A stretch of DNA of 64,000 nucleotides, taken from the NCBI GenBank assembly GCA_902784805.1, contig CACZWD010000012.1:11133-75132 (forward strand), read 5' to 3'. Positions 1 through 64,000 of the stretch are shown here, piece by piece (within the stretch, counting starts at the first letter, position 1; the number at the start of each line of letters is the position of its first letter). The translations under genes were made by a program, and so were the position numbers. The notes below the pieces were generated by a model. It saw nothing but the letters and a program-made list of their open reading frames with translations, was not told the DNA's origin and ran no database searches. The stretch is from an uncultured Ruminococcus sp. GTDB lineage: Bacteria > Bacillota > Clostridia > RUG12999.

Positions 1-358
1 TCAGGTTTTGTCGATTGTACCCGGTACGTCAAGGAGCGGAGCGACAATACTCGGAGCGATAATCCTCGGCTGCTCAAGAGAGCTTGCGGCGGAATTTTCT
101 TTTTTTATGGCAGTGCCGATTATGTTTGGCGTAAGCGTATTAAAAATTGCGTCGAATTTTTTGAATAACGAGTACATTATGACTTCGCGCGAATGGTTAT
201 TGCTCGCTTTATCAATGCTTGTAGCTTACGGCGTGTCGGTTTTAGCGCTTAAATTTCTTGTCGGTTATGTTAAAAAACATAATTTCAAGGTTTTTGGCTA
301 TTACAGAATTGCGCTTGGCGTAATTGTGCTTTTGTATTTTACTTTTATTAACAGATAA
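1..358 (+). CDS. uppP: undecaprenyl-diphosphate phosphatase UppP/BacA, C-terminal part (5' end outside window)
   Basis: The ORF is open to the window edge. The translation has the SIVPGTSRSGATILG motif followed by hydrophobic TM segments typical of UppP. Confidence 0.85.
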   Translation, partial: QVLSIVPGTSRSGATILGAIILGCSRELAAEFSFFMAVPIMFGVSVLKIASNFLNNEYIMTSREWLLLALSMLVAYGVSVLALKFLVGYVKKHNFKVFGYYRIALGVIVLLYFTFINR

Positions 359-393
359 AGCTGCCGTTTCTTGCGGCAGAGAAAGGATTTGTT

Positions 394-2763
394 ATGGCTG
401 AAAAAACGAAAAACAAACCGGTAAAAGCGGATGCCAAAAAAAAGTCGGCGTCTGCTGCCGAGGAAAACAGCTATGCTTCGGAAATAATTACAATTCTTGT
501 AGGGGTACTAGGCATTTTTATAATGGTGAGTCTTTGGTTTAATACGGCAGGCATTGTCGGAAAATATTTAAACATTGTCATTAAAGGGCTTTTCGGCTGT
601 GCGGCGTATGTTCTTCCGCTTGCGCTTGTCGGTGCGGCAATTTGCCATTTTGCCGCGAAGGACGATATGAAATCGACCTACATAGCAATTTTGTTTTTGC
701 TTATATGTGTATTTGTACATTATGTCTATATTGTTGACAGTGTGGATTACATTTCGGGCGGCAGAGTATGGCTTTGGAAAATAGGTGTGGCAGGCGAAGG
801 CGGCGGCGTTATAGGCGGTACGCTCTCGGAAATTTTTGTCGGGCTTATAGGCAAGGCTATAACCGCGGTACTTCTTGCGGCTCTTTTTATGATTGATATA
901 ATTCTTCTTTTTAAAATATCGGTTTTAAGCGTTCTCGGCAAATTTTTCCGTTTTATAGGCAGAAGTATAAAGGAATGTTTTACCTCAGTTGCCGAAACGG
1001 AGGACGAAAACGAGATTTTGCCCGATAAAAAAGGCGGAAAAGCAAAAGATGAAAAAATTGCGGACGCTTCGGACGACTGGGATTCAACGCCCGATATAAC
1101 CATACTTCCCGCCGAAACCGAGGAGGAAATTTCAATAAACGACCCGCTCGGCAGTACGGAAAAGGACGAGCTTCCGCTTGTTTTGAACAGTGAACCGAAG
1201 AAAGATGAAGAAACGAGTGATGACGGTGCCGCAGCAAATGAGATTGCGTCCGAAATAGAGGAAAATATGGATAAGCCCGTGAGAGAATATGTTTTTCCGT
1301 CCTCACAGCTGCTTGACGAGCCGAAATCAAATACAAAAGAGGATAAAATGGACAGGCTCAAAGAAAATGCGGCAAAGCTTCTTACAATTCTTGAAAGCTT
1401 TGGAATTGAAGCAAAAATAACCAACGTAACGCGCGGTTCCAGTGTGACAAGATACGAAATCGTCCCCGCCGCGGGCGTTAAGGTAAATAAAATCACCGCT
1501 CTCGACCAGGATATTGCCATGCGCCTTCCCGCCGAGAACGTGCGTATTGAGGTGCTGCCCGGAAGCATAGGCATTGAGGCTTCAAACGACAGTATTTCAG
1601 CAGTATATATAAGGGATATGATTGAAAGCAAAGAGTTTATCAACCACCCATCAAAAATTGCCGTCGCCCTGGGGCGTGATATAAACGGCAAAACCGTGGT
1701 GGTGGATATAGCGAAGATGCCTCATCTTTTAATTGCGGGTACTACGGGCTCCGGTAAGAGTGTGTGCATAAACGCTATGATAACGAGTATTCTTTATAAA
1801 GCAACGCCGGAGGAAGTCCGCCTTATAATGGTTGACCCTAAAGCGGTTGAGCTTGAAATGTATAACGGCATACCGCACCTTCTTGTGCCGATTGTCACAG
1901 ACCCGAGAAAGGCGGCGGGCGCGCTTAACTGGGCAGTAAACGAAATGGAAGAAAGATATAAGCTTTTCGCGGAAAACTCAACTCGAAATCTTGCCGGCTA
2001 CAACGCGAAAATGAAGGCGAGCGGCGGAAAAACCTTGCCGCAGATTGTTATTATTATTGATGAGCTTGCCGACCTTATGATGGTTGCTCCGGGCGAGGTG
2101 CAGGATTATATCTGCCGTCTTGCCCAGAAAGCAAGGGCGGCGGGCATGCATCTTGTGCTTGCCACACAAAGGCCTTCCGTTGACGTTATAACGGGCTTAA
2201 TTAAGGCGAACGTGCCGTCAAGATTTTCTTTCCAGGTTTCAAACCATATAGATTCAAGAACAATTATTGACGTGGGCGGCGCCGAAAAGCTTATGGGTAA
2301 AGGCGATATGCTTATGATGCTTGCGGGCAGCAACAAGCTTGTGCGTGTACAGGGCGCGTTTGTTTCGGACGGCGATGTTGAGAGAGTGACGAATTTTATC
2401 AGAGAAAACTGTGACGCGGAATACAGTGCCGAGATTCAGGAGTCAATCGAGCAAAATTCTGTAAAAAGCAAGTCGGAAGCAAAGGATAAAGCCGCCTCAA
2501 AAAGTGATGAGGTTGACGAGCTTCTTGACGAGGCTGTGGATATTGCTTTTGAGCTTGACCAGATTTCCACATCAATGCTTCAAAGAAGGTTAAAAATAGG
2601 GTACGCCAGAGCGGGCAGACTTATTGACCTTATGGATAAAATGCAGGTTATTTCTCCTTACGACGGCAGTAACAAGCCAAGAACTCTGCGTATGACAAGG
2701 GAGCAGTATTATCAGCTCCGTGAGCAGCTTCATGAGGACGAGCTGAATGATGATGAGGAATAA
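394..2763 (+). CDS. ftsK: DNA translocase FtsK/SpoIIIE
   Basis: 789 aa. N-terminal TM helices, then an acidic low-complexity linker. Walker A is AGTTGSGKSV and Walker B is IIIDELADLM. The C-terminal gamma wHTH reads SMLQRRLKIGYARAGRLIDLM. Confidence 0.92.
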   Translation: MAEKTKNKPVKADAKKKSASAAEENSYASEIITILVGVLGIFIMVSLWFNTAGIVGKYLNIVIKGLFGCAAYVLPLALVGAAICHFAAKDDMKSTYIAILFLLICVFVHYVYIVDSVDYISGGRVWLWKIGVAGEGGGVIGGTLSEIFVGLIGKAITAVLLAALFMIDIILLFKISVLSVLGKFFRFIGRSIKECFTSVAETEDENEILPDKKGGKAKDEKIADASDDWDSTPDITILPAETEEEISINDPLGSTEKDELPLVLNSEPKKDEETSDDGAAANEIASEIEENMDKPVREYVFPSSQLLDEPKSNTKEDKMDRLKENAAKLLTILESFGIEAKITNVTRGSSVTRYEIVPAAGVKVNKITALDQDIAMRLPAENVRIEVLPGSIGIEASNDSISAVYIRDMIESKEFINHPSKIAVALGRDINGKTVVVDIAKMPHLLIAGTTGSGKSVCINAMITSILYKATPEEVRLIMVDPKAVELEMYNGIPHLLVPIVTDPRKAAGALNWAVNEMEERYKLFAENSTRNLAGYNAKMKASGGKTLPQIVIIIDELADLMMVAPGEVQDYICRLAQKARAAGMHLVLATQRPSVDVITGLIKANVPSRFSFQVSNHIDSRTIIDVGGAEKLMGKGDMLMMLAGSNKLVRVQGAFVSDGDVERVTNFIRENCDAEYSAEIQESIEQNSVKSKSEAKDKAASKSDEVDELLDEAVDIAFELDQISTSMLQRRLKIGYARAGRLIDLMDKMQVISPYDGSNKPRTLRMTREQYYQLREQLHEDELNDDEE

Positions 2764-2784
2764 GATTTTTGGGAGGAAAGCGGT

Positions 2785-4695
2785 GTGAGCGGTTTTTTGC
2801 CCGTGTGCAAAAAAGATATGACAAGGCTTGGCTGGACGCAGGCGGATTTTATTTTTATTTCCGCGGACGCTTACGTTGACCATCCTTCTTTCGCGGCTGC
2901 CGTGCTTTCGAGAGTGCTTGAAAAAAACGGTTTTAAAGTCGCGGTAATTGCTCAGCCGAATGTTAAAAATCTTGAGGATATTAAGCGCTGCGGCGAGCCT
3001 CGTCTCGGAGTGCTTATATCGGGAGGAAACATTGATTCCATGGTGGCGCATTACACTGCCGCAAAGCGCAAAAGGAGCGAGGATTTATATTCACCCGGCG
3101 GCAAGGCGGGAAGGCGTCCCGACAGACCGACAATTGTTTATTCAATGCTTGCGAAAAGGGCTTTTCCGGATAAGCCCGTTATAATAGGCGGCATTGAGGC
3201 AAGCCTCAGAAGGTTTGCCCATTATGATTATTGGAGTGACAGCGTTATGCCGTCAATTCTTTTTGATTCGGGAGCCGACCTTTTGATTTACGGTATGGGC
3301 GAAAGAATACTCAAAGAAACCGCTCTTGCTTTAAACGATGGATATGATGTAAAATCTCTTACATATATTGACGGCACTGCATATGCGGCGGACGACGTTT
3401 CATATATTGAAGGAGCCGTAACGGTGCCTTCCTTTGAGGAGGTAAAAAGCAGTAAAAAAGCGTATGCTCAGGCGGTTAAAATTCAGTATGAGCAGCACGA
3501 TTATGTTTGCGGAAAGACCGTTATTCAAAAACACGGCAGCCGTTTTCTTGTGCAGAACAAACCCGCCGCGCCGCTTTCACGAAGCGAGCTTGACGGCGTT
3601 TTTTCGCTGCCGTTTACACGGGAAGTACACCCGATGTACGAAAAAATGGGCGGAGTACCCGCCATTGAGGAAGTGAAATTCAGCATAACAAGCTCAAGAG
3701 GCTGTTTTGGCTCGTGTAATTTTTGCGCGCTGGCGTTTCATCAGGGCAGAACGGTCCGGAGCAGAAGCATTAAATCCATTGTTACGGAGGCTGTAAAGCT
3801 TACCCGTATGTCGGATTTTAAAGGCTATATTAATGATGTCGGCGGACCGACGGCGAATTTCAGGTTTCCGTCCTGCGAAAAACAGCTTAAGGAAGGCGTA
3901 TGCAAGAACAGGCAATGTCTTTTTCCCACGCCTTGTAAAAATCTTGAGGTTTCACATACCGAATATGTGCGTTTGCTCCGGGAGCTTCGCGAAATTCCGG
4001 GCATAAAAAAAGTGTTTGTGCGGTCAGGTATCCGTTTTGATTACGTTATGGCGGACAGCGATAAAACTTTTTTAAACGAGCTTTGCGAACATCATATAAG
4101 CGGTCAGCTTAAAGTCGCGCCCGAGCACGTCAGCGATAACGTTTTAAAGCTTATGGGAAAGCCGAAAAATGATGTTTTCGGGAGTTTTTGCAAGCTTTAT
4201 AAGGAAACAAACAAAAGGCTCGGGAAAGAGCAGTATCTTGTGCCGTATCTTATGTCAAGTCACCCCGGCAGCACGCTTGCCGACGCGGTTGAGCTTGCGC
4301 TGTATCTTAAAAAAGAGGGCATAAACCCTCAGCAGGTGCAGGATTTTTACCCGACACCGGGGACGATTTCGACCTGTATGTATTACACGGGCATGGACCC
4401 CCGGACGGGACAGCACGTTTATGTGGCAAGAACTGCCGAAGAAAAAGCAATGCAAAGAGCGCTTTTGCAGTTTAAACGACCGGAAAATTACGCGCTTGTG
4501 CATAAAGCGCTTGTAAAAGCGGGAAGAACGGACCTGATAGGTTTCGGAAAAGAATGTCTGATAAAACCCAAATATAATAAAAATTCAGAAATCGGAGGTT
4601 ATACAAATGGCAAAAATAATAGACGGAAAGGCACTGGCGGCACGAATAAAAGAGGGCTTAAAGGAAGAAGTAAAGCGTCTCGAAAAGGAAGGTAG
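2785..4695 (+). CDS. ygiQ: YgiQ-family (UPF0313) radical SAM protein
   Basis: 636 aa with a GTG start. The N-terminus FLPVCKKDM...[17 protein letters not shown] is typical of YgiQ. It has a CxxxCxxC cluster (CFGSCNFC) and a basic C-terminal tail. The last 89 nt overlap folD. Confidence 0.85.
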
Positions 4696-5449
4696 GCTTC
4701 CGGGGCTTGCCGTTATAATAGTGGGAGAGGATCCGGCGTCGCAAGTGTATGTTAGGAATAAGCGCCGTGATTGTGATGAAATAGGCGTGTATTCAAGAGA
4801 GTACGCGCTGCCCGAAAAGACAACGCAGGAGGAGCTTGAAAAGCTTATTGATGAGCTTAACGCAGACGAAAAAATAAGCGGTATTTTAGTTCAGCTTCCG
4901 TTACCTTCGCATCTTGACGAAAAGGCGGTAATAAACCGTATTAATCCAAAAAAGGACGTTGACGCTTTTCACCCATCAAATGTCGGAAAAATTATGATTG
5001 GGGATTACGACCTTCTGCCCTGTACTCCGGCGGGAGTTATGGAGCTTATTGAGGAAGCGGGAACAAAGGTTGAAGGTAAAAAATGTGTTGTTGTGGGAAG
5101 GAGCAATATCGTAGGTAAGCCGCAGGCAATGCTGCTGCTTCATAAAAACGGAACGGTAACGATCTGCCATTCAAAAACCAAAAATCTTGCGGAAGAATGT
5201 CGGAGCGCGGATATTCTGGTTGCGGCGGTCGGCAGGGCAAAGCTTATTACGGCGGATATGGTAAAGCCGGGCGCTACGGTAATTGACGTAGGAATGAACC
5301 GTGATGAAAACGGCAAGCTTTGCGGCGATGTGGATTTTGAGAACGTTAAAGAGGTCGCAGGGGCGATAACTCCCGTTCCGGGCGGCGTCGGACCCATGAC
5401 AAGAGCCGTGCTTATGCGCAACACCGTAACTACCGCAAAGTTAAAATAA
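4607..5449 (+). CDS. folD: bifunctional methylenetetrahydrofolate dehydrogenase/methenyl-THF cyclohydrolase
   Basis: 280 aa. Begins [11 protein letters not shown], has [10 protein letters not shown] and [12 protein letters not shown], and ends [19 protein letters not shown] lies upstream. Confidence 0.93.
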
Positions 5450-5464
5450 AGAGGAGAACGTAAA

Positions 5465-6769
5465 ATGAAAAAAACCGTTGCTTTTTACACACTTGGCTGT
5501 AAGGTTAACCAGTACGAAACGGAAGCAATTATGCAAAAGTTTAAAAGCTGCGGCTATGAAATAAAAGATTTTGACGAAAAGGCGGATGTTTACGTTATAA
5601 ATACCTGCTCAGTGACGGCGGTCGCGGACAGAAAATCACGGACGCAAATCCGCAAAGCAAGAAAAACAAATAAAAACGCCGTTGTTGCGGTGTGCGGCTG
5701 CTACGCGCAGACTCACGAAAAGGAGCTTCGGAGTATCCCCGAAATTGATATAGTAATAGGTACGGCAGGAAAAGATAAGCTTGTCATGCTTGTTGAGAAA
5801 AAGGGGGAAGAAAAAATTTTTGCCGTGGATGATATTATGCTGCAAAAAACCTTTGAAGAAACCTTTGTTTCCTGTCATACCGATAAAACACGGGCGTTTA
5901 TGAAAATACAGGACGGCTGCGACAATTACTGCGCTTACTGCATTATTCCTTACGCCAGAGGGCATATAAGGAGCCGCAGCATGGAAAATATCCGCGCGGA
6001 GGCGGAAAAATTTGTTTCGGGCGGCTATAAGGAAATAGTCCTGACGGGTATTCATCTGACCTCTTACGGTAAGGAGACAGGTGAAAACAGTATATTTGAC
6101 GTTATAAAAATGCTGCACGAAATAGATGGGCTTGAAAGAATACGTCTTGGCTCGCTTGAAATGAATGAGCGTTTGACAGAGCTTGCGGAGCACAGCGCGG
6201 AGCTTCCGAAGCTTTGCAATCATTTTCATGTTTCGCTTCAAAGCGGCTGCAACGAAACGCTCAGGCGTATGGGCAGAAGATATACAGCCGAGGAGTATTA
6301 TAACGCGGTATATCTTTTAAAAAAAGCATTTCCGGGATCGGCAATAACAACAGATATTATGGTCGGTTTTCCGGGCGAAACGCTGGAGGAGTTTATGCAA
6401 AGCCGTGACTTTGCGGAAAAGGTCGAATTCGCGAAAATGCATATTTTTCCGTATTCGGTGCGGCGCGGCACGAGGGCGGCAAAAATGGAAGGTCAGATTG
6501 ATAACTCTGTCAAAAAAGACCGCGCGGCGCTTATGGAGCAGGTTAACAGCAAAAGTATCAACGGCTTTGCGCGCAAACAGCTCGGCAAAACAGTATCGGT
6601 GCTTTTTGAACAGGAGGAGGACGGCTTTTATACCGGACACACTACAAATTATTTAAAAGTATATGTTAAAACAAAAGAGAAGCTTCATAATATAGTAAGA
6701 GAAGTGAAAATTACGGATTATATGTCCGACAGGCTTTACGGTGAATTTTCAGACGTCAAAAAGCTCTGA
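5465..6769 (+). CDS. mtaB: tRNA (t6A37) methylthiotransferase MtaB
   Basis: 434 aa. MTTase N-terminal domain (FYTLGCKVNQYE), radical SAM motif GCDNYCAYC and a C-terminal TRAM-like region. Confidence 0.85.
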   Translation: MKKTVAFYTLGCKVNQYETEAIMQKFKSCGYEIKDFDEKADVYVINTCSVTAVADRKSRTQIRKARKTNKNAVVAVCGCYAQTHEKELRSIPEIDIVIGTAGKDKLVMLVEKKGEEKIFAVDDIMLQKTFEETFVSCHTDKTRAFMKIQDGCDNYCAYCIIPYARGHIRSRSMENIRAEAEKFVSGGYKEIVLTGIHLTSYGKETGENSIFDVIKMLHEIDGLERIRLGSLEMNERLTELAEHSAELPKLCNHFHVSLQSGCNETLRRMGRRYTAEEYYNAVYLLKKAFPGSAITTDIMVGFPGETLEEFMQSRDFAEKVEFAKMHIFPYSVRRGTRAAKMEGQIDNSVKKDRAALMEQVNSKSINGFARKQLGKTVSVLFEQEEDGFYTGHTTNYLKVYVKTKEKLHNIVREVKITDYMSDRLYGEFSDVKKL

Positions 6770-7090
6770 AAAAGCTTAACTTTGTCAAAAAAAAAGCGGA
6801 AAAAATGGGGAAATTGGTATATTTTTCATAAAATATTAAAAAAGTATTGATTTTTTGGGGTTTATGTGCTAAAATAAATATAATAGAAGTGCTGTGTCCT
6901 TTGAATTTGTGTTTAATATAATATATATTATATAAGGAAGAAACACGTCATTTCATTTGACAACCGAATAAACACGACAGAAAAAAAGTCTGTCGGTTTA
7001 GATAAATTACCTGCTATGACAAGAGTTTGTAATATATTTTGTAATAAAAGTATATACTTTTACATTTATATTACATATTTAACTTTTCTC

Positions 7091-7119
7091 TTGACATATG
7101 CTTATGGTCGTGGTATAAT
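7091..7119 (+). promoter_or_regulatory. sigma-A type promoter of the S-layer gene (TTGACA-17-TGgTATAAT)
   Basis: TTGACA at 7091..7096, a 17-nt spacer and an extended -10 TGgTATAAT ending at 7119. The roughly 75-nt leader begins with the hairpin GTTATG-TAAAG-CATAAC (7121..7137) and has an AAGGAGG RBS before ATG 7201. Confidence 0.7.
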
Positions 7120-7200
7120 TCGTTATGTAAAGCATAACAAAGGGTTATGCCAATCCGTAAGGGTAATAAAAAATTTATAATTTTATAAGGAGGAAACACT

Positions 7201-10071
7201 ATGAGAAACTTAACTAAAGTTCTCGCAATGGTACTTGCACTTTCAATGATCGTGGGCGTTATAGCTTTCGCTAAAACTTACCCGGATGTTGACAGCAGTG
7301 CCAACTACGCAGAAGCAGTAAACGTTATCAGTGACCTTGGCCTTGCAGTAGGCGATGAAAACGGTAACTTTAATGCTGACAAAACACTTACAAGGGCAGA
7401 AGGTACAACCTTCGTACTCAGACTTTTAGGTCTTGAGGAAGCTGCAAAAGCGGCTGCCGGCACAGCTACAGATTTTTCTGACGTTCCGGCTGACCACTGG
7501 GCATCGGGTTATGTATCAGTTGCAGCAGCAAACGGTATCGTATCCGGTATGGGTGACGGCACATTTGCTCCGAACGCTGAACTCACTTACGCTCAGATAG
7601 TAAGAATGCTTGTTTCGGCTCTTGGTTATGAACCCCTTGTATCAGAGCTTGGCGAATGGCCCAACAACTATATGTCAGCTGCAAGCCAGATTAAGCTTAC
7701 AACAGGCATCCCGGGCAGAGCTAATGATGCTGTAACAAGAGGCACAACCGCAAGACTCATTTACGCGGCTCTTACAATTCCGAAAATGGAAAAGAGCGGT
7801 ATAGGCGTTAACGCTACATGGGCAGCAGGCGACCAGATGCTTCTTGACGACCTTGGCTTCTTCAAATTAAAAGGTAAAGTTACAGACGTTGACCTTGCAG
7901 CTAACAAAGCTATCATCAGCATTGATAAACAGTGCCTTGCTTATGTTGGAAGCAGCAACAATGCAACAGGTAAATACCTTGAAACAGATGACCAAGACAA
8001 ATGGACAATTGATTCTAACGGCAACATCACAAGCAAAGAGCTTAACGGCTTTGGTCCTGCTTTAAAGGATTCTATAAACGTTCCTGTAATTATTTATGTT
8101 GCTGATGATGACGATTACACAATCGCTTCATTTGTTGAACAGTCTAACGTTGTAGAAACTCTTGCAGTTGATTCTGCTGATTATAAGAGCAATGACAACC
8201 AGAAAGTAACTTATTACACAAACGCTGACCAGACAAAGACATCTACCTTCAAACTTGCTGATGATGTTGCTGTATATCTTAACGGTGCATCGGTAGGTAC
8301 AGTAACTTACGGCACATTTGTTACCGATTATCTTGATGGTGAAGATTACGCAATCGAGCTTAAAGATACAGATGGCGACGGCTACTATGATATGGCAGTT
8401 GTAACAGACTACAAATATATGGTAGTTAAAACCGTTAAAGTAGATAAGAATGGCAAATACACATTCACGTCAGAAAACCTTACAATAACTCCCAGACTTT
8501 CTAAGCTTATTGTTGATACAGATGATGATGATGTTGTTGTTTCTGTAATCAAGGACGGCGAAGAAATAGATATTGCTGACATTGAAGAAGGCGATATCCT
8601 TAACGTTAAGGCTACAACAATTGACAGTAATTATAATCTTACAGAGGGTACAATTTATGTAACCAACGAAGTTATTGAAGGTACAGTTAAGAGCCAGGAT
8701 GAGGAAGAAAAGACAATTACTCTTGATGACGGCAGCGAATATGATTATCTTGACAAAGTAAATAGTAAATATCTTGCTCCGTCAGCGGAAGGAAGCTACT
8801 ACCTTAACATCAACGGTAAGATCATCTATGTTGATAACTCGGCAGTTAAATCCAACTACAAATACGGTTTCGCTACGCTTGTTACACTTGATTCACGCGG
8901 CGGCGAAATTAACGGCGGTGATGTAAGAGTTCTTACAACAGACGGAACCTGGTCAACAATCGACCTTAACGCTACTGTAAACGGTAAGAAGCTCAGCACA
9001 ATTGCTAAACCTAATACCGGCGACGATGTTGACCCGTTCAGCATAGGTAAAGATCTTCATTGCGCAGCAGCAGACAGCCGCTCGGTTGACCTTGTTGTTA
9101 ATGACATAATTGCTTACAAGACAAATTCTTCCGGCGCAATCAGAGACATTGCTACAGGTACGGCAGCAATTATGGCTTTGACCGATGATTCGGTAGCTAC
9201 AAAGAACAACGGTAAATATACCGAAGGCGATTATGCAGGTTACTATGTAACAGACAGCACAAAGATCTTCTCTTGCAAGGTTGATCCAATGCCGACAAAC
9301 ACAGACATTGATGAAAACAAGATCAGAATAATCTCTAAGAGTGCTCTTAAAGAGGATGACACTTATACAGCTACACTTTATAACATCAGCGATGATGATG
9401 AGATAGGTGTAATGTATGGTAATATCGAAGCAGCTGTTGATTATGAAGGCAAGATGTTTATCGTATCTAAGGTTTCTGAAACAACTGTAGATGATGATGA
9501 TTATGTACTTCTTACAGGTTACCAGAATGGTGAGGAAGTTCAGTATATGGCTTCTGAGGATACAGATGTAACAGAGCTTTATGAGATTGATCTTACAGGT
9601 GCTAAGGTAACAGAGGGTGCACAGTTTACTCTTAAGAACAGCAGCAAGAAGAACAACATTGTTAAAGGTGATATCTTCTTTGTAACAGCAGGCTCTGGCG
9701 ATGTAATCTCTACAGCAGTAAGATTTGACAATGTAATCAATCCGGCATATGCAGATGCAAAAGTATCTAATGCTGTAACAAAAGGCGATGACGAAGGCGG
9801 ATTTATTGCAGGTTATGTTCTTGGCGTAAAGAACAGCAAGGTTTACCTTGGAGATGCTCCGAATTCAAGCTTTAATGTAGATGCTGCTGATCCGGATAAA
9901 TACTCCTTCTTAACATCGGATAAGACATTCGTAACTGTATTTGATAATTCAAAGAAGAATCATCCTCTTGATGAAGGTATAGTAGCGGATATCAATGATA
10001 ATGAAGCTATCGTATTTGCAAGGCTTAATGAAAACAATAAAGCTATGGAAGTTGTAGTATTCGTAAAATAA
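7201..10071 (+). CDS. SLH-domain cell-surface (S-layer) protein
   Basis: 956 aa. Signal peptide (MRNLTKVLAMVLALSMIVGVIAFA), then three N-terminal SLH-like modules (F.DV..HWA..YV...). A long Asp/Thr/Val-rich beta-type region follows. Codon usage looks strongly biased, and the gene has a consensus promoter and a strong terminator. Confidence 0.85.
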   Translation: MRNLTKVLAMVLALSMIVGVIAFAKTYPDVDSSANYAEAVNVISDLGLAVGDENGNFNADKTLTRAEGTTFVLRLLGLEEAAKAAAGTATDFSDVPADHWASGYVSVAAANGIVSGMGDGTFAPNAELTYAQIVRMLVSALGYEPLVSELGEWPNNYMSAASQIKLTTGIPGRANDAVTRGTTARLIYAALTIPKMEKSGIGVNATWAAGDQMLLDDLGFFKLKGKVTDVDLAANKAIISIDKQCLAYVGSSNNATGKYLETDDQDKWTIDSNGNITSKELNGFGPALKDSINVPVIIYVADDDDYTIASFVEQSNVVETLAVDSADYKSNDNQKVTYYTNADQTKTSTFKLADDVAVYLNGASVGTVTYGTFVTDYLDGEDYAIELKDTDGDGYYDMAVVTDYKYMVVKTVKVDKNGKYTFTSENLTITPRLSKLIVDTDDDDVVVSVIKDGEEIDIADIEEGDILNVKATTIDSNYNLTEGTIYVTNEVIEGTVKSQDEEEKTITLDDGSEYDYLDKVNSKYLAPSAEGSYYLNINGKIIYVDNSAVKSNYKYGFATLVTLDSRGGEINGGDVRVLTTDGTWSTIDLNATVNGKKLSTIAKPNTGDDVDPFSIGKDLHCAAADSRSVDLVVNDIIAYKTNSSGAIRDIATGTAAIMALTDDSVATKNNGKYTEGDYAGYYVTDSTKIFSCKVDPMPTNTDIDENKIRIISKSALKEDDTYTATLYNISDDDEIGVMYGNIEAAVDYEGKMFIVSKVSETTVDDDDYVLLTGYQNGEEVQYMASEDTDVTELYEIDLTGAKVTEGAQFTLKNSSKKNNIVKGDIFFVTAGSGDVISTAVRFDNVINPAYADAKVSNAVTKGDDEGGFIAGYVLGVKNSKVYLGDAPNSSFNVDAADPDKYSFLTSDKTFVTVFDNSKKNHPLDEGIVADINDNEAIVFARLNENNKAMEVVVFVK

Positions 10072-10108
10072 TTACAACACAATCTAAAAATTAAAACTTA
10101 GTTTTAAT

Positions 10109-10137
10109 CCCGGAGGGCTTGCCCTCCGGGTTTTTTT
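10109..10137 (+). terminator. rho-independent terminator of the S-layer gene
   Basis: Stem CCCGGAGGG / CCCTCCGGG with a 4-nt loop, followed by T7. Confidence 0.88.
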
Positions 10138-10139
10138 AT

Positions 10140-10960
10140 CATTTACAATACCGCCCCTCAAGCCTTCCCCTTGAGGGGAAGGGGGACCGCGCAGCGGTGG
10201 ATGAGGTGGAAAAGCAAAGCAAATATTGTTTTTAACACTTGCAAAATAACCGCGCCAAAGCCGCAACACCTCATCAGTCTCACTATGCTCGACAGCTCTC
10301 CTCGTCGAAACAAGTTACGCCTGTTCCGATTTTTTGCTTCTCAAAAAATCAGTCACTCGCTCCACTGTTTCTCCTCTCCGAAAAAGGTCACGGTAAGTCG
10401 CTCGGCTCGCTTATAAATGCGCTCGCTGTCGCTTTGTTATCTACCAACCTTTTTCGGTATTGTGCCTGCGGCACTTTTATAGGAAGTTACGCCCTTTCAG
10501 TCTCGCTTTGTTCGACAGCTCTCCTCGTCGAAACAAACTACACTAAACTCCGTTTTTCTTTGTAAGAAAAACATCCGTCCTTTCCGTTGTTTTTCCTCTC
10601 CGCAAAAAAGCTTGCTCTGCGAATGCTGCTCAGTTGTAAACGCCTTCGCGACGCTTCGCTGTCGCTACCACTTTTTTACGGATAAGGAGGAACAGCGGTT
10701 ATTTTGATTTTGTAAAAATCCAAACGAACGTTTTACCGCTTGTTCCGACGAGGGGGAGGTATCACGGCTTTGCCGTGACGAAGAGGGTAATCCGTCGTTA
10801 CAATTAAATTGAAAATTAATTCTGCATTCTGCATTTTGCATTATGTATTTCTCCGCCACTACGACCGCATTTTCACATTGTCTTCGTAGGGGCGGACCTG
10901 TGTGTCCGCCCGAAAACAAGGTTTTTAAGAAACAACTCAAAAAGTACAAGAAAAGTGGAA
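10140..10960. repeat. repeat-rich non-coding region (imperfect direct repeats, an inverted partial copy, GC-rich hairpins)
   Basis: Imperfect direct repeats of about 115 nt at 10275..10390 and 10498..10612 (offset 223 nt), and an inverted partial copy at 10739..10760. Hairpins lie at 10153..10177 and 10891..10910 (GGCGGAC-CTGTGT-GTCCGCC). A 7-nt triplet TTCTGCA/TTCTGCA/TTTTGCA lies at 10820..10840. Only low-complexity ORFs without an RBS are present. Confidence 0.6.
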
Positions 10961-11128
10961 AAATAAACAAAAAAGAAAAAATGCGTCGAAATGCGGAATT
11001 AATGCGGTTTTTAATGACAACACACGACAATATATAATAAAAATTGCGCATATAAAGTATAAAATATACAAAAAAACAAATTAAATTTAGTGTAAAACAT
11101 AGAAAAAAATAAAAAATGTTCAAAACTC

Positions 11129-11157
11129 TTGAATTTAACAAAAGTTTGTATTATAAT
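11129..11157 (+). promoter_or_regulatory. candidate sigma-A type promoter of spo0A (TTGAAT-17-TATAAT)
   Basis: TTGAAT at 11129..11134, a 17-nt spacer and TATAAT at 11152..11157. It lies about 30 nt upstream of the spo0A RBS. Confidence 0.5.
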
Positions 11158-11188
11158 AGAGATACAGAACAAAAAAGGAGGAATACAA

Positions 11189-11983
11189 ATGAGTAAAGTA
11201 AGAGTTTTAATCGTTGATGACAATGAGAAGTTTTCCGCGGGGCTTAAAAATGAGCTTGAAAAGACAGGTAAATTTGATATAGTCGGCTGTGCGGTAAACG
11301 GTAAAGAAGGGCTTGAGTATTTTTCGATGTATATGCCCGATGTTGTTGTGCTTGATATTATTATGCCGGTTATGGACGGCTTCGGTGTGCTGTCGCGTAT
11401 ATCGGGCAAGGCGTTTATTCTTGTCGTGTCGGCATATGAAAGTGAAGCTGCAATAAGAAAGGTCGCTTCAATGGGCGCGGATTATTTCCTTTCAAAAACG
11501 GTGTCTTCCGGTGAGATTGCGGACAGAATACTTATGTTTACATCAAGCGACAAAACTGATAAGTCACATGAGCTTGAAGATATTTTTAAAAACAAAGTTG
11601 AAGAGGACAAAGAAGCGAATATCGAAGCCATGGTAAGTAATATAATTAAACTTGTCGGCGTTCCGGCGCATATTAAAGGCTACCAATTCCTTCGTGAAGC
11701 AATAATCTGGACAATTGACGATATGGGTATAATAAACGCTGTAACAAAAGAGCTTTATCCCGGTATCGCGAAAAAATATGATACAACATCTTCAAGGGTT
11801 GAACGGGCAATACGTCACGCAATAGAGGTCGCATGGGAACGTGGGGATATAGATACGATAAATAAACTGTTCGGCTACACGGTTCATACAAGCAAGGGTA
11901 AGCCTACAAACAGCGAGTTTATCGCTATGATTGCCGACAGATTGAGGTTGCAGCTTAAAGGCAAAAATATGATTTCCGCTTAG
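11189..11983 (+). CDS. spo0A: sporulation master response regulator Spo0A
   Basis: The ATG at 11189 is preceded by AAAGGAGG. The receiver domain reads VLIVDDN...[14 protein letters not shown]. The C-terminus carries the Spo0A-specific effector signature [16 protein letters not shown]...[29 protein letters not shown]. Confidence 0.96.
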
Positions 11984-11990
11984 AAACTAT

Positions 11991-12025
11991 TACCGTACTC
12001 TTTTAAAAAGAGTACGGTATTTTTG
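11991..12025 (+). terminator. rho-independent terminator after spo0A
   Basis: ACCGTACTCTTTT / AAAAGAGTACGGT hairpin followed by a T-run. Confidence 0.8.
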
Positions 12026-12119
12026 TATTAATATATGTCAATTTTTATTCTTTTTTTAAAAGCTGTTATAAAGCATATTTTTAAAAAAATAAAAAATATA
12101 TTCTGTACTTTATTCTGTA

Positions 12120-12148
12120 TTGACGTCTAGTAAAAAATGTGGTATAAT
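12120..12148 (+). promoter_or_regulatory. sigma-A type promoter of putP (TTGACG-17-TGgTATAAT)
   Basis: TTGACG at 12120..12125, a 17-nt spacer and an extended -10 ending at 12148. Confidence 0.6.
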
Positions 12149-12198
12149 AAAAAAAAAATAATATAATATTTGCTAAAAAAGAAAGGATATGATATTTA

Positions 12199-13692
12199 AT
12201 GGGAGAAATTATTGCGTTTGCGCTTTATTTTGTTGTCGTGCTTGCGATAGGAATTTACTTTTTCACAAAATCAAAGGGTACCGGCGAGAAGGATTATTTT
12301 CTTGGCGGCAGAAGTATGGGACCCTGGGTCGCGGCAATGAGTGCGCAGGCTTCAGATATGAGTGCCTGGCTTTTGATGGGTTTGCCGGGTAGTATTCTTG
12401 CTTTTGGTATGGGCAAGGCATGGATTGGTATTGGTCTTGCGATAGGAACAGCGCTTAATTGGATTTTGGTAGCGAAAAGGCTTCGTAAGTTTTCAAAAAC
12501 GGCGGGCGATTCTATAACGCTTCCGCAGTATCTTTCAAATCGCTTTATGACTTCAAACCCGACGCTTCGCATAATATGCGCGGTTGTGTTTTTAATAAGC
12601 TTTACTCTTTATGTTGCTTCCGCTTTCAGTGCGGGAACAAAAGTGTTTACGGCACTGTTTCCAAATCTTAACGCTGGAACAGCAATGTTTATTTTTGCCG
12701 CGATACTTATAATCTACACCTTTCTTGGCGGCTTTAAAGCTGTTTGCTGGACAGACTTTTTTCAGGGAATATTAATGCTTGTAGCACTTCTTGCAGTTCC
12801 GATAGTTATTCTTGTTACAAAAGAGCTTGATTTTTCTGTTTTAAGCAACACTATAACCTCGGCGGACGGCACAACATATGCCTTTACATCTAATTTATTC
12901 AGTGCTTCATGGAAGGATATTATCTCAGGCTTTGCGTGGGGGCTTGGATATTTCGGTATGCCCCATATTCTTGTAAGATTTATGTCAATTGAAAAACCCA
13001 GCATGATTAAAAAATCCGCGACGGTTGCTATAATTTGGGTAATATTAAGCCTTGGCGCCTCAGTTGTTATAGCATATCTTGGTAGAATTGTTGTTGGTAC
13101 GGAGCTTCTTTTGGCAGGTCATCAAGAACGCGTTTTCATAGTGCTTTCAAGGCTTGTTTTCCCAGGCTTTATTGCGGGAATACTTTTAGCGGCAATAATA
13201 GCGGCGTCAATGTCAACAGCGGATTCGCAGCTTCTTGTGGCGTCCTCGTCGTTTACAAGTGATATTTATAAACCTGTTATAAAGAAAAACGCAAGTGATA
13301 AAGAGCTTCTTTGGGTAGGCAGAATTGTTGTTATAGTAGTTGCCGTTATTGCATATTTTATAGCAAGCAACAAAGGTGAAGGCGCGCAGGCAATTATGAA
13401 TCTTGTTGAAAATGCGTGGGGCTTGTTTGGCGCGGCATTTGGTCCGGCTGTTATACTTTCGCTTTTCTGGAAGCGATTTACATATAAAGGCGCGGTTGCA
13501 GGTATAATTGCGGGTGCTGTTTGCGACCTTCTTTGGCTTAACCTTCTCAGCGATCTTGGTATATACGAGATTTTACCGGGCTTTGTTATAAGCTTGATAG
13601 TTTGCGTAATTGTTTCGCTTATTGATAAGGCTCCGTCCGAGGAAATTATTGCCTTATATGAAAAGGCAACCGATAATACTATTGACGACTAA
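12199..13692 (+). CDS. putP: sodium:proline symporter (SSF family)
   Basis: 497 aa and polytopic. The N-terminus reads DYFLGGRSMGPWVAAMSAQASDMSAWLLMGLPG, typical of PutP/SSF transporters. Confidence 0.85.
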   Translation: MGEIIAFALYFVVVLAIGIYFFTKSKGTGEKDYFLGGRSMGPWVAAMSAQASDMSAWLLMGLPGSILAFGMGKAWIGIGLAIGTALNWILVAKRLRKFSKTAGDSITLPQYLSNRFMTSNPTLRIICAVVFLISFTLYVASAFSAGTKVFTALFPNLNAGTAMFIFAAILIIYTFLGGFKAVCWTDFFQGILMLVALLAVPIVILVTKELDFSVLSNTITSADGTTYAFTSNLFSASWKDIISGFAWGLGYFGMPHILVRFMSIEKPSMIKKSATVAIIWVILSLGASVVIAYLGRIVVGTELLLAGHQERVFIVLSRLVFPGFIAGILLAAIIAASMSTADSQLLVASSSFTSDIYKPVIKKNASDKELLWVGRIVVIVVAVIAYFIASNKGEGAQAIMNLVENAWGLFGAAFGPAVILSLFWKRFTYKGAVAGIIAGAVCDLLWLNLLSDLGIYEILPGFVISLIVCVIVSLIDKAPSEEIIALYEKATDNTIDD

Positions 13693-13710
13693 AAATTAAA
13701 ATAATAAAAA

Positions 13711-13746
13711 AACCCGAAACACGTTTTTGTGTTTCGGGTTTTTTTG
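13711..13746. terminator. bidirectional rho-independent terminator between putP and comM
   Basis: AACCCGAAACAC / GTGTTTCGGGTT hairpin flanked by an A-run and a T-run. It lies between convergent genes. Confidence 0.85.
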
Positions 13747-13754
13747 TTATAAAA

Positions 13755-15293
13755 TTATCTGTTATAATATTTTCTGTCAAGAGAACGATATTGCAGAGCT
13801 TCGGCAATATGGAGCGCCGAAATATCTTTTTTGCCTTCAAGATCCGCGATTGTTCTTGCCACTTTTACAATTCTTGTATATGCTCTTGCTGTAAGTCCCA
13901 TACGGTTAAACGCTTCGGAGAGAATGGAGCTTTCTCTATCGCCCAGCGGGCAATATTTTTCAATAAGCTTTGTGGTCAGCTGTGCGTTACAGTTTATGTT
14001 TTCATTTTCATAACGTTTTTGCTGAATTTTTCTTGCGGTATTTACACGTTCACGTATTTGCAATGAGGATTCTTGTTTTTCTTTTGAAGCGAGATTTTCA
14101 TATTCAACGGGTGCAACGTCAATGTGTAAATCAATTCTGTCAAGCATCGGACCGCTTATTTTGCCAAGGTATTTTGCTATCTGGGCGGGAGTACAGGTAC
14201 AGCGGCGCTTGCTGTCGCCAAAATATCCGCACGGACAAGGATTCATTGCCGCAACAAGCATAAATCTGCAAGGATAGGTTATGCTTGCGTTGACTCTTGA
14301 AATATTTACTTCTCCGTCCTCAAGAGGCTGGCGCAATGCTTCAAGAGCGTTTTTATGAAACTCAGGAAGCTCATCAAGAAAAAGCACGCCGTTATGCGCA
14401 AGACTGATTTCACCCGGACGGGGAACTCTGCCGCCTCCCGACAACGCAATTGATGAAGTTGTATGGTGAGGGTTTCTGAAAGGTCTTGAAGTTACGATTG
14501 CCGTACCGTTTTTTAATGTTCCGGCAACCGAATGTATTTTTGTGACTTCTATTGCTTCATCAAAGCTCATTTCGGGAAGAATACCGGGAAGTCTTTGCGC
14601 GAGCATTGTTTTACCTGAACCGGGAGAGCCTATCATAAGGCAGTTATGCCCGCCTGCCGCGGCGATTTCAAGCGCTCGTTTGACGTTGAGTTGACCTTTT
14701 ACATCCGAAAAATCAAGATATGTATTATAGTTTTTTTCAAAAATATTCTCCGTATTTACATATGTTTGTTCAATTTCAGCTTCGCCGCTTAAATGATTGA
14801 CAACATCCGCAAGTGTTCTCGCGCCATATATGCTTATGCCATTGACAATGGCAGCTTCCCTCGCGTTTGCAGCAGGAAGTATGCATTTCTTTATACCATT
14901 TTCCTTTGCGCATAAAACCATTGGAAGGACACCTGTTACGGGACGCAGCTCGCCGCCGAGGCTAAGCTCACCGAAAAAAGCGTATTCGTCTGTGTCTTTC
15001 GCAATAATCTGTCCGTCTGTTACAAGCACTGAAACGGCAATAGGAAGGTCAAAACCGGGACCTTCTTTTTTCATATCGCCGGGAGCAAGGTTTATTGTAA
15101 CCCTTTTTAAAGGAAATTCGAAGCCTGTGTTTGATATGGCAGAGCGTACCCGTTCTTTTGATTCCTTAACGGCGGCGTCGGGAAGCCCTACAATATCAAA
15201 AGCCGGGAGTCCCTGTGAAATATCCGCTTCGGTTTCTATCATACAGCCCGAAAGCCCCAGAAGGCTAACGCTGAAAATTTTTGAAAGCGCCAT
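13755..15293 (-). CDS. comM: YifB/ComM family Mg-chelatase-like ATPase
   Basis: 512 aa. Lon-like N-terminal domain, Walker A GSPGSGKTMLA, Walker B VLFLDELPEF, and a Cys cluster CPCGYFGD..RRCTC. Confidence 0.9.
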   Translation of the reverse strand: MALSKIFSVSLLGLSGCMIETEADISQGLPAFDIVGLPDAAVKESKERVRSAISNTGFEFPLKRVTINLAPGDMKKEGPGFDLPIAVSVLVTDGQIIAKDTDEYAFFGELSLGGELRPVTGVLPMVLCAKENGIKKCILPAANAREAAIVNGISIYGARTLADVVNHLSGEAEIEQTYVNTENIFEKNYNTYLDFSDVKGQLNVKRALEIAAAGGHNCLMIGSPGSGKTMLAQRLPGILPEMSFDEAIEVTKIHSVAGTLKNGTAIVTSRPFRNPHHTTSSIALSGGGRVPRPGEISLAHNGVLFLDELPEFHKNALEALRQPLEDGEVNISRVNASITYPCRFMLVAAMNPCPCGYFGDSKRRCTCTPAQIAKYLGKISGPMLDRIDLHIDVAPVEYENLASKEKQESSLQIRERVNTARKIQQKRYENENINCNAQLTTKLIEKYCPLGDRESSILSEAFNRMGLTARAYTRIVKVARTIADLEGKKDISALHIAEALQYRSLDRKYYNR

Positions 15294-15338
15294 ATTATAT
15301 TAATCATTCCTTTCATAGGAGGCAGTTTTACTATTACA

Positions 15339-15974
15339 CTAGAAATTTACATATGTTGTAAGCTTGCCCATATATTTGTCATATCCGTAATCTTTTACGA
15401 CAAAATTACCGTTTTCATATTCCAATATAGTGCAGGAAGCGTTTGAGGCCCACGGAAGACCTTTTGTTTCTTCCGGAGTCATGCCATACAGCTTTGCGGA
15501 AGTAAACCGTATTACGGCGGCATGGCAAAAAACAAAAATTGTTTTGCCTTTATGCTTTTCGGCAATATCCGTAAGCGCTGAAACAATCCTTTTCTGTACA
15601 TCGCCTACACTTTCGCCGCCCACACAGTGGAGCCTTCCTATATCATTACACCAAATATTGTATTCATCAGGAAATTTTTTAGCAATATCTTCTATTTTTA
15701 AGTTTTCCCATTTGCCTCCGTACATCTCCCTGAAGCGAACGTCTTTTATAACCTTCATACCTTTAAGAGAGGCTGTGCAAATAGCAGTTTCAAAAGCCCG
15801 GCTTAAATCGCTCGAATAAATAAAATCCGTATGAATGTTTTTTAAATATTCCGCCGCTGTTTTCGCTTGTAAACGTCCTTTTTCGGTAAGCATCGCGTCA
15901 GTATGACCGACATAAGTATTACTTAAATTCGCCTCGGTTTCGCCATGACGAATGAGATAAATTGTTGTTTTCAT
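15339..15974 (-). CDS. histidine phosphatase family protein (phosphoglycerate mutase-like)
   Basis: 211 aa. Catalytic RHGETEAN motif at the N-terminus and a later CHAAVIR histidine motif. Confidence 0.8.
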   Translation of the reverse strand: MKTTIYLIRHGETEANLSNTYVGHTDAMLTEKGRLQAKTAAEYLKNIHTDFIYSSDLSRAFETAICTASLKGMKVIKDVRFREMYGGKWENLKIEDIAKKFPDEYNIWCNDIGRLHCVGGESVGDVQKRIVSALTDIAEKHKGKTIFVFCHAAVIRFTSAKLYGMTPEETKGLPWASNASCTILEYENGNFVVKDYGYDKYMGKLTTYVNF

Positions 15975-15982
15975 AAAATCTC

Positions 15983-18077
15983 CTACTGTAAGCTTCTTGT
16001 AATGGAAATAACGCCGCTGACATTTTTAAGCTTTGCGATAAGCTCGTCAATTTGCTCCGCGGTGCTAACTTCAACACCTACATTTACAAGAGCCTCCATA
16101 TTTTTATTAACTCTTGCGTTAAAGGCATTTGAAGGTATTTTCATGGTTGAAATAATATTGATTATATCAGCAAGAAGCCCCGTTCTGTCATCAGCGACAA
16201 TAAGAAGATCGGCACAATAGCGCTCGGCGGGAGAAGCGTTTTCCCAGCTGACGTTTACTATACGGTTTTCACTCTGTTCGGAATCAATGTTTTTAACATT
16301 TACGCAATCTCTTCTATGGACTGATACACCTCTGCCACGGGTAATGTAGCCTACAATATCATCGCCCGGAATAGGTCTGCAACATTTTGAAAGACGTACA
16401 AGACAACCTTCAAGCCCTTCGACAATAACACCGCTGCCACCGCCTTGGTTTTTTGCGCTGTGACGGCTGCCGACAGCGGGAGCTTCGATTTTCTTTGTAC
16501 GGCGTTTATATTCCTCCCGCATTTTCTGAACGACCTTTGCGGCAGGTATTCCGCCAAAACCGATTGCGCTGTATAAGTCGTCTGTTGTCTGAAAATTGTT
16601 TTTACGCAAAATTTGCTCAATGGTTTCGGGAATCATAAGCTGTTGAGCGGTGTAACCGGTCTTTTTTATTTCGTGCTCAAGCATATCTCTGCCAAGGGAA
16701 ATATTTTCCTCTCTGCCCTCTTTTTTAAACCATTGATTTATTTTTGTTCTTGCGCTGCTTGTTTTTACAATATTAAGCCAGTCACGGCTCGGACCGTGTT
16801 TACCTTTGCGCCCATTGTTTTGTTGCCGATTGCCGAGTGTATGCTGTACGCGAAATCAATGGGGCATGAACCTTTCGGGAGCGGAACGACGTCACCTTTC
16901 GGCGTAAAAACATATACCTGGTCGCTGAACATATCGACCTTTAAAGCGCGCATAAATTCGTTACTGTCGGGAACTTCATCCTGAAGCTCCATAACCTTTC
17001 GTATCCATGCAAGCTTTTCGTCATCGCCCGTGGTTTTGCCTTTTAAGCCCTGTTTGTATTTCCAATGCGCGGCGATACCGTATTCGGCAGTTCTGTGCAT
17101 TTCCTGTGTGCGTATCTGAATTTCAAAATGTGAAGCGACTGATACATATTTGCCTTTGCCATTGAGATATAATCCTTTATTCTGCCCGGAAGCGGACGGT
17201 ATATTTCATGAACAGCGCCAAGCACAGCATAGCAATCGGAAATGGTTTCGACAATTACACGAATCGCAAAAATATCGTAAATTTCGTCAATTGTTCTGCC
17301 CTGCATAAAAGTCTTTTTAAATATGCTGTAATTGTGCTTAACTCTGCCGGCAATAGATAAAACTTTTATATCGATTTCGTTAAGCTTTTTCATTATTTTA
17401 TCTATATTATACTGAATAAAATCATCATTACGGCTTAATTTTTCGGCAACCTGAGATGTGATCTCATTGTAAGCAATAGGGTCAAGATGCTTTAAGGACA
17501 AATCCTCAAGCTCCGCTTTAACTTTAAAAATACCGAGTCTGTCGGCGATGGGAGCGTAAACCTCAATGGTTTCAAGCGATTTTTTAAGCTGCTTGTGAAG
17601 GGGCTGCGCGTCTAATGTACGCATATTATGAAGTCTGTCGCAAAGCTTTACAAGCACGATACGAACATCTTTCGCGGTCGCAATAAACATTTTGCGTAAG
17701 TTTTCGACCTGCTCCTCCTCTTGGGTTGTAAACTTAATTTTTCCAAGCTTTGTAACGCCTTCAACCATATCTGCAATTTCGGGAGAAAAAAGCTTCGCGA
17801 CTTCTTCGTGTGTAACCTCCGTATCTTCGATTACATCATGTAAAAGCCCCGCAATAACGGTATCTTTATCAAGCGAGAGGTCGGCAATTATGCGCGCGAC
17901 TTCAAGAGGGTGACAAATATAGGCTTCGCCCGAAAGCCGTTTTTGCCCCTTATGAGCTTTTTCCGCAAATTCATACGCGCGTTTTATTTCTTTTGTATCC
18001 TCCGGTGAATAAAGCGTTTTTGCCTTATTTAAAAGGTCGGCGAAAAGCTCATCCGGATTTGTGTTTACCATACTCAT
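15983..18077 (-). pseudogene. relA: bifunctional (p)ppGpp synthetase/hydrolase RelA/SpoT homologue, disrupted by two internal frame-shifting deletions
   Basis: Three consecutive ORFs cover the gene: 17043..18077 (HD hydrolase plus most of the synthetase), 16765..17100 (end of synthetase plus TGS) and 15983..16684 (helical/ACT). At about 17128 the sequence jumps from ...NMYQSLH to FEIQIRTQEMHRTAEYGIAAHWKYK in another frame. At about 16796 it jumps from ...GAKVN to GPSRDWLNIVKTSSARTKINQWF in another frame. Confidence 0.85.
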
Positions 18078-20098
18078 TCGGTTTTAATACCTCTCTCTTT
18101 TTTAAAGTTTTTAAGTGTGATTGAAGATTCAAGGTCAACCTTCCCTGCTGTATTTTTAATATATATATCATATATTCCGTTGTTTTCGGCATAAGTGAGA
18201 AGCTTCATTTCGGCAAAGATATCCATACAAAGCCGCAATTTTTGCTCAGGGAAATAACATCCCTCCGCAAGTGAAAGCCTTCTTGCCAAAAGCGCCTCTT
18301 TTATACGCAGAAAATCATTCCTGCAGCTTCCCTTTATAATGCTGTAAAGACGCGCGAAATCAAGCCTTTTGGGTACAGCATCGGTTTCTTTTTGTAATGC
18401 CGAATATTTAAAATCTCTTAAAACAAATTGCACACGGCTTATATCATTCCATGTATTAAGCGTAAGATTGCCGATTATATCAATGGTATCGCCGGAAATT
18501 ATGAGGTCTGAGTCCTGTCCCATACCAAACCCGATAGCGTCAAAATAAACTCCGTTTTTTTCAAGAGAAAAACGCAAATGCTTACCGTCTCCAAGAAGCC
18601 TGTAACCCATAATCTTGCATGCACCGACAGTAAAAACCGGAAGCGGATTGCCCGTTCCGCAGGGTTCAAAAATCTTAAGTTCCCGCGCGACCTCGGCAGA
18701 TATATATTTACTCGGAATTTCAAAATCGGCTTTAAGAACAACTCTTTTCCCTTCGGGCGGAAGAAGTCCTTCAGCGTATGCGTTGATTTTTTCATCAAGC
18801 AGTTCAAGATTTTCTTCCGGAAGCGTAAGCCCCGCCGCAAGAGCGTGTCCGCCGTATTTTATAAAGATATCTCCGCAGGCACTCATTGCCTCAAAAAGAT
18901 TAAATCCCTCAACACTTCTGCCCGAGCCTTTTGCTATGCCTTCATTTACGGTTATGAGAAGACACGGTTTTGAATATTTATCGGATATTTTTGATGAAAC
19001 TATACCTATTATGCCACTGTGCCATTCTTTTCCCCACACAACAAGAACAGGTTTTTTCTTATAGCTTTTGTCATTTTCTATTATATTTATTACATCATCA
19101 AAAATTTCTTTCTCAATTTCCTGGCGGTGCCGGTTTTCCTCCATAAGAAGCGTTGAAAGCTTTTCGGCCTCAGGTTTGCTTTTGCTGAGCAGAAGCATTA
19201 CGCCGTAGCAGGCATCGCCTATTCTTCCCGCGGCGTTTATTTTTGGCGCAAGACCGTAGCCTATACCCGAAACGGTTGAAACCTTATCGCCGATACCGAT
19301 ATAGTCTATAAGCGTTTTAAGACCTATATTGTTTGTGTTTTTTATATGCTCAAGACCATAGTTTACGATAATGCGGTTTTCACTTTCGAGACTTACAACA
19401 TCGGCAATTGTGCCGAGAGCAATAAGCTCACCCAGCATATCAAGAATTTTTTTCTGATTTCCTCCTTCAAGGGCTGAAATCAGTTTGAATACAACGCCGA
19501 CTCCCGCAAGAGCTTTAAACGGATATGAACAATCCGGCTGTGTCGGGTTAATGACCGCACAGCAGTCGGGTACGGTTTCTTTACATCTGTGGTGGTCGGT
19601 AACAATAACGTCCATACCCATTTCACATATCGCGTCAATTTCTTTGCAGGCGGTAATTCCCGTATCAACGGTTATAACAAGCGTTGTGCCCGTTTCAAAC
19701 AAGCTGCAAAGCGCGCCTGTATTTATGCCGTAGCCCTCCGAAGAACGGTCAGGTATGTAATAATTCACAATGCCGCCTTTTGAGCGAAGATACAAAAGGA
19801 GCGCGGAAACGGAGGTTATGCCGTCAACGTCATAATCACCGTAAATTGTTATATGTTCTTCATTTTCAAGAGCAAGATTTATACGGTTTACGGCTTTATC
19901 CATATCCTTCATCAAAAACGGAGAGAGCAAATCATCCACGGATTTTGCGCAGAATTTTTCAAATTCCTTTGCACTTTCAATGCCTCTTGAAAACGCAAGA
20001 GCCGTGGTGACGGGATTTTTGCCCGTTTCGCGCGCAAGCCTTCTGACCTGCGGCGTGTCGGATAAATCTTCGCCGACAATCCAATCATATCTGTTCAT
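18074..20098 (-). CDS. recJ: single-stranded-DNA-specific exonuclease RecJ
   Basis: 674 aa. DHH-family motifs GDYDVDGITS, TVDTGI and VTDHH, plus a DHHA1 region with GGHALAAG. The 4-nt overlap with relA suggests an operon. Confidence 0.9.
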   Translation of the reverse strand: MNRYDWIVGEDLSDTPQVRRLARETGKNPVTTALAFSRGIESAKEFEKFCAKSVDDLLSPFLMKDMDKAVNRINLALENEEHITIYGDYDVDGITSVSALLLYLRSKGGIVNYYIPDRSSEGYGINTGALCSLFETGTTLVITVDTGITACKEIDAICEMGMDVIVTDHHRCKETVPDCCAVINPTQPDCSYPFKALAGVGVVFKLISALEGGNQKKILDMLGELIALGTIADVVSLESENRIIVNYGLEHIKNTNNIGLKTLIDYIGIGDKVSTVSGIGYGLAPKINAAGRIGDACYGVMLLLSKSKPEAEKLSTLLMEENRHRQEIEKEIFDDVINIIENDKSYKKKPVLVVWGKEWHSGIIGIVSSKISDKYSKPCLLITVNEGIAKGSGRSVEGFNLFEAMSACGDIFIKYGGHALAAGLTLPEENLELLDEKINAYAEGLLPPEGKRVVLKADFEIPSKYISAEVARELKIFEPCGTGNPLPVFTVGACKIMGYRLLGDGKHLRFSLEKNGVYFDAIGFGMGQDSDLIISGDTIDIIGNLTLNTWNDISRVQFVLRDFKYSALQKETDAVPKRLDFARLYSIIKGSCRNDFLRIKEALLARRLSLAEGCYFPEQKLRLCMDIFAEMKLLTYAENNGIYDIYIKNTAGKVDLESSITLKNFKKERGIKTE

Positions 20099-20146
20099 AA
20101 TTTACAACCGTTCTTTCTTAAAAAATTGACGAAAAAGCGTGTGCGG

Positions 20147-20590
20147 CTATTTTTCAAGAGCCATAATTTTATTTACTCTTTCAGCATGCCTTCCACCAAG
20201 AAAATCGGCGTTAAGCCAGCTTTTAACAATGCATTTCGCAAGCTCACTGCCCGTGATTCTCGCACCCAAAGCGATTACATTCGCATTGTTGTGTTCTGCC
20301 GCCATCTGCGCGCTGAAGGTATCGGTACAATGCGCGCACCTTATGCCGTTTATTTTGTTTGCCGCGATTGACATACCTATACCTGTTCCGCAAATTAGTA
20401 TGCCTTTTTTACATTCGCCGCCGGTGATTTTTTCACAGAGCGTTTTCGCGATATCGGGATAGTCAACGCTTGCGTTGCTGAAACAGCCGCAGTCAACAAC
20501 TTCAAAACCGAGTTCCGTAAGCAGCTCCGAAATTTGACCTTTTAACTCAAAGCCTCCGTGGTCACAGCCTATTGCGATAAGTTTACTCAT
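20147..20590 (-). CDS. rpiB: ribose-5-phosphate isomerase B
   Basis: 147 aa in the LacAB/RpiB family: IAIGCDHGGFELK ... GILICGTGIGMSIAANK. Confidence 0.9.
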   Translation of the reverse strand: MSKLIAIGCDHGGFELKGQISELLTELGFEVVDCGCFSNASVDYPDIAKTLCEKITGGECKKGILICGTGIGMSIAANKINGIRCAHCTDTFSAQMAAEHNNANVIALGARITGSELAKCIVKSWLNADFLGGRHAERVNKIMALEK

Positions 20591-20619
20591 TTTTAAACCG
20601 TACCTCTTTTCGTAAAAAA

Positions 20620-21339
20620 TTATTTTTCCTTTGCTTCTTTTTCTCTTTCCGCCTGAGATTTTCTTAAATATTCCGCGTTAAGCGTGTCGGCGCTTGCCGT
20701 TTCGCCCCGCAGAGCTTTTTCATACGCTGCAAGCGCAACGCTTGACGCTCTTTGAGAGTTATTGTTAAAGCCCGCGAAAACCGCGGTTTTTCCAAGTTCT
20801 TTAAGCCTTTCAAGATTTGGTTTAACTCCGTCACCCAAAAAAAGCACTTTTTTGTTTTTAAGAGCTTTCATTTCGTTTATAACGGTATCTATTCCGACCG
20901 CTCTCGGTGGAACAACGGTTTTTAAAGAATAATTATTTCCAGAAGAAACTAAGTTTCTTTTATATACGGCATTATATACCTGCCCGGCACGCGCGTCCAT
21001 AAGGGGGCAGATAAGACAGTCGGTAAACTGTACGTTTCTTGCCATAGCCTCAAGTGTGCTGACAGCAATCACAGGTTTTTTTTCGGCAAAGGCAAAGCCT
21101 TTTACGGCGGCAATGCCTATCCTGAGACCTGTAAAAGAGCCGGGACCGTTTGTTACGGCAAAAACATCAATATCTTTTATGCTGAGCGCAAGAGCTTTTA
21201 AAAGCGAGTCGATAAGAGGCATGAGCTTTTGTGAGTGTGTCAGCCCGTTTATAAGTGTATATTCGCCGAGAAGCGCGCCGTCATCAATTACAGCCGCCGA
21301 ACAAACAAGGCTTGAGGTATCTATCGCTAAAATTTTCAT
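20620..21339 (-). CDS. tsaB: tRNA t6A37 biosynthesis protein TsaB (YeaZ)
   Basis: 239 aa. Contains MKILAIDTSS and GPGSFTGLRIG. It overlaps tsaE by 4 nt. Confidence 0.88.
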   Translation of the reverse strand: MKILAIDTSSLVCSAAVIDDGALLGEYTLINGLTHSQKLMPLIDSLLKALALSIKDIDVFAVTNGPGSFTGLRIGIAAVKGFAFAEKKPVIAVSTLEAMARNVQFTDCLICPLMDARAGQVYNAVYKRNLVSSGNNYSLKTVVPPRAVGIDTVINEMKALKNKKVLFLGDGVKPNLERLKELGKTAVFAGFNNNSQRASSVALAAYEKALRGETASADTLNAEYLRKSQAEREKEAKEK

Positions 21340-21782
21340 TTTTTAAGCTCGCTCCTTCCGGTTAAATTTTCGGTAATACGTCTGAAATTTTCGCCTTTTA
21401 AGGAATCCTTTTCAATAGTAATATCAATAAATCTTTTCGCGGGATAGTTTTTAAGAAGTTCGGGCCATTCCACAAGACTTATGCCACTGCCGTCCAGAAA
21501 CTCGTCAAGCCCCGCGTCATAAAGTTCATCTTCGTTTTCAAAACGGTAGAGGTCAAAATGGTAAATCGGCGGATTATCGCCGTAGATATTCATAATGGCG
21601 AAAGTGGGGCTGCAAACGTCCTCGTCACAGCCGAAATACGCGGCAACGCCTCGCACAAAAACGGTTTTGCCGACTCCGATTTCACCGTGCAGACGGACAA
21701 TATCACCCGCTTTAAGCTTTGCCGCGAATTCCAACGCGGCGGCGACGGTTTGTTTTTCATTAAGGGTTTCCGTAACTTTCAT
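21336..21782 (-). CDS. tsaE: tRNA t6A37 biosynthesis ATPase TsaE (YjeE)
   Basis: 148 aa. P-loop GEIGVGKT, then SPTF and HFDLYR motifs. Confidence 0.88.
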   Translation of the reverse strand: MKVTETLNEKQTVAAALEFAAKLKAGDIVRLHGEIGVGKTVFVRGVAAYFGCDEDVCSPTFAIMNIYGDNPPIYHFDLYRFENEDELYDAGLDEFLDGSGISLVEWPELLKNYPAKRFIDITIEKDSLKGENFRRITENLTGRSELKK

Positions 21783-22012
21783 TTGATTATCAATCCCTTT
21801 TATATCTGTCAGATAAAAATACTGTACTATTATATTTTACCACATTTCGGCATAAATTTCAAGTTTTATTGTAAAAACAGGTATAAAAACAGGTATAAAG
21901 ATAAAATATTTTTATATTCGCAAAAAAATAAATGCCTTCCGTGAAGGGAGTGCAAGTTAGGGATTTTTACAAAATGAATTTATAGCGGCACTCTCCGAAG
22001 CGGAAACGAAAG

Positions 22013-22063
22013 AATACCACATCTTAGGTTTTAAGCCTTTGATGTGGTATTTTCTGTGTTTTT
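22013..22063. terminator. 11-bp perfect hairpin at the left edge of the AT-rich island (probable terminator; strand ambiguous)
   Basis: AATACCACATC / GATGTGGTATT (22013..22051). On the plus strand TTTCTGTGTTTTT follows. On the minus strand CTTTCGTTTCC follows, downstream of the R-M operon. Confidence 0.5.
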
Positions 22064-22111
22064 ATTCATAATGAGATTTTTAAATATACTAATACAATTG
22101 TGTATAATATT

Positions 22112-23044
22112 TTATTTTAGCCCAGCTTTGTAAGTTAATTCTTCAATAATTGCCCTATATTTCAAAATGTTTGGTTCGATATCTTTTTTGTTAGAGTTAA
22201 ACCAAATTTTATGAGCAGAATAATTTCCAAGTTCTTTAAAAAGAGCCATATCTTTTTTAGAATTTGCAGAGAGTGCCAATGTTGAATTTTGTGCTGCATT
22301 TTTTATTATTTTATCAAGGGTGTAATGATATCCATTTTTATCCATAATATCAGATTCAATATTATTATTTTGGTAAGACAAAACAAGAAGTCCTTCTAAC
22401 AGCCTTCGCATCATTACTGCTGTACAATCATATAGATTATTCTCATAGCTTGCGTTTATCTGTTTACACAAAGATTGAATGTTTGGCGAAAGTCCTTCAA
22501 AAATTACTGTTGAAAGAATTGTACCATCTTGTTCGATTTTCGTATCATCATCCCAATGATTAATATCGTCAATCCAATGTTTCATAATTGAAGACCATTG
22601 GCTCCAGTTTTTTGAAGATATGCTGATTCTGTTCACTTCAGTTTGAAAATCATAAATAATTTGATTTTCAGTCCAACCTGCCTTTCTAAGCGCACCTATG
22701 TATTGTATCATTATGTTTTCTGCATTAGAATCATTCCAATACGGATATGCTCGTTTGCATATGTTATTTATGTGCTTAATTTCCTGTTCAATCGGAGAAA
22801 GTGATTTGTTATAGGCAATACCTCCAAGCTTATTTAAAAACTCGTTTACAGCTTTCTTTGTAACGCAACCATTTTCATCATATCGAAAATAAGAAGCAAC
22901 ACCGATATCTATACACTCTTTCAGCAATTCGTATGGATATTTTGCAACGAGTTGACCAATATCAGATTTCCCTTTTTCATTAAGAGAAAAAGGATATATT
23001 TTTTCCGACACAATAGTTTCAATTTTCTTTTTCCCCACAAGCAT
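22112..23044 (-). CDS. hypothetical protein with a DUF4145-like C-terminal domain, last gene of the Type III R-M operon
   Basis: 310 aa, starting 22 nt downstream of res on the same strand. The C-terminal third (YENNLYDCTAVMMRRLLEGLLVLSY ... LGNYSAHK) resembles the DUF4145 helical domain seen in restriction/abortive-infection proteins. I do not recognise the N-terminal two thirds. The GTG at 23038 may be the true start. Confidence 0.55.
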   Translation of the reverse strand: MLVGKKKIETIVSEKIYPFSLNEKGKSDIGQLVAKYPYELLKECIDIGVASYFRYDENGCVTKKAVNEFLNKLGGIAYNKSLSPIEQEIKHINNICKRAYPYWNDSNAENIMIQYIGALRKAGWTENQIIYDFQTEVNRISISSKNWSQWSSIMKHWIDDINHWDDDTKIEQDGTILSTVIFEGLSPNIQSLCKQINASYENNLYDCTAVMMRRLLEGLLVLSYQNNNIESDIMDKNGYHYTLDKIIKNAAQNSTLALSANSKKDMALFKELGNYSAHKIWFNSNKKDIEPNILKYRAIIEELTYKAGLK

Positions 23045-23066
23045 TCCTCATTTCAATGAATCAGTA

Positions 23067-25313
23067 TTATTGAATAAACACCTCTATTGGCTTCCATACA
23101 TTCCTGTTGGTAACATCCTCTGACCATACCGTGTTAGAGAGATAAATCTGTGTTCCTACTGCCCGGACAAACCCCCATTTTATTTCCGGATGACGAGAAG
23201 CATAATCCTTTAACGCATCAAATTTACGGGGAGCAAATCTATCAACATTATTTGAACTGCCATCTGCAGTCATTCCGCCTTTTGCTTCAATAATCCATAT
23301 ATCGCCATTTTTAAGTTGAATTATGTAATCAGGGTAGAAGTTATTACGTCTGAACGCCTTGCGATATACAATGTTGAAATACTCATCTCCCTTATCACCG
23401 TTTTTATAACACCATTTAACGGGGTCATAATTTTCACACCAATCTTCAAAAGAAATCTCTGTAACTGTACGGTTTGGCTGAATGAGTATGTTATTGCCAT
23501 AATCGACAAATGGGTTCTTATTCATGATTTTAGTGCTTGGAATACGCTTATGCTGTTTGTAGTACTGTTCTCTTGGAATATACCAATCGGCAGTCACGAT
23601 ATCCGTTTCTTCAATATCTGCTATTCGGTCGGCACTGATATCGCTGAATACTTCTATAAGCCTTTCCCTATTATTAACAAGAAATGCGTTGTATTCCCGA
23701 AGACTCAGCCCATCTATCAGTTTATGCTCTCTTTCAAACGCTATTTCTTCTTCTGAAAGCAGAGACATTTGCATATCCATCGGTCCAAAAAGCACACGAA
23801 GAGCATTATTTGAAATGTTTTCATCAATTCCGATTGCCCTTGCTATACGACGCTTGGCATCACGGATTATAAAACCGTCATCGTGATTGCTTATTTGATG
23901 CTCGCCACCAAAAATTCTGTTTAATGACTTTATGTCATGGGTGGTTCTTGCAACGCCTTCAATGGCTGCTGTCTTAAGTTTCGTGCCAAAAACATAGCCT
24001 TTGCTTCTTTCCATTTCGTGCTTGTCCAGCTTACCGTTATGGTCAAGGTCACACTCTGAAAGCATCTGTTCACGAACAACTTTTACAACAGCCTCCGGAT
24101 TTACGGCATAACGGTCGCTTCCGTTAAGGGATTCTTTTTGCAACATAATGTTCGGAGCGTCAAATTTCCGTTTGTATAAATATGTATAGAAAGAATCGCC
24201 TATACTGTTTGTTAATCCCTCGACATATTCACTGTCAAGCGTATAAACATAGCAGTTGTCTATAAGTGGGCACTCATAATGTGTCCGTTCCGGCATACGG
24301 CGAACACGTCCCACGGTCTGAATGTTAAAGCGTTCAGTGCCGCCTTCACGTAGTTTTACAAGTATTTTTGCGCGAGGACAATCCCAACCAGTAGCAATAG
24401 CTTGCTTAAAGAGCAAAAATGCATATTGACCGTCTAATTTTTTTATTTCATCCGTATTATCGGGATGGTCTCCGCTAAACCATGAAGCCACAAGACCTGA
24501 GTTCTCAGAATAGCCCAAGTCATCTAATGCTCTTTTTACACGCTCTATCCATTCATCATAACCGTTTGGAAACTGTATCAGGACAAGCGGACGTATTTTT
24601 AAGTCGCGGCGGTCATATTCTGCCTGTATTTCTTTTCTCTTTTTGTCTGCCAATTCAAGAAGGAGAAGGTCATCATCAAGACTGTTGTTTTCTTCAATGG
24701 CTTTAGAAACTCCTTCGTTTATAGAAATTCCTGCTGCAATAAGTCCTTCTCCAATAACCTCATCGTCAGGTATAATTTCCGTATGGTCACCTCTGCTGAC
24801 GGGAGTTGCGGATATACGAAGAACATGAACAGGCTGAATATTACCTATATATTCATTTGCAGTTGCCTGATACTTATGTTCCTCATCTATAAGCATAAAA
24901 ATGTTAATATTGTTCGTATGGCAAAATAATACTTTTCCCATTAGGTCACGATGTTCACCTTCACGGAGAACAACATTCGATGTGCGATTTATTTTATCCC
25001 AGTTGATAAAGAATACTTTGCCACGGGGGTCGCTTTCGTTTATAAAAGCGTAAACATCTCCGTCCGGGATGCCGGATGTTACTTCTCTAAAACTGTCTTG
25101 AGACTGTTTTTCCAGTCCACCAGCACCGGGACACAACCACAAAAAGACCGTGTTGGGGTTCTCGTCAAGGTAATCATCAATAAATTTTGATACAAGAACT
25201 GTTTTTCCTGCACCCGTAGGAGCGGAAAGAACAATTTCCTCATGGTCTGCACATTTTGCCAGTAGATTTTCCTCGTGCTTTGCCTGAAAATCAAATAATT
25301 TCGCAGTAAACAT
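23067..25313 (-). CDS. res: Type III restriction enzyme Res subunit (SF2 helicase plus PD-ExK nuclease)
   Basis: 748 aa. Helicase motifs are I SAPTGAGKTV, II LIDEEHKY, III ISATP and VI QTVGRVRR. The C-terminal nuclease core reads YPDYII...IWIIEAKGG. The start overlaps the mod stop (TAATG). Confidence 0.85.
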   Translation of the reverse strand: MFTAKLFDFQAKHEENLLAKCADHEEIVLSAPTGAGKTVLVSKFIDDYLDENPNTVFLWLCPGAGGLEKQSQDSFREVTSGIPDGDVYAFINESDPRGKVFFINWDKINRTSNVVLREGEHRDLMGKVLFCHTNNINIFMLIDEEHKYQATANEYIGNIQPVHVLRISATPVSRGDHTEIIPDDEVIGEGLIAAGISINEGVSKAIEENNSLDDDLLLLELADKKRKEIQAEYDRRDLKIRPLVLIQFPNGYDEWIERVKRALDDLGYSENSGLVASWFSGDHPDNTDEIKKLDGQYAFLLFKQAIATGWDCPRAKILVKLREGGTERFNIQTVGRVRRMPERTHYECPLIDNCYVYTLDSEYVEGLTNSIGDSFYTYLYKRKFDAPNIMLQKESLNGSDRYAVNPEAVVKVVREQMLSECDLDHNGKLDKHEMERSKGYVFGTKLKTAAIEGVARTTHDIKSLNRIFGGEHQISNHDDGFIIRDAKRRIARAIGIDENISNNALRVLFGPMDMQMSLLSEEEIAFEREHKLIDGLSLREYNAFLVNNRERLIEVFSDISADRIADIEETDIVTADWYIPREQYYKQHKRIPSTKIMNKNPFVDYGNNILIQPNRTVTEISFEDWCENYDPVKWCYKNGDKGDEYFNIVYRKAFRRNNFYPDYIIQLKNGDIWIIEAKGGMTADGSSNNVDRFAPRKFDALKDYASRHPEIKWGFVRAVGTQIYLSNTVWSEDVTNRNVWKPIEVFIQ

Positions 25314-27217
25314 TATTCAGCCGCCTCCCTTAATTCCTGACCGAAGAATTCTCTCGGTATGTATTTGAAGTCGAGTGCATTTAATCGTTCCATTTCTTCG
25401 GAATTGAATATGATATTTTGATTCACCCAGATATTTTCAATTTGTGTATAAGCTTCATCGTTCAATACATATTTGCGGAAATCTTTTTTATTTAAAATAA
25501 GCACATTTTTTACATTATCTACCTCAATACTGTTTTGAAGTTCTATCATTTCTTTGATGTGTAAGCATAGAGCATTGCTGAGCAGATAATCCTCTGGCTT
25601 GCGAGGTGTCCAATCGCATTTATAGTATTTCAAATTAGCGGATATTCCTTCTGAATACTTCGTGCCATCTGTGCGAATGCCTGTGATTACAGTTTTTATC
25701 CTTGGATATGTAACGCTATGGCATATACCGAGAGCCTGATATTCGTCCGTGGCAATAGCGGTATGATAATCGTCTGATGTTTTAAACGCTGTCCATTTCT
25801 CTTTCCATTCAGGCTCTTTTTTTGTGCCTTTTCTCGGAGGAGCATCAATAATGCCCTTCTCCTCAAAATAAGATAGTTTCTTTTTGTCTGTAACCTCATT
25901 GTTAGTGCAAATGATAAACTCTCTTTTACCGCCGTCCTCGGCATTTAGCTCTAAAACTGCCTGTGAAGTTGTACCAGAACCAGCAAAGAAATCAAGTACT
26001 ATTGCGTCATCCATGCGTGTAGAGCATATTAGCTTTTTTATGAGTTTAACAGGCTTTGGATAGCTGAAAATTCTTTCCGTACCAAAGAAATCTATAAGTT
26101 CATTGTCCGCATCTTCGTTTGAACCCCATCCGCTATCAAACAGATTATTTACATTGATCGGGGTATCATATGCATTGTTTTCATCATTACCAACTCTGGA
26201 CAGTAAATCCTTCATGGTCTTGTAGCGAGGAGTTGAAACTATTCTCCTAATATATAAAGCGTTGGTTATATACAATTCTTGGTTAATCGAGTATTCATAC
26301 ATGGCATCACTTTTATATCTCCAATTACCCTCGACTTCAAAATCCTGCGTTACAACACCATTTTCAATAACTAAGTCAGTGATGTACTTGATATTCATTG
26401 TGGAATCCGAAATAACGGTACCCGCCGGAACTACATAGTTCTTTTCTCTATAGTTACTCTTTATACCTTTTGATACCTTGCAAATAGAGCGTCTATTGCT
26501 TGCATTAATGCACGGATATGTTTCTGTTTCAGTATTTATTTCACCTATCAAGCCCGCAAAGTCATCTTTGTCCTTACAATAGACAAGGACATATTCTTTA
26601 ATGTTGGTTATTTGATTTGACAAAAAAGACCCTTTTTTCTTTTTTTCCCAAACCAGCTGAGCGACAAAATTCTTAGCATTGAAAATCTCATCACAAAGCA
26701 TTTTTAATGGTGCCATTTCATTATCGTCAATGGACATAAATATTACACCACGCGAGGATAAAAGGTCATAGGCGATTTCGAGCCTACGTTTCATAAAAGA
26801 AAGCCATTTTGAGTGCCTAAAAGTATCCTCTGTTCCGACCATATTATCATTGTAAAAGAAATCTTCATTACCAGTGTTATATGGAGGATCTATATAAATC
26901 ACATCGATTAATCTTTTATGTGTTTTTTGCAACAGATATAAACTTTGCAGATTATCCCCCTCAAGAATAAAGTTATATTTTCCATTCTCGGATGCCGTTA
27001 TTTTCTTTTCAGTATCTTCGGCAAAAACAGGGATATGGGTACGAAGTTTAACATCAACCACCTCTTCATGCTCTTCCCATACAAGACCATATTTTTTGTC
27101 TCGAATATGATTTTCTATTTCCGTAAACGCACGGATGGAGTCATCATCCGTATGTTCTTTTCGTAATGTTTCTAAAAAATCCAACATGCGCTGACGCTTT
27201 ATTTGAGATAGATTCAT
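25313..27217 (-). CDS. mod: Type III R-M Mod subunit (N6-adenine/N4-cytosine DNA methyltransferase, beta-class motif order)
   Basis: 634 aa. Motif IV IYIDPPYNTG precedes motif I LDFFAGSGTT, and a variable region lies between them. Confidence 0.88.
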   Translation of the reverse strand: MNLSQIKRQRMLDFLETLRKEHTDDDSIRAFTEIENHIRDKKYGLVWEEHEEVVDVKLRTHIPVFAEDTEKKITASENGKYNFILEGDNLQSLYLLQKTHKRLIDVIYIDPPYNTGNEDFFYNDNMVGTEDTFRHSKWLSFMKRRLEIAYDLLSSRGVIFMSIDDNEMAPLKMLCDEIFNAKNFVAQLVWEKKKKGSFLSNQITNIKEYVLVYCKDKDDFAGLIGEINTETETYPCINASNRRSICKVSKGIKSNYREKNYVVPAGTVISDSTMNIKYITDLVIENGVVTQDFEVEGNWRYKSDAMYEYSINQELYITNALYIRRIVSTPRYKTMKDLLSRVGNDENNAYDTPINVNNLFDSGWGSNEDADNELIDFFGTERIFSYPKPVKLIKKLICSTRMDDAIVLDFFAGSGTTSQAVLELNAEDGGKREFIICTNNEVTDKKKLSYFEEKGIIDAPPRKGTKKEPEWKEKWTAFKTSDDYHTAIATDEYQALGICHSVTYPRIKTVITGIRTDGTKYSEGISANLKYYKCDWTPRKPEDYLLSNALCLHIKEMIELQNSIEVDNVKNVLILNKKDFRKYVLNDEAYTQIENIWVNQNIIFNSEEMERLNALDFKYIPREFFGQELREAAE

Positions 27218-27277
27218 ACTTGCGTTTCCTTTCTTTGGTGTTTGACACTTATCCTTAAAGCCTATTCCGTTTTAATG

Positions 27278-27529
27278 TCAAGTCAGAGTTTTGCAATCTC
27301 TTTCTGTATAAATTCCTGCATATACATTTGAAGTTGCCATGTGAAATAACTTCTCGATATCAAGCCCACGAAAATGCTCTTTCATTTCGTCTGTCATATT
27401 CTGTGTTCCGTACAGCCCTTCCGCATAATAGTAAAGAGCATCAAGAAATTCATAAAAATCCTTATCGGAAAGCAATTCATCCAAATACGGCATTGTTTTT
27501 ATGCGTTCCAAGTCAGTCTGCGGATACAT
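27278..27529 (-). CDS. hypothetical 83-aa protein upstream of mod (possibly a 5'-truncated remnant)
   Basis: It is co-oriented with mod, with a 60-nt gap and a weak RBS. The in-frame sequence upstream of the ATG still reads like protein (NIKNEGFFGLSEASVECLRRAKE) but has no start codon. Confidence 0.35.
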   Translation of the reverse strand: MYPQTDLERIKTMPYLDELLSDKDFYEFLDALYYYAEGLYGTQNMTDEMKEHFRGLDIEKLFHMATSNVYAGIYTERDCKTLT

Positions 27530-27692
27530 CTCTTTTGCTCGTCTCAGGCACTCAACAGATGCTTCGGATAAGCCAAAAAATCCCTCGTTTTTGATATTAA
27601 AATTTGTTTCGCAAAAATTATAATAACATAAAGTTTCGTATTTGTCAATGATTTCTCAAAAAATTCAAAAACAGAAATTTAAAAATATATGA

Positions 27693-27720
27693 ACCTTTTT
27701 ACTTACCAACGCATAATATA
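27693..27720 (+). promoter_or_regulatory. sigma-K-like promoter candidate (AC-N17-CATAATATA) upstream of the Cys-rich gene
   Basis: AC at 27693..27694, a 17-nt spacer and CATAATATA at 27712..27720. This matches the AC-16/17-CATANNNTA mother-cell consensus. The AT-rich context makes chance matches likely. Confidence 0.3.
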
Positions 27721-27769
27721 ATAGTGATTCTGCTACGCAGATACATATTTTATATAAGGAGGCATTTTT

Positions 27770-28660
27770 ATGGCCATGGAAAGAAACGGTATGCACGGAG
27801 GCAGACCGAGCGAATCTGTTTGTGTGCAGACCGACAAAATTTATGACTCCTGCAAAAGTAAAGAATGTGCCGAGGATTTGCGTGTGTATTTCAGCGGCGC
27901 GGCACAGGAGCTTATTGACCGTGCCAATAATGTACGGCTTAAAGACGCGCAGGTGCTTTATGTTGATACGGATGTTGAAAAAATTCAGTTTAACAAATGT
28001 TACTATAATGTAAATATGACATTCTATTTTAAGGTAACGGTTGAAATTTCGACGGGCTGCGGCACGGGAACCTGCCTTGACGGACTCTGCATTTACTGCA
28101 AAAACGCTATGCTGTTCGGGTCGGAGGGCTGCTCATATGTATTTTCTTCAAAGGATTCGGGCTGCGGCAACATAAAGCTTACGAGAAACGCGAATATGCC
28201 GACCGCAATTGTTGAAACAATTGACCCTGTCGCGCTTGACTGCAAGCTTACCGAAATGTGCTGTGATTGTCACAATTCCGTAAATGACTGCAAATGCTGC
28301 GGCGCGCCGGGAAATGTGCCGGAGCTTGTCGGCGGAATATTTGCGGACGGTCTTGTTGAAAACGGTCAGAAACGTGTTTACGCAACTCTCGGGCTTTTCA
28401 TATTTATCAGGCTTCAGCGTAATACCCAGCTTTTAATTCCGAGTTACGATTTCTGTATTCCGCAGAAAAACTGCGTGAGCGCAGGCTGCGGTGACGACCC
28501 GTGCTCCTTCTTTGAAAAGCTTGAATTCCCGATTGACTCGTTTTTCCCGCCGTCACATTGCTGCGATAACAATGCGGTTTCCTGCCGTGACGAGGATGGA
28601 GGCTGTGACCGTCCCGATTTTAATCCGCCCGCGCAAAAATCAAACCCTTTCGGCAAATAA
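27770..28660 (+). CDS. cysteine-rich hypothetical protein (putative spore coat/exosporium component)
   Basis: 296 aa with AAGGAGG 8 nt upstream. It has roughly 25 Cys, including CC, CxC and CxxC clusters (MCCDCHNSVNDCKCCG, HCCDNNAVSC), and no signal peptide. It has its own terminator. Confidence 0.6.
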   Translation: MAMERNGMHGGRPSESVCVQTDKIYDSCKSKECAEDLRVYFSGAAQELIDRANNVRLKDAQVLYVDTDVEKIQFNKCYYNVNMTFYFKVTVEISTGCGTGTCLDGLCIYCKNAMLFGSEGCSYVFSSKDSGCGNIKLTRNANMPTAIVETIDPVALDCKLTEMCCDCHNSVNDCKCCGAPGNVPELVGGIFADGLVENGQKRVYATLGLFIFIRLQRNTQLLIPSYDFCIPQKNCVSAGCGDDPCSFFEKLEFPIDSFFPPSHCCDNNAVSCRDEDGGCDRPDFNPPAQKSNPFGK

Positions 28661-28673
28661 GCGGATTATTGAA

Positions 28674-28705
28674 AAAGCGCCCTGCCTTTTTTGACAGAGC
28701 GCTTT
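28674..28705. terminator. hairpin terminator between the convergent Cys-rich gene and the XRE gene
   Basis: AAAGCGC...GCGCTTT stem with inner CTG/CAG pairs, flanked by A/T runs. Confidence 0.6.
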
Positions 28706-28714
28706 AAAAAATAC

Positions 28715-29035
28715 TTATTTTTGATTATGCAATAAAAAATTCATAAAATCAACAGCGGATTTCTTGTTTTCCTCGGAAAGCCCGGAGAAAACCGATTCAA
28801 ACCTGTCTAAAATTTTGTTGTTTTTAATATTGCTTACACCAAACAGATAATCAAGAGAAACGTTATAATAATCGGCAAGAGCAAGTATCATATTCGCGTC
28901 ACCGGGGAAATGCTTATCCGTTTCATAATATCCGTACATTCTGGCGGAAGTATTGAGAATGTTCGCAATGTCTTTTTGTCTGAGCTCTTTTTCTTCACGT
29001 AAATACCGAAGTCTTTCGCCAAAAGTCATAGCCAC
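28715..29035 (-). CDS. XRE-family helix-turn-helix transcriptional regulator
   Basis: 106 aa. HTH_3 signature FGERLRYLREEKELRQKDIANILNTSARMYGYYE. Confidence 0.85.
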   Translation of the reverse strand: MAMTFGERLRYLREEKELRQKDIANILNTSARMYGYYETDKHFPGDANMILALADYYNVSLDYLFGVSNIKNNKILDRFESVFSGLSEENKKSAVDFMNFLLHNQK

Positions 29036-29112
29036 ACCCTCTTTCTTTTTTTATTATTATAATATATTATTTCCATATATGCTTAAAAAAGAAGTAAAAT
29101 TTCCCAAAAGTA

Positions 29113-29151
29113 TTGACAAAGAAATAAACCTTCTGTATAATATTTATACAG
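29113..29151 (+). promoter_or_regulatory. promoter (TTGACA-17-TATAAT) with an overlapping perfect inverted repeat (candidate XRE operator)
   Basis: TTGACA at 29113..29118 and TATAAT at 29136..29141. The inverted repeat CTGTATAA-TAT-TTATACAG at 29133..29151 covers the -10 in the divergent intergenic region. Confidence 0.55.
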
Positions 29152-29223
29152 AAACAATATTTCGGAAATAAAAAAGTATGGACTTATCAATATAAAATTT
29201 TAATGAAACAGAGGTTAATTGTT

Positions 29224-29421
29224 ATGGCGGAATTTTGTCTGGATTGTATGAATAAATATATCGGCTCGGATGGAAAAAGATTGCTTTACAGCGAGGTTGA
29301 TTTGGATATTGATTTCTGTGAAGGCTGCGGTGAATGGAAAAAGTGTGTAGTTGGGATACAAAGAAAAAAGAAAATGCCGGATATAATAAAATGGTTTATA
29401 AAAAATAGGCAGCTTTTATAA
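29224..29421 (+). CDS. small zinc-ribbon-like protein (CxxC...CxxC)
   Basis: The ORF is 29203..29421. The ATG at 29224 has an AGAGG RBS 9 nt upstream. The product MAEFCLDCMNKY...FCEGCGEWKKC has two CxxC pairs. Confidence 0.5.
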   Translation: MAEFCLDCMNKYIGSDGKRLLYSEVDLDIDFCEGCGEWKKCVVGIQRKKKMPDIIKWFIKNRQLL

Positions 29422-29451
29422 AGCCGCCTTTGTTTGAAGGTTGGAAAAAAT

Positions 29452-30039
29452 CTAATCCCCGAAATACTCGGCGTTTTTTCTTATATAGTCAATAACAAGC
29501 GTTGACAAGTTTTCAAGGTCGGCGCTGTTTTTAAATTCATCGGTAAGAGTATCAAGCTCACTTATGCCGCATATTTCGGCAAGAGAAGAAATTTTTTCGT
29601 CATGTTCTTTTAAAAACTCATCAAAAATAGCGTTGGCTTTTGATAAAATTTCGGCAAGATTTTCGGCACCGATATCCCTAAATCCGTTTTCGGCATATTT
29701 CATAAAAAAGCGTGTGGAATTTATGCAGCACTGCGCAATACTGCCGTTGCAGATTTCCTCCGTAATGACATATATGCTGTAAAAATATTTGCAGGGCCTT
29801 GCAAGAGCGTTTACGATTGAAAATTCGGTTGTGCCTTTGTTGTCGATTTTTGCAAAAAGCCATTCGGTAATGGCGGCTTCAAGCTCCTCGTCTGGAATTT
29901 CATCAATCTGTTCACTTTTAAGCTTTCTGTACTTTTTAAACTTATTGTTATCATCAGTAAAGAAAACGGGAAAAAGATATACTATTACGGCGGCAGCCGC
30001 AATAAACAGAAGCACAATCCATATTTCATTCATAAGCAT
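29452..30039 (-). CDS. membrane-anchored DUF4375 (DMP19-like) domain protein
   Basis: The maximal ORF runs to 30054, and the likely start is at 30039 or 30033 after GGAGGGG. It has an N-terminal TM helix. The core ITEEICNGSIAQCCINST...FRDIGAENLAEIL matches the E.NNGGF.Q...NS...IGA pattern of DUF4375. Confidence 0.5.
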   Translation of the reverse strand: MLMNEIWIVLLFIAAAAVIVYLFPVFFTDDNNKFKKYRKLKSEQIDEIPDEELEAAITEWLFAKIDNKGTTEFSIVNALARPCKYFYSIYVITEEICNGSIAQCCINSTRFFMKYAENGFRDIGAENLAEILSKANAIFDEFLKEHDEKISSLAEICGISELDTLTDEFKNSADLENLSTLVIDYIRKNAEYFGD

Positions 30040-30142
30040 AACCCCTCCAATCATATATATTTTATCACATAATTCCGGGATTGTAAATAGGAAATTTTAC
30101 ATATCACGACAAAAAATAATAATAAAAGTTAAAAGAGGTCTT

Positions 30143-30190
30143 TTTGTGCAGGTTTAACAAAAATAAATTAATTTTAAAAATTTATTGACA
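30143..30190 (+). repeat. copy A of a promoter-upstream repeat (25-nt identical core TTTGTGCAGGTTTAACAAAAATAAA)
   Basis: 30143..30167 is identical to 32770..32794. Homology continues through TTTTAAAAA and the -35 box. Confidence 0.8.
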
Positions 30191-30214
30191 AATATAACTA
30201 ATTAGTTATATAAT
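30185..30214 (+). promoter_or_regulatory. higBA promoter (TTGACA-18-TATAAT) with a 16-bp perfect palindrome operator
   Basis: TTGACA at 30185..30190 and TATAAT at 30209..30214. The palindrome ATAACTAATTAGTTAT (30194..30209) fills the spacer. Confidence 0.6.
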
Positions 30215-30227
30215 ATATTATGGTGAA

Positions 30228-30602
30228 ATGAGAATGTTTGAAATAGAATTTTATATGGACAAAAACGGTTATTCCGAAGTCTATGAATGGATATTACAAA
30301 TGGATAAAAAAGCCGAAAAGAGTAAAGACTATCGAATACGGCTAAAAAAGCTATATGAATATCTTGAAATTTTATCTAATTACGGAACATTTATAGGACA
30401 GCCTGTTGTTAAGCAGCTTAAAGGCACAGATTTTTGGGAATTACGACCTACAAGTGACAGAGTTATTTTTGTTCATGTGATAGGCAATAAATTCTTGTTG
30501 CTCAATCATTTTGTAAAAAAAACACAGAAGACACCTATAAGAGAGATTGAAAAGGCAAAACGTATGCTGAAAGATTATAAGGAAAGGAGCAATCAAAAGT
30601 GA
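30228..30602 (+). CDS. higB: type II toxin, RelE/ParE superfamily (HigB / phage Gp49-like)
   Basis: 124 aa. The pattern FYMDKNG.SEV.EW...L..L...G...G.P..K.L.G.D.WELRP.....R..F matches the Gp49-like killer family. It overlaps the downstream HTH gene by 4 nt. Confidence 0.8.
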   Translation: MRMFEIEFYMDKNGYSEVYEWILQMDKKAEKSKDYRIRLKKLYEYLEILSNYGTFIGQPVVKQLKGTDFWELRPTSDRVIFVHVIGNKFLLLNHFVKKTQKTPIREIEKAKRMLKDYKERSNQK

Positions 30603-30883
30603 GCAAACAATTGACATGGACAGAGGTTAAAAAAGAATTAAATTCAATATCTCAGGAAGATATTGATGAAATTGATTTAAAAGTCAAAATTATCGGTGAA
30701 ATTCTGAAAGAGCGCCAAAATGCCAATCTTACACAAGCACAAATGGGAGAGCTTACCGGAATGAAACAAGAGTTTATTGCAAGAATTGAAAGTAATAAAA
30801 CCGATCCGCAATTAACTACCGTATTAAAGCTTCTTCGTCCGCTTGGTTTGACGTTGGAAATTGTTCCGTTAGTGCATAAATAA
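30599..30883 (+). CDS. higA: type II antitoxin, XRE-family HTH (HigA-like)
   Basis: 94 aa with a GTG start in a GTGA overlap with higB. HTH reads NLTQAQMGELTGMKQEFIARIESNK. Confidence 0.8.
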   Translation: MSKQLTWTEVKKELNSISQEDIDEIDLKVKIIGEILKERQNANLTQAQMGELTGMKQEFIARIESNKTDPQLTTVLKLLRPLGLTLEIVPLVHK

Positions 30884-30895
30884 TTCCCAAAAAAT

Positions 30896-30929
30896 AACGT
30901 CCGGCATTAACAGCGGACGTTGTTTTTTT
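30896..30929. terminator. bidirectional terminator between higA and the RHH gene
   Basis: AACGTCCG / CGGACGTT stem, with A6 upstream and T7 downstream. Confidence 0.8.
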
Positions 30930-31116
30930 ATTGTTCCGGCTCGGTTTTACTTTTCTTTCCGCCCATATTGTTTATCGCGTATTCACAGCATTGCACAACC
31001 ACCTGATTAAAGGAAACGTCTTGTTCGGCGGCAAGCTTTGTTATTTTTTCAATCAATGTATCGGGCATTCTTACAGTTCTGTTGGAGCTTGTAGGTTTTT
31101 TTATTATAAAATCCAT
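30928..31116 (-). CDS. ribbon-helix-helix (Arc/CopG/YlcI-like) DNA-binding protein
   Basis: 62 aa with an AAGGAGG RBS. NRTVRMPDTLIEKITKLAAEQDVSFNQVVVQCCEYAI fits a beta-strand plus two-helix RHH pattern. Confidence 0.6.
   Translation of the reverse strand: MDFIIKKPTSSNRTVRMPDTLIEKITKLAAEQDVSFNQVVVQCCEYAINNMGGKKSKTEPEQ
30935..30962. repeat. 28-bp direct repeat, copy 1 (3' end of the RHH gene)
   Basis: TCCGGCTCGGTTTTACTTTTCTTTCCGC is identical to 33144..33171. On the minus strand it encodes GKKSKTEP. Confidence 0.85.
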
Positions 31117-31205
31117 ATCAGCACCTCCTTATAATATAATTTTACCTTATTTTATTATTTAATGATATAAGCAAAATAATAATTAAAAATTAATTCAAAA
31201 AATAG

Positions 31206-31234
31206 TTGAAAAAAGTATAAAAATATGATATAAT
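31206..31234 (+). promoter_or_regulatory. promoter TTGAAA-17-TGaTATAAT at the start of the tandem-repeat leader
   Basis: TTGAAA at 31206..31211 and TATAAT at 31229..31234 with the extended -10 TGa. Confidence 0.55.
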
Positions 31235-31425
31235 AGAACCAATGAATATAAGTTCGGCGTTGTCGTGAGGTAGATTTTATTATTTCAATGTACTTTGGTA
31301 CGGTTAGCACCTTGCGTATATGATATAATAAAATCAACTAATGAAAAAGGCGGCGTTGCCGTGAGGTAGATTTTATTGTTTCAATGTTCCGCGGCACGGT
31401 GCGCCGCTGCATATATGATATAATA
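31223..31425 (+). repeat. 95-nt tandem repeat (2 full units plus the start of a third) in the leader of the 31459 gene
   Basis: ATATGATATAATA recurs at 31223, 31318 and 31413. The conserved core GGCGTTGYCGTGAGGTAGATTTTATTRTTTCAATGT is at 31256 and 31352. The units are roughly three-quarters identical. Confidence 0.8.
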
Positions 31426-31458
31426 AAAAAGTAATTTAAGTTTGGAGGAGTAATATAA

Positions 31459-32430
31459 ATGAGGAAAATTTTATCTGTTTTAATTATTTTATGCCTGTTG
31501 CCGCAAATGTGTACTGCGGCGGTTTTGGGAAACTCAATCTATACCGATATTGCAACTTACATAAACCATTATCCTATACCGTCTTATCATTTTAAAAATT
31601 TAACGCTTATAGTTGCAGAAGATTTAGAAAATTACGGTTTTAATGTTAAATGGAATGAATATGCACAAAGTCTCACAATTACAAGAAATAAAGATAAGAA
31701 AATATCGGAATTAGTCACTTTTCGACCTGAAACGTATTTGATAGGACAAAAAAACCTCACAATTACAGATACACATATTAAAGTCTTTTATAAAAGTTAT
31801 CGGTATTATAATAATCCTCAATTTTATCAACTTTCGGCTTTTTATGGATATGTTTCCGATACATCAAACGGTAAAATATTAATAAATGTTGATGATTTAA
31901 GTTGTTTTGACAACACAACCGTTGTATGGTGTCCCGATATAAAAGCAATGAAAGTATGGATAGAGGACGGTATGCCTGTTAATTCTTCTTTTGACAATTT
32001 GCGCCGTTTTGATTGGAACATTGAAGTTATTTATACGGGTACATTTGATGATTTAGGAGAAACTTATTATTGGTATGAATACGCAGATTATCCTACCGCT
32101 TTTGTTTTATCATTAGCCGAAACATTAGATAAAAATAAAAATGTATATGTAATTGATTATGATAAAACCGTGGAAATAATTAAAGTTATTGACGCGGACG
32201 GAAATTCTATATTAAAAACAAAACCCGTTGGAAAAGGAACTTCACCGTCTGCGTATGCTACTTATTTTACAAGTTTATTGTTTTCGTCTTTTGCAATTTT
32301 AACAAAAGATGATTTAATGCCCCGTACCGCAAGCGACCCCGGAGGGCTTATAACGTTTAAATACGGAAGTTATCGGTTTGGAACTATCACAATAACTGTT
32401 AGAGTAGAGCAATTGCCGTATGGCGAATAG
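31459..32430 (+). CDS. secreted hypothetical protein
   Basis: 323 aa with a GGAGGAG RBS and signal peptide MRKILSVLIILCLLPQMCTAA. The N-terminal module YTDIATYINHYPIPSYHFKNLTLIVAEDLENYGFNVKWNEYAQSLTI resembles a short repeat seen in secreted clostridial proteins. I do not recognise the rest. Confidence 0.6.
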   Translation: MRKILSVLIILCLLPQMCTAAVLGNSIYTDIATYINHYPIPSYHFKNLTLIVAEDLENYGFNVKWNEYAQSLTITRNKDKKISELVTFRPETYLIGQKNLTITDTHIKVFYKSYRYYNNPQFYQLSAFYGYVSDTSNGKILINVDDLSCFDNTTVVWCPDIKAMKVWIEDGMPVNSSFDNLRRFDWNIEVIYTGTFDDLGETYYWYEYADYPTAFVLSLAETLDKNKNVYVIDYDKTVEIIKVIDADGNSILKTKPVGKGTSPSAYATYFTSLLFSSFAILTKDDLMPRTASDPGGLITFKYGSYRFGTITITVRVEQLPYGE

Positions 32431-32445
32431 AAAGGAGTGGTAAAA

Positions 32446-32733
32446 ATGGACGGAATTAAAGATTATTTAGAAAACATTGAAAAACAAAAAGCGGAAATCT
32501 CAGAGATACAAAGGTATAAAGAAAAACCTATATGTATAGCTGAAATTGTGCTATATATTCTTACTGCAATTTTTTATTTAATAAGCGGTTATAATTTTTT
32601 TAAATTAGCTGATTATGGGAATGAGTTAAATATGATACTGTTTCTTTCGGGGCTTATAAGCGGTACGTTTTTCCTCGGAATTGGTAAAATAGTATCTCTT
32701 TTGAATGAAATAAATTTTAAATTAGAAAAATAA
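32446..32733 (+). CDS. small membrane protein (two predicted TM helices)
   Basis: The ORF is 32437..32733. The ATG at 32446 lies 8 nt after AAAGGAG. The product has an N-terminal charged helix and then two hydrophobic segments. Confidence 0.5.
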   Translation: MDGIKDYLENIEKQKAEISEIQRYKEKPICIAEIVLYILTAIFYLISGYNFFKLADYGNELNMILFLSGLISGTFFLGIGKIVSLLNEINFKLEK

Positions 32734-32769
32734 TACCTTTTTCGTGAAGTCAAGAAAAAGATAAAATAA

Positions 32770-32817
32770 TTTGTGCAGGTTTAACAAAAATAAAAAACTT
32801 TTAAAAAACTGTTGAAA
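32770..32817 (+). repeat. copy B of the promoter-upstream repeat
   Basis: It has the same 25-nt core as 30143..30167, followed by a homologous -35 region. Confidence 0.8.
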
Positions 32818-32846
32818 TTCTGATGCAAATATAGTATAATAAATAT

Positions 32847-32936
32847 AGAAAAAGGCAAGACCTCAAACGGTTATGCTAAAGAGATTATTAAAAAAATAAC
32901 GCACTCATTTCAGCAGGTGGGCGTTATTTTTTTATG
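32847..32936 (+). ncRNA. candidate antisense small RNA (putative type I antitoxin)
   Basis: Consensus promoter TTGAAA-17-TATAAT (32812..32840). The transcript of about 90 nt has no plausible ORF. It ends at hairpin 32893..32930 plus T7 and is antisense to the 3' end of the 22-aa peptide gene. Confidence 0.4.
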
Positions 32937-32992
32937 GTTAAAGCCAATAATAGCAAAATTAACATAAAAGATATTATGTAATTTTTATCCAT
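32924..32992 (-). CDS. 22-aa hydrophobic peptide MDKNYIISFMLILLLLALTIKK (putative type I toxin)
   Basis: ATG at 32992 with SD AAGGGGG 8 nt upstream, and stop TAA at 32926..32924. Promoter TTGTAT-17-TATAAT at 33110..33082 on the minus strand. The terminator is shared with the convergent sRNA. The ORF is too short for the supplied track. Confidence 0.5.
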   Translation of the reverse strand: MDKNYIISFMLILLLLALTIKK

Positions 32993-33143
32993 AAGCCTCA
33001 CCCCCTTTCAGGGAAGTGACAGCATAACCGCCCAGCTTTTACACTGTTTTCAGTCTTGCCTGTCGGAAATCCGACTTTATCATTATATCATATAATTGTT
33101 TAAAATACAAGCATTTTTACAGACTTAATTAAAATTTTAATCG

Positions 33144-33171
33144 TCCGGCTCGGTTTTACTTTTCTTTCCGC
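33144..33171. repeat. 28-bp direct repeat, copy 2 (remnant of an RHH-gene 3' end abutting spoIID)
   Basis: Identical 28-mer. On the minus strand it reads ...EDSGKKSKTEPDD-stop, lying 13 nt from the spoIID stop codon. Confidence 0.85.
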
Positions 33172-33184
33172 TATCTTCAAATAA

Positions 33185-34186
33185 TTACTGTTTCACAACC
33201 TCCACGCCGGTATAGTAATATTTTAAAATATCAATGTAGCTTTTGCCGCTGTCGGCAAGGAATTTGCTGCCCCACTGACTGAGGCCCACGCCGTGACCGT
33301 AGCCTTTAACCTTAAATACAATTTTATCCCCAACGGGCGCTACGGTAAAATTATGCGAGCGCAGTGAAAACATTGTGCGTATTTTTGTGCCTTTAAATTC
33401 CACTCCGCCGATTTTTATGCTCATAACGCCGCCGCCTTCGGACAAAGCGGCATCAGAAAACCATTCCGCCGGATTTTCTCCGAAAACCGCGTCCGGCGCT
33501 TCTTTTAAAATAATTTCTTTAAATTCGTCAAAGGTAAAAGAAGCTTCCGAATTAAAATTCGGAGCGTTTTCATCAAAGCCGCTGGCGACACTTTTAAGGT
33601 AAGGGACCTCGCCGCCCCATACATCGGCGGCGTTTTCCGTTTTACCGCCCGACATAGAGTAATAAACCGCCGTTATAGGCTCACCGTTATAGACTATAAT
33701 TTCGTTTTCGGTAGCTTTAACCGCCGTTTTTATTTTTTTAAGATTTTCCTCCGCCTTGTCGCCCCAGGCGGCGCAAAGCTCCTCGGTTGATTTCCACGCC
33801 TTGCAGTGTGCGGGGTTTGTACAGACCGCCGCACCCTTGTGTTCGGACACGTCGCCCTTGTCCGCCATAATACGTGATATTATAAATGTTCTCGCGGCAA
33901 CTGCCTGCGCCTTTAAAGCCTCGTCCGGAAACGAAGCGGGCATTTCGGCGCCCACAACACCCACAAGATAATCTTCAAGCTCATATTCTCTGACCTCGTC
34001 CGCCGAAACGATGTAGCTTTTTATTTTATACGGTTTTTTTCCGAGCTTTGTTTCGGATTGTTTAATATAGTTTTTGGAAAGCTCGGTTTGAGGTTTCGGC
34101 ATATTTCCGTAAAAAGACACAACAAAAAAAGGAATAAAAAAAATAAGAAGTGCATAAACAGTTATGTACATTACGGTTCGTTTCAT
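33185..34186 (-). CDS. spoIID: stage II sporulation protein D (SpoIID lytic transglycosylase)
   Basis: 333 aa with an N-terminal TM anchor. SpoIID-family motifs: VVGAEMP...EALKAQAVAARTF, AVYYSMSGGKTENA, GHGVGLSQWG. Confidence 0.92.
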   Translation of the reverse strand: MKRTVMYITVYALLIFFIPFFVVSFYGNMPKPQTELSKNYIKQSETKLGKKPYKIKSYIVSADEVREYELEDYLVGVVGAEMPASFPDEALKAQAVAARTFIISRIMADKGDVSEHKGAAVCTNPAHCKAWKSTEELCAAWGDKAEENLKKIKTAVKATENEIIVYNGEPITAVYYSMSGGKTENAADVWGGEVPYLKSVASGFDENAPNFNSEASFTFDEFKEIILKEAPDAVFGENPAEWFSDAALSEGGGVMSIKIGGVEFKGTKIRTMFSLRSHNFTVAPVGDKIVFKVKGYGHGVGLSQWGSKFLADSGKSYIDILKYYYTGVEVVKQ

Positions 34187-34225
34187 TACGAAGCTGCTCC
34201 TTTGTGCGAAATATTTTCACTTAAA

Positions 34226-34253
34226 TAAATATGCGGAAAAACCCTGAATAATG
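34226..34253 (-). promoter_or_regulatory. sigma-E-like promoter candidate for spoIID (CATTATT-13-CATATTTA)
   Basis: The minus strand reads tCATTATT (34253..34247), a 13-nt spacer, then CATATTTA (34233..34226). This is close to the sigma-E consensus ATATT-N14-CATACA-T. spoIID is sigma-E dependent in model sporeformers. Confidence 0.45.
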
Positions 34254-34372
34254 AAAAACACAAAAAAAACAATTTTTTCCGCTCTTTTATCATAAAACTG
34301 TCACAATTAAAGGTTAAAATTAGAATGTTAAACTTTAAACTATTTGTGTTTACGAAAGGAATGATTATAAAT

Positions 34373-36325
34373 ATGGCTGAAAATATCAACGAAAACAAAA
34401 CGGAGGTTCTTCCCGAAATTCTCGAAACACCTCCCGAAAACAAGCCAAAAAATGCAAAAAAAGTACATAAAAAGCTTCCGAAGTGGCTTATTATACTTCT
34501 TGTCGCAGCCGTGCTGATTGCGGGTATTACGGTACTGCGCTCGGTTTTCGGAAAAAAGAAAGCGGAAACGGAGCAAAGCACTGCCGAGGTTACAAGAGGA
34601 AATGTCACAAAGGTCATTGAGGGTGAAGGTGTAATTACCGTTGACCAATATCAGGCGACCTCTCTTGTAAAAGGTGAAATTATCGCCTGCCATATTGAAG
34701 AAGGCGATTATGTCGAAAAAGACCAGGTGCTTTACGAAATTGATTCGGGCGATATGCAAAACAGTATAACACGCGCGAAAAACACTCTTAAAAATGCCGA
34801 AAACAGCTATAAAGAGGTGCTTGAAAACATAGCCGAGCTTAACATTACGGCACCTATAGGCGGTGTTGTTAAAACAATGCATGTTAAAAACGGTGACCAG
34901 GTAGGAAACGGTACACCGATTGCCGAAATAATAGATTCTTCCGTTATGAAGCTTAAAGTGCCGTTTTTACGCAGTGACGCCGCGCAGATTTATGTCGGCG
35001 AAAACGCATCCGTTGTGCTTTCAGCGACAGGTGAGCAGCTTTCGGGAAGTGTGTCGTCCGTATCTACAGGCTATCTTGTAAACGCTGACGGTGTTGCTGT
35101 ATCAAACGTTGAAATTCAGGTTTATAATCCGGGCGCGATTGTCCCAGGAAACATGGCAACCGCTAAAGTCGGCAGCTTTGCCTGCACGGATACGGGCAGC
35201 TTTGAATATAACAATTCCGAGACCGTAACGGCAAAACAAAGCGGAAAAATCCGGAATTTAAAATATGACGAAGCAGACAGAATTACGGCAGGCGCCGTAA
35301 TCGCGACAATCGAAAACACAAACCTTGTAAACAGCGTAGAATCATCAAGGATTGCCCTTGACAACGCAAAGCTTAATCTTGACGACCTTTACGATACGCT
35401 TGAAAATTATAAAATAAAATCCTCGATATCGGGTAAGGTTATTCAGAAAAATTCAAAGCTTGGCGACAAGATAGACAATACAAACGCGCAGACGGTTATG
35501 GCGATAATTTCCGACCCGTCGGAGCTTTCGTTTGATATAAGCGTTGATGAGCTTGATATCGCGAATATTAAAGTCGGTCAGGCGGTAAGCGTAACCGCTG
35601 ACGCTTTAACGGGACAGCGCTTTAAAGGGCACGTAGATAACGTGAGTGAGGTCGGAACATCAACCAACGGCGTAACCACTTATCCCGTAAAGGTTATAAT
35701 CGATACGGAAGGTGACAGCGACCTTATACCCGGTATGAATGTTGATGCCGTTATAACCGTGGATTCACGTGAAAACGTACTTGTTGTACCTTCTTCGGCA
35801 ATTCAAAGAGGAAATATCGTCTATCGTAAAAAAGACGGACAAACGGCAGATAAAGAGGATAAAGAAAATAAAGAGAAAAAGTCGGATAAAACAGGCAATA
35901 AAGAAAACGCCAATGGAAATGAAAAAGGAAACGCCAAAGAGAGAAACAACCAAATAAACGAATGGATGATGAAAAACGTCCCCGAAGGCTTTGAAGTAGT
36001 AAGAGTTGAAGTTGGGCTGTCGGATGAAAATAATGTAGAAATAATAAAGGGTCTTTCGGAGGGAGATATTGTTGCTGTTACGGCACAGGCAGGAAATTCC
36101 GATTTCGCGAGAATGATGCAGGAAATGCAGGGTCGTCCCGGCGGTATGGGCGGAGCACCCGGCGGCGGATACGGCGGCGGATACGGCGGCGGATACAGCA
36201 GCGGTAACCGTGCGGGAGGCACGTCCGGTGGCGGATACAGCGGCGGTAACCGTGCGGGCGGCGCGTCCGGCGACGGATACAGCGGAGGTAATCGTGCGGG
36301 CGGCGGAAATATGGGCGGCAGATAA
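34373..36325 (+). CDS. efflux ABC system periplasmic adaptor (HlyD/MacA/YknX family) with a Gly/Tyr-rich C-terminal tail
   Basis: The ORF starts at 34325; the likely start is ATG 34373 (MAENINE). It has an N-terminal TM anchor, a biotinyl-lipoyl-like hairpin and coiled-coil, and a beta-barrel region. A Lys/Glu/Asn-rich linker is followed by GGYGGGY... and three 14-aa repeats. Confidence 0.8.
   Translation: MAENINENKTEVLPEILETPPENKPKNAKKVHKKLPKWLIILLVAAVLIAGITVLRSVFGKKKAETEQSTAEVTRGNVTKVIEGEGVITVDQYQATSLVKGEIIACHIEEGDYVEKDQVLYEIDSGDMQNSITRAKNTLKNAENSYKEVLENIAELNITAPIGGVVKTMHVKNGDQVGNGTPIAEIIDSSVMKLKVPFLRSDAAQIYVGENASVVLSATGEQLSGSVSSVSTGYLVNADGVAVSNVEIQVYNPGAIVPGNMATAKVGSFACTDTGSFEYNNSETVTAKQSGKIRNLKYDEADRITAGAVIATIENTNLVNSVESSRIALDNAKLNLDDLYDTLENYKIKSSISGKVIQKNSKLGDKIDNTNAQTVMAIISDPSELSFDISVDELDIANIKVGQAVSVTADALTGQRFKGHVDNVSEVGTSTNGVTTYPVKVIIDTEGDSDLIPGMNVDAVITVDSRENVLVVPSSAIQRGNIVYRKKDGQTADKEDKENKEKKSDKTGNKENANGNEKGNAKERNNQINEWMMKNVPEGFEVVRVEVGLSDENNVEIIKGLSEGDIVAVTAQAGNSDFARMMQEMQGRPGGMGGAPGGGYGGGYGGGYSSGNRAGGTSGGGYSGGNRAGGASGDGYSGGNRAGGGNMGGR
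36161..36322 (+). repeat. in-frame coding tandem repeats (12-nt x3, then 42-nt x3) encoding a GGY / SGGNRAGG.SG.GY tail
   Basis: GGCGGCGGATAC x3 lies at 36161..36196. The 42-nt units are at 36197..36238, 36239..36280 and 36281..36322. Confidence 0.85.
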
Positions 36326-36338
36326 GGAGTTTTGTTAA

Positions 36339-37034
36339 ATGACAGCATTGGTTAACCTTAGAAATATATATAAAATATACGGTGAAGGCGAAAGCGAAAT
36401 TCACGCTCTTGACGGTATGTCGCTTGAAGTTCACGAGCATGAGTTTGTTGCCATTGTCGGCGCTTCCGGTTCGGGTAAATCCACCTGTATGAATATAATC
36501 GGCTGCCTTGATACACCGACTTCGGGTGAATATTTTCTTAACGGAACGGATGTCAGCACAATGAATGAAAAAGAGCTGGCGCATATAAGAAACAGAGAAA
36601 TAGGATTTATTTTTCAGCAATATAATCTTATACCAAAACTTACCGTGCTTGAAAACGTGGAGCTACCTTTAATATATCGCGGAATAAGCGCGTCCGAAAG
36701 AAAGAAAAAGGCGCGTGAAGCGCTTAAAAGAGTCGGTCTTTCAAACAGGGAAAATAAGTTTCCGAACCAGCTTTCGGGCGGACAGCAGCAGCGTGTTTCC
36801 ATCGCGCGCGCGCTTGCGGGGAACCCGCCTGTGATTCTTGCGGACGAGCCGACAGGCGCTCTCGATTCAAAAACAGGCAAAGAGGTTTTAGAGTTTTTAA
36901 AGGAGCTTAACCGTGACGGAACAACGATAATTTTAATCACTCACGATAACAGTATAGCGGAGCAGACAAAGAGAATTGTGAGAATCAGTGACGGAAAAAT
37001 TATTTCCGATGAAGTAAAGGAGGCGCAGGCTTAA
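36339..37034 (+). CDS. ABC transporter ATP-binding protein (MacB/LolD/FtsE-like)
   Basis: 231 aa. Walker A GASGSGKST, signature LSGGQQQRVSIARAL, Walker B ILADEPTGALD. Confidence 0.92.
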   Translation: MTALVNLRNIYKIYGEGESEIHALDGMSLEVHEHEFVAIVGASGSGKSTCMNIIGCLDTPTSGEYFLNGTDVSTMNEKELAHIRNREIGFIFQQYNLIPKLTVLENVELPLIYRGISASERKKKAREALKRVGLSNRENKFPNQLSGGQQQRVSIARALAGNPPVILADEPTGALDSKTGKEVLEFLKELNRDGTTIILITHDNSIAEQTKRIVRISDGKIISDEVKEAQA

Positions 37035-38210
37035 ATGAGCATAAAACAAGCAGCGTCACTTGCTTTAAAAAGTATAATGGGAAACAAACTGCGCTCGTTC
37101 CTTACCATGCTTGGCATAATTATCGGCGTGGCGTCGGTTATAATACTTGTCAGCATTGTAAACGGTCTTACAAGTAATGTGGTATCGATTTTTGACGAGC
37201 TCGGCACAAACCTTATAACGGTCAATGTAGGCGGCAGAGGAAGCAACAGAAGTGTTGACCCTGCCGATATGCAGAAAATTGTCGAAGAAAATTCAGACTG
37301 TCTTATGTATGTGTCTCCGAGTGTTGCTTTTATGGGAACGGTTAAAAGCGACAGTGACAGCCTTGACAATAAAACTGTTACGGGAGTATCGGAGGACTTT
37401 GAAAAAATAAGAGTTTTAAAAATTGAAAACGGCAGATTTTTCACGTATATGGACGTGACAAACAAAAACCGTGTCTGCGTTATAGGTACATACTTGCAAA
37501 AAGAGCTTTTTGACGGGCAAAGCGCCGTAGGTGAAAGCATAAAAATAAACGGCAAAAAATTTGAGGTTATCGGCGTTTTGGAGGAAAAAGCGAGCAGCGA
37601 GTCCGGCTCGGCGGACGATGTAATTTATTTGCCTTATACAATTGCTCAGAAAATGTCCTGGAACGGCAGAGTATCAATGTATTATTTTTCGGCAACCGAT
37701 ACCGACCACAGCGAACAGGCGGTTTCAAAAATCAAGACGGAGCTTTATAAGGTTTTTCAAAACGAAAACGCTTATACCGTTATGGCAATGTCGGAAATGA
37801 TTGACCAGATAAATGAAATCACAGGTATGATGTCAACGGCGCTTGCGGGCATTGCGGGCATATCGCTTCTTGTAGGCGGCATAGGAATTATGAATATTAT
37901 GCTTGTATCTGTTACGGAAAGAACAAGAGAGATAGGCATAAGAAAATCACTCGGCGCGACCCCGTGGGATATAATGAGCCAGTTTGTTGTTGAAGCAATT
38001 ACAACGGGCGCGCTCGGAGGTGTTCTCGGAATTGTGCTCGGAGTGGCGGCATCTTTTGCCGTCACATTGTTCGGAGTTGCATCAAAAATATCCTTTACGG
38101 CAATAGCGATTTCCTTCTCCTTCTCGGTTTTAATCGGAATAATTTTCGGATATTTCCCCGCAAAGAAAGCGGCAAGGCTTAATCCGATAGAGGCTTTAAG
38201 ATATGATTGA
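37035..38210 (+). CDS. ABC transporter permease (MacB/FtsX family)
   Basis: 391 aa. TM1, an extracytoplasmic MacB-type domain, then a C-terminal FtsX domain with three TM helices. The start abuts the ATPase stop. Confidence 0.9.
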   Translation: MSIKQAASLALKSIMGNKLRSFLTMLGIIIGVASVIILVSIVNGLTSNVVSIFDELGTNLITVNVGGRGSNRSVDPADMQKIVEENSDCLMYVSPSVAFMGTVKSDSDSLDNKTVTGVSEDFEKIRVLKIENGRFFTYMDVTNKNRVCVIGTYLQKELFDGQSAVGESIKINGKKFEVIGVLEEKASSESGSADDVIYLPYTIAQKMSWNGRVSMYYFSATDTDHSEQAVSKIKTELYKVFQNENAYTVMAMSEMIDQINEITGMMSTALAGIAGISLLVGGIGIMNIMLVSVTERTREIGIRKSLGATPWDIMSQFVVEAITTGALGGVLGIVLGVAASFAVTLFGVASKISFTAIAISFSFSVLIGIIFGYFPAKKAARLNPIEALRYD

Positions 38211-38247
38211 TTACATAAGTTTTTAAACGAAAGGTATGATTTTTATT

Positions 38248-40524
38248 ATGAAGAAAAAAATATTGGCGGTTATGCTGTCCGCAGCTTTGCTGATTGGAAT
38301 TTTTTGCACATCGGTCTCTGCGGACGGCGCTTATACGCTTGCGGAGCAAACAGGTGTTTTAAAGGCTCTCGGTGTAATGCAGGGCGACCCGGACGGAAAT
38401 CTCAGACTTAACGACCTTGTAACAAGAGCCGAATACACAAAAATGATAACGGCAATGTCTGCGGTGAGAAACGCTGCTTCATCGGCACTCAGCGTTTCAC
38501 CGTTTTCGGATGTTCCATATACACACTGGGCGGCTCCTTATGTGCGTCTTGCGGTTTCAAACGGCTATGTTTCGGGATATACCGATTCAACCTTTCGTCC
38601 GCAAAACTATGTTACGTATGCCGAAGCGGTAACCGTAGCGCTTAAGCTTCTCGGCTATACAAACAGCGATTTTGGGGCAGCATGGCCTTACGGACAAATG
38701 GGTACGGCGGAAAACCTCGGTCTTACCAAGGATATAGCGGGAGGTTTTGATTCGCCGCTTACAAGGGGCGCGTGCGTTATACTGCTTAACAATCTTCTTG
38801 ATACAAAGCTCAAAGGCAGCGCGCAAAAATACGCGGGCGTTATTGACTGCGAAATAAAGGAAGGGATAATTTTAATCGCGACAAAAAATGAGGACGCGAC
38901 CGTTCCCGAAGGTAAAGTTTTCACAACCGCCGGTACGTTTAAGCTTGCGGACGGTATAAATCGTGATTTTATCGGTTCAAGAGGCGACACGCTTATACGT
39001 AACGGTGATGAGATTATATCATTTATTCCGACAGGCAGCGGAAACACCGAGAAAATGGTTGTTTATTCAACGCTCAATGACGTTATAATCGGCTATGAGG
39101 GCGGCGGGCTTACACAAGTTACCGTACCCTCCGCCACGACAGCGTATGTGGGAGCAACGGTAACGACCTTTGCTGCGGCAAAGCAGAAGCTTAATATGGG
39201 CTCGGTTGTAACGCTTATGAAGGACGTTAAAGGGAACATAGAATATATAAGCATAACGGAAGGCTCAACGCTTCAGGGACCGATGATAGTCGGCGGAGGA
39301 GCGTGGTACTTGCCGTACTGCAGCAGCCTTGACGGCGTAACAATCATAAGAAGCGGCGTAAAGGCGTCGTCGTCGGAGCTTAAAGCAAACGACGTTGCTT
39401 ATTATACTTCGGAGCTTAAAATGATGTTCGTTTATTCAAACCCCAAAACGGGAATTTACGAAAGCGCTTCTCCGAATAAGGATATGCCAAGCACGGTTAC
39501 CGTTTCCGGTGTAACATACGAAATTGAAGGAGCGGCGGCATTTAACGCTCTTTCTTCGGCGGGAAGCTTAAATTACGGAGATTCCGTAACGCTTCTTCTC
39601 GGCAAGGACGGCAGAGTGGCAGGCGCCGTCCCCGCAGGTCAAAGCGCGGACAGCAGTGTATGCGGATATATAATAGGCAGCGGAAAGAAAAACTTTACCG
39701 ATTCAAATTCAAATTCATACAGCAGCTATTATATTGAGCTTGTAACGCCCGACGGACGTGTAAACGAATATCCGACATCGGTAAACAGCTCGAATTATGT
39801 CAACAGAGTTGTACGCATAGATTTTAAAAACGGTAAAGCAGCTATTAAATCGGCAGGAAGCGCAAGCGGCGTATCGGGAACGGTTAACGCGGCTGCCGGG
39901 ACAATAGGTACGAGCCGCGTATCTCAAAACGCGAATATTCTTGATGTAAGCTCCGTAAGCGGAGGAGACACGAGTTTGTACAAAAAAATATATTTAAAAC
40001 GTCTTGACGGTGTAAAAATCAATAATGACAGCGTGCTGTACTACACAAAAGATACATCGGGAGAGATAAACAACCTTATACTTCTTGATGTTACGGGAGA
40101 CCTTTATGAATACGGTTATGTGCAAAAAGCCGATAAAACAAACAAAACCTACATGGTTGATGTTGGCGGTAATTTGTTTACAGTAACAGGCGGTTTTACA
40201 GCGGTATCTTCCGGCACACCCGCAAAATTTATATTTAAAGGCGGCGCGGTTTCGGCAGGCGCGCTTACGGCAATGAGTTCGCTTTTATCACTCAAGGACA
40301 GCGTGAGCGAGATAACGGCAGCGTCGGTTACTGCGGGCGGAAAGGATTATCTTATAAGCGACAGTGCCGTAGTTTACACAAGGAGCAAAAACCTTACAAG
40401 CTACACTGTTATGCCGATTAACGACCTTGTGGAAAACAGCTCCGCATACCGCATAACGGCTTATTACGATAAAGCGGAAAACGCGGGCGGCAGAATAAGA
40501 GTAATTCTTGCTGTGGAAAAATAA
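38248..40524 (+). CDS. SLH-domain cell-surface protein (paralogous architecture to 7201..10071)
   Basis: The ORF starts at 38236; the ATG at 38248 gives MKKKILAVMLSAALLIGIFCTSVSA. Three SLH-like modules (FSDVPYTHWAAPYV...) are followed by a long Ser/Thr/Gly/Val-rich region. Confidence 0.8.
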   Translation: MKKKILAVMLSAALLIGIFCTSVSADGAYTLAEQTGVLKALGVMQGDPDGNLRLNDLVTRAEYTKMITAMSAVRNAASSALSVSPFSDVPYTHWAAPYVRLAVSNGYVSGYTDSTFRPQNYVTYAEAVTVALKLLGYTNSDFGAAWPYGQMGTAENLGLTKDIAGGFDSPLTRGACVILLNNLLDTKLKGSAQKYAGVIDCEIKEGIILIATKNEDATVPEGKVFTTAGTFKLADGINRDFIGSRGDTLIRNGDEIISFIPTGSGNTEKMVVYSTLNDVIIGYEGGGLTQVTVPSATTAYVGATVTTFAAAKQKLNMGSVVTLMKDVKGNIEYISITEGSTLQGPMIVGGGAWYLPYCSSLDGVTIIRSGVKASSSELKANDVAYYTSELKMMFVYSNPKTGIYESASPNKDMPSTVTVSGVTYEIEGAAAFNALSSAGSLNYGDSVTLLLGKDGRVAGAVPAGQSADSSVCGYIIGSGKKNFTDSNSNSYSSYYIELVTPDGRVNEYPTSVNSSNYVNRVVRIDFKNGKAAIKSAGSASGVSGTVNAAAGTIGTSRVSQNANILDVSSVSGGDTSLYKKIYLKRLDGVKINNDSVLYYTKDTSGEINNLILLDVTGDLYEYGYVQKADKTNKTYMVDVGGNLFTVTGGFTAVSSGTPAKFIFKGGAVSAGALTAMSSLLSLKDSVSEITAASVTAGGKDYLISDSAVVYTRSKNLTSYTVMPINDLVENSSAYRITAYYDKAENAGGRIRVILAVEK

Positions 40525-40541
40525 TGAAAAGGTAGTTGCTT

Positions 40542-41153
40542 ATGGAAAAGCTTGCGGTTTATATACACGGAAAAGGCGGAACAAAAGACGAAGCGGAGCA
40601 TTATAAGCCTCTTTTGAAAGGTTATGAGGTTATAGGGCTTGATTACGCGGCAAAAACACCGTGGGAAGCAAAAGAGGAGTTTCCGAAGTTTTTTGAGCCG
40701 CTGCGCGGAAAATACAGATATATTACCGTTATCGCCAACAGCATCGGAGCGTTTTTCTGTATGAGCGCAGGCGTTGATGATATGATAGACAGAGCGTTTT
40801 TTATTTCACCGGTTGCGGATATGGAAAAACTGATTAAAAATATGATGGCGTGGTCGAATGTGACCGAAGATGAGCTTAAAACAAAAGGCGTTGTTCACAC
40901 GGAATTTGGCGAGGATTTATCGTGGGACTTCCTGTGTTATGTCAGAAATCGCCCGATAAAATGGAATGTGCCGACCGAAATTCTGTACGGAAGTGAGGAT
41001 AATATGACGTCTTTTGAAACGGTCACGGAATTCGCGGAAAGACATAACGCGAATATTACCGTTATGAAAGGCGGCGAGCATTGGTTTCATACAGAGGAGC
41101 AGTTGAGTTTTTTAGATGCGTGGATAGAAGGGAAATATAATGAACAGAGATGA
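40542..41153 (+). CDS. alpha/beta hydrolase family protein
   Basis: About 203 aa from ATG 40542, with RBS GAAAAGG 9 nt upstream. YIHGKGG and a nucleophile-elbow-like ANSIGAF, with late GGEHWFH. Confidence 0.65.
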   Translation: MEKLAVYIHGKGGTKDEAEHYKPLLKGYEVIGLDYAAKTPWEAKEEFPKFFEPLRGKYRYITVIANSIGAFFCMSAGVDDMIDRAFFISPVADMEKLIKNMMAWSNVTEDELKTKGVVHTEFGEDLSWDFLCYVRNRPIKWNVPTEILYGSEDNMTSFETVTEFAERHNANITVMKGGEHWFHTEEQLSFLDAWIEGKYNEQR

Positions 41154-41766
41154 TATAGTAATTCGTTTGGAAAAAGAAGAGGATTACCGTGAGGTTGAAA
41201 GCCTCATAAGAGAGAGCTTTTGGAACGTTTACCGTCCGGGTTGCAGCGAGCATTACGTTATTCATACGCTGAGAAACGATAACGCTTTTATAAAAGAGCT
41301 TGATTTTGTAATGGAAAAGGACGGTAAAATTATCGGGCAGAATATGTTTATGAAAACCGTTATCAAAGCTGATAACGGCGTGGACGTACCCGTTCTGACA
41401 ATGGGACCGATTTGCATTACACCCGAATTAAAACGAAAAGGCTATGGGAAAATGCTGCTTGACTATTCTTTGGAAAAAGCGAAAAATTTTGGGTTTGGAG
41501 CCGTTTTGTTTGAAGGAAATATTGATTTTTACGGCAAAAGCGGTTTTGATTACGCCCGGAAATTCGGTATAAGGTATCATGATTTACCGGAGGGAGCGGA
41601 TTCGTCCTTTTTCCTTTGCAGAGAGCTGATTCCGAGGTATCTTGACGGCGTTACGGGAGTATATTTAACGCCTTCCGGATATTATGTAAGCGATTCGGAC
41701 GTTGAAAAATTTGACAAAAACTTTCCCGAAAAGCAAAAGCTGAAATTGCCGGGACAGTTGTTCTGA
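41140..41766 (+). CDS. GNAT family N-acetyltransferase
   Basis: 208 aa. Acetyl-CoA binding segment ITPELKRKGYGKMLLDYSL. It overlaps the previous gene by 14 nt. Confidence 0.8.
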   Translation: MNRDDIVIRLEKEEDYREVESLIRESFWNVYRPGCSEHYVIHTLRNDNAFIKELDFVMEKDGKIIGQNMFMKTVIKADNGVDVPVLTMGPICITPELKRKGYGKMLLDYSLEKAKNFGFGAVLFEGNIDFYGKSGFDYARKFGIRYHDLPEGADSSFFLCRELIPRYLDGVTGVYLTPSGYYVSDSDVEKFDKNFPEKQKLKLPGQLF

Positions 41767-41791
41767 AAGGAAATTCCGGACGAATATGTTA

Positions 41792-41826
41792 AATCGGAAC
41801 AGACATGGGGCTTGTTCCGATTTTTG
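41792..41826 (+). terminator. rho-independent terminator after the GNAT gene
   Basis: AATCGGAACA / TGTTCCGATT stem followed by T5. Confidence 0.75.
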
Positions 41827-41894
41827 CTTGATTTTTTTGTGAAAGTGGTATATAATATATTTGAAATATTTAGTATAACACAAGGAAACTTAAT

Positions 41895-44267
41895 ATGACA
41901 GATAAATTACTTTCAATACTCGAATTTGATAAAATTCTTTCTCTTATTGCCTCACGCGCCGTTACGGACGCCGCTAAAGACAGCATTAAGGAAATGAAGC
42001 CTTCTTCGGATTTTACGGAGGTGGCGCTTTGGCAAAAACAAATGCTTGACGCGACAGCTATGCTCGCGAGGAGAGCTATGCCGCCGTTATCCGTTGTTTC
42101 GGACATCACGGCAAGTGTTAAAAGGTGCGAGGCGGACGGCGTACTCGGCGCGGGAGAGCTGCTTGCGGTTGCGGGAGTACTGCGTATTTCGGAAGCCGTC
42201 AAGAGCTATTTTGAAACAGAAGATGAGCTTGAAACAATAAATTCTCTCGGTAGCAGGATTACCGTTATAAAAGACCTGCGCAGAGATATTACGGACGCGA
42301 TTATCAGTGATGAGGAAATTGCCGACGACGCTTCCCCGGAGCTTGCCGCAATAAGAAGAAAAATGCGCGGTATTCACTCAAAAATAAAAGATATTTTAAA
42401 CGATATGCTTCATTCGGAACGCTATATAAAGCATTTAAGAGAGCCGATTGTAACCATGCGCGGTGACAGATATGTTTTACCCGTAAAGGCGGAAAGTAAA
42501 GGGGCTGTGCCCGGCATACTTCACGATTCCTCGGCAACGGGGGCAACGGTTTTTATAGAGCCTATGGCAGTGGTTGAGGAAAACAACCGTCTGCGTGAGC
42601 TTACCGCTGCGGAAAAAGATGAAACAGAAAAAATTCTTGCGGCTTTTTCAAAGAGGGTTGCGGAATACGCAATAGAAATACAAGAAAATCAGAAGGTTAT
42701 AAAAGAAACAGATATGCTGTTCGCAAAGGCATCTTTTTGTGTGGATTACAGATGTCACGCGCCGCAGCTTAACCGCAAAGGTTATGTTAATATAAAAGAG
42801 GGCAGGCATCCGCTGATTGATTCCAAAAAGGTCGTGCCGATAAACATTTACCTCGGAAAAGATTTTCACACGCTTATTATTACGGGGCCAAATACGGGCG
42901 GAAAAACCGTAACGCTCAAGACTCTCGGTCTGTTTTCCGTTATGACTCAATGCGGGTTGTTTGTGCCGGCGAAACCGGGCAGCTGTATGCCTGTATGGGA
43001 CGATGTTTTTGCGGATATTGGTGACGAGCAGAGCATAGAGCAGAGCCTGAGCACTTTTTCGGCGCATATGGTAAACATTTGTGATATTTTGAGGAAGGTG
43101 TCAAAAAACACTCTTGTTCTTTTTGACGAGCTTGGTGCGGGAACGGACCCTGAGGAGGGCGCAGCGCTTGCAATTGAAATTTTGGAATATGTAAAAAAAT
43201 TCGGCGCTGAAGCGGTTGCCACAACACATTACAGTGAGCTTAAGCTGTATGCCATATCGACAGATGATGTCGAAAACGCATCGTGTGAGTTTGATGTTGA
43301 AACGCTTTGCCCGACATACAGACTGCTTATAGGCTTGCCCGGCAAAAGCAACGCTTTCGCTATTTCAAAACGGCTTGGGCTTCCGGATACAATTATTGAC
43401 GGCGCATCGGCAAGGCTGACAGCAGAATCTGTTAGGTTTGAAGATGTTATCGCGGAGCTTCAGTCAAAACGGGAAGCGACAGCGGCTGCGCTTGAAGAAG
43501 CGGAAAAAACAAGAAACGAGCTTAAAAACGAGCTTCGGAGCGCAAATGAAACAAACAGGGAAATAAAGGATAAAAACAGGCGGCTTCTTGATGAGGCAAG
43601 AGCCGAAGCCGCAAGGATTGTTCAGTCGGCAAAAGACGATATGAGCGCGATTTTAAAAGAAGCGGAAAAAATTGCGAAAGAGTCGGCAAGCGCCGGCAGA
43701 GCGAAAGAAATGGAAAATGTCCGCCGTAAGCTTCGTGAAGCGGGCGAGAGCTATGACAAAAAGCTCGGGAAACGCCGTGACAGGCTTGGCGAAAATAAGC
43801 CGCTTAAAAATATCAGGCTCGGTGAAACGGTTGAGATAATTTCAATGAGCGAAAGCGGAACGGTTGTAAGCCTTCCGAACGCTTCGGGCGAGGCTGTAAT
43901 TCAGGTCGGAATTATGAAGGTTAAAGCAAATGTAAAGGATTTAAGGCGCGTAAACGAAACGGAAGCTTCTTTAAAGCCTGTAAGGAATCAAAGAACAAGA
44001 GATGTGCGGAGCAAAAGTATGACTGCTGTAACGGAGCTTGATATAAGGGGCATGATGGTTGACGAGGGGACAGTAATGCTTGACAAATTTATTGATGATG
44101 CCGTTATGGCGTCGCTCAAAACAATATCGGTTATCCACGGGAAGGGTACGGGCGCTTTGCGAAGCGGAATACACGCTTATCTTAAAAACAATAAATTTGT
44201 AAAGTCATACCGTCTCGGAAGTTATGGTGAGGGCGACAGCGGTGTGACTATAATAGAGCTTAAATAA
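41895..44267 (+). CDS. mutS2: endonuclease MutS2 (recombination-inhibiting, Smr domain)
   Basis: 790 aa. Walker A GPNTGGKT, DELGAGTDP, a long coiled-coil and a C-terminal Smr domain (IHGKGTGALR). Confidence 0.93.
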   Translation: MTDKLLSILEFDKILSLIASRAVTDAAKDSIKEMKPSSDFTEVALWQKQMLDATAMLARRAMPPLSVVSDITASVKRCEADGVLGAGELLAVAGVLRISEAVKSYFETEDELETINSLGSRITVIKDLRRDITDAIISDEEIADDASPELAAIRRKMRGIHSKIKDILNDMLHSERYIKHLREPIVTMRGDRYVLPVKAESKGAVPGILHDSSATGATVFIEPMAVVEENNRLRELTAAEKDETEKILAAFSKRVAEYAIEIQENQKVIKETDMLFAKASFCVDYRCHAPQLNRKGYVNIKEGRHPLIDSKKVVPINIYLGKDFHTLIITGPNTGGKTVTLKTLGLFSVMTQCGLFVPAKPGSCMPVWDDVFADIGDEQSIEQSLSTFSAHMVNICDILRKVSKNTLVLFDELGAGTDPEEGAALAIEILEYVKKFGAEAVATTHYSELKLYAISTDDVENASCEFDVETLCPTYRLLIGLPGKSNAFAISKRLGLPDTIIDGASARLTAESVRFEDVIAELQSKREATAAALEEAEKTRNELKNELRSANETNREIKDKNRRLLDEARAEAARIVQSAKDDMSAILKEAEKIAKESASAGRAKEMENVRRKLREAGESYDKKLGKRRDRLGENKPLKNIRLGETVEIISMSESGTVVSLPNASGEAVIQVGIMKVKANVKDLRRVNETEASLKPVRNQRTRDVRSKSMTAVTELDIRGMMVDEGTVMLDKFIDDAVMASLKTISVIHGKGTGALRSGIHAYLKNNKFVKSYRLGSYGEGDSGVTIIELK

Positions 44268-44364
44268 ATTGTGAATTATATGTGTAATATTATACTTGAA
44301 AAAAGGGAAAAAATATGATAAAATATTAATATAAAAATATTCGGGCGTTTCGGAGGTGAAAAAA

Positions 44365-45015
44365 ATGCACGAAAAAATACCTAATGCAAGAATTTTTGCC
44401 GCAAATTTGAAAAAAGTAAGAAAAGAAAGAAATGTCACACAAGCAGAGCTTGCTGAGGCAATAAACGTGCAAAAGAGCAGTATTTCAAACTATGAACAGT
44501 CGGTCAGCATACCCGATATACCGAAAGCTCTTGAAATAGCGAGGGTGCTGTGCGTTGATGACCTTAACGCTTTTTTCGGATACTCTCCCGAAAACAAAGC
44601 AGCGGAAAATATGGCGGGGAGCAGATATATTCCCATACATGATAAGGTTATATACGGCGAAAATCCGCTTGAGCCCGGCAATGAAATAGACAGAATGATG
44701 ATGCCCGCAATAAACCTTAAATCAGGAGATTTTTTCGGGTTTATTGTACAGGATAATTCAATGTCGAGGTCAAATATAAAAAAAGGTGACATTGCTATTA
44801 TAAAAAAACAGTCATTGCCGTCAACGGGAGATATTGTTCTTGCCGTTGACAATGAGGGCAATAACTATTTAAGAAAGCTGTATATGCTTGACGGAGGTAT
44901 AGCATCGTTTCAGCCCGATTCCGACGAGAGCAGTTTTTTGCCATTGTCGTTTGATTTGACGGAAGACGAAATTGACATTAAAGGCAGAGTAGTTTTTATG
45001 TATATGTCGGTTTAA
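44365..45015 (+). CDS. XRE-family HTH plus S24 peptidase repressor (LexA/CI-like)
   Basis: ATG 44365 lies 8 nt after GGAGG. The N-terminal HTH reads LKKVRKERNVTQAELAEAINVQKSSISNYE. The C-terminal S24 fold has DNSMS (Ser) and YLRKL (Lys) catalytic-dyad positions. Promoter TTGAAA-17-TAAAAT lies at 44296..44324. Confidence 0.8.
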   Translation: MHEKIPNARIFAANLKKVRKERNVTQAELAEAINVQKSSISNYEQSVSIPDIPKALEIARVLCVDDLNAFFGYSPENKAAENMAGSRYIPIHDKVIYGENPLEPGNEIDRMMMPAINLKSGDFFGFIVQDNSMSRSNIKKGDIAIIKKQSLPSTGDIVLAVDNEGNNYLRKLYMLDGGIASFQPDSDESSFLPLSFDLTEDEIDIKGRVVFMYMSV

Positions 45016-45401
45016 TTATGCAAAAAAGTGTTTTCGATAATTTTTCCGAAATCGGCGTTTTCCCATATTTTTAAGATGTTTTTTGAATCTTTAAGGTAAA
45101 CGGATTTTACAGAATTATTAAGATTTTTAAAGCTTGCCGTAAAATCGGTTTTTGGCGTGCCGAAAAACGTATTTTGAGCGGTTACGGTAATATAGCAAAT
45201 ATTACCTTCCGTTTTGGTTTTGACAGATATAGCGCTGCGATGCGGAACGGTTATTATGCCATTTACGGTAACGATATTGTTTTTTGGCGTTACGGATGTA
45301 ATTTTTAGCGAGTTTATGCTTTGAACAGAATGGTAGTTAAAAAAAGCAAAAAGCAGAAAAACAACAATAAGGGGAATAAAAATAATTAAATGTTTTTTCA
45401 T
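45012..45401 (-). CDS. membrane-anchored hypothetical protein
   Basis: 129 aa with N-terminal TM/signal MKKHLIIFIPLIVVFLLFAFF and a beta-rich remainder. It converges on the previous gene with a 4-nt overlap. Confidence 0.5.
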   Translation of the reverse strand: MKKHLIIFIPLIVVFLLFAFFNYHSVQSINSLKITSVTPKNNIVTVNGIITVPHRSAISVKTKTEGNICYITVTAQNTFFGTPKTDFTASFKNLNNSVKSVYLKDSKNILKIWENADFGKIIENTFLHN

Positions 45402-45445
45402 AATATCTCCTTTTTAATATAGTAAATAGTAAGTGAGGTCGTTTT

Positions 45446-45994
45446 ATGAAACCGGTTGTTAAAAGACCTGTAACAATAATGTTGACAATTTTATATATAA
45501 TTGACGCCTATAAGCGCGATACGCCCGAAGCGGTGCTTTCGACGCTTATGGTTGAAGATATAGGAGTTAATTATTTCGATTACAGAAGCGGCCTTGCGAA
45601 GCTTGAGGATACGGGATATATAAACACATATGCTGATGATGAAGGGCATGAGCTGCATCAGCTTTGCGTCAGCGGCAAGGAGCTGATTGACAGTATGCAT
45701 AAAAGGCTTGCTTATCAGCTTCGGTGCGATATTATAGGCTATATAAGGCGCGAAAAGCGTAAAATAGATAAATCAAACGAGTTTATTTGTGAAATTGTTC
45801 CGCAAAACGACGCGGATTTTAGCGTTAAAGTGATCTATAACGAAACGGACGATGAGCTTCTCAGCGTATCGTTCAGAGCCGGCGCGAAAGAAACCGCGGA
45901 AGGCTTTAAGGAAATACTCAGAGGTCGTAAAAACGAGTTTTTCAAAGAGATAAACGAAGCAATCGCTAAAGCTCTTGAACCAAAAAACGAATAA
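45446..45994 (+). CDS. hypothetical protein, possibly DUF4364 (PadR-like wHTH) family
   Basis: 182 aa. The N-terminal third (LTILYIIDAYKRD...YFDYRSGLAKLEDTGYI) looks like a winged-helix domain. The family assignment is from memory only. Confidence 0.4.
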   Translation: MKPVVKRPVTIMLTILYIIDAYKRDTPEAVLSTLMVEDIGVNYFDYRSGLAKLEDTGYINTYADDEGHELHQLCVSGKELIDSMHKRLAYQLRCDIIGYIRREKRKIDKSNEFICEIVPQNDADFSVKVIYNETDDELLSVSFRAGAKETAEGFKEILRGRKNEFFKEINEAIAKALEPKNE

Positions 45995-45997
45995 TCT

Positions 45998-46028
45998 GAG
46001 GGCGGATATATTATCCGCCCTCTATTTT
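45998..46028. terminator. bidirectional terminator between 45446 gene and proS
   Basis: GAGGGCGGATA / TATCCGCCCTC perfect stem with a T-rich 3' flank. Confidence 0.8.
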
Positions 46029-46031
46029 ATT

Positions 46032-47735
46032 TCATATTTTGCTGCTTATAAGGTCAAGCGCCGCCTGTACAGCGTCATTTTCCGTCATATCGGCGGAAGC
46101 GCTTTCGCTCCTGAGCTTATATTCGACAATTCCTTCGCCGGCTTTTTTACCGACGGTAATTCTTATCGGAATACCGATAAGGTCGGCGTCTTTAAATTTC
46201 ACGCCGGGACGCTCGTTACGGTCATCAATAAGAACCTCAATACCCTTGCTTTTAAAGGTTTCGTAAATTTTATCGGCAAGCTCTTTCTGAACCTCATTTT
46301 CGGTGTTTACGGGAACAACGATTACTTTATACGGAGCAACGCTTACCGGCCAGATAATACCGTTTTCATCGGAATGTTGTTCTATTATTGCCGCAATACA
46401 GCGGTTTACTCCAATGCCGTAGCAGCCCATAATAACGGTGCGGTCAGTACCGGTTTCATCAAGACAGGTACATGAAAACGCTTTTGAATATTTTGTGCCG
46501 AGCTTAAAAATATGCCCCACCTCAATGCCCTGAGCGGTTTTAATGCTTCCGCCGCATTTCGGGCAACTGTCGCCGTCCGTAACAATTCTGAGGTCAAGCA
46601 CGGCGGTCGGGGTGAAATCGCGCCCCACACATACATTTTTATAGTGATAATCGGTTTCGTTCGCGCCTACTATAAAGTTTTTCATTTTTTCGATTTCAAT
46701 ATCCATAAGCACATCGCATTTAATGCCTATCGGACCCGCAAAGCCCACGGCCGCGCCCGTAACCTCCGTTACGGCGGCAGGTTCCGCCATTTCAAGTTCA
46801 AGGCAGCCGAGATAGTTTTGAAGCTTTGTTTCATTGACCTCACGGTCGCCTCTTACCATAACCGCGACAATTTTATCGTCGGCACGGTAAATGAGAGTTT
46901 TTACAAACAAAGAGGGTTTACAGCCGAAAAGATTTGTAAGGTCATCAATGGTTTTAACATTCGGCGTATATATTTTTTCTGCTTCAAGGTCGCCTTCGGG
47001 GCAGTCACATTCGGTAGGTACGCCCGCCATTTTTTCAACATTCGCGGCATATCCGCAGGCTTCGCAATACGCGATTGTATCTTCGCCGACGTCCGATTTT
47101 ACCATAAATTCCTGTGAGCCGCTGCCGCCCATCGCGCCGGAATCGGCGTCAACAACGGTAAAATCCATATCCATTTTTTTAAATATTTCACAGTAGGCGT
47201 CATACATATTTTTATATGATTTATCAAGCCCTTCTTCGGTCAGATCAAAGCTGTAAGCGTCTTTCATTATAAACTCACGGCTTCTCATAACGCCAAAACG
47301 CGGGCGGCGTTCATCACGGTATTTTGTCTGTATCTGATAAAGCGTCATCGGGAGGTTTTTATATGAGCGCACTTCATCGCGAACGGTAATTGTAAACATT
47401 TCCTCATGCGTCGGACCGAGAAAAAAATCACGTCCGCCGCGGTCTTTCAGGCGAAACATTTCGGGACCGAAAACGTCCCATCTTCCCGACTGCTCAAGCA
47501 CTTCTTTCGGAAGTATGGCGGGCATCAAAAGTTCCTGCGCGCCATGACTGTCCATGCCTTCGCGTATAATATTTTCAACATTTTTCAGCACTTTAACACC
47601 AAGCGGAAGGTACGAATAAACACCCGTTGCCGCCTTTCTCATAAGCCCTGCGCGGAGCATAAGCCTGTGACTTGATATTTCCGCCTCCGACGGCACCTCA
47701 CGCAGTGTGGGTAAAAGTAACCTTGAAACCTTCAT
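46032..47735 (-). CDS. proS: proline--tRNA ligase (bacterial type with INS editing domain)
   Basis: The ORF extends to 47756. ATG 47735 gives [30 protein letters not shown], the canonical ProS N-terminus. Class II motifs are present and the length is about 567 aa. Confidence 0.92.
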
Positions 47736-47783
47736 ATTTTTGACCATTCCTTTCAAATATGTAAATGTATTATTTTATTTCAT

Positions 47784-48083
47784 CTATGAGATTGTGCTGT
47801 CAATATTGCGGATTATATATCCTTTTTCTTTTAAAAGTTCAGCGACATATTTTAAAAGTATAAGGCTGTTTATCCCGCTGTAACGCGGGTCGCTGTCGGG
47901 GAAATGCCCGCCTATATCGCCGAGCGCGGCGGCGCCGAGCAAAGCGTCAGCGATACTGTGAACAAGCACATCTGCATCGGAATGACCGAGCAAGCCTTTT
48001 TCGTAGGGTATGTTCACGCCGCCTATTATAAGCTTTCTGCCTTCGGTTAAAATATGTACATCGTAGCCGGTGCCAACACGCAT
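47784..48083 (-). CDS. ispF: 2-C-methyl-D-erythritol 2,4-cyclodiphosphate synthase IspF, 3'-truncated (99 aa instead of about 155)
   Basis: From ATG 48083 the product reads [10 protein letters not shown]...[34 protein letters not shown]...NIDSTIS-stop. It lacks the conserved C-terminal third (IAQ.PK...K.TT.E.LGF.GR.EGI). The proS start codon is only about 50 nt downstream, so no space remains for the missing part. Confidence 0.8.
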
Positions 48084-48085
48084 TT

Positions 48086-48790
48086 TTACAAACCTTCTTT
48101 TTTGTTTTTTTCTGTAAAACCTTCGGCAAATTTCAAATCGGACGGGGTAGTTATTTTGATGTTTGAATACTCGCCGTTTACCATTGCCGTTTTTATGCCT
48201 TCGCTGCACAAAAGCCCGCATAAATCGGTATATTTTTCAAAATCACTTATATGTTTTTCAAGAATATTTTTTAAAAGCTTAAAATTAACCGTCTGAGGTG
48301 TCTGAACATTGTAAAGCGAGCTTCTTTCGGGGACGGACAAAACAAAACCGCCGTCCTGCGACGTACAGATTGTATCAACGGTTTTTACAAAAGTTCCGGC
48401 AGCGGAATACTTTTCGCAAAGATTAATGTTTTCAAGAATTATCTCTTTACTGACAAAAGGGCGAACAGCGTCGTGAGTTATGACAATATCATTGTCAGTC
48501 ACAGAGCGTTTCGCCTCAATTTCGTTTAAAATATTGTATATTGTTTCCATACGGTTTTCGCCGCCCGTAACAACCTCTGTTTTTTCCGAAAGATTAAATT
48601 TTTCAAAAAGCTCTTTTGTATAAGCTTTTTTGTTGTCCGAAACGCCGACAAAAAGCCTGTCGGACAAATCATAAAATTTTTCGGCGGTTAAAATAATAAT
48701 GGGCTTTCCGTTTATTTCAAGGAAATGCTTCGGTATGGCAGCACCCATACGCCTTCCTATGCCGCCGGCGGCAAGAGCTGTATAAATCAT
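48086..48790 (-). CDS. ispD: 2-C-methyl-D-erythritol 4-phosphate cytidylyltransferase
   Basis: 234 aa. [11 protein letters not shown]...[12 protein letters not shown], and [10 protein letters not shown]. Confidence 0.88.
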
Positions 48791-48796
48791 AAAAGC

Positions 48797-49288
48797 CTAC
48801 TTTCCGACCGCGCGGTCAATTATTTTTTTAAGCTTATCTTCAACCTTGTCGGAAGAAACATTTTTTGAAAGCATTATTTCGGAAATAAGTATTTGTTTTG
48901 CGCTAACAAGCATTTTTCTTTCTCCGGATGAGAGAGTCTTTTCTTTATCGCGGCACATGAGCATTTTTACCACGCCCGCAACCTCATAAACATCACCGCT
49001 TTTTATATGAGCAATATTTTCACGGTAACGCTTGTTCCAATTGGAGTTAAATTCGCCCTGATATTTTTCGATAAATTCAAAAACAGCGTCGGCTTCTTTT
49101 GTATCTATGACAGTTCTCACGCCTATTACATCGGCATTATCGACAGGAATTTTCACCTTCATGCCGTCCATGGGCATTTTAAGGACATAGTAATCCTTAA
49201 CGTTGCCGAGAATGTCCTGGCTCTCGATTTTTTCAATTATTCCGGCTCCGTGCATTGGATACAGCACCTTATCGCCTACATTATACAA
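48797..49288 (-). CDS. carD: CarD/CdnL family transcriptional regulator
   Basis: The ORF extends to 49363. TTG 49288, after GGTGA, gives (M)YNVGDKVLYPMHGAGIIEKIE, the canonical CarD N-terminus. Confidence 0.82.
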   Translation of the reverse strand: MYNVGDKVLYPMHGAGIIEKIESQDILGNVKDYYVLKMPMDGMKVKIPVDNADVIGVRTVIDTKEADAVFEFIEKYQGEFNSNWNKRYRENIAHIKSGDVYEVAGVVKMLMCRDKEKTLSSGERKMLVSAKQILISEIMLSKNVSSDKVEDKLKKIIDRAVGK

Positions 49289-49443
49289 AACTATCACCAA
49301 CGCTTTCAAAATTACAAATAAAACAGTATCAAAGAAGATACTCCTACAAATATATTTTACCATAAAACTTATAAAATGTCAAAGTTTTTTTAGAGAAAAA
49401 TTACACAAAAGAGTAAAAAATTTAAAAATTTTATCTCATTCTA

Positions 49444-49472
49444 TTGACAAAAGATTATATATATGTTAAAAT
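49444..49472 (+). promoter_or_regulatory. promoter of the lysine-riboswitch operon (TTGACA-17-TGtTAAAAT)
   Basis: TTGACA at 49444..49449 and an extended -10 ending at 49472. Confidence 0.65.
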
Positions 49473-49479
49473 ATAGTCA

Positions 49480-49746
49480 TTGGTAGAGGTGCATTTTGTA
49501 AAAAGTAAGTTTTTGCCCTAAGGGTTTCCTTAAAGCTCGTTTCGCCGAGCGTGGCTTAAACCGAAAGGTGCAGGTGCCGAAGGAGGTTAACGCGAAAGTA
49601 ACTTTCCTGGCAAAATGAAATAAGATTCATTTTGCTGTCGCGGCGGTATGCCGCGGAGCGCTATCGTACTTTAAATATTTACCGTGCCATGCCGGTACGG
49701 CATAAAAGGAGTAACGATAGCCGCATATAAACGGCTATTTTTTTTA
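49480..49746 (+). promoter_or_regulatory. lysine riboswitch (L-box) with terminator/antiterminator expression platform
   Basis: The 5' GGTAGAGGTGC pairs with ...GCGCTATC (P1). Conserved L-box elements are TGCCGAAGGAGG and CCTGGCAAAATG...TTTTGCTGTCGCGG. The terminator ATAGCCG-N8-CGGCTAT plus T8 lies at 49716..49746. Its 5' arm can alternatively pair with the P1 3' strand. It sits upstream of dapA-dapB-lysA. Confidence 0.88.
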
Positions 49747-49771
49747 AACCGTAATAATTAGCAGGAGGATT

Positions 49772-50596
49772 TTGGATTATGAGCTTTTCGGTAAATTTAT
49801 CGATTGGCAGATTGAAAGCGGCGTTGACGCTCTTGTTGCCTGCGGTACAACGGGCGAAGCTTCTACGCTTAGCGAACAGGAGCATATGGACGCGATAAAA
49901 TACGCTGTCGAAAGGACGGCGGGCAGAGTTCCCGTTATTGCGGGAACGGGCAGTAACGACACCGAATTCGCGCTTGAGCTTACAAGGTTTGCGTGTGAAG
50001 CGGGAGCGGACGCCGTGCTTGTTGTAACGCCCTATTATAATAAAGCGACGCAAAACGGTCTTATAAAAATGTTTTCAACAATCGCGGACGAAAGCACAAA
50101 GCCTGTTATTCTTTACAATGTGCCGTCCAGAACAGGTGTGAATATCGCTCCGAAAACCTGCGCGGCTCTTGCCGAGCATGATAACATTGTTGCCGTAAAA
50201 GAAGCCAGCGGCAATATTTCACAGATTGCGGAAATCGCGCATCTTGTAAGAGGTAAAATGGATTTGTATTCTGGCAATGACGACCAGGTGCTTCCCGTGC
50301 TTTCTCTCGGTGGCAAAGGCGTTATATCAGTGCTTTCAAACATTATGCCGAAAGAGACGTGCGAAATATGCAGAAGGTTTTTCGCGGGTAACGTTAAAGG
50401 CAGCGCGGAGCTTCAGCTTGACCTTTTGCCGCTTATTGACGCTCTGTTTTGCGAGGTTAACCCCATACCCGTTAAAGCGGCAACCGCAAAAATGGGCTTT
50501 TGTAAAAACTATCTTCGCCTTCCTCTCACAACCATGGAGGAGGCTAATGCCGAAAAGCTTTACTCCATTATGCGAGGTCACGGTTTAATAAAATAA
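49772..50596 (+). CDS. dapA: 4-hydroxy-tetrahydrodipicolinate synthase DapA, lacking about 20 N-terminal residues
   Basis: The ORF begins at a TTG only 3 nt after GGAGG and reads (M)DYELFGKFIDWQIESGVDALVACGTTGE... The conserved first strand (..G...A.VTPF....G.) that precedes this segment in DapA is absent. The rest is full length, including the Schiff-base Lys context VAVKEASG. Confidence 0.8.
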   Translation: MDYELFGKFIDWQIESGVDALVACGTTGEASTLSEQEHMDAIKYAVERTAGRVPVIAGTGSNDTEFALELTRFACEAGADAVLVVTPYYNKATQNGLIKMFSTIADESTKPVILYNVPSRTGVNIAPKTCAALAEHDNIVAVKEASGNISQIAEIAHLVRGKMDLYSGNDDQVLPVLSLGGKGVISVLSNIMPKETCEICRRFFAGNVKGSAELQLDLLPLIDALFCEVNPIPVKAATAKMGFCKNYLRLPLTTMEEANAEKLYSIMRGHGLIK

Positions 50597-50614
50597 TAAA
50601 AAGGATTGAAAAAC

Positions 50615-51361
50615 ATGAGAATTATAGTAAACGGCTCAAACGGCAGAATGGGCAGAGAAGTTGTAAAAATGCTGCTTGACGGCGTAAGGGGCTGTACCCT
50701 TGCCGCCGCGGTTGATATTAACCCTCCCGCCGCTGAAAGCTATCCGACCTTTTCTTCGCTTGAAAAAGTGAATGTAGATGCGGACTGCCTTGTTGATTTT
50801 TCACACCATTCTGCGGCGCTTGCCGTTGCGAATTTTGCCGTAAGCAGCGGACTCCCCGCTGTTATCGCGACAACGGGACAGACCGAGGAGGAGCTTTCAT
50901 ATATAAAAAAAGCGGCGGAAAGCGTACCTGTATTTTTTTCCGCGAATATGTCGCTCGGAGTTGCACTTCTTGCGGAGCTTGCAAGGCTCACGGCGAAAAC
51001 AATGCCGGACGCCGATATTGAAATAATCGAAACTCATCACAACCGTAAGCTTGACGCGCCGAGCGGAACAGCGCTGCTTCTTGCGAATGAAATAAAAAAA
51101 GTACGTGAAGACGCGGATTTTGTTTACGGAAGAAGCGGTCAGCAAAAAAGAAACGAAGGCGAAATCGGCATACACGCTGTGCGTATGGGGAATATTGTCG
51201 GTATTCACGAAATCAGGGTAGGCACCGACACGCAGACAATCACCTTAAAGCACGAGGCTCACTCAAGAGCGCTTTTTGCCGAAGGTGCGCTTGCCGCCGC
51301 GGTATTTTTGCAGGATAAGCCTTGCGGCATATATAATATGAGCGATATGGTAAAATCTTAA
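50615..51361 (+). CDS. dapB: 4-hydroxy-tetrahydrodipicolinate reductase
   Basis: The ORF starts at TTG 50606; ATG 50615 lies 9 nt after AAAGGA. MRIIVNGSNGRMG (NAD(P) binding), and E.HH..K.DAPSGTA. Confidence 0.88.
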   Translation: MRIIVNGSNGRMGREVVKMLLDGVRGCTLAAAVDINPPAAESYPTFSSLEKVNVDADCLVDFSHHSAALAVANFAVSSGLPAVIATTGQTEEELSYIKKAAESVPVFFSANMSLGVALLAELARLTAKTMPDADIEIIETHHNRKLDAPSGTALLLANEIKKVREDADFVYGRSGQQKRNEGEIGIHAVRMGNIVGIHEIRVGTDTQTITLKHEAHSRALFAEGALAAAVFLQDKPCGIYNMSDMVKS

Positions 51362-51380
51362 ACGAAAGGTCTGATATGGA

Positions 51381-52676
51381 ATGTTTATTTGTGATAATAT
51401 AGGTGAAAAAGGCGGTCATCTCACCTTTGCAGGCAGAGATGTTACGCTTCTTGCGAAAAAATACGGCACGCCGCTTTACCTTATGGACGAAAATAAAATA
51501 AGAGAAAACTGCCGGATTTATAAAAACGCTTTTAAAAAATATTTCGGCGAAAACGCGCTTCCGCTTTTCGCGAGCAAAGCGGCATCGTTCAAGCGGCTTT
51601 ACGAAATAATGACCGAAGAAAAAATGGGTACGGACGTTGTATCGGCGGGTGAAATATATACCGCCGTAAAAGCGGGATTTGACCTTAAAAACGCCTATTT
51701 TCACAGTAACAACAAGACGGATTTTGATATTGAATTCGCTATTTCAAACGGCATCGGTTATTTTGTTGCCGATAATATAGAGGAGCTTTCGGCAATTGAC
51801 CGTGAAGCCGGGAAAAAGGGAATAAAACAAAATGTTTTGCTTCGTATTACGCCGGGAATTGACCCGCATACATTTGAGGCAATATCAACCGGCAAGGTGG
51901 ATTCAAAATTCGGCTCGGCAATAGAAACGGGTCAGGCGCTTGAAATAACGAAGCAGGCGCTTGGAATGGAAAATATAAAGCTTTGCGGATTTCATTGTCA
52001 TATCGGTTCGCAGATTTTTGAAACAGAGCCGTTTTTCAAAGCAGGGCTTGTTATGTTGGATTTTATAGCGGATATTAAGGCAAAGCTCGGTTTTGAAGCG
52101 GAACAGCTTAATCTCGGCGGCGGTTACGGTGTCAGATATACCGAAAGCGACCCCGTTTTTGATATAGAAAAGAGTATAGGCGAGCTTGCGAAAGCTATGA
52201 AAGAAAAAGCGGCGGCGCTTAAAATAAATATGCCGAAAATCCTCATGGAGCCCGGCAGAAGTATTGTTGGTAATGCCGGAATGACGCTTTACACGGCAGG
52301 GACGGTAAAAATCATACCGGGCTTTAAATCGTATGTTTCGATTGACGGCGGTATGCCCGATAATCCGAGATATGCGCTTTATAAATCCGATTACACCGTT
52401 TATAACGCTTCAAAAACAGATAAAGAAGTCGGTTTTGAATGCTCTGTTGTCGGAAGATGCTGTGAAAGCGGAGATATAATTCAGGAAAACGTTAATCTTG
52501 TAAAGCCCGAAAGAGGCGATATAATTGCAGTTCTTACAACGGGCGCGTATAATTATTCCATGGCGTCGAATTATAACCGTATCGGCAAGCCGCCCGTAGT
52601 TATGCTTGACGGCGAAAAGGATTATATTGCTGTCAAGGGCGAAACGCTTGAAGATATTGTACGGAACGATATATAA
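51381..52676 (+). CDS. lysA: diaminopimelate decarboxylase
   Basis: 431 aa. YGTPLYLMDE, a PLP-binding region, GGGYGV, and the C-terminal CESGD motif. Confidence 0.9.
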   Translation: MFICDNIGEKGGHLTFAGRDVTLLAKKYGTPLYLMDENKIRENCRIYKNAFKKYFGENALPLFASKAASFKRLYEIMTEEKMGTDVVSAGEIYTAVKAGFDLKNAYFHSNNKTDFDIEFAISNGIGYFVADNIEELSAIDREAGKKGIKQNVLLRITPGIDPHTFEAISTGKVDSKFGSAIETGQALEITKQALGMENIKLCGFHCHIGSQIFETEPFFKAGLVMLDFIADIKAKLGFEAEQLNLGGGYGVRYTESDPVFDIEKSIGELAKAMKEKAAALKINMPKILMEPGRSIVGNAGMTLYTAGTVKIIPGFKSYVSIDGGMPDNPRYALYKSDYTVYNASKTDKEVGFECSVVGRCCESGDIIQENVNLVKPERGDIIAVLTTGAYNYSMASNYNRIGKPPVVMLDGEKDYIAVKGETLEDIVRNDI

Positions 52677-52684
52677 TTTATTTT

Positions 52685-52729
52685 AAAACAGCAGGTGAAA
52701 TGTTTTTCGCGCATTTCACCTGCTGTTTT
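52685..52729. terminator. bidirectional terminator after lysA
   Basis: 18-bp perfect stem AAAACAGCAGGTGAAATG / CATTTCACCTGCTGTTTT. Confidence 0.85.
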
Positions 52730-52756
52730 ATATGAAAAGAGAGATTTTTTATCACG

Positions 52757-53356
52757 TCAGCCTATAAACATTTGTGTCCAATAGTTGCCGCCCGTGACAT
52801 ATCCCACACCGATTTTTTTATATGAAGCATTTAAAATATTTGCTTTGTGTCCCGGAGAGTTCATCCAGGCGTTTACAACCTCTTTCGGAGTTCTTTGCCC
52901 CATTGCGATGTTTTCGCCCGCGTAGCGGTAAGAAAGCCCAAAAGCTTTCATCATTTCAAAGGGGGAGCCGTAGGTGGGGCTTGTATGAGAAAAGTATTTT
53001 TTGTCCTTCATATCCTGCGATTTATAGCGGGCGACGCGGCTAAGCTCCCAATCCTCCGTAAGAGCCGAAAGCCCGTATTTTGCGCGTTCCTCATTGACAA
53101 GCCTTACAACCTCTTTTTCATAGTTTGTTATATTCTCGTCAAGAGAAGGAATGTTTAAAACCTGTCCCGGATAAATAAGCTCAGGATTTGTAATCTGCTT
53201 GTTTGCCGCTATAATTTCACTCAAGCCCACTTTGTATTTTACGGCAATTTTCCACATTGTATCGCCCGGAGCAACCGTATGCGTGCCGGCTGCGGATGCG
53301 CAAAAAGACGTAATAAGCATAATAGCCGCAAAAATAAAAGTAATTTTTTTCTTCAT
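52757..53356 (-). CDS. secreted LysM plus CAP/SCP (YkwD-like) domain protein
   Basis: 199 aa with a signal peptide. LysM reads HTVAPGDTMWKIAVKYKVGLSEIIAANK...PGQVLNIP. The CAP domain has NAWMNSPGHKANIL. Confidence 0.8.
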   Translation of the reverse strand: MKKKITFIFAAIMLITSFCASAAGTHTVAPGDTMWKIAVKYKVGLSEIIAANKQITNPELIYPGQVLNIPSLDENITNYEKEVVRLVNEERAKYGLSALTEDWELSRVARYKSQDMKDKKYFSHTSPTYGSPFEMMKAFGLSYRYAGENIAMGQRTPKEVVNAWMNSPGHKANILNASYKKIGVGYVTGGNYWTQMFIG

Positions 53357-53497
53357 AATAAAACCTTCTTTCCTGTTTTGATTGCGCCGTATTTAGTATA
53401 ACATATCGGCGACGGTAATTTCAAATGCAATTTAAGTAAAAAGATACAGCATATTACAGCATTCAGATAAAATCAGGTTTGTTATCAGTCAAAAATG

Positions 53498-53526
53498 TTG
53501 ACTTTTAGGTAAAAATCCGATATAAT
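53498..53526 (+). promoter_or_regulatory. promoter TTGACT-17-TATAAT upstream of the 53703 gene
   Basis: TTGACT at 53498..53503 and TATAAT at 53521..53526. A leader of about 170 nt follows. Confidence 0.55.
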
Positions 53527-53702
53527 ATATTATGTATGTTTGTAAAATTTGTCGTTCGGAACGGTGATAAAAATGGCGGTTGATTATAATATGCTTAGAA
53601 ACCTTTTGATTGACAGAGGATTTATGATTTTAAGGCAGATTACATTATGGTTATATAACTTTGTTATGATAAAATTTTTAAACTATCGCAGGAGGGAAAT
53701 GA

Positions 53703-54785
53703 ATGAATACTCGAAAACTAAAAACTGCTGTATCTGAGTTTTCAAACAAGCAGAAAAATAATTCTGCATATTACGAGGAAAATTGGGCAGAGAGACAAGA
53801 ACGCAAGAAATATTATCAGTCATTTACCAGAGATAAACTCTTGAAAATGACAGAGGATGAATTTTACGAATATATAAGCAAGCTTTGGTCTATGCTTATT
53901 TGGGGAAATAAAAAATATATTGCGGATAAGCTAATTGATGACAATGGTTTTGACACTCTGAAAAGTGAACTCGCCGAATTGCTTTATGGTACAAGTCCTA
54001 TTGAAAAACGTTGGGATGTATTTTTAAAATCCATCAAAGGCATAGGACCTGCTACAATAAGCGAATTACTTACATATGCAAACCCTGAAGAATATGTTAT
54101 TTTTAATAAAACTACTATTCTTTGTTTTTCTTATCTTGATATACCGGATATGCCTAAATATAACTATCAATATACCGGGAAGAAGTATTCTGAAGTATGT
54201 GAAATTGCAAAAGGTATTTCTAAAGAGTTAAAAGAAGCAGGCACAGCAGATTATGATCTTTTAGCGGTTGACTATTTTATGTGGGATGAAATTCTTCCAC
54301 TTGCAGAGAAAAAAGAAGTTAAAACAGATGAAACCACTACCCAAAAAGATAAAACCGTAAGTGATAAAGATTCAAAGTCCTTGCACGACGAGATTAAAGA
54401 AAAGCTTGTTGCCATTGGTGAATTGCTTGGATTTGAAAGTCGTTCTGAAGTGAAAATCACAACGGGTGCTGTTGTGGATGCTGTTTGGGAAGCAAAAATC
54501 GGTAATATGGGGAAAGCTATATATGTATTTGAAGTGCAATCTAGAGGCTCTATTGACAGCTTGATTTTGAATTTGAAAAAAGCTCAAAGTAATGCGGCAG
54601 TACAAGCCGTCGTTGCTGTTGCAGATGAAGCACAACTTGCTAAAATAATTAGTGAGAGTAATGGAGTGATTGACGAAAAATCTTTGAGAACTTGGGATTC
54701 GGAAGATGTTTTAGCGGTTTATGATTCGCTTGTACGCGCACATGAATCTATAAATAAACTGGCTCTTGTACCGGAAAGCTTTTAG
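53703..54785 (+). CDS. hypothetical protein: HhH-like N-terminal domain plus restriction-endonuclease-like C-terminal domain (candidate stand-alone nuclease)
   Basis: 360 aa with GGAGGG 6 nt upstream, in a locally AT-rich region. The N-terminal part has IKGIGPATISELLTYANPEEYVIFN (helix-hairpin-helix-like). The C-terminal part has LHDEIKEKLVAIGELLGFES...VVDAVWEAK...IYVFEVQSRGS, a D...E.Q/K pattern like PD-(D/E)xK folds. Confidence 0.45.
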   Translation: MNTRKLKTAVSEFSNKQKNNSAYYEENWAERQERKKYYQSFTRDKLLKMTEDEFYEYISKLWSMLIWGNKKYIADKLIDDNGFDTLKSELAELLYGTSPIEKRWDVFLKSIKGIGPATISELLTYANPEEYVIFNKTTILCFSYLDIPDMPKYNYQYTGKKYSEVCEIAKGISKELKEAGTADYDLLAVDYFMWDEILPLAEKKEVKTDETTTQKDKTVSDKDSKSLHDEIKEKLVAIGELLGFESRSEVKITTGAVVDAVWEAKIGNMGKAIYVFEVQSRGSIDSLILNLKKAQSNAAVQAVVAVADEAQLAKIISESNGVIDEKSLRTWDSEDVLAVYDSLVRAHESINKLALVPESF

Positions 54786-54808
54786 GGCGTAATATAAGGA
54801 GAATAACT

Positions 54809-55159
54809 ATGCTTGAATTTATTTGCTATCCAAAATGTACGACTTGTCAGAAAGCAAAAAAATGGCTTGACGACAACAAAATTGAATATGAGCTTCGTGA
54901 TATAAAAGAGAATAATCCGAGTTTTGAGGAATTAGCCGCTTGGTATAAAACAAGCGGGCTTCCGTTAAAGAAATTCTTTAACACATCGGGACTTTTGTAT
55001 AAGTCAATGAAGCTGAAGGACAAGCTTCCCAAAATGTCAGAGGAAGAACAGTTAAAACTGCTTGCAACGGACGGAATGCTTGTAAAGAGACCGCTTTTAA
55101 CAGGTAAGGATTTTGTTTTGGTGGGCTTTAAAGAAAGCGAATGGAGCGAAAAATTGTAA
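54809..55159 (+). CDS. ArsC/Spx/MgsR-family thioredoxin-fold protein
   Basis: 116 aa. N-terminal CxxC (YPKCTTCQKAKKWL), then LVKRPLL. Confidence 0.82.
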   Translation: MLEFICYPKCTTCQKAKKWLDDNKIEYELRDIKENNPSFEELAAWYKTSGLPLKKFFNTSGLLYKSMKLKDKLPKMSEEEQLKLLATDGMLVKRPLLTGKDFVLVGFKESEWSEKL

Positions 55160-55266
55160 AAGAATTTCGGCTCGGAAGCCGTTTATATCCTATGCCGGTA
55201 CTCATTATCCGCACATATGACGGGAACGGAAAGCCCAATGCTATGAATGCCTTGTGGTTTGAATAA
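55141..55266 (+). pseudogene. remnant of a flavin reductase-like (flavoredoxin family) gene, first about 41 codons only
   Basis: MERKIVKEFRLGSRLYPMPVLIIRTYDGNGKPNAMNALWFE-stop matches the N-terminus (..YP.PV..V.T.D..GKPN.M..AW) of proteins of about 160-190 aa. It is followed immediately by the uvrB promoter. Confidence 0.6.
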
Positions 55267-55301
55267 GCGAGGACGCACAGATTTCAATCTGTATATTTTA
55301 C

Positions 55302-55350
55302 TTGACAATTCCTTAGGGATATGCTATAATATTTACCGAACAAATGTTTG
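55302..55350 (+). promoter_or_regulatory. uvrB promoter (TTGACA-17-TGcTATAAT) with a Cheo-type LexA box
   Basis: TTGACA at 55302..55307 and TATAAT at 55325..55330. CGAACAAATGTTTG at 55337..55350 matches the Gram-positive SOS box CGAAC-N4-GTTYG. Confidence 0.75.
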
Positions 55351-55368
55351 ATTTGATAGGAGAGAAGT

Positions 55369-57321
55369 ATGTCAGAATTTAAAGTGGTCAGCAGCTATAA
55401 GCCGACAGGCGACCAGCCGCAGGCAATAGATAAGCTTGCGCGCGGCGTTTTAAATAATATGAAAGCCCAGACGCTTATGGGCGTTACAGGCTCCGGAAAA
55501 ACATTTACCATGGCAAATATTATTGAAAAGGTGCAGCGCCCGACACTTGTGCTTGCTCATAACAAAACGCTTGCCGCCCAGCTTTGCAGCGAGCTTCGGG
55601 AATTTTTTCCGGATAGTGCCGTTGAGTATTTTGTTTCGTATTACGACTATTATCAGCCGGAAGCCTATATTGCGGCGACAGATACCTATATAGAAAAAGA
55701 TTCTTCCATAAACGACGATATTGACCGCCTGCGTCATTCCGCAACGGCGGCTCTTTTTGAACGCCGTGACGTGGTTATTGTTTCGTCGGTAAGCTGTATA
55801 TATTCTCTCGGTGACCCGATAGATTATAAAAATATGGTTATATCACTGCGTCCCGGTATGAGCTATGGCAGAAACAAACTGCTTTTAAAGCTTGTGGATT
55901 TGCAGTACGAAAGAAACGACATTGATTTCTCGAGAGGAAAATTCCGTGTAAGAGGCGATGTTGTTGAGATTTTCCCGGCGGGCGCGAGTGATAAAATAAT
56001 AAGAGTTGAGTTTTGGGACGAGGAAATTGACCGCATAAGCGAAGTTGAGCAGATAACGGGAAATGTAACAAGGACGCTCAGTCATGTCGCTATTTTTCCG
56101 GCATCGCATTATGTTACTCCCAGGGACAAGCTGGAGCTTGCCATAAAGGATATTGAACAGGAGCTTGAAAGCCGCTGCAAAGAGTTTGAGCAGCAGGGCA
56201 AGCTGCTTGAAAAGCAGCGTATTGAGCAGCGCACAAATTACGATATTGAAATGCTGCGCGAAATAGGCTTTTGTTCGGGCATAGAAAATTATTCGAGAAT
56301 ACTCAGCCGCAGAGAGCCGGGAAGTACGCCGCATACTTTGCTTGACTATTTCCCCGAAGATTATCTTTTAATTGTTGACGAATCGCATGTCACAATTCCG
56401 CAGGTAAGGGCTATGTATAACGGTGACAGAGCAAGAAAAACGAGTCTTGTGGAGTACGGTTTCAGGCTTCCTTCCGCGCTTGATAACAGACCGCTTAATT
56501 TTGATGAGTTTGAAAGCAAAATAAATCAGGTTATTTTTGTTTCGGCAACTCCCGCGGAGTATGAAAAAAGCCGAAGCTCACAGATTGCCGAGCAGATTAT
56601 ACGTCCCACAGGGCTTTTGGACCCCGAAATAAGCGTCCGTCCGGTGGAAGGACAGATTGACGACCTTATGGGTGAAATTTTTGAGAGAGCGGAGCGTAAC
56701 GAAAGAGTGCTTGTTACCACGCTTACAAAGAAAATGGCGGAAGCTTTGACGGATTATTTTACCGAACACGGCGTAAGGGTAAGGTATTTACATTCCGATG
56801 TTGAAACCATTGAGCGTATGGAAATAATAAGAGACCTCCGAATGGGAAAGTTTGATGTGCTTGTAGGTATAAATCTGCTTCGTGAAGGGCTTGATATTCC
56901 CGAAGTGTCGCTTGTGGCAGTTCTCGACGCGGATAAGGAAGGCTTTTTAAGAAGCGAAACCTCGCTTATTCAGACAATAGGCAGAGCCGCGCGAAATGCC
57001 GACGGCAAGGTTATTATGTATGCCGATACGGTAACGCCGTCAATGAAAAAAGCGATAGACGAAACAAACCGCAGACGTGAAATTCAGGACAGATACAACA
57101 AAGAGCACGGAATAATTCCGAAAAGTATAGTAAAAGAAGTGCGGGATATTATAGAAATAAGCAGACCGGGCGAGGACGAAAAACGCAAAAAGAAGCTTAC
57201 GAAATCAGAAAAGGTTAAGCTTATCGAACAGCTTACCGCAGAAATGCGGCACGCTGCGAAAGAGCTTGATTTTGAATATGCCGCCATGCTTAGGGATAAA
57301 ATAAAAGAACTTGAAAAATAA
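55369..57321 (+). CDS. uvrB: excinuclease ABC subunit B
   Basis: 650 aa. [14 protein letters not shown], and a C-terminal UVR motif. Confidence 0.96.
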
Positions 57322-57347
57322 TACAAAAATATAAGAGAGGCAAAAGT

Positions 57348-60176
57348 ATGTCACTTGAAAATATAAGGATAAAAGGCGCGAGAGTGCATAATCTTAAAAA
57401 TATCAATCTTACAATTCCGAGAGATAAGTTTGTGGTTATAACCGGACTTTCGGGTTCGGGAAAGTCATCTCTCGCGTTTGATACCATATATGCCGAAGGG
57501 CAAAGGCGCTATGTCGAATCGCTTTCGTCATATGCCAGACAGTTTTTGGGGCAGATGGAAAAACCCGATGTGGATTATATAGAAGGGCTTTCTCCCGCTA
57601 TATCAATCGACCAAAAAACCACGTCAAAAAATCCTCGTTCAACCGTTGGAACAGTTACGGAAATTTATGATTATTTAAGGCTTCTTTATGCCAGAATAGG
57701 TATTCCGCACTGCCCGAAATGCGGAAAGGAAATTCAGCAGCAAACGGTTGACCAGATGACAGATAAAATTATGGAGTATCCCGAAGGCACAAAATTTACT
57801 GTGCTTGCTCCTGTTGTAAGGGGTAAAAAGGGAGAACACGCGAAAATACTTGAAACCGCGCGCAAGAACGGTTATGTCAGAGTCAGAATTGACGGTGAAA
57901 CGCGGGAGCTTGATGAGGATATAAAGCTTGAAAAAACAAAAAAGCACAATATTGAAATTGTAATTGACCGTATTGCCGTAAGAGGTGATATTAAAAGTCG
58001 TCTTACAGATTCGATTGAAACAGCACTCGGAATAAGCGACGGGCTTGTGTTTATCAGCTTTCCGGGCGGTGACGAGCGGGTTTTCAGCTCAAGCTACGCT
58101 TGTCCAGACTGCGGAATAAGTATGCCGGAGCTTACGCCAAGAGCATTTTCGTTTAACAATCCCTACGGCGCGTGTCCTCACTGCGCGGGGCTTGGTTTTG
58201 TTATGGGTGTTGACCCGGCGCTTATAATTAAAAATCCGAAATTGTCAATTAAAGAAGGCGCAATTACGGCAAGCGGCTGGAGCAGCATTAATGATAAAAA
58301 ATCTATGGCATATATGTATCTTTCCTCACTTTCAAAACGTTACGGTTTTGACTTTGATACGCCGATATGCGAAATGAGCGAGGAAGCTGTAAACGCTATA
58401 CTTTACGGTACGCCGGAGGAGCTTGAATACACCTATGAGCATAAAAAATCCTCCGGAAGATTTATCGGAAAATTTGAGGGCATAATAAATAACCTGGAAA
58501 GAAGATACCATGAATCCACCTCCGAATGGACAAGGTCGGAAATCGAAGCTTATATGAGCACAACGCCGTGCAGTGAATGTAAAGGCGCGAAATTAAAACC
58601 CGAAATTCTTGCCGTTATGGTGGGCGGGCTTAATATAAAAGAGTTTTGCGATATGCCTGTCGATGAATCCAAAAAGTTTATTGAAAACTTAAAAATAACA
58701 GAACGTGAAGAAAAAATTGCGCATCAAATTGTAAAAGAGCTAAAAGCAAGGCTGGGTTTTCTTGTAAATGTCGGGCTTGATTATCTGACTTTAAGCCGGG
58801 GCGCAGGCTCGCTTTCGGGCGGCGAAGCTCAGAGAATACGCCTTGCCACACAGATAGGCTCCGGGCTTATGGGTGTGCTTTATATACTTGATGAGCCGAG
58901 CATAGGACTTCATCAGCGGGATAACGCCAAGCTTCTTGCGGCGCTGAGAGGTTTGCAGCAGCTTGGAAACACCCTCATTGTTGTGGAACACGATGAGGAT
59001 ACCATGTATGCCGCGGACTGGATTGTGGATATCGGTCCGGGCGCGGGCGTTCACGGCGGTGAAATTGTTGCCGAAGGTACGGTTGATGATATAAAGGCAA
59101 ATAAAAATTCCGTAACGGGGCAATATTTAAGCCGTGTCAAAAAGATTCCTGTTCCTTCAAAAAGGCGAAAAGGCAGCGGAAAATCAATAAAAATCTGCGG
59201 CGCAGCCGAAAATAACCTTAAAAATATTGATGTTGAGTTTCCGCTTGGAGTTATGACAGCCGTTACGGGCGTGTCGGGCAGCGGTAAAAGCTCTCTGATA
59301 AGCGAAATACTTTATAAAAGGCTTGCGAACGAGCTTAACGGAGCAAGACTTAAGCCCGGCAAGCATAAAGATATTACAGGTCTTAAATATCTCGATAAGG
59401 TAATAAACATTGACCAGTCGCCGATTGGCAGAACGCCGCGCTCAAACCCTGCGACATATACGGGTGTTTTTACAGATATACGAAATCTTTTCGCATCCAC
59501 AAATGACGCGAAAATGCGTGGTTACAGTCCTTCAAGGTTCAGTTTTAATTTAAGCGGAGGCAGATGTGAGGCGTGTTCGGGCGACGGTATTGTAAAAATA
59601 GAAATGCATTTTCTTGCGGATATTTATGTTCCGTGCGAGGTATGCAAGGGTAAACGCTATAACCGTGAAACACTTGAAGTAAAATATAAAAGCAAAAATA
59701 TTGCCGATGTGCTTGATATGACTGTTTCCGAAGGCGTTGAGTTTTTTGAAAACGTTCCGAGGATTAAAAACAAGCTCAAAACTATTGAGGACGTAGGTCT
59801 CGGATATATTAAAATGGGGCAAAGCGCCACAACGCTTTCGGGCGGCGAGGCGCAGCGAGTTAAGCTCGCTACGGAGCTTGCGAGAAAAGCAACGGGGAAA
59901 ACGATTTATATTCTTGACGAGCCGACCACGGGGCTTCATACCGCCGATGTGCATAAGCTTACAGAGGTTTTAAATAAGCTTGTTGACAGCGGAAATACTG
60001 TTATTGTTATTGAGCATAACCTCGATGTGATAAAAACAGCGGATTATATAATCGACCTGGGTCCGGAGGGCGGCAACAAGGGCGGCAGAGTTATAGCGAC
60101 AGGAACGCCCGAAGATGTCGCGAAGATTAAAAAATCTGAAACGGGTAAATTTTTAAAAAAAATTTTAACAGAATAG
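57348..60176 (+). CDS. uvrA: excinuclease ABC subunit A
   Basis: 942 aa. Two ABC modules ([18 protein letters not shown]), zinc-finger Cys clusters, and LSGGEAQR twice. Confidence 0.96.
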
Positions 60177-60252
60177 TATTCCGGAGCCTTTATCCAAGCG
60201 ACAAAGCGGCGGACGTTTAAAGTAACAAAAATATTAAAAATAAGCTGTTTCT

Positions 60253-60336
60253 ATTGACAAAGCGGTTTTTACGTGGTAAAATATGAAAAGTAAGGTTTAT
60301 GCGGTGTGCCTGACTGACATAGGTCGGGCGCTTTTT
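60253..60336 (+). promoter_or_regulatory. promoter (TTGACA-17-TGgTAAAAT) followed by a leader terminator-like hairpin
   Basis: TTGACA at 60253..60258 and TAAAAT at 60276..60281. Hairpin GTGCCTGAC-N8-GTCGGGCGC (60306..60331) is followed by T5, lying before the coding start at 60383. Confidence 0.5.
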
Positions 60337-60382
60337 AAAATTTATACCTTGCAAATTTTTTAAGGAAGGACGATGAAAGAAA

Positions 60383-60490
60383 ATGAAATTAGCATTTTCA
60401 ACACTTTGCTGTCCGAACTATGACTGGAAAGACATTTTCTCCATGGCGAAGGACCTTGGCTTTGACGGCATTGAAGTTTGCTCCCGATAA
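60383..60490 (+). pseudogene. detached 5' fragment (35 codons) of the TIM-barrel/AMP-ligase fusion gene
   Basis: MKLAFSTLCCPNYDWKDIFSMAKDLGFDGIEV then CSR-stop. This is a typical N-terminus of xylose-isomerase-like TIM-barrel (sugar phosphate isomerase/epimerase) proteins. The reading frame switches at about 60479 into ORF 60420..62870. Confidence 0.7.
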
Positions 60491-62870
60491 ATATGAGCAA
60501 ACTGCCGAAAAGCTACTAAAGCTAAAAATCGAAATTCCTTGTTTATCGACAGGCGGTTGCATTAAATTTGATAATGAATGGCAAGAAACAAAAAGTGAAA
60601 TATTAAATTATATAAAAGTTGCGAAAGGTGTCGGAGCAAAATATATCCGTATTTTAGGTGACCTTAAAGCCGCTCCGGACGGAGAGGTTGATGACAGGGC
60701 TACCGTATCAAGACTTAAAGAGCTTGTGCCTTTTGCTGAAGAAAGCGGTATAACACTGCTTGTCGAAACAAACGGCGTTTATGCCGACAGCGCAAGGCTC
60801 GCGGCGCTTCTCAGCGAAATCGCGAGTGATAACGTTGCGGCGCTTTGGGACGTTCATCACCCTTACAGATTTTTTGGAGAAAGCCCCGAAACCACGCTTA
60901 CAAACCTTGGTGCTTACATAAAACACGTCCACGTGAAGGATTCCGTAATGGAAGGCGGCGAGCTTATTTATAAGATTCCCGGCGAGGGCGATTTGCCGCT
61001 TCATGATATAATGTTTGCGCTTCGTTCAATAAACTATGAAGGGTATATTACGCTTGAATGGGTTAAGCGCTGGGCACCCGACCTTTGTGACGCCGGTATA
61101 ATTTTCCCGAAATTTATTGAATTTATGTCGGAATACTGCGGCGGTTCGGTTCACGGAAGCAGGCTTTACGATAATCTCAGAGGTACAGGAAAATATGTCT
61201 GGCCGAAAGAAACCATAATTGACCTTACGTTTCCTCAGGTGCTTGACAGAATGGTTGAGGAGTTTCCCGACCAATATTGTTTCAGATATACAACGCTTGA
61301 TTATACAAGGACATACGCGCAGTTCCGTGATGATGTCGATACTTTCGCGCGTTCGCTTATATCTCTCGGAGTCCGTCCGGGCGACCATGTAGCCATATGG
61401 GCAACAAATGTTCCGGCGTGGTACATAACCTTTTGGGCGACCACAAAAATAGGTGCCGTGCTGGTTACCGTAAATACGGCATATAAGGTTTATGAAGCCG
61501 AATATCTGCTTAAGCAGTCCGATACGCATACGCTTGTTATGATTGACGGCTATAAAACAAGCAATTATATAGAAATTATGCAGGAGCTTTGTCCGGAGCT
61601 TAAATCACTTCCGAAAGGACAGCCGCTTCATTCCAAAAAGCTTCCGTTCCTTCGCAACATAATCACGGTTGACTGCGAAATGCCGGGAGGAATTACATGG
61701 GACGAAGCGGTAGCGCGTTCGGCAGACACTCCGGTTGAAGATGTTTACCGCCGCAGCGCCGCCGTTAATAAGCACGATGTATGCAATATGCAATATACAT
61801 CGGGAACAACAGGTTTTCCTAAGGGCGTTATGCTTACGCATTATAACGTTGTAAACAACGGTAAGGCAATAGGAGATTGTATGGACCTTTCCACAGCGGA
61901 CAGAATGATGATTCAGGTTCCTATGTTCCACTGTTTCGGTATGGTACTCGCAATGACTGCTTCAATGACACACGGTGTTACCATGTCCCCTATACCCGCG
62001 TTTTCACCCCGAAAAGGGCTTGACTGTATAAACAGAGAAAAGATAACCTGTTTCCACGGTGTGCCGACTATGTTTATAGCCATGCTCGGTCATGAGGACT
62101 TTGCAAAGACTGATTTTTCAAGTATGCGTACAGGCATTATGGCAGGTTCACCTTGCCCGATACAGACAATGAAAGAAGTAATTGAAAAAATGCATATGCC
62201 CGAAATATGCATAACCTACGGTCAGACGGAAGCTTCACCGGCAACGACAATGAGTAAAACCACAGATTCGATAGAAACACGTGTAAATACAGTCGGCGGT
62301 CCTATTTTCGGCGTTGAATGTAAAATTGTTGACCCCGAAACAAATGAGGAACTTCCCGATAACGTTGACGGCGAGTTTGTAGCGAGAGGCTATAACATTA
62401 TGAAGGGCTATTATAAAATGCCTGCCGCAACCGCAGCCGCGATTGATGAGGACGGATGGCTTCATTCGGGTGATATTGCAAGACGCACTCCGGAAGGATA
62501 TTTTAAAATTACGGGCAGAATTAAGGATATGATTATAAGGGGCGGAGAAAATCTTTATCCAAAAGAAATTGAGGATTTCATTTATACTCACCCCGATGTC
62601 AGCGATGTTCAGGTTATAGGCGTGCCCGACAAGCAGTACGGCGAAGAAGCGATGGCGTGCGTTATACCAAAGGCGGGCAGCGAGCTTACCGAGGAAGTCC
62701 TCCGTGAATTTATTGTGTCACACATTGCGAAACACAAAGTTCCGAAATATATTCGTTTTGTTGATTCATTCCCGATGAACGCGGCAGGAAAAATCCTCAA
62801 ATATAAAATGCGTGAGGAAGCGATTGAATATCTCGGTCTTCAGGACGCAAGCAAAATTGTCACAGCATAA
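60420..62870 (+). CDS. fusion of a xylose-isomerase-like TIM-barrel domain and an AMP-dependent acyl-CoA synthetase/ligase (5' end disrupted)
   Basis: 816-aa ORF. Only residues from about FAPDKYEQTAEKL onward are in the true frame. The TIM-barrel part contains YIRILGD...LLVETNG...HVHVKD...ITLEW. The ANL-family part contains YTSGTTGFPKGV, GYGQTE-like ITYGQTE, and GWLHSGD...GRIKD. Confidence 0.8.
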   Translation: MTGKTFSPWRRTLALTALKFAPDKYEQTAEKLLKLKIEIPCLSTGGCIKFDNEWQETKSEILNYIKVAKGVGAKYIRILGDLKAAPDGEVDDRATVSRLKELVPFAEESGITLLVETNGVYADSARLAALLSEIASDNVAALWDVHHPYRFFGESPETTLTNLGAYIKHVHVKDSVMEGGELIYKIPGEGDLPLHDIMFALRSINYEGYITLEWVKRWAPDLCDAGIIFPKFIEFMSEYCGGSVHGSRLYDNLRGTGKYVWPKETIIDLTFPQVLDRMVEEFPDQYCFRYTTLDYTRTYAQFRDDVDTFARSLISLGVRPGDHVAIWATNVPAWYITFWATTKIGAVLVTVNTAYKVYEAEYLLKQSDTHTLVMIDGYKTSNYIEIMQELCPELKSLPKGQPLHSKKLPFLRNIITVDCEMPGGITWDEAVARSADTPVEDVYRRSAAVNKHDVCNMQYTSGTTGFPKGVMLTHYNVVNNGKAIGDCMDLSTADRMMIQVPMFHCFGMVLAMTASMTHGVTMSPIPAFSPRKGLDCINREKITCFHGVPTMFIAMLGHEDFAKTDFSSMRTGIMAGSPCPIQTMKEVIEKMHMPEICITYGQTEASPATTMSKTTDSIETRVNTVGGPIFGVECKIVDPETNEELPDNVDGEFVARGYNIMKGYYKMPAATAAAIDEDGWLHSGDIARRTPEGYFKITGRIKDMIIRGGENLYPKEIEDFIYTHPDVSDVQVIGVPDKQYGEEAMACVIPKAGSELTEEVLREFIVSHIAKHKVPKYIRFVDSFPMNAAGKILKYKMREEAIEYLGLQDASKIVTA

Positions 62871-63122
62871 TATTGATATATTTTGAGAGCCCGCCTTTTT
62901 CAAGGCGGGCTCAGAGCGCTGACAAACTCGGTCTGACGCAAGCAATTTTATTATTTCCGCCAAACTACATTTTTTATTGATTTTATGTGAGCGGCGCGGT
63001 TTTTTCTGAAACCGCGCCGCTGCTTGCTTTTTGTCGGGCTCAAACCTCTGACGTACCTTTGTACTTGAGCGAGATTTAAAGGACGTAATATACCTTTGTT
63101 TCTCAGCCTCTGCTGTCGTCTG

Positions 63123-63599
63123 TTAATTAAGGATATAAATCATAAGATTAAGATACGCCGCGAATGTAACCCACAGAAGATAGGGTACTTGAAGATACGC
63201 CGCGGTTTTGTTGACTTTTTTAAAACTCAAAATCATAAGAATAATTATAAACCATAAAAGCATAATCCAGATAAACGCGAAAAGAAAAGCGCGTAAATTA
63301 AAGAAAATTATGCTCCAAAAGAAATTTACAATCAGGTTTAGCGCGTAAATTCGGAGCGCGCCGGAGCGAAGCGCCGGATTAGCCTGACAGCGCATTGTGT
63401 AAATAATAGCACTGCCCACACCCATAAGCACGTAAAGAATTGTCCATGCCACCGGGAAAAGCCATGACGGAGGAGCAAGCGGCGGTTTTACAATATTGTC
63501 ATACAAATCCATATTGCCCGACGTGATAAACGCCGCCAGCCCGCCTACGCCAAGCGCGATTAAAACAGAAACTACATAGGGTTTTATTTTTTGCCACAT
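63123..63599 (-). CDS. tspO: TspO/MBR family tryptophan-rich sensory protein
   Basis: 158 aa with five TM segments. KPPLAPPSWLFPVAWTILY, and a C-terminal YLLWVTFAAYLN. Confidence 0.88.
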   Translation of the reverse strand: MWQKIKPYVVSVLIALGVGGLAAFITSGNMDLYDNIVKPPLAPPSWLFPVAWTILYVLMGVGSAIIYTMRCQANPALRSGALRIYALNLIVNFFWSIIFFNLRAFLFAFIWIMLLWFIIILMILSFKKVNKTAAYLQVPYLLWVTFAAYLNLMIYILN

Positions 63600-63719
63600 A
63601 AATTTTTACCTCACTTTTTTATTGTTGTATGATATTATTATGCCGAAAAATATAAAAAAATACCGAAAAATCTTTTGATTTTTCATTTAAAAAAATTTTT
63701 TGAGGTTAAAGGAAAACTA

Positions 63720-63748
63720 TTGATTTTTTAGACAATAAGTGGTATAAT
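63720..63748 (+). promoter_or_regulatory. promoter TTGATT-17-TGgTATAAT upstream of asp23
   Basis: TTGATT at 63720..63725 and TATAAT at 63743..63748 with the extended -10. Confidence 0.55.
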
Positions 63749-63784
63749 AATATCATATGATAATAATGTCAGGAGGCAGGACTT

Positions 63785-64000
63785 ATGGAAAATAATTATG
63801 AAAACGAATATACCGGTAATATAAAAATTTCGGACGATGTAATTGCCACGCTTGCCGCTAAGGCAGCAAAGGAAGTTGAAGGCATTGCGGATTTAATAGG
63901 CGGCATTGTCGGCAACATTACCGCCGCCGTTCTTGGCAAAAAAGATACCTCAAAAGGCATTGATGTCGATATGAAGGACGGGGCGGCTTATATTACGCTG
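63785..64000 (+). CDS. Asp23/Gls24 family envelope stress protein, N-terminal part (3' end outside window)
   Basis: The ATG at 63785 follows AGGAGG. The reading frame is open to the window end and reads NIKISDDVIATLAAKAAKEVEGIADL.GG, typical of the Asp23 family. It is absent from the ORF track because no stop lies within the window. Confidence 0.8.
   Translation, partial: MENNYENEYTGNIKISDDVIATLAAKAAKEVEGIADLIGGIVGNITAAVLGKKDTSKGIDVDMKDGAAYITL

Follow-up and report, generated by a model that had tools for sequence, protein, structure and literature searches.

The closest described counterparts of the gene examined here are the bifunctional Rel proteins of Firmicutes (long RSH enzymes, TIGR00691), such as those of Bacillus subtilis and Streptococcus equisimilis. 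The intact allele described below is alike, with HD_4, RelA_SpoT, TGS, AH/RIS, and ACT domains over 731 amino acids; it shares approximately 51% identity with the Rel proteins of named Clostridia, and nothing notable sets it apart. Genuine rel/relA loss alleles occur in laboratory relaxed mutants and in host-restricted bacteria without RSH, and if the lesions of the gene as deposited were real, their disruption of the frame in the synthetase and TGS regions would likewise abolish function. Such alleles are backed by reads or isolates, however, and they come without intact copies from an identical strain or parallel deletions in essential genes, unlike the case reported here. The second relevant precedent is the local assembly error. 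[quoted passage not shown] The lesions that we describe resemble those errors in being short wrong stretches inside scaffolds that break genes, in occurring several to many times per genome, and in being correct in the output of other assemblers. The published errors were defined by the absence of any read supporting the junction, whereas those proposed here are deduced from the comparison of assemblies.

Structure of the rel gene as deposited

The source genome is a MAG (66 contigs, 1.67 Mb, 84% completeness), and the window, by which we mean the whole 64,000-nt stretch of DNA that was analyzed, lies on its 79,263-nt contig C12. The long RSH gene (rel, or relA/spoT) occupies positions 15983..18077 on the minus strand, which is the strand of all rel features given below. 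Immediately upstream is recJ, whose ORF shares 4 nt with rel, while a histidine-phosphatase gene and comM/yifB are found downstream. As deposited, rel comprises 2095 nt compared to 2196 nt for the intact gene, and instead of one polypeptide of approximately 700 to 750 amino acids scoring above the TIGR00691 cut-off it passes through frames 0, 2, and 1 in turn, giving ORFs of 344, 111, and 233 amino acids. The genuine 5′ part of the gene (17129..18077), consisting of codons 1-316 plus 1 nt, encodes the HD hydrolase domain followed by the initial two thirds of the synthetase domain; past 17129, the 344-residue ORF1 (17043-18077, frame 0) continues out of frame as far as 17043. Comparison to Pfam profiles identified in ORF1 a complete HD_4 domain (residues 34-183) and, at residues 244-319, positions 1-76 of the 113 in the RelA_SpoT profile. 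The latter domain is split between frames in the MAG (profile positions 1-76 and 83-111) and extends over positions 1-111 in the intact allele. The middle block, 331 nt between the two junctions (16798..17128), encodes the end of the synthetase domain (FEIQIRT...), a linker, and the first two thirds of the TGS domain. The corresponding ORF2 (111 residues, 16765-17100, frame 2) covers TGS profile positions 1-41 of 60, compared to 1-60 in the intact allele. The genuine 3′ part (15983..16797), which runs from GPSRDWL... to the stop codon, encodes the AH/RIS and ACT domains. It is represented by ORF3 (233 residues, 15983-16684, frame 1), which starts at an internal ATG at 16684 and matches RelA_AH_RIS and ACT_4; these two domains are present in the MAG and the intact allele alike.

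The two lesions were sized by alignment to the genes of four same-genus genomes and to one 100%-identical contig. At junction 1 (17128..17129), 28 nt (CAACGGTTATTGGCAGAGGCGGCACGCC) are absent with 0 nt of microhomology, and the frame is shifted. The loss corresponds to residues 317-326 (TTVIGRGGTP) of the intact 731-residue protein, located in the synthetase domain just before the EIQIRT strand. At junction 2 (16797..16799), 73 nt are absent with 1 nt of microhomology or ambiguity (the C at 16798), and the frame is again shifted; here residues 437-461 (GKLVPLSYELNNGDIVSIITSSSVH) at the end of the TGS domain are lost. Both lengths are 1 modulo 3. The original prediction, made from the window sequence, was accurate in most of these structural points: it had described a long RSH gene split into three ORFs, placed the junctions at approximately 17128 and 16796 (measured here as 17129/17128 and 16798), and named a TTVIG..G.P stretch of about 10 residues as the loss at junction 1. 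Its statement that junction 2 skips the rest of the TGS domain was correct, and only its estimate of approximately 30 residues was slightly high, the true figure being 24 to 25. Its view that both lesions remove multiple bases, rather than reflecting homopolymer errors or a programmed frameshift, agrees with the 28 and 73 nt that are missing relative to the intact contigs. The alignment to RSH genes of close relatives that it proposed provided these sizes and revealed no relative that shares the arrangement. Replication slippage between direct repeats was considered as a cause and rejected because the microhomology at the rel junctions is 0 and 1 nt; it is 0 to 3 nt at five further deletions described below. 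A search for the missing segments at other positions of the MAG yielded one chance 20-nt match only.

Intact rel in near-identical contigs and in relatives

Reading through the three pieces led to a 90% protein cluster with four intact 731-residue members, in which the sole fragments are the 344- and 233-residue products of the MAG's own 79,263-nt contig. Contigs encoding the intact proteins were compared to the window by BLAST. The first of these (L017; ENA ERZ27280356, k141_1903973) is 99.99% identical to window positions 24077-10292 (13.8 kb), and the second (L018; ENA ERZ28613006, STEW19-1_SAMEA5383938 scaffold_10166) is 100.000% identical to positions 21485-11706 (10 kb). Both contigs carry the 28-nt and 73-nt segments, which are the same base for base in the two, and each encodes one 731-residue ORF with every Rel domain present. 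All three pieces of the deposited gene match without a difference: the 5′ part to L018 1-4357, the 331-nt middle block to L018 4386-4716 and L017 6978-7308, and the 3′ part to L018 4789-6243 (100% in each case). Apart from these segments, L017 differs from the window at one mismatched base and by an indel of 1 nt, and L018 by a 100-N gap. These independent assemblies are coherent at the rel site and differ there from the MAG, as would be expected for a local assembly error. The intact ORF (P0121) scores 780 bits on TIGR00691, for which the cut-off is 499. In four of the four same-genus genomes, rel is likewise a single ORF (732 to 742 residues), and both segments are present in all of them. 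The broken form was looked for in turn: 30-mers spanning the junctions gave zero matches in the genome_contigs and metagenome_contigs collections, and an exact look-up of the 344- and 233-residue ORF products found them in no other assembly on record.

The original prediction that the organism has lost its only long RSH enzyme is not supported by these results, given the intact 731-residue ORF in 99.99 to 100% identical contigs from two assemblies and the finding, detailed in the next section, that at least five other genes are hit. The possibility it had itself named as refuting this claim, an assembly artefact, is what the intact near-identical contigs and the similar deletions in other genes indicate. 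On the basis of the near-identical contigs, the organism almost certainly has an ordinary intact bifunctional Rel of 731 residues with HD hydrolase, synthetase, TGS, AH/RIS, and ACT domains, and we are nearly certain that the broken rel is not a real biological feature.

Deletions of the same type elsewhere in the MAG

For a wider comparison, the near-identical contigs L022, L023, L025, L026, and L029 were used together with those over rel, so that approximately 80 kb was covered (window -3237 to 24077, window 30027 to 61614, and C14:16151-36899). Seven differences of at least 28 nt were observed, every one of them a deletion in the MAG, with no comparable insertions, and base mismatches in the compared stretches were few (0 to 11 per contig). 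Besides the two deletions in rel, 163 nt are absent from ispF (window 47790..47791, minus strand), with the 3′ third of the gene gone, where the intact contig encodes a 158-residue YgbB protein. The dapA gene (window 49774..49775, plus strand) lacks 70 nt, including its start codon and 5′ end, and the intact contig encodes a 295-residue DHDPS. A TIM-barrel/ligase gene (window 60476..60477, plus strand) lacks 35 nt near its 5′ end, with 2 nt of microhomology. The remaining two are located on contig C14, where 114 nt are absent from metY (C14:27570/27571; intact product, 424 residues) and 54 nt from truA (approximately 22546; intact product, 245 residues). Microhomology at the seven deletions is 0 to 3 nt, and their lengths modulo 3 are 1, 1, 1, 1, 2, 0, and 0, indicating that there was no filtering for in-frame events. 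The density of approximately 1 per 11 kb over 80 kb, which is an order of magnitude only as the stretches compared were partly picked for suspected lesions, is higher than that of the errors described by Chen et al. (PMC7111523), from which the present cases also differ in all being clean deletions of 28 to 163 nt without Ns.

The lesions are not specific to one gene, as those of a genuine pseudogene would be, with seven deletion-only differences in approximately 80 kb. Bacteria of this kind normally cannot do without ispF or dapA. Because several of the affected genes are indispensable in this sense, and because there are almost no point differences and no in-frame bias, a living cell or lineage with all seven lesions would be implausible and is not credible. 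The breaks in ispF, dapA, metY, truA, and the TIM-barrel gene most likely share their origin with those in rel as assembly artefacts, and for rel itself we consider it very probable that the deletions are scaffold-join or local assembly errors recurring across the MAG rather than mutations.

The positions of the lesions also bear on their origin. Contig C151 of another MAG, G004 (2,653 nt, from a strain approximately 90% identical), terminates precisely at the base that pairs with window position 16798 in the alignment, which is junction 2, and SPIRE scaffold_43302 (L030) starts inside the 114-nt segment that is missing from metY. These coincidences with contig ends place the lesions at break points of the assembly graph, as would be anticipated for local assembly errors. 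The rel gene of several other family members is likewise split over contig ends. The deleted rel segments contain 11 strain-variable columns out of 101, compared to 48 out of 731, a difference that is not significant (p = 0.14) and leaves the idea that the graph breaks arose from strain bubbles undemonstrated for rel.

Other alarmone enzymes and alternative explanations

The search of the rest of the genome for small alarmone synthetases, also suggested by the original prediction, was productive: one such enzyme was found, a YjbM-like protein of 235 residues on contig C14 (G000:C14:40515-41222, corresponding to L001 1363-2070, minus strand). Its scores were 108.6 bits for RelA_SpoT and 167 bits for NF053588, the latter under the equivalog cut-off. 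A stand-alone HD_4 protein of 193 residues (G000:C39, approximately 27100-27690) is a possible small alarmone hydrolase. Given the presence of the small alarmone synthetase and the HD_4 protein, rel would not be the sole (p)ppGpp enzyme here.

These two proteins are relevant to the explanation that both deletions are real in some strain or sub-population, whose long RSH is gone, with the small alarmone synthetase operating instead. Some alarmone metabolism could persist in such a strain, rel null mutants are viable in Firmicutes once the genes for small alarmone synthetases are adjusted, and the two lesions, each a clean removal of multiple bases, lie within a single gene, as this explanation would have it. 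We nevertheless regard a real pseudogene as highly unlikely, because the 100%-identical contigs carry an unbroken gene, the same type of lesion recurs, with almost no SNPs nearby, in ispF, dapA, and three or more further conserved genes, the deleted allele is found in no other assembly (whether by ORF products, cluster, or junction 30-mers), and the contig of another MAG stops exactly at junction 2. Still less credence is given to the more specific proposal of a real haplotype in which rel acquired two independent deletions, which would make these naturally "relaxed" rumen Clostridia with nothing but a small alarmone synthetase of the YjbM type and a stand-alone HD hydrolase to rely on. Were that haplotype real, the other five deletions would also have to be real, in a deletion-prone and decaying lineage, or else be separate artefacts.

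The reverse situation, in which the MAG is true and the extra segments of the MEGAHIT assemblies were drawn in from related strains, takes its plausibility from the co-occurrence of such strains in the samples (L016, L019, and L021, at 90 to 98% identity) and from the capacity of metagenome assemblers to build chimeric paths. It is scarcely believable in view of the base-for-base agreement of two separate assemblies on both rel segments, the presence of both segments in all congeners, and the restoration of full-length conserved proteins by all seven extra segments (Rel and, with 158, 295, 424, and 245 residues, respectively, IspF, DapA, MetY, and TruA). Programmed recoding (ribosomal frameshifting or bypassing) across the junctions to yield a shortened Rel, for which nothing speaks beyond the frame changes themselves, can be dismissed with virtually no reservation since conserved residues, approximately 10 in the catalytic and 25 in the TGS domain, are missing altogether rather than recoded and the arrangement occurs in no relative, with relatives and identical strains having a single frame.

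Origin of the deletions

The favored explanation, errors of scaffold joining or local assembly, can be related to how the MAG was probably produced. The MAG is 100% identical to a STEW19-labelled re-assembly of SAMEA5383938 and to a k87_ contig (L024, ERZ1029115). In the study of Stewart et al. 2019 (PMC6785717), single rumen samples were assembled with idba_ud at a minimum contig size of 300, co-assemblies were generated by MEGAHIT with k values of up to 87, and binning was performed by MetaBAT2 with a minimum contig size of 2000. Those methods fit the k87_ contig names (L024) and the shortest contig of the MAG, which is 2,051 nt. The MAG contains four runs of N (5, 15, 50, and 53 nt) and is therefore a scaffolded assembly. 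Contig names and identity point to SAMEA5383938 as the candidate source sample, with PRJEB31266 as the likely project judging by the data statement of Stewart et al., and to an assembler that was probably IDBA-UD in scaffold mode; the exact join step is conjectural. The IDBA scaffold writer joins contigs directly if the estimated gap is not positive, which would yield N-free deletions of exactly the kind observed.

According to the mechanism that we propose, the assembly graph would have broken around rel, a gene that is conserved and common to the co-occurring strains, leaving three pieces: an upstream contig with its end at window position 17129, the 331 nt in the middle, and a downstream contig beginning at 16798. 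The 331-nt block, which is just above the 300-nt minimum contig size, was probably a separate short contig to which the scaffolder joined both sides. The scaffolding step would then have joined the pieces end to end, inserting no Ns and omitting the 28 and 73 nt between them, and the same process would have dropped short stretches at many other sites of the genome. The junctions have essentially no overlap, and a simple overlap-merge does not account for them. Stripping of Ns from the scaffolds was also considered as the cause and is not favored, as the MAG retains its four N runs.

Implications for the use of this genome

The broken gene is biologically of no consequence, the organism having a normal Rel by all indications. 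The result is of interest as a caution, in that short deletions occur in this public MAG about once per 10 kb (an order-of-magnitude figure), and probably also in others built in the same manner. They can be mistaken for pseudogenes, for truncated enzymes, or for "missing" catalytic residues. Claims of gene loss, reductive evolution, or unusual enzymes that are made from this genome, including any that concern ispF, dapA, metY, truA, or the TIM-barrel gene, need to be verified with reads or an additional assembly.

Assembly differences and strain variation near rel

Several minor observations were made during the comparisons. At the 100-N gap of L018 (6244-6343, aligned to window 15344-15398), the two flanks share an identical overlap of 55 nt, and the MAG has the correct version at this position; the gap corresponds to the error type "Ns inserted despite overlap" of Chen et al. 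2020 (PMC7111523). Approximately 3.2 to 3.8 kb upstream of the window start (G000:C12:7298-7900), the otherwise identical contig L026 differs near one of its ends at 82 of about 600 positions and by two small indels, and this patch is sharply bounded and strain-variable or recombined. The same-genus MAG G004 contains a full-length rel on contig C35 (L004) and, on C151 (L031), a second rel 3′ fragment from a different strain that is 98.4% identical to L016 and approximately 90% identical to the window. The two rel strains in G004, a genome with 6% contamination, indicate strain mixing in the bin. When window positions 16650-18150 were compared to L016, a strain with 92.5% identity, the 5′ 1.5 kb of rel exhibited 0 to 13 mismatches per 200 nt, compared to approximately 15 to 27 in the flanking genes. 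The low divergence of this part of rel could be due to strong constraint or to recent recombination between strains.

Follow-up and report, generated by a model that had tools for sequence, protein, structure and literature searches.

Short segments missing from conserved genes of an uncultured Ruminococcus sp. genome are probably losses at scaffold joins in the assembly

We analyzed a window of 64,000 nt from a Ruminococcus sp. MAG, and found that five of six lesions were exact deletions, sized per base against same-strain contigs with 99.9–100% identity. Since other assemblies of the same bacterium hold every piece, the missing pieces are almost certainly assembly errors, not gene decay. Judged from sequence comparison, the deletions are very probably (about 0.88) local assembly errors at scaffold joins and not mutations. 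The original prediction had counted at least six independent removals in conserved genes, and had offered two readings: deletion-biased decay, or an assembly that drops short segments. Five of the removals were measured as deletions, while the sixth, in a flavin-reductase-like gene, did not stand. The second reading was supported, as all five segments, together with four more from other scaffolds, are present in otherwise identical contigs. The genes and junctions in the window are the following.

15983–18077, minus strand: relA/spoT-type (p)ppGpp synthetase/hydrolase gene, which two deletions have broken into three ORFs (344, 111, and 233 aa)
17128–17129, minus strand: relA-1 junction, 28 nt gone (codons for TTVIGRGGTP), frame shift, microhomology of 0 nt
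16797–16799, minus strand: relA-2 junction, 73 nt gone (TGS-domain codons GKLVPLSYELNNGDIVSIITSSSVH), frame shift, breakpoint ambiguous by 1 nt (from 16797/16798 to 16798/16799)
47784–48083, minus strand: ispF (MEcPP synthase, Pfam YgbB), its reading frame cut short after codon 99
47790–47791, minus strand: ispF junction, 163 nt gone within the 3' third of the gene, microhomology of 0 nt
49775–50596, plus strand: dapA (DHDPS), start codon and first 22 codons gone
49774–49775, plus strand: dapA junction, 70 nt gone (4-nt leader, ATG, and 22 codons), microhomology of 0 nt
60383–62870, plus strand: xylose-isomerase-like TIM barrel/AMP-binding ligase fusion gene (Pfam AP_endonuc_2, AMP-binding, AMP-binding_C), frame broken near the 5' end
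60475–60478, plus strand: TIM-barrel/ligase junction, 35 nt gone, breakpoint ambiguous by 2 nt (from 60475/60476 to 60477/60478)

Both events foreseen in relA removed sequence (28 and 73 nt), and the lesions expected at the 5' ends of dapA and of the TIM-barrel/ligase gene were found as missing segments (70 nt including the ATG, and 35 nt, respectively). For ispF, which is a single-copy gene in the MAG, the loss of the 3' end had been claimed. The 163-nt deletion was confirmed, but it is internal, and the final 21 nt of the gene remain. The deletions span 28–163 nt, in line with the remark that none of them is a single-base indel.

The window was compared between positions 12175 and 61614 with the same-strain contigs of two other assemblies, ERZ27280356 (MEGAHIT, k141) and ERZ28613006 (metaSPAdes-like, from sample SAMEA5383938 in the rumen study of Stewart 2019, with overlaps of 55 nt and gaps written as 100 Ns). 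These assemblies represent the same strain, and may derive from a sample other than the MAG's own. The sequences were 99.9–100% identical and differed only by the five missing segments, all of which, along with the intact genes, were carried by the contigs of the two assemblies. Comparison with ERZ28613006 yielded five deletions and no mismatches across about 65 kb, a ratio that hardly resembles a natural mutation spectrum. The intact RelA (731 aa; Pfam HD_4, RelA_SpoT, TGS, ACT_4) was found on contigs L012 and L013 in a form identical to that of the window outside both gaps, and the RelA proteins of same-genus relatives have 728–730 aa. Likewise, IspF is intact on L016 (158 aa), DapA on L016 and L017 (295 aa), and the 5' end of the TIM-barrel/ligase gene is unbroken on L015. 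Identical shortened orthologues had been proposed as a test of decay; the genes proved to be full-length both in the same strain and in the genus relatives.

The broken forms turned out to be private to one assembly. In a lookup of about 15 billion proteins, the three relA fragments and the truncated DapA were each found on one contig only, the present one, and four intact 731-aa RelA proteins cluster together with the 344- and 233-aa fragments. The deletion alleles were recovered in none of three other assemblies. A search of JGI metagenome contigs with the left flank of relA-2 gave no match, the strain being absent from that collection.

The comparison was extended to other scaffolds, where four more deletions were found on C14 and C27, affecting truA (54 nt), a metY-like gene (114 nt), the region upstream of rpsB (45 nt), and secA (48 nt, removing a conserved segment). 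In total, about 125 kb of compared sequence contained nine deletions and no insertions of 2 nt or more. All nine deletions are lacking in the MEGAHIT (k141) and/or metaSPAdes-like contigs of 99.9–100% identity. Genome-wide, we counted seven frame-splitting deletions of at least 25 nt as compared with none in the same-genus genome G003, and the density noted from the window is therefore above chance. In-frame stops and 1-nt frameshifts were about as numerous in the MAG as in this control. The events are unevenly spread; 20 kb of C23 contained none, and the comparison with G003 suggests a lower rate outside the sampled scaffolds. The missing segments were sought elsewhere in the bin and were absent, except for a repeat copy in the case of the rpsB-upstream event. 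About ten perfect short tandem duplications were observed elsewhere in the bin.

Microhomology at the nine junctions amounted to 0, 0, 0, 0, 0, 1, 2, 2, and 3 nt, with a mean of 0.9 nt, which is roughly the chance expectation. Thus, flanking direct repeats of the kind expected for slippage or microhomology-mediated deletion were not found at the nine junctions. Four of the nine lengths are divisible by 3, and one event is intergenic; together with the low microhomology, this indicates that the placement is blind to frame and gene. The GC content of the deleted segments ranged from 0.22 to 0.64 with no common composition or motif, and the earlier impression that the junctions share no motif was borne out. 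Several junctions coincide with features at which an assembly graph may break, as judged from the scaffolds. Contig G004:C151 of another MAG ends exactly on the relA-2 junction base. This coincidence was seen at relA-2 only, and no contig ends of genus relatives were found at the ispF and dapA junctions. The rpsB-upstream deletion lies within a 166-nt repeat, the other copy of which is at the end of scaffold C17. Of the twelve SNP clusters relative to the MEGAHIT contigs, six were no more than 450 nt away from a junction (p about 2e-4).

These data bear directly on the reading that the deletions are real and very recent events in one decaying sub-lineage, which would have lost segments of 28–163 nt without microhomology about once per 14 kb compared. 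The deposited sequence does contain the deletions, and the nine-to-zero excess over insertions is what a deletion bias predicts. However, five deletions were accompanied by no substitutions in about 65 kb, the direct-repeat signature is absent, the broken products queried occur on no other contig, and the genus relative lacks such events. Moreover, the junctions match a foreign contig end at relA-2 and a repeat upstream of rpsB. The functions of secA, ispF, and dapA are expected to be essential, and damage to secA and the only ispF copy, along with a dapA devoid of its start codon, also argues against this explanation. We therefore regard it as very unlikely, and deletion-biased decay, as originally offered, is unsupported. 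Its remaining form would be one clone in which end-joining-type deletions of 28–163 bp, free of microhomology, arose abruptly across the chromosome, essential genes included, before any substitution had set it apart from its intact siblings. Such DNA could come, for example, from cells dead or dying of massive double-strand breaks or from a defective sub-population, and a burst of this kind is equally improbable.

Population heterogeneity would place the deletion and intact alleles side by side in the rumen, with the assembler taking the deletion path. A branch between alleles would produce a contig that starts exactly at the first base common to both relA forms, as was seen in the other MAG. 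On the other hand, nine independent polymorphic deletions would be needed, several of them in essential genes, and neither the failure to recover a deletion allele in the three other assemblies nor the confinement of the broken proteins to a single contig fits coexisting alleles. This makes the explanation extremely unlikely.

Three features that the original prediction had grouped with the deletions fell outside the artefact. Two of them are ORFs:

55141–55266, plus strand: 41-aa flavin-reductase-like N-terminal ORF remnant between an arsC-like gene and uvrB, identical in two other assemblies
27278–27529, minus strand: 83-aa ORF beginning with ATG, for which three other assemblies give the identical call

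The loss of the 3' part of the flavin-reductase gene had been taken as an event of the same kind. No indel was found at 55266 relative to L015 and L016, and the remnant is thus the strain's own feature. The 83-aa ORF had been described as having no start, which its ATG contradicts. Neither of these two ORFs had a Pfam match. The supposed 3' stub of an RHH gene at 33144 was not such a lesion, because another assembly matches the region at 100% identity with no gaps.

The sequence was produced from short reads by an assembler that also scaffolds. In more than 20 cases, two scaffold ends overlap by exactly 99 nt, and the genome contains four small N runs of 5–53 nt. Both features fit an IDBA-UD-type assembler that works at k = 100 and scaffolds its contigs, and we infer that such an assembler was used, as in the pipeline of the cattle-rumen MAG compendium. 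IDBA-UD-type assembly is known for local errors. The part of Stewart et al. describing the assembly names idba_ud 1.1.3 (PMC6785717).

Editing after assembly, in which gap closing, polishing, removal of N runs, or trimming by a contamination screen cut the segments, would give an outcome indistinguishable from an assembler error, and the same-strain comparisons fit it equally well. Such editing could account for the absence of Ns at the joins when 5–53 Ns are retained in four other gaps. Nevertheless, the surviving N runs speak against a blanket removal of Ns, and the deleted segments offer no common composition or motif for a screen to target. Furthermore, the steps given in the relevant part of the likely source pipeline include neither gap closing nor polishing (PMC6785717). 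Editing is thus an unlikely cause, if somewhat less so than real deletion.

Local error at the scaffold joins remains the preferred explanation, and it may have proceeded as follows. In a short-read metagenome bin assembled on de Bruijn graphs ending at k = 100 and then scaffolded, the contig graph would break near strain polymorphisms or short repeats. Neighboring contigs would then be joined through read pairs and written end to end, and the 28–163 bases between the contigs or at a contig edge would be dropped without Ns. The software step that drops the bases is itself inferred. A plain error in estimating gap length may not be the precise fault, because one 5-N run stands in for a true gap of 7 nt, so that gap sizes were sometimes well estimated. 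A symmetric overlap-error model was rejected; it predicts as many duplications as deletions, and no duplication was found in the approximately 125 kb compared. Under the preferred explanation, relA, ispF, dapA, secA, and the other affected genes would very probably be intact in the organism itself.

The deletions are very probably not a real feature of the bacterium, and the finding carries no biological novelty. Its significance is practical, as any truncated, split, or start-less gene in this genome may reflect an assembly error, and should not be read as evidence of pseudogenization, programmed frameshifting, or pathway loss. Affected examples here are relA, ispF, dapA, secA, truA, and metY, and probably also miaA, a GGGtGRT-family gene, an esterase, and an nrnA-like gene. 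Such errors lower completeness estimates and put broken proteins into public databases. Comparison with same-strain contigs of other assemblies controls for them effectively and at little cost.

Reductive evolution in bacteria that have recently become restricted to a host, for example Mycobacterium leprae and Sodalis, produces pseudogenes through substitutions, stops, and single-base frameshifts, which are shared among strains and spare essential genes. The MAG resembles these systems in its many interrupted conserved genes and its bias toward sequence loss. Unlike in those genomes, there are no proportionate substitutions, stops, or 1-nt frameshifts, the lesions are unshared, and genes expected to be essential are affected. 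Deletions that arise by slippage or microhomology repair, as in the classic lacI spectra, usually have direct repeats of several bases at their junctions. Their sizes of tens to hundreds of bases are comparable with those found here, but the microhomology in the MAG is only 0–3 nt.

The closest match is with the local assembly errors and collapsed scaffold gaps that Chen, Anantharaman, Shaiber, Eren and Banfield (Genome Res, 2020) describe, in the portion of their paper drawn on here, as especially frequent with IDBA-UD and as detectable with ra2.py (PMC7111523). Their errors are defined by the lack of read support, while ours are defined by cross-assembly comparison, and in the MAG every observed event cleanly removes bases and leaves no Ns. 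With nine events in about 125 kb, the sampled scaffolds are also more densely hit than the 1.13-Mb genome for which 13 errors are given there (PMC7111523). In the other respects described in that portion, the two sets agree: tens to hundreds of consensus bases are wrong or missing and are not reproduced by other assemblies, genes seem truncated or frame-shifted, scaffold ends overlap by approximately the largest k, and the sites lie at strain variants and repeats, as those in the MAG may also do (PMC7111523).

The relA/spoT-type gene on the minus strand is broken into ORFs of 344, 111, and 233 aa, while ispF ends after 99 codons, directly ahead of proS. The dapA gene begins at TTG and its usual N-terminus is missing; the fusion gene of a xylose-isomerase-like TIM barrel and an AMP-dependent ligase (TIM/ligase) switches frame near its 5' end. 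RelA is uninterrupted in same-genus relatives (728–730 aa), and DNA alignment of relA with these relatives yielded two clean gaps in the window, of 28 and 73 nt. Therefore, the core observation of the original prediction, that sequence-removing lesions affect conserved genes, was correct.

Among ~15 billion proteins, exact matching placed the truncated DapA and each of the three relA products on the window's contig only. Four 731-aa RelA proteins clustered together with the fragments of 344 and 233 aa, and apart from the two gaps, one of the four matched the window's fragments exactly. For DNA-level comparison, contigs were fetched around exactly matching neighbour genes. They came from ERZ27280356 (a MEGAHIT assembly, contig names k141), from ERZ28613006 (label STEW19, sample SAMEA5383938; metaSPAdes-like, with 55-nt overlaps and a 100-N gap in its scaffolds), and from ERZ1029114 and ERZ1029115 (contig names k87, in agreement with the co-assembly k-list of Stewart 2019). 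The contigs of these three sources jointly span window positions 12175–61614 at 99.9–100% identity, and the sole differences were five segments absent from the window.

Segments absent from the window (position, gene, length)
about 16798, relA-2 (minus strand), 73 nt missing
between 17128 and 17129, relA-1 (minus strand), 28 nt missing
between 47790 and 47791, ispF, 163 nt missing
between 49774 and 49775, dapA, 70 nt missing
about 60477, TIM/ligase, 35 nt missing

With the missing segments present, the genes are whole, giving RelA of 731 aa, IspF of 158 aa, and DapA of 295 aa. ERZ28613006 has a scaffold error of its own in scaffold_10166 (L013:6244–6343, equivalent to window 15344–15398), consisting of a 100-N gap and a duplicated 55-nt overlap, and a histidine-phosphatase gene call is lost there.

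Some of the reported lesions turned out not to belong to this pattern. A flavin-reductase lesion had been placed at 55266 as an event of the same kind, but no indel was found there relative to either of two other assemblies. The site carries the following ORF:

55141–55266, + strand, 41-aa ORF fragment MERKIVKEFRLGSRLYPMPVLIIRTYDGNGKPNAMNALWFE, between an arsC-like gene and uvrB

This fragment, which presumably resembles a flavin reductase N-terminus, gave no Pfam match. Because it is identical in the two other assemblies and no indel occurs at 55266, it is a real remnant belonging to the strain itself. The 83-aa ORF described as lacking a start has an ATG and is called identically in other assemblies, and ERZ28613006 matches the region of the putative RHH stub at 100% identity.

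The 66 scaffolds of the bin containing the window (G000) total 1.67 Mb and include four N runs (5–53 nt). Scaffold C14 was checked in the same way as the window, starting from its metY-like gene.

Deletions on other scaffolds of the bin
C14, metY-like gene, 114 nt missing
C14, truA, 54 nt missing
C14, upstream of rpsB, 45 nt missing
C27, conserved part of secA, 48 nt missing

No such deletion was found in 20 kb of C23, where a 5-N run stands in for a true 7-nt gap. The ~125 kb compared contained nine unevenly distributed deletions and no insertions of at least 2 nt. On C14, an ABC-transporter ATPase is intact (20476–21351, 291 aa); in the MEGAHIT contig (L025:7432–8307), a 1-nt difference splits it into 162 + 127 aa.

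A same-genus genome (G003; 1.28 Mb, 19 contigs) was rebuilt, and ~680 orthologue pairs were compared in both directions. Frame-splitting deletions of at least 25 nt numbered seven in G000 versus zero in G003; in-frame stops and single-base frameshifts were similar in the two genomes. The seven are located in relA (two), TIM/ligase, miaA (88 nt), a GGGtGRT-family gene (50 nt), an esterase gene (35 nt), and an nrnA-like DHH gene (29 nt). The last four, the loss of the 19-aa signal-peptide core from an NlpC/P60 protein, and a loss of 22 aa in a GPR-like endopeptidase are candidate assembly deletions seen relative to G003 only (C32:23771, C34:13093, C39:33921, C42:2550, C26:4509, and C10:33994). 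A metY paralogue (C52:6844) gave a two-frame alignment meeting at one base, which could reflect a further frame-breaking lesion.

Some of the junctions lie at probable breakpoints of an assembly graph. The relA-2 junction falls on the exact terminal base of a 2653-nt contig from another MAG (G004:C151). The deletion upstream of rpsB lies inside a 166-nt repeat, which also makes up the end of scaffold C17. Zones within 450 nt of a junction cover 8% of the sequence but hold six of the 12 SNP clusters relative to the MEGAHIT contigs (p about 2e-4). G004:C151 is a second partial relA/lon-side fragment in this species-representative MAG, besides its own relA on C35; it is 90% identical to G000 and fits the 6% contamination estimate. 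The ~50-N gaps at C3:42536–42585 and C34:26058–26110 are flanked by the same repeated element, with copies in opposite orientation, and are therefore repeat-caused scaffold gaps.

Either genome decay or an assembly dropping short segments had been proposed as the cause, and the intact same-strain contigs support the latter. Comparison with ERZ28613006 showed five deletions beside zero mismatches in ~65 kb. In bacterial mutation spectra, substitutions are far commoner than deletions of such size. Microhomology at the nine junctions was 0–3 nt (mean 0.9), four of the nine lengths were divisible by three, one deletion was intergenic, and the GC of the lost segments ranged from 0.22 to 0.64; placement was thus independent of reading frame, gene, and sequence. 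The affected genes include secA and the sole ispF copy, and dapA lost its start codon. Together with the probable graph breaks at some junctions, these findings indicate that the deletions are very probably an assembly artefact and not decay; that a clone really underwent a burst of deletions is very improbable. The biological interest of the deletions is low, but they call for caution in any other interpretation of the G000 genome.

In over 20 pairs of scaffold ends, the two ends dovetail with an overlap of exactly 99 nt, indicating a final k of 100, which is the default maximum of IDBA-UD. These dovetails and the N runs point to IDBA-UD as the origin of the G000 scaffolds, although we infer both the assembler and the source sample. 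Local errors in short-read metagenome scaffolds, those of IDBA-UD in particular, are the subject of Chen et al. 2020 (PMC7111523). Perfect tandem duplications with units of 21–80 nt also occur in G000, several of them near scaffold ends (C5:51544, C17:21994, C30:700, C33:416, C51:3728, C55:3034, C11:31519, C46:18403, and C64:825). They may represent the mirror-image join error, with the overlap written twice. According to the assembly description of the rumen compendium of Stewart 2019 (PMC6785717), every sample was assembled with idba_ud 1.1.3.

Follow-up and report, generated by a model that had tools for sequence, protein, structure and literature searches.

The Type III restriction-modification (R-M) operon in the stretch of uncultured Ruminococcus sp. 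DNA analyzed here (64,000 nucleotides, hereafter the window) ends in a passenger gene with a two-domain product, a conserved C-terminal motif, cassette-like mobility and strong linkage to R-M and other defense genes. We assign a probability of about 0.6 to the explanation that this passenger is an independent, single-protein RNase of the abortive-infection type that rides the operon; its RNase activity, its trigger and the abortive outcome are what we infer. This reading is favored because the same gene, at 60-80% identity, follows unrelated R-M types, AbiTii, prophage and housekeeping genes, and because orthologous Type III operons hold other cassettes, or none, after res. An earlier sequence-only reading of the locus had left the choice between a gene that supplies the R-M system with a specificity or sensor subunit, which is now disfavored, and an independent defense gene riding the operon.

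The locus lies within an AT-rich accessory island and comprises four tightly packed, co-oriented minus-strand ORFs of 83, 634, 748 and 310 amino acids. This layout and the Type III identity of its core had both been recognized previously; the former was confirmed for all ORFs in the sequence and the latter by Pfam and PADLOC matches. The mod gene (25313..27217, minus strand) encodes a 634-aa N6/N4 DNA methyltransferase whose central recognition region is variable; the protein matches PF01555 (1e-35) and PADLOC MTase_III (4e-107) and includes a DPPY motif (IDPPY). DNA homology between mod and the orthologous operon at locus L054 drops out between 26846 and 25729, as would be expected for a swapped target-recognition region. 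The res gene (23067..25313, minus strand) encodes a 748-aa protein with an N-terminal SF2 helicase and a C-terminal PD-(D/E)xK nuclease (PF04851 ResIII, 8e-13; PADLOC REase_III, 2e-14), which is 90% identical to the Res of L054 and 81% identical to that of a relative, G005. Although shorter than the matched PADLOC REase_III profiles (809-973 positions), Res has the APTGAGKT, DEEH and PD...EAK motifs; residues 625-683 give a weak NCBIfam restriction-endonuclease match, and the nuclease motif was read from the alignment as P661-D662...E676-A-K678 (about 23280-23333). A beta-class (N6-adenine) PF01555 Mod with DPPY and a recognition region, followed directly by res, is the sequence signature of a Type III system. 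Enzymes of this type use ATP to cleave at unmethylated sites in inverse orientation, and their Mod hemi-methylates the DNA. As judged from these features the operon is intact, with mod and res translationally coupled; their stop and start codons overlap (gaaTAATGttt), as noted earlier.

A strong sigma-70-type promoter-like site (27620..27648, minus strand; TTGACA-17 nt-TATTAT with a TG extension, 11/12 hexamer matches) is the top minus-strand site in 21000-29200 and likely the operon promoter; the ATG of the first ORF, orf83, lies 91 nt downstream of it. No promoter-like site was found in a scan of the minus strand from 25766 to 23045. The fourth gene had been placed 22 nt after res, which is correct for the ATG of the 310-aa ORF, but the true start is probably GTG 23038, 28 nt after res, giving a protein of 308 aa, because GAGGA lies 6 nt upstream of this codon and homologues begin MGKKKIETI or MARKKIETI. 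Downstream of this gene, a hairpin at 22013..22051 (minus strand), with an interrupted 14-bp stem followed by UUCUUUCGUUU, is probably an intrinsic terminator; its U tract is weak, and the region folds with z = -3.6 relative to shuffles. It had been described as the only obvious terminator; the hairpin is indeed present, but a second terminator-like hairpin occurs at 21947..21935. The spacing of the four ORFs suggests that they are co-transcribed. Their G+C content varies, from 31% in the 310-aa gene to 36% in mod and 40% in res.

The small upstream ORF had been counted as an extra gene of the operon, but it is not an intact component, given its truncation, frameshift and internal stop in the window. 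This decayed leader gene (27265..27619, minus strand; the annotated 83-aa ORF is 27278-27529) has 14 homologues of 63-146 aa. Homologues stand at the head of orthologous Type III operons, and in the longer ones an XRE-type HTH is represented by its end (VSVDYLLTG). Homology extends upstream of the orf83 ATG (GLSEASVECLRRAKE), where there is no start codon, and changes frame near 27381-27344, with an in-frame TGA in the consensus frame. Compared with these homologues, orf83 lacks its 5' part, is frameshifted and is broken by a stop; it is what remains of the conserved small leader gene of this Type III lineage, and it probably no longer adds a protein function here.

The passenger gene (22112..23044, minus strand) encodes a two-domain protein with more than 400 homologues (clusters at 90% identity; mean column identity 74%), mostly from Clostridia of gut and anaerobic digesters but also from Bacteroidales. 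Its N-terminal domain (residues 1-170; 22535..23044, minus strand) is all-alpha, with eight helices, and belongs to no assigned family; it was modeled confidently by AlphaFold (pLDDT 92.9, pTM 0.72). No match to this domain was found in Pfam, NCBIfam or PADLOC, by sequence in the PDB, or by Foldseek at E < 0.001 in the PDB and BFVD; it does match phrog_16986, a family of unknown function, at 3e-5. The domain occurs on its own, including in Type I/AbiTii contexts, or fused to HNH, to a protein kinase, to NAD synthase plus DnaB_2, or to a weakly matching REase. It has a single invariant cysteine, C44, and no Cys4 pattern. These roughly 165 residues are presumed to form a sensor or regulatory module.

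The C-terminal domain (residues about 171-310; 22112..22534, minus strand) had been likened to DUF4145, and the likeness held up by transitive homology. The window protein itself reaches only 19.8 bits against PF13643 (E = 8e-4, residues 205-290), below the Pfam cut-off of 23.1 bits, and its placement in DUF4145 rests on matches of its homologues, close and distant, to that family (29 of 46 sequences, best E = 1.4e-8). The domain is also found behind other N-terminal regions. Its model is helical (pLDDT about 80, falling below 50 in active-site loop residues 276-281), whereas HEPN domains have a four-helix up-and-down fold. In Foldseek, the two-domain model gave no significant HEPN match, the one hint being a weak match to archaeal 2q00 (TMt 0.61, E 9.8), which we take to be a HEPN protein. 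On the basis of its family, the domain is predicted to be a HEPN endoribonuclease.

Conservation within the C-terminal domain centers on polar residues: Q195, N197, D206 and E217 are invariant, and R213, R214, G273, N274, H278, R297, E301 and E302 are nearly so. The putative catalytic motif, K270-E-L-G-N-Y-S-A-H278 ([K/R]-x7-H; 22211..22237, minus strand), was assessed in 46 sequences, distant C-domain-only relatives included. Position 270 is lysine in 26 and arginine in 17; G273 is present in 45, and N274 and H278 in 43 each. The catalytic motif conserved in the HEPN superfamily is of Rx4-6H type, and G273 occupies the position of the canonical HEPN arginine (R-N-x3-H). Because that arginine is replaced and lysine predominates at the upstream basic position in this clade, catalytic competence is not assured.

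Homologues of the passenger do associate with R-M or other defense loci, which the sequence-only reading had named as the point to check. Of the 23 full-length loci drawn from representative genomes, nine have a co-oriented R-M operon immediately upstream (gaps of -23 to +110 nt), and three have other defense genes there (AbiTii in two, a helicase plus DUF2290 pair in one). Defense genes thus adjoin the cassette in 12/23 loci. The upstream systems are of Type I (L001, L009, L019), Type II (L002, L005) and Type III (L003, L004), or consist of an IIG-like methylase-nuclease fusion plus an S subunit (L007, L011). A Type III operon that is not orthologous adds another case, being followed after a gap of 31 by a passenger whose protein is 72% identical; Type I operons add more, with passengers 75% and 64% identical. 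Homologues at 60-80% identity come last behind R-M operons that are non-orthologous and of Type I, II, III or IIG-like kind, or they follow AbiTii. Others occur in a prophage, adjoining a RelA_SpoT gene, in an Ethanoligenens mobile island, or beside the housekeeping genes tyrS, def or guaA.

The boundaries of homology point to what is exchanged. Between the window and loci with other R-M types, DNA homology covers only 23055/23040 to 22112, that is, the RBS plus the ORF, and homology to the orthologous L054 operon ends at the res stop codon. At two loci (L048 and L010), direct repeats of an hsdS 3' end, 36-38 nt long, lie on either side of the cassette. By these comparisons, and with a G+C content below that of res, the passenger gene has the behavior of a mobile cassette made up of ORF and RBS without its own promoter, and the exchange unit seen at the DNA level is this bare cassette. 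In the orthologous operons, the position after res holds a 306-aa Abi_C HEPN gene in L054 and L055 (Res 90% identical) and Peptidase_M78 plus DUF4411 in G005, and it is empty in L051-53; this Type III lineage uses the position as an interchangeable site for accessory modules. Among 40 relatives, the passenger gene was found in two genomes and this Res in two others, and the two were together in none.

We propose that the promoter-less cassette landed 22-28 nt after res and uses the transcription of the operon, so that it would be expressed along with restriction. HEPN domains would dimerize and bring together a basic residue and a histidine, in this protein K270 and H278, in a composite active site that works without metal, and the helical N-terminal domain may keep the RNase inactive and sense infection. 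Should infection persist despite restriction, a phage-derived cue would free the RNase, which may cleave tRNA, rRNA or mRNA and so stop translation; the infected cell, under this proposal, would then yield no phage.

The recurrent position directly after restriction genes could, however, reflect functional coupling to R-M rather than mere hitch-hiking. The precedent is PrrC, the anticodon nuclease of the EcoprrI Type Ic R-M locus, which has an ABC-ATPase N-terminal domain, is masked by its specific Type Ic partner and is triggered by T4 Stp. Like PrrC (and RloC), the passenger is a predicted HEPN RNase encoded inside a restriction operon, with restriction first and translational shut-off second. 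In such an arrangement, it would be coupled physically or functionally to the neighboring R-M enzyme, held latent by that enzyme or its activity, and would fire when a phage anti-restriction factor disables restriction. This alternative, which we consider unlikely but not negligible, would explain why the gene recurs last, with a restriction or specificity gene from one of three R-M types immediately before it, why the junctions often overlap or span 9-35 nt, suggesting translational coupling, and why standalone N-domain genes occur in Type I/AbiTii contexts; the same analogy is proposed for R-M-linked HEPN clades in PMC3710099. The passenger gene nevertheless differs from PrrC in having many unrelated neighbors, and often none: its partners (HsdS, HsdR, C5-methylase, Res) are non-homologous, about half of its loci lack an R-M neighbor, and the neighboring R-M type already differs at 72-75% protein identity. 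Orthologous res operons get by with a different cassette or with none at all, and the passenger was never found with this Res among the 40 relatives. In a guardian of this kind, the N-terminal domain would sense something shared by R-M failures, not one enzyme. Profile searches found no P-loop or ATPase family, the feature of PrrC and RloC, in the passenger protein.

The substitution at the canonical arginine raises the further alternative that the HEPN domain is catalytically dead and, with no nuclease activity, serves as a regulator or adaptor that binds RNA or protein, for instance to modulate expression or as an antitoxin-like partner. G273 replaces the arginine of R-N-x3-H in 45/46 sequences, and HEPN families that keep the histidine without the arginine, as well as the non-catalytic HEPN protein MtlR, are on record in PMC3710099. 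We regard a dead domain as improbable, since even distant relatives keep H278, N274 and a basic residue at -8, a mere scaffold is not expected to conserve polar residues so strongly, and RAZR, an active RNase, is reported to use an R...H pair at this spacing. RAZR/PD-T7-4 of E. coli is a single-gene abortive-infection DUF4145 RNase of about 25 kDa; it depends on R146 and H154, and its sensor, a Cys4 zinc ribbon, assembles on ring proteins of the phage (PMC13017515; PMC9519451). The passenger shares with it the single-protein design, with a presumed N-terminal sensor and a C-terminal DUF4145 HEPN domain, and the x7 spacing of K/R270...H278, as compared by residue numbers rather than by alignment; it differs in its mass (36 kDa), its unrelated helical N-terminal domain and its lack of a zinc ribbon. 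It had no match at E <= 0.1 to the PADLOC models, which presumably include PD-T7-4.

Least probable of all is a selfish addiction or stabilization gene, a toxin-like passenger that spreads behind well-expressed mobile operons and persists via post-segregational effects with no anti-phage benefit: the cassette is mobile, promoter-less, low in G+C, patchily distributed, at times beside housekeeping genes and at two loci bounded by hsdS repeats, but no cognate antitoxin gene travels with it, since homology is confined to one ORF, post-segregational killing is not possible from a single stable protein alone, and enrichment beside defense genes (12/23 loci) fits defense islands.

An independent abortive-infection-type RNase fits within a theme already described. 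The sequence-only reading had taken the two-gene norm of Type III systems to make this layout unusual, but a catalogue of HEPN genes lying within R-M operons, with DUF4145 among them, was published in 2013 by Anantharaman, Makarova, Burroughs, Koonin and Aravind, who list DUF4145 as a HEPN family "in operon with R-M" with partner domains that include a zinc ribbon, DpnII/MboI-NTD, AbiJ-NTD1 and sigma-HTH (PMC3710099). The passenger resembles that R-M-linked clade in its C-terminal DUF4145-type HEPN domain, its place at the end of an R-M operon, the variability of N-terminal domains and its predicted role, that of a suicidal RNase acting as a second line. It differs in that a single narrow protein family is associated with operons of Type I, II and III as well as IIG-like ones, and in that neither the 310-aa subfamily nor its 165-residue helical domain is named in the consulted parts of that paper. 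AbiJ-NTD1, about 140 aa and alpha-helical, is fused to DUF4145, kinases and REases (PMC3710099, Table 2); the fusion partners of the N-terminal domain (DUF4145, protein kinase, HNH, weak REase) resemble that list, a comparison made by description only. AbiJ-type proteins (Abi_C, PF14355) are also similar in size and two-part layout and occupy the same slot after res in L054 and L055, but their motif is R-x6-H rather than [K/R]-x7-H. The passenger was considered as an Abi_C protein and rejected, with no PF14355 match and an hhalign probability of 0.2% against the Abi_C family alignment.

The finding adds a well-populated family to the HEPN "second-line" genes that ride restriction operons. For annotation, it cautions that such passenger genes should not be called R-M subunits and that the decayed 83-aa ORF should not be counted as a component. 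Within a theme known since 2013, the sensor domain of this subfamily appears undescribed, as far as the consulted parts of that survey and a comparison with AbiJ-NTD1 by description go; confidently modeled and reused with nuclease and kinase effectors, it is a clean target for a new phage-sensing module. We think it rather doubtful that this domain is an undescribed, portable "restriction-failure sensor" common to HEPN, HNH and kinase effectors. If it were, translational coupling would tie it by preference to the tail of operons of Type I, II and III, it would respond to a signal shared by failures of restriction, such as an anti-restriction protein, unmodified replicating DNA or the R-M assembly state, and the hsdS-tail repeats (36-38 nt) would mark a dedicated exchange route between R-M operons; the family would then be a generic R-M guardian rather than a free-standing Abi gene.

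The four co-oriented minus-strand open reading frames recognized in the sequence-only reading are all present: orf83 (27529-27278, 83 aa), mod (27217-25313, 634 aa), res (25313-23067, 748 aa) and a fourth gene (23044-22112, 310 aa). The mod stop and the res start overlap as described (gaaTAATGttt). The 22-nt spacing reported between res and the fourth gene is correct for the ATG; however, a GAGGA box directly adjoins that ATG, whereas its distance to the downstream GTG 23038 is 6 nt, and homologues of the 310-aa protein start MGKKKIETI or MARKKIETI. Because of this spacing and these N termini, the true start is probably GTG 23038, so that the protein would have 308 aa and the gap to res would be 28 nt. 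The best promoter-like site on the minus strand, TTGACA-17-(TG)TATTAT, lies upstream of orf83 at 27648..27620, and none was found on this strand between 25766 and 23045. The hairpin past the fourth gene was also found (22051..22013, minus strand; a 14-bp interrupted stem, then UUCUUUCGUUU), and a further small terminator-like hairpin lies at 21947..21935. Judged from this layout, co-transcription of the four genes is plausible. The AT-rich island in which the operon lies carries two additional ORFs of 124 and 94 aa that overlap by 4 nt (30228-30883).

The mod and res genes encode an ordinary, apparently intact Type III system. Mod matches PF01555 (1e-35) and the PADLOC Type III methylase model (4e-107). 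Res, which matches ResIII (8e-13) and the PADLOC Type III endonuclease models, has the helicase motifs APTGAGKT and DEEH and a C-terminal PD...EAK nuclease motif, and is shorter than the matched REase_III profiles (809-973 positions). The centre of mod (25729-26846) is without DNA homology to the orthologous operon at locus L054, which elsewhere is 76-77% identical; this fits a swapped target-recognition region and, with it, a different methylation and cleavage specificity. The 83-aa ORF, previously counted as an extra operon gene, does not hold up as one. Only 14 homologues were found, and these head orthologous Type III operons, in the order orf-mod-res (L051-53) or orf-YhcG nuclease-mod-res-Abi_C (L054-56). 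The nuclease encoded after the leader ORF and ahead of mod in L054 is of the YhcG/DUF1016 type. In longer homologues, the last part of an XRE-type helix-turn-helix is present (VSVDYLLTG). In the window, similarity extends 5' of the ATG (GLSEASVECLRRAKE), where there is no start codon, shifts frame near 27381-27344 and then meets an in-frame TGA. We conclude that orf83 is a decayed remnant rather than an intact additional component. A role as controller protein was ruled out for this remnant, which retains no helix-turn-helix in the window copy and has no match in Pfam, PADLOC or PHROG.

DNA homology to the L054 operon ends at 23071, at the res stop, with none beyond. Loci with other R-M types share only the stretch from 23040-23055 to 22112-22122 with the window, which comprises the TGAAATGAGG ribosome-binding region and the ORF. 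The G+C content of the 310-aa gene is 31%, versus 40% for res. What follows res varies among orthologous operons: L054 and L055 (Res 90% identical) have a 306-aa HEPN gene of the Abi_C family 13 nt past res (L054:9157-10077), the relative G005 (Res 81% identical) has a Peptidase_M78 (IrrE/ImmA-like) and DUF4411 pair (L066:2-1431), and in L051-53 the slot is empty. Compared as whole proteins by BLASTP and profile comparison, the window protein and the 306-aa Abi_C protein show no significant similarity, and an N domain common to the two was ruled out by BLASTP and hhalign. In a set of 40 relatives, two genomes have the 310-aa gene, degraded in one of them, and two further genomes have the window-type Res; none has both. 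At two loci from other genomes (L048:6880-8090 and L010:9880-11090), the cassette is flanked by direct repeats of 36-38 nt, 92-94% identical, that consist of the hsdS 3' end and the TGAAATGAGG ribosome-binding site, with the second copy ~100 nt past the cassette stop. Because no hsdS gene is called upstream of the L010 cassette, it may have moved along with its hsdS-tail flanks. A corresponding direct repeat of the res 3' end was looked for around the window cassette and, unlike the hsdS-tail repeats, was absent, so this idea was dropped.

The neighbourhoods of homologues were surveyed at 23 full-length loci from species-representative genomes. In nine, it immediately follows an R-M operon of the same orientation, as the last gene, with junctions of -23 to +110 nt. 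These operons include Type I hsdR-M-S or hsdR (L001, L019, L009), a nuclease-methylase fusion with an S subunit (L007, L011), Type II pairs (MutH-like nuclease and C5 methylase in L002; C5 methylase and a 328-aa protein in L005) and Type III mod-res genes unrelated to those of the window (L003, L004). AbiTii genes lie upstream at two loci (L020, L021) and a UvrD-like helicase and DUF2290 pair at one (L014); at others, the upstream neighbours are tyrS, def, guaA or surface-protein genes. Individually examined homologues follow a different Type III operon with an EcoP15I-type Mod and a 983-aa Res (72% identity; gap 31) or Type I operons (75% identity, and 64% identity with gap 9). Another lies in a prophage, adjoining a RelA_SpoT gene, and that of Ethanoligenens harbinense in a mobile island that also carries Mrr and helicase genes. 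Thus, survey and individual look-ups together show that the gene's association with R-M and defence genes, which the sequence-only reading had proposed to look for, is very strong but tied to no single partner. That reading had also offered a specificity accessory of the R-M system as an option. We reject a role for the protein as a subunit of the Type III enzyme, be it in specificity or in structure, since the gene is missing or replaced in orthologous operons and follows unrelated R-M types. A PrrC-like guardian, functionally coupled to restriction, is unlikely given that the partners of the gene are diverse and frequently absent. In L002 (10923-11819, Paludibacteraceae), the cassette is followed, with a 14-nt overlap, by a gene for a Bro-N and Fic/DOC protein, an arrangement that matches published R-M/HEPN/DOC neighbourhoods (PMC3710099). 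In two unrelated genomes from the rumen, the cassette is immediately preceded by a gene for a protein with an Lcl C-terminal domain (PF07603) (L016:8854-9744, L018:2281-4206).

The 310-aa protein belongs to a tight family of >400 clusters at E <= 1e-3, the best 120 of which are 59-80% identical to it over the full length; the hosts are mostly Clostridia metagenome-assembled genomes, with Bacteroidales and others. An exhaustive HMMER search resolved two separable modules. The C-terminal module (residues ~171-310) recurs in ~243-aa proteins and integrase-like fusions. The suggested resemblance of this region to DUF4145 is borne out by the family: the window protein's own match is weak (E 8e-4, 19.8 bits, below the 23.1-bit cut-off), and in a set of 46 sequences, family members together with distant relatives, 29 match (best 1.4e-8). 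DUF4145 is a HEPN family (PMC3710099), and its member RAZR (PD-T7-4) is a characterized abortive-infection RNase that requires R146 and H154 (PMC13017515). Across the 46 sequences, Q195, N197, D206 and E217 are invariant, R213, R214, G273, N274, H278, R297, E301 and E302 are nearly so, and K or R occupies position 270 in 43; this conservation pattern defines the motif [K/R]-x-[LI]-G-N-[YF]-S-A-H. Its basic residue eight positions before the histidine recalls RAZR, a likeness of spacing to the reported RAZR residues only. A glycine stands in place of the canonical arginine adjacent to N, which would suit a non-catalytic HEPN, a reading we consider quite improbable. Neither a PDB sequence search nor the PADLOC profiles gave a match to the 310-aa protein, and RAZR orthology was ruled out by the lack of a zinc ribbon and of any PADLOC match.

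The N-terminal module (residues ~10-170) also stands alone in proteins of ~165 aa and occurs in fusions, in which it follows an HNH nuclease with a coiled coil, precedes a Ser/Thr kinase, or follows NAD synthase and DnaB_2. It has no match in Pfam, NCBIfam or PADLOC, its sole family match being a PHROG family of unknown function. It is predicted with high confidence to form eight helices (pLDDT 92.9, pTM 0.72). Sequence profiles found no structural relatives in the PDB, and Foldseek returned no significant neighbour there, whether queried with the full model or with the N domain. Against viral models the module likewise had no significant neighbour; of the weak matches, one was to an unnamed protein of 405 aa (TMq 0.47, E 0.09) and others, at TM <= 0.31, were to entries labelled G39P-N or 'replisome organizer'. 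The domains to which it is fused are similar to those given for AbiJ-NTD1, a helical domain from the 2013 HEPN survey (PMC3710099), a likeness of partner lists only.

HEPN genes within R-M operons, with DUF4145 explicitly included, and the idea of 'multi-pronged defence' were published in 2013 (PMC3710099), and a DUF4145 RNase has been characterized since (RAZR, PMC13017515). New here are the family of the 310-aa protein, its unannotated N domain, the cassette boundaries at the DNA level and the variable post-res slot. Of the explanations considered, a purely selfish element ranks last and is very improbable. The best-supported reading is the other option raised from the sequence, an independent defence gene riding the operon: we give a probability of roughly 60% to the 310-aa protein being a HEPN RNase of the abortive-infection type that acts independently, as a single protein. 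Its gene would ride the R-M operon for its expression, and the RNase may serve as a second line of defence.
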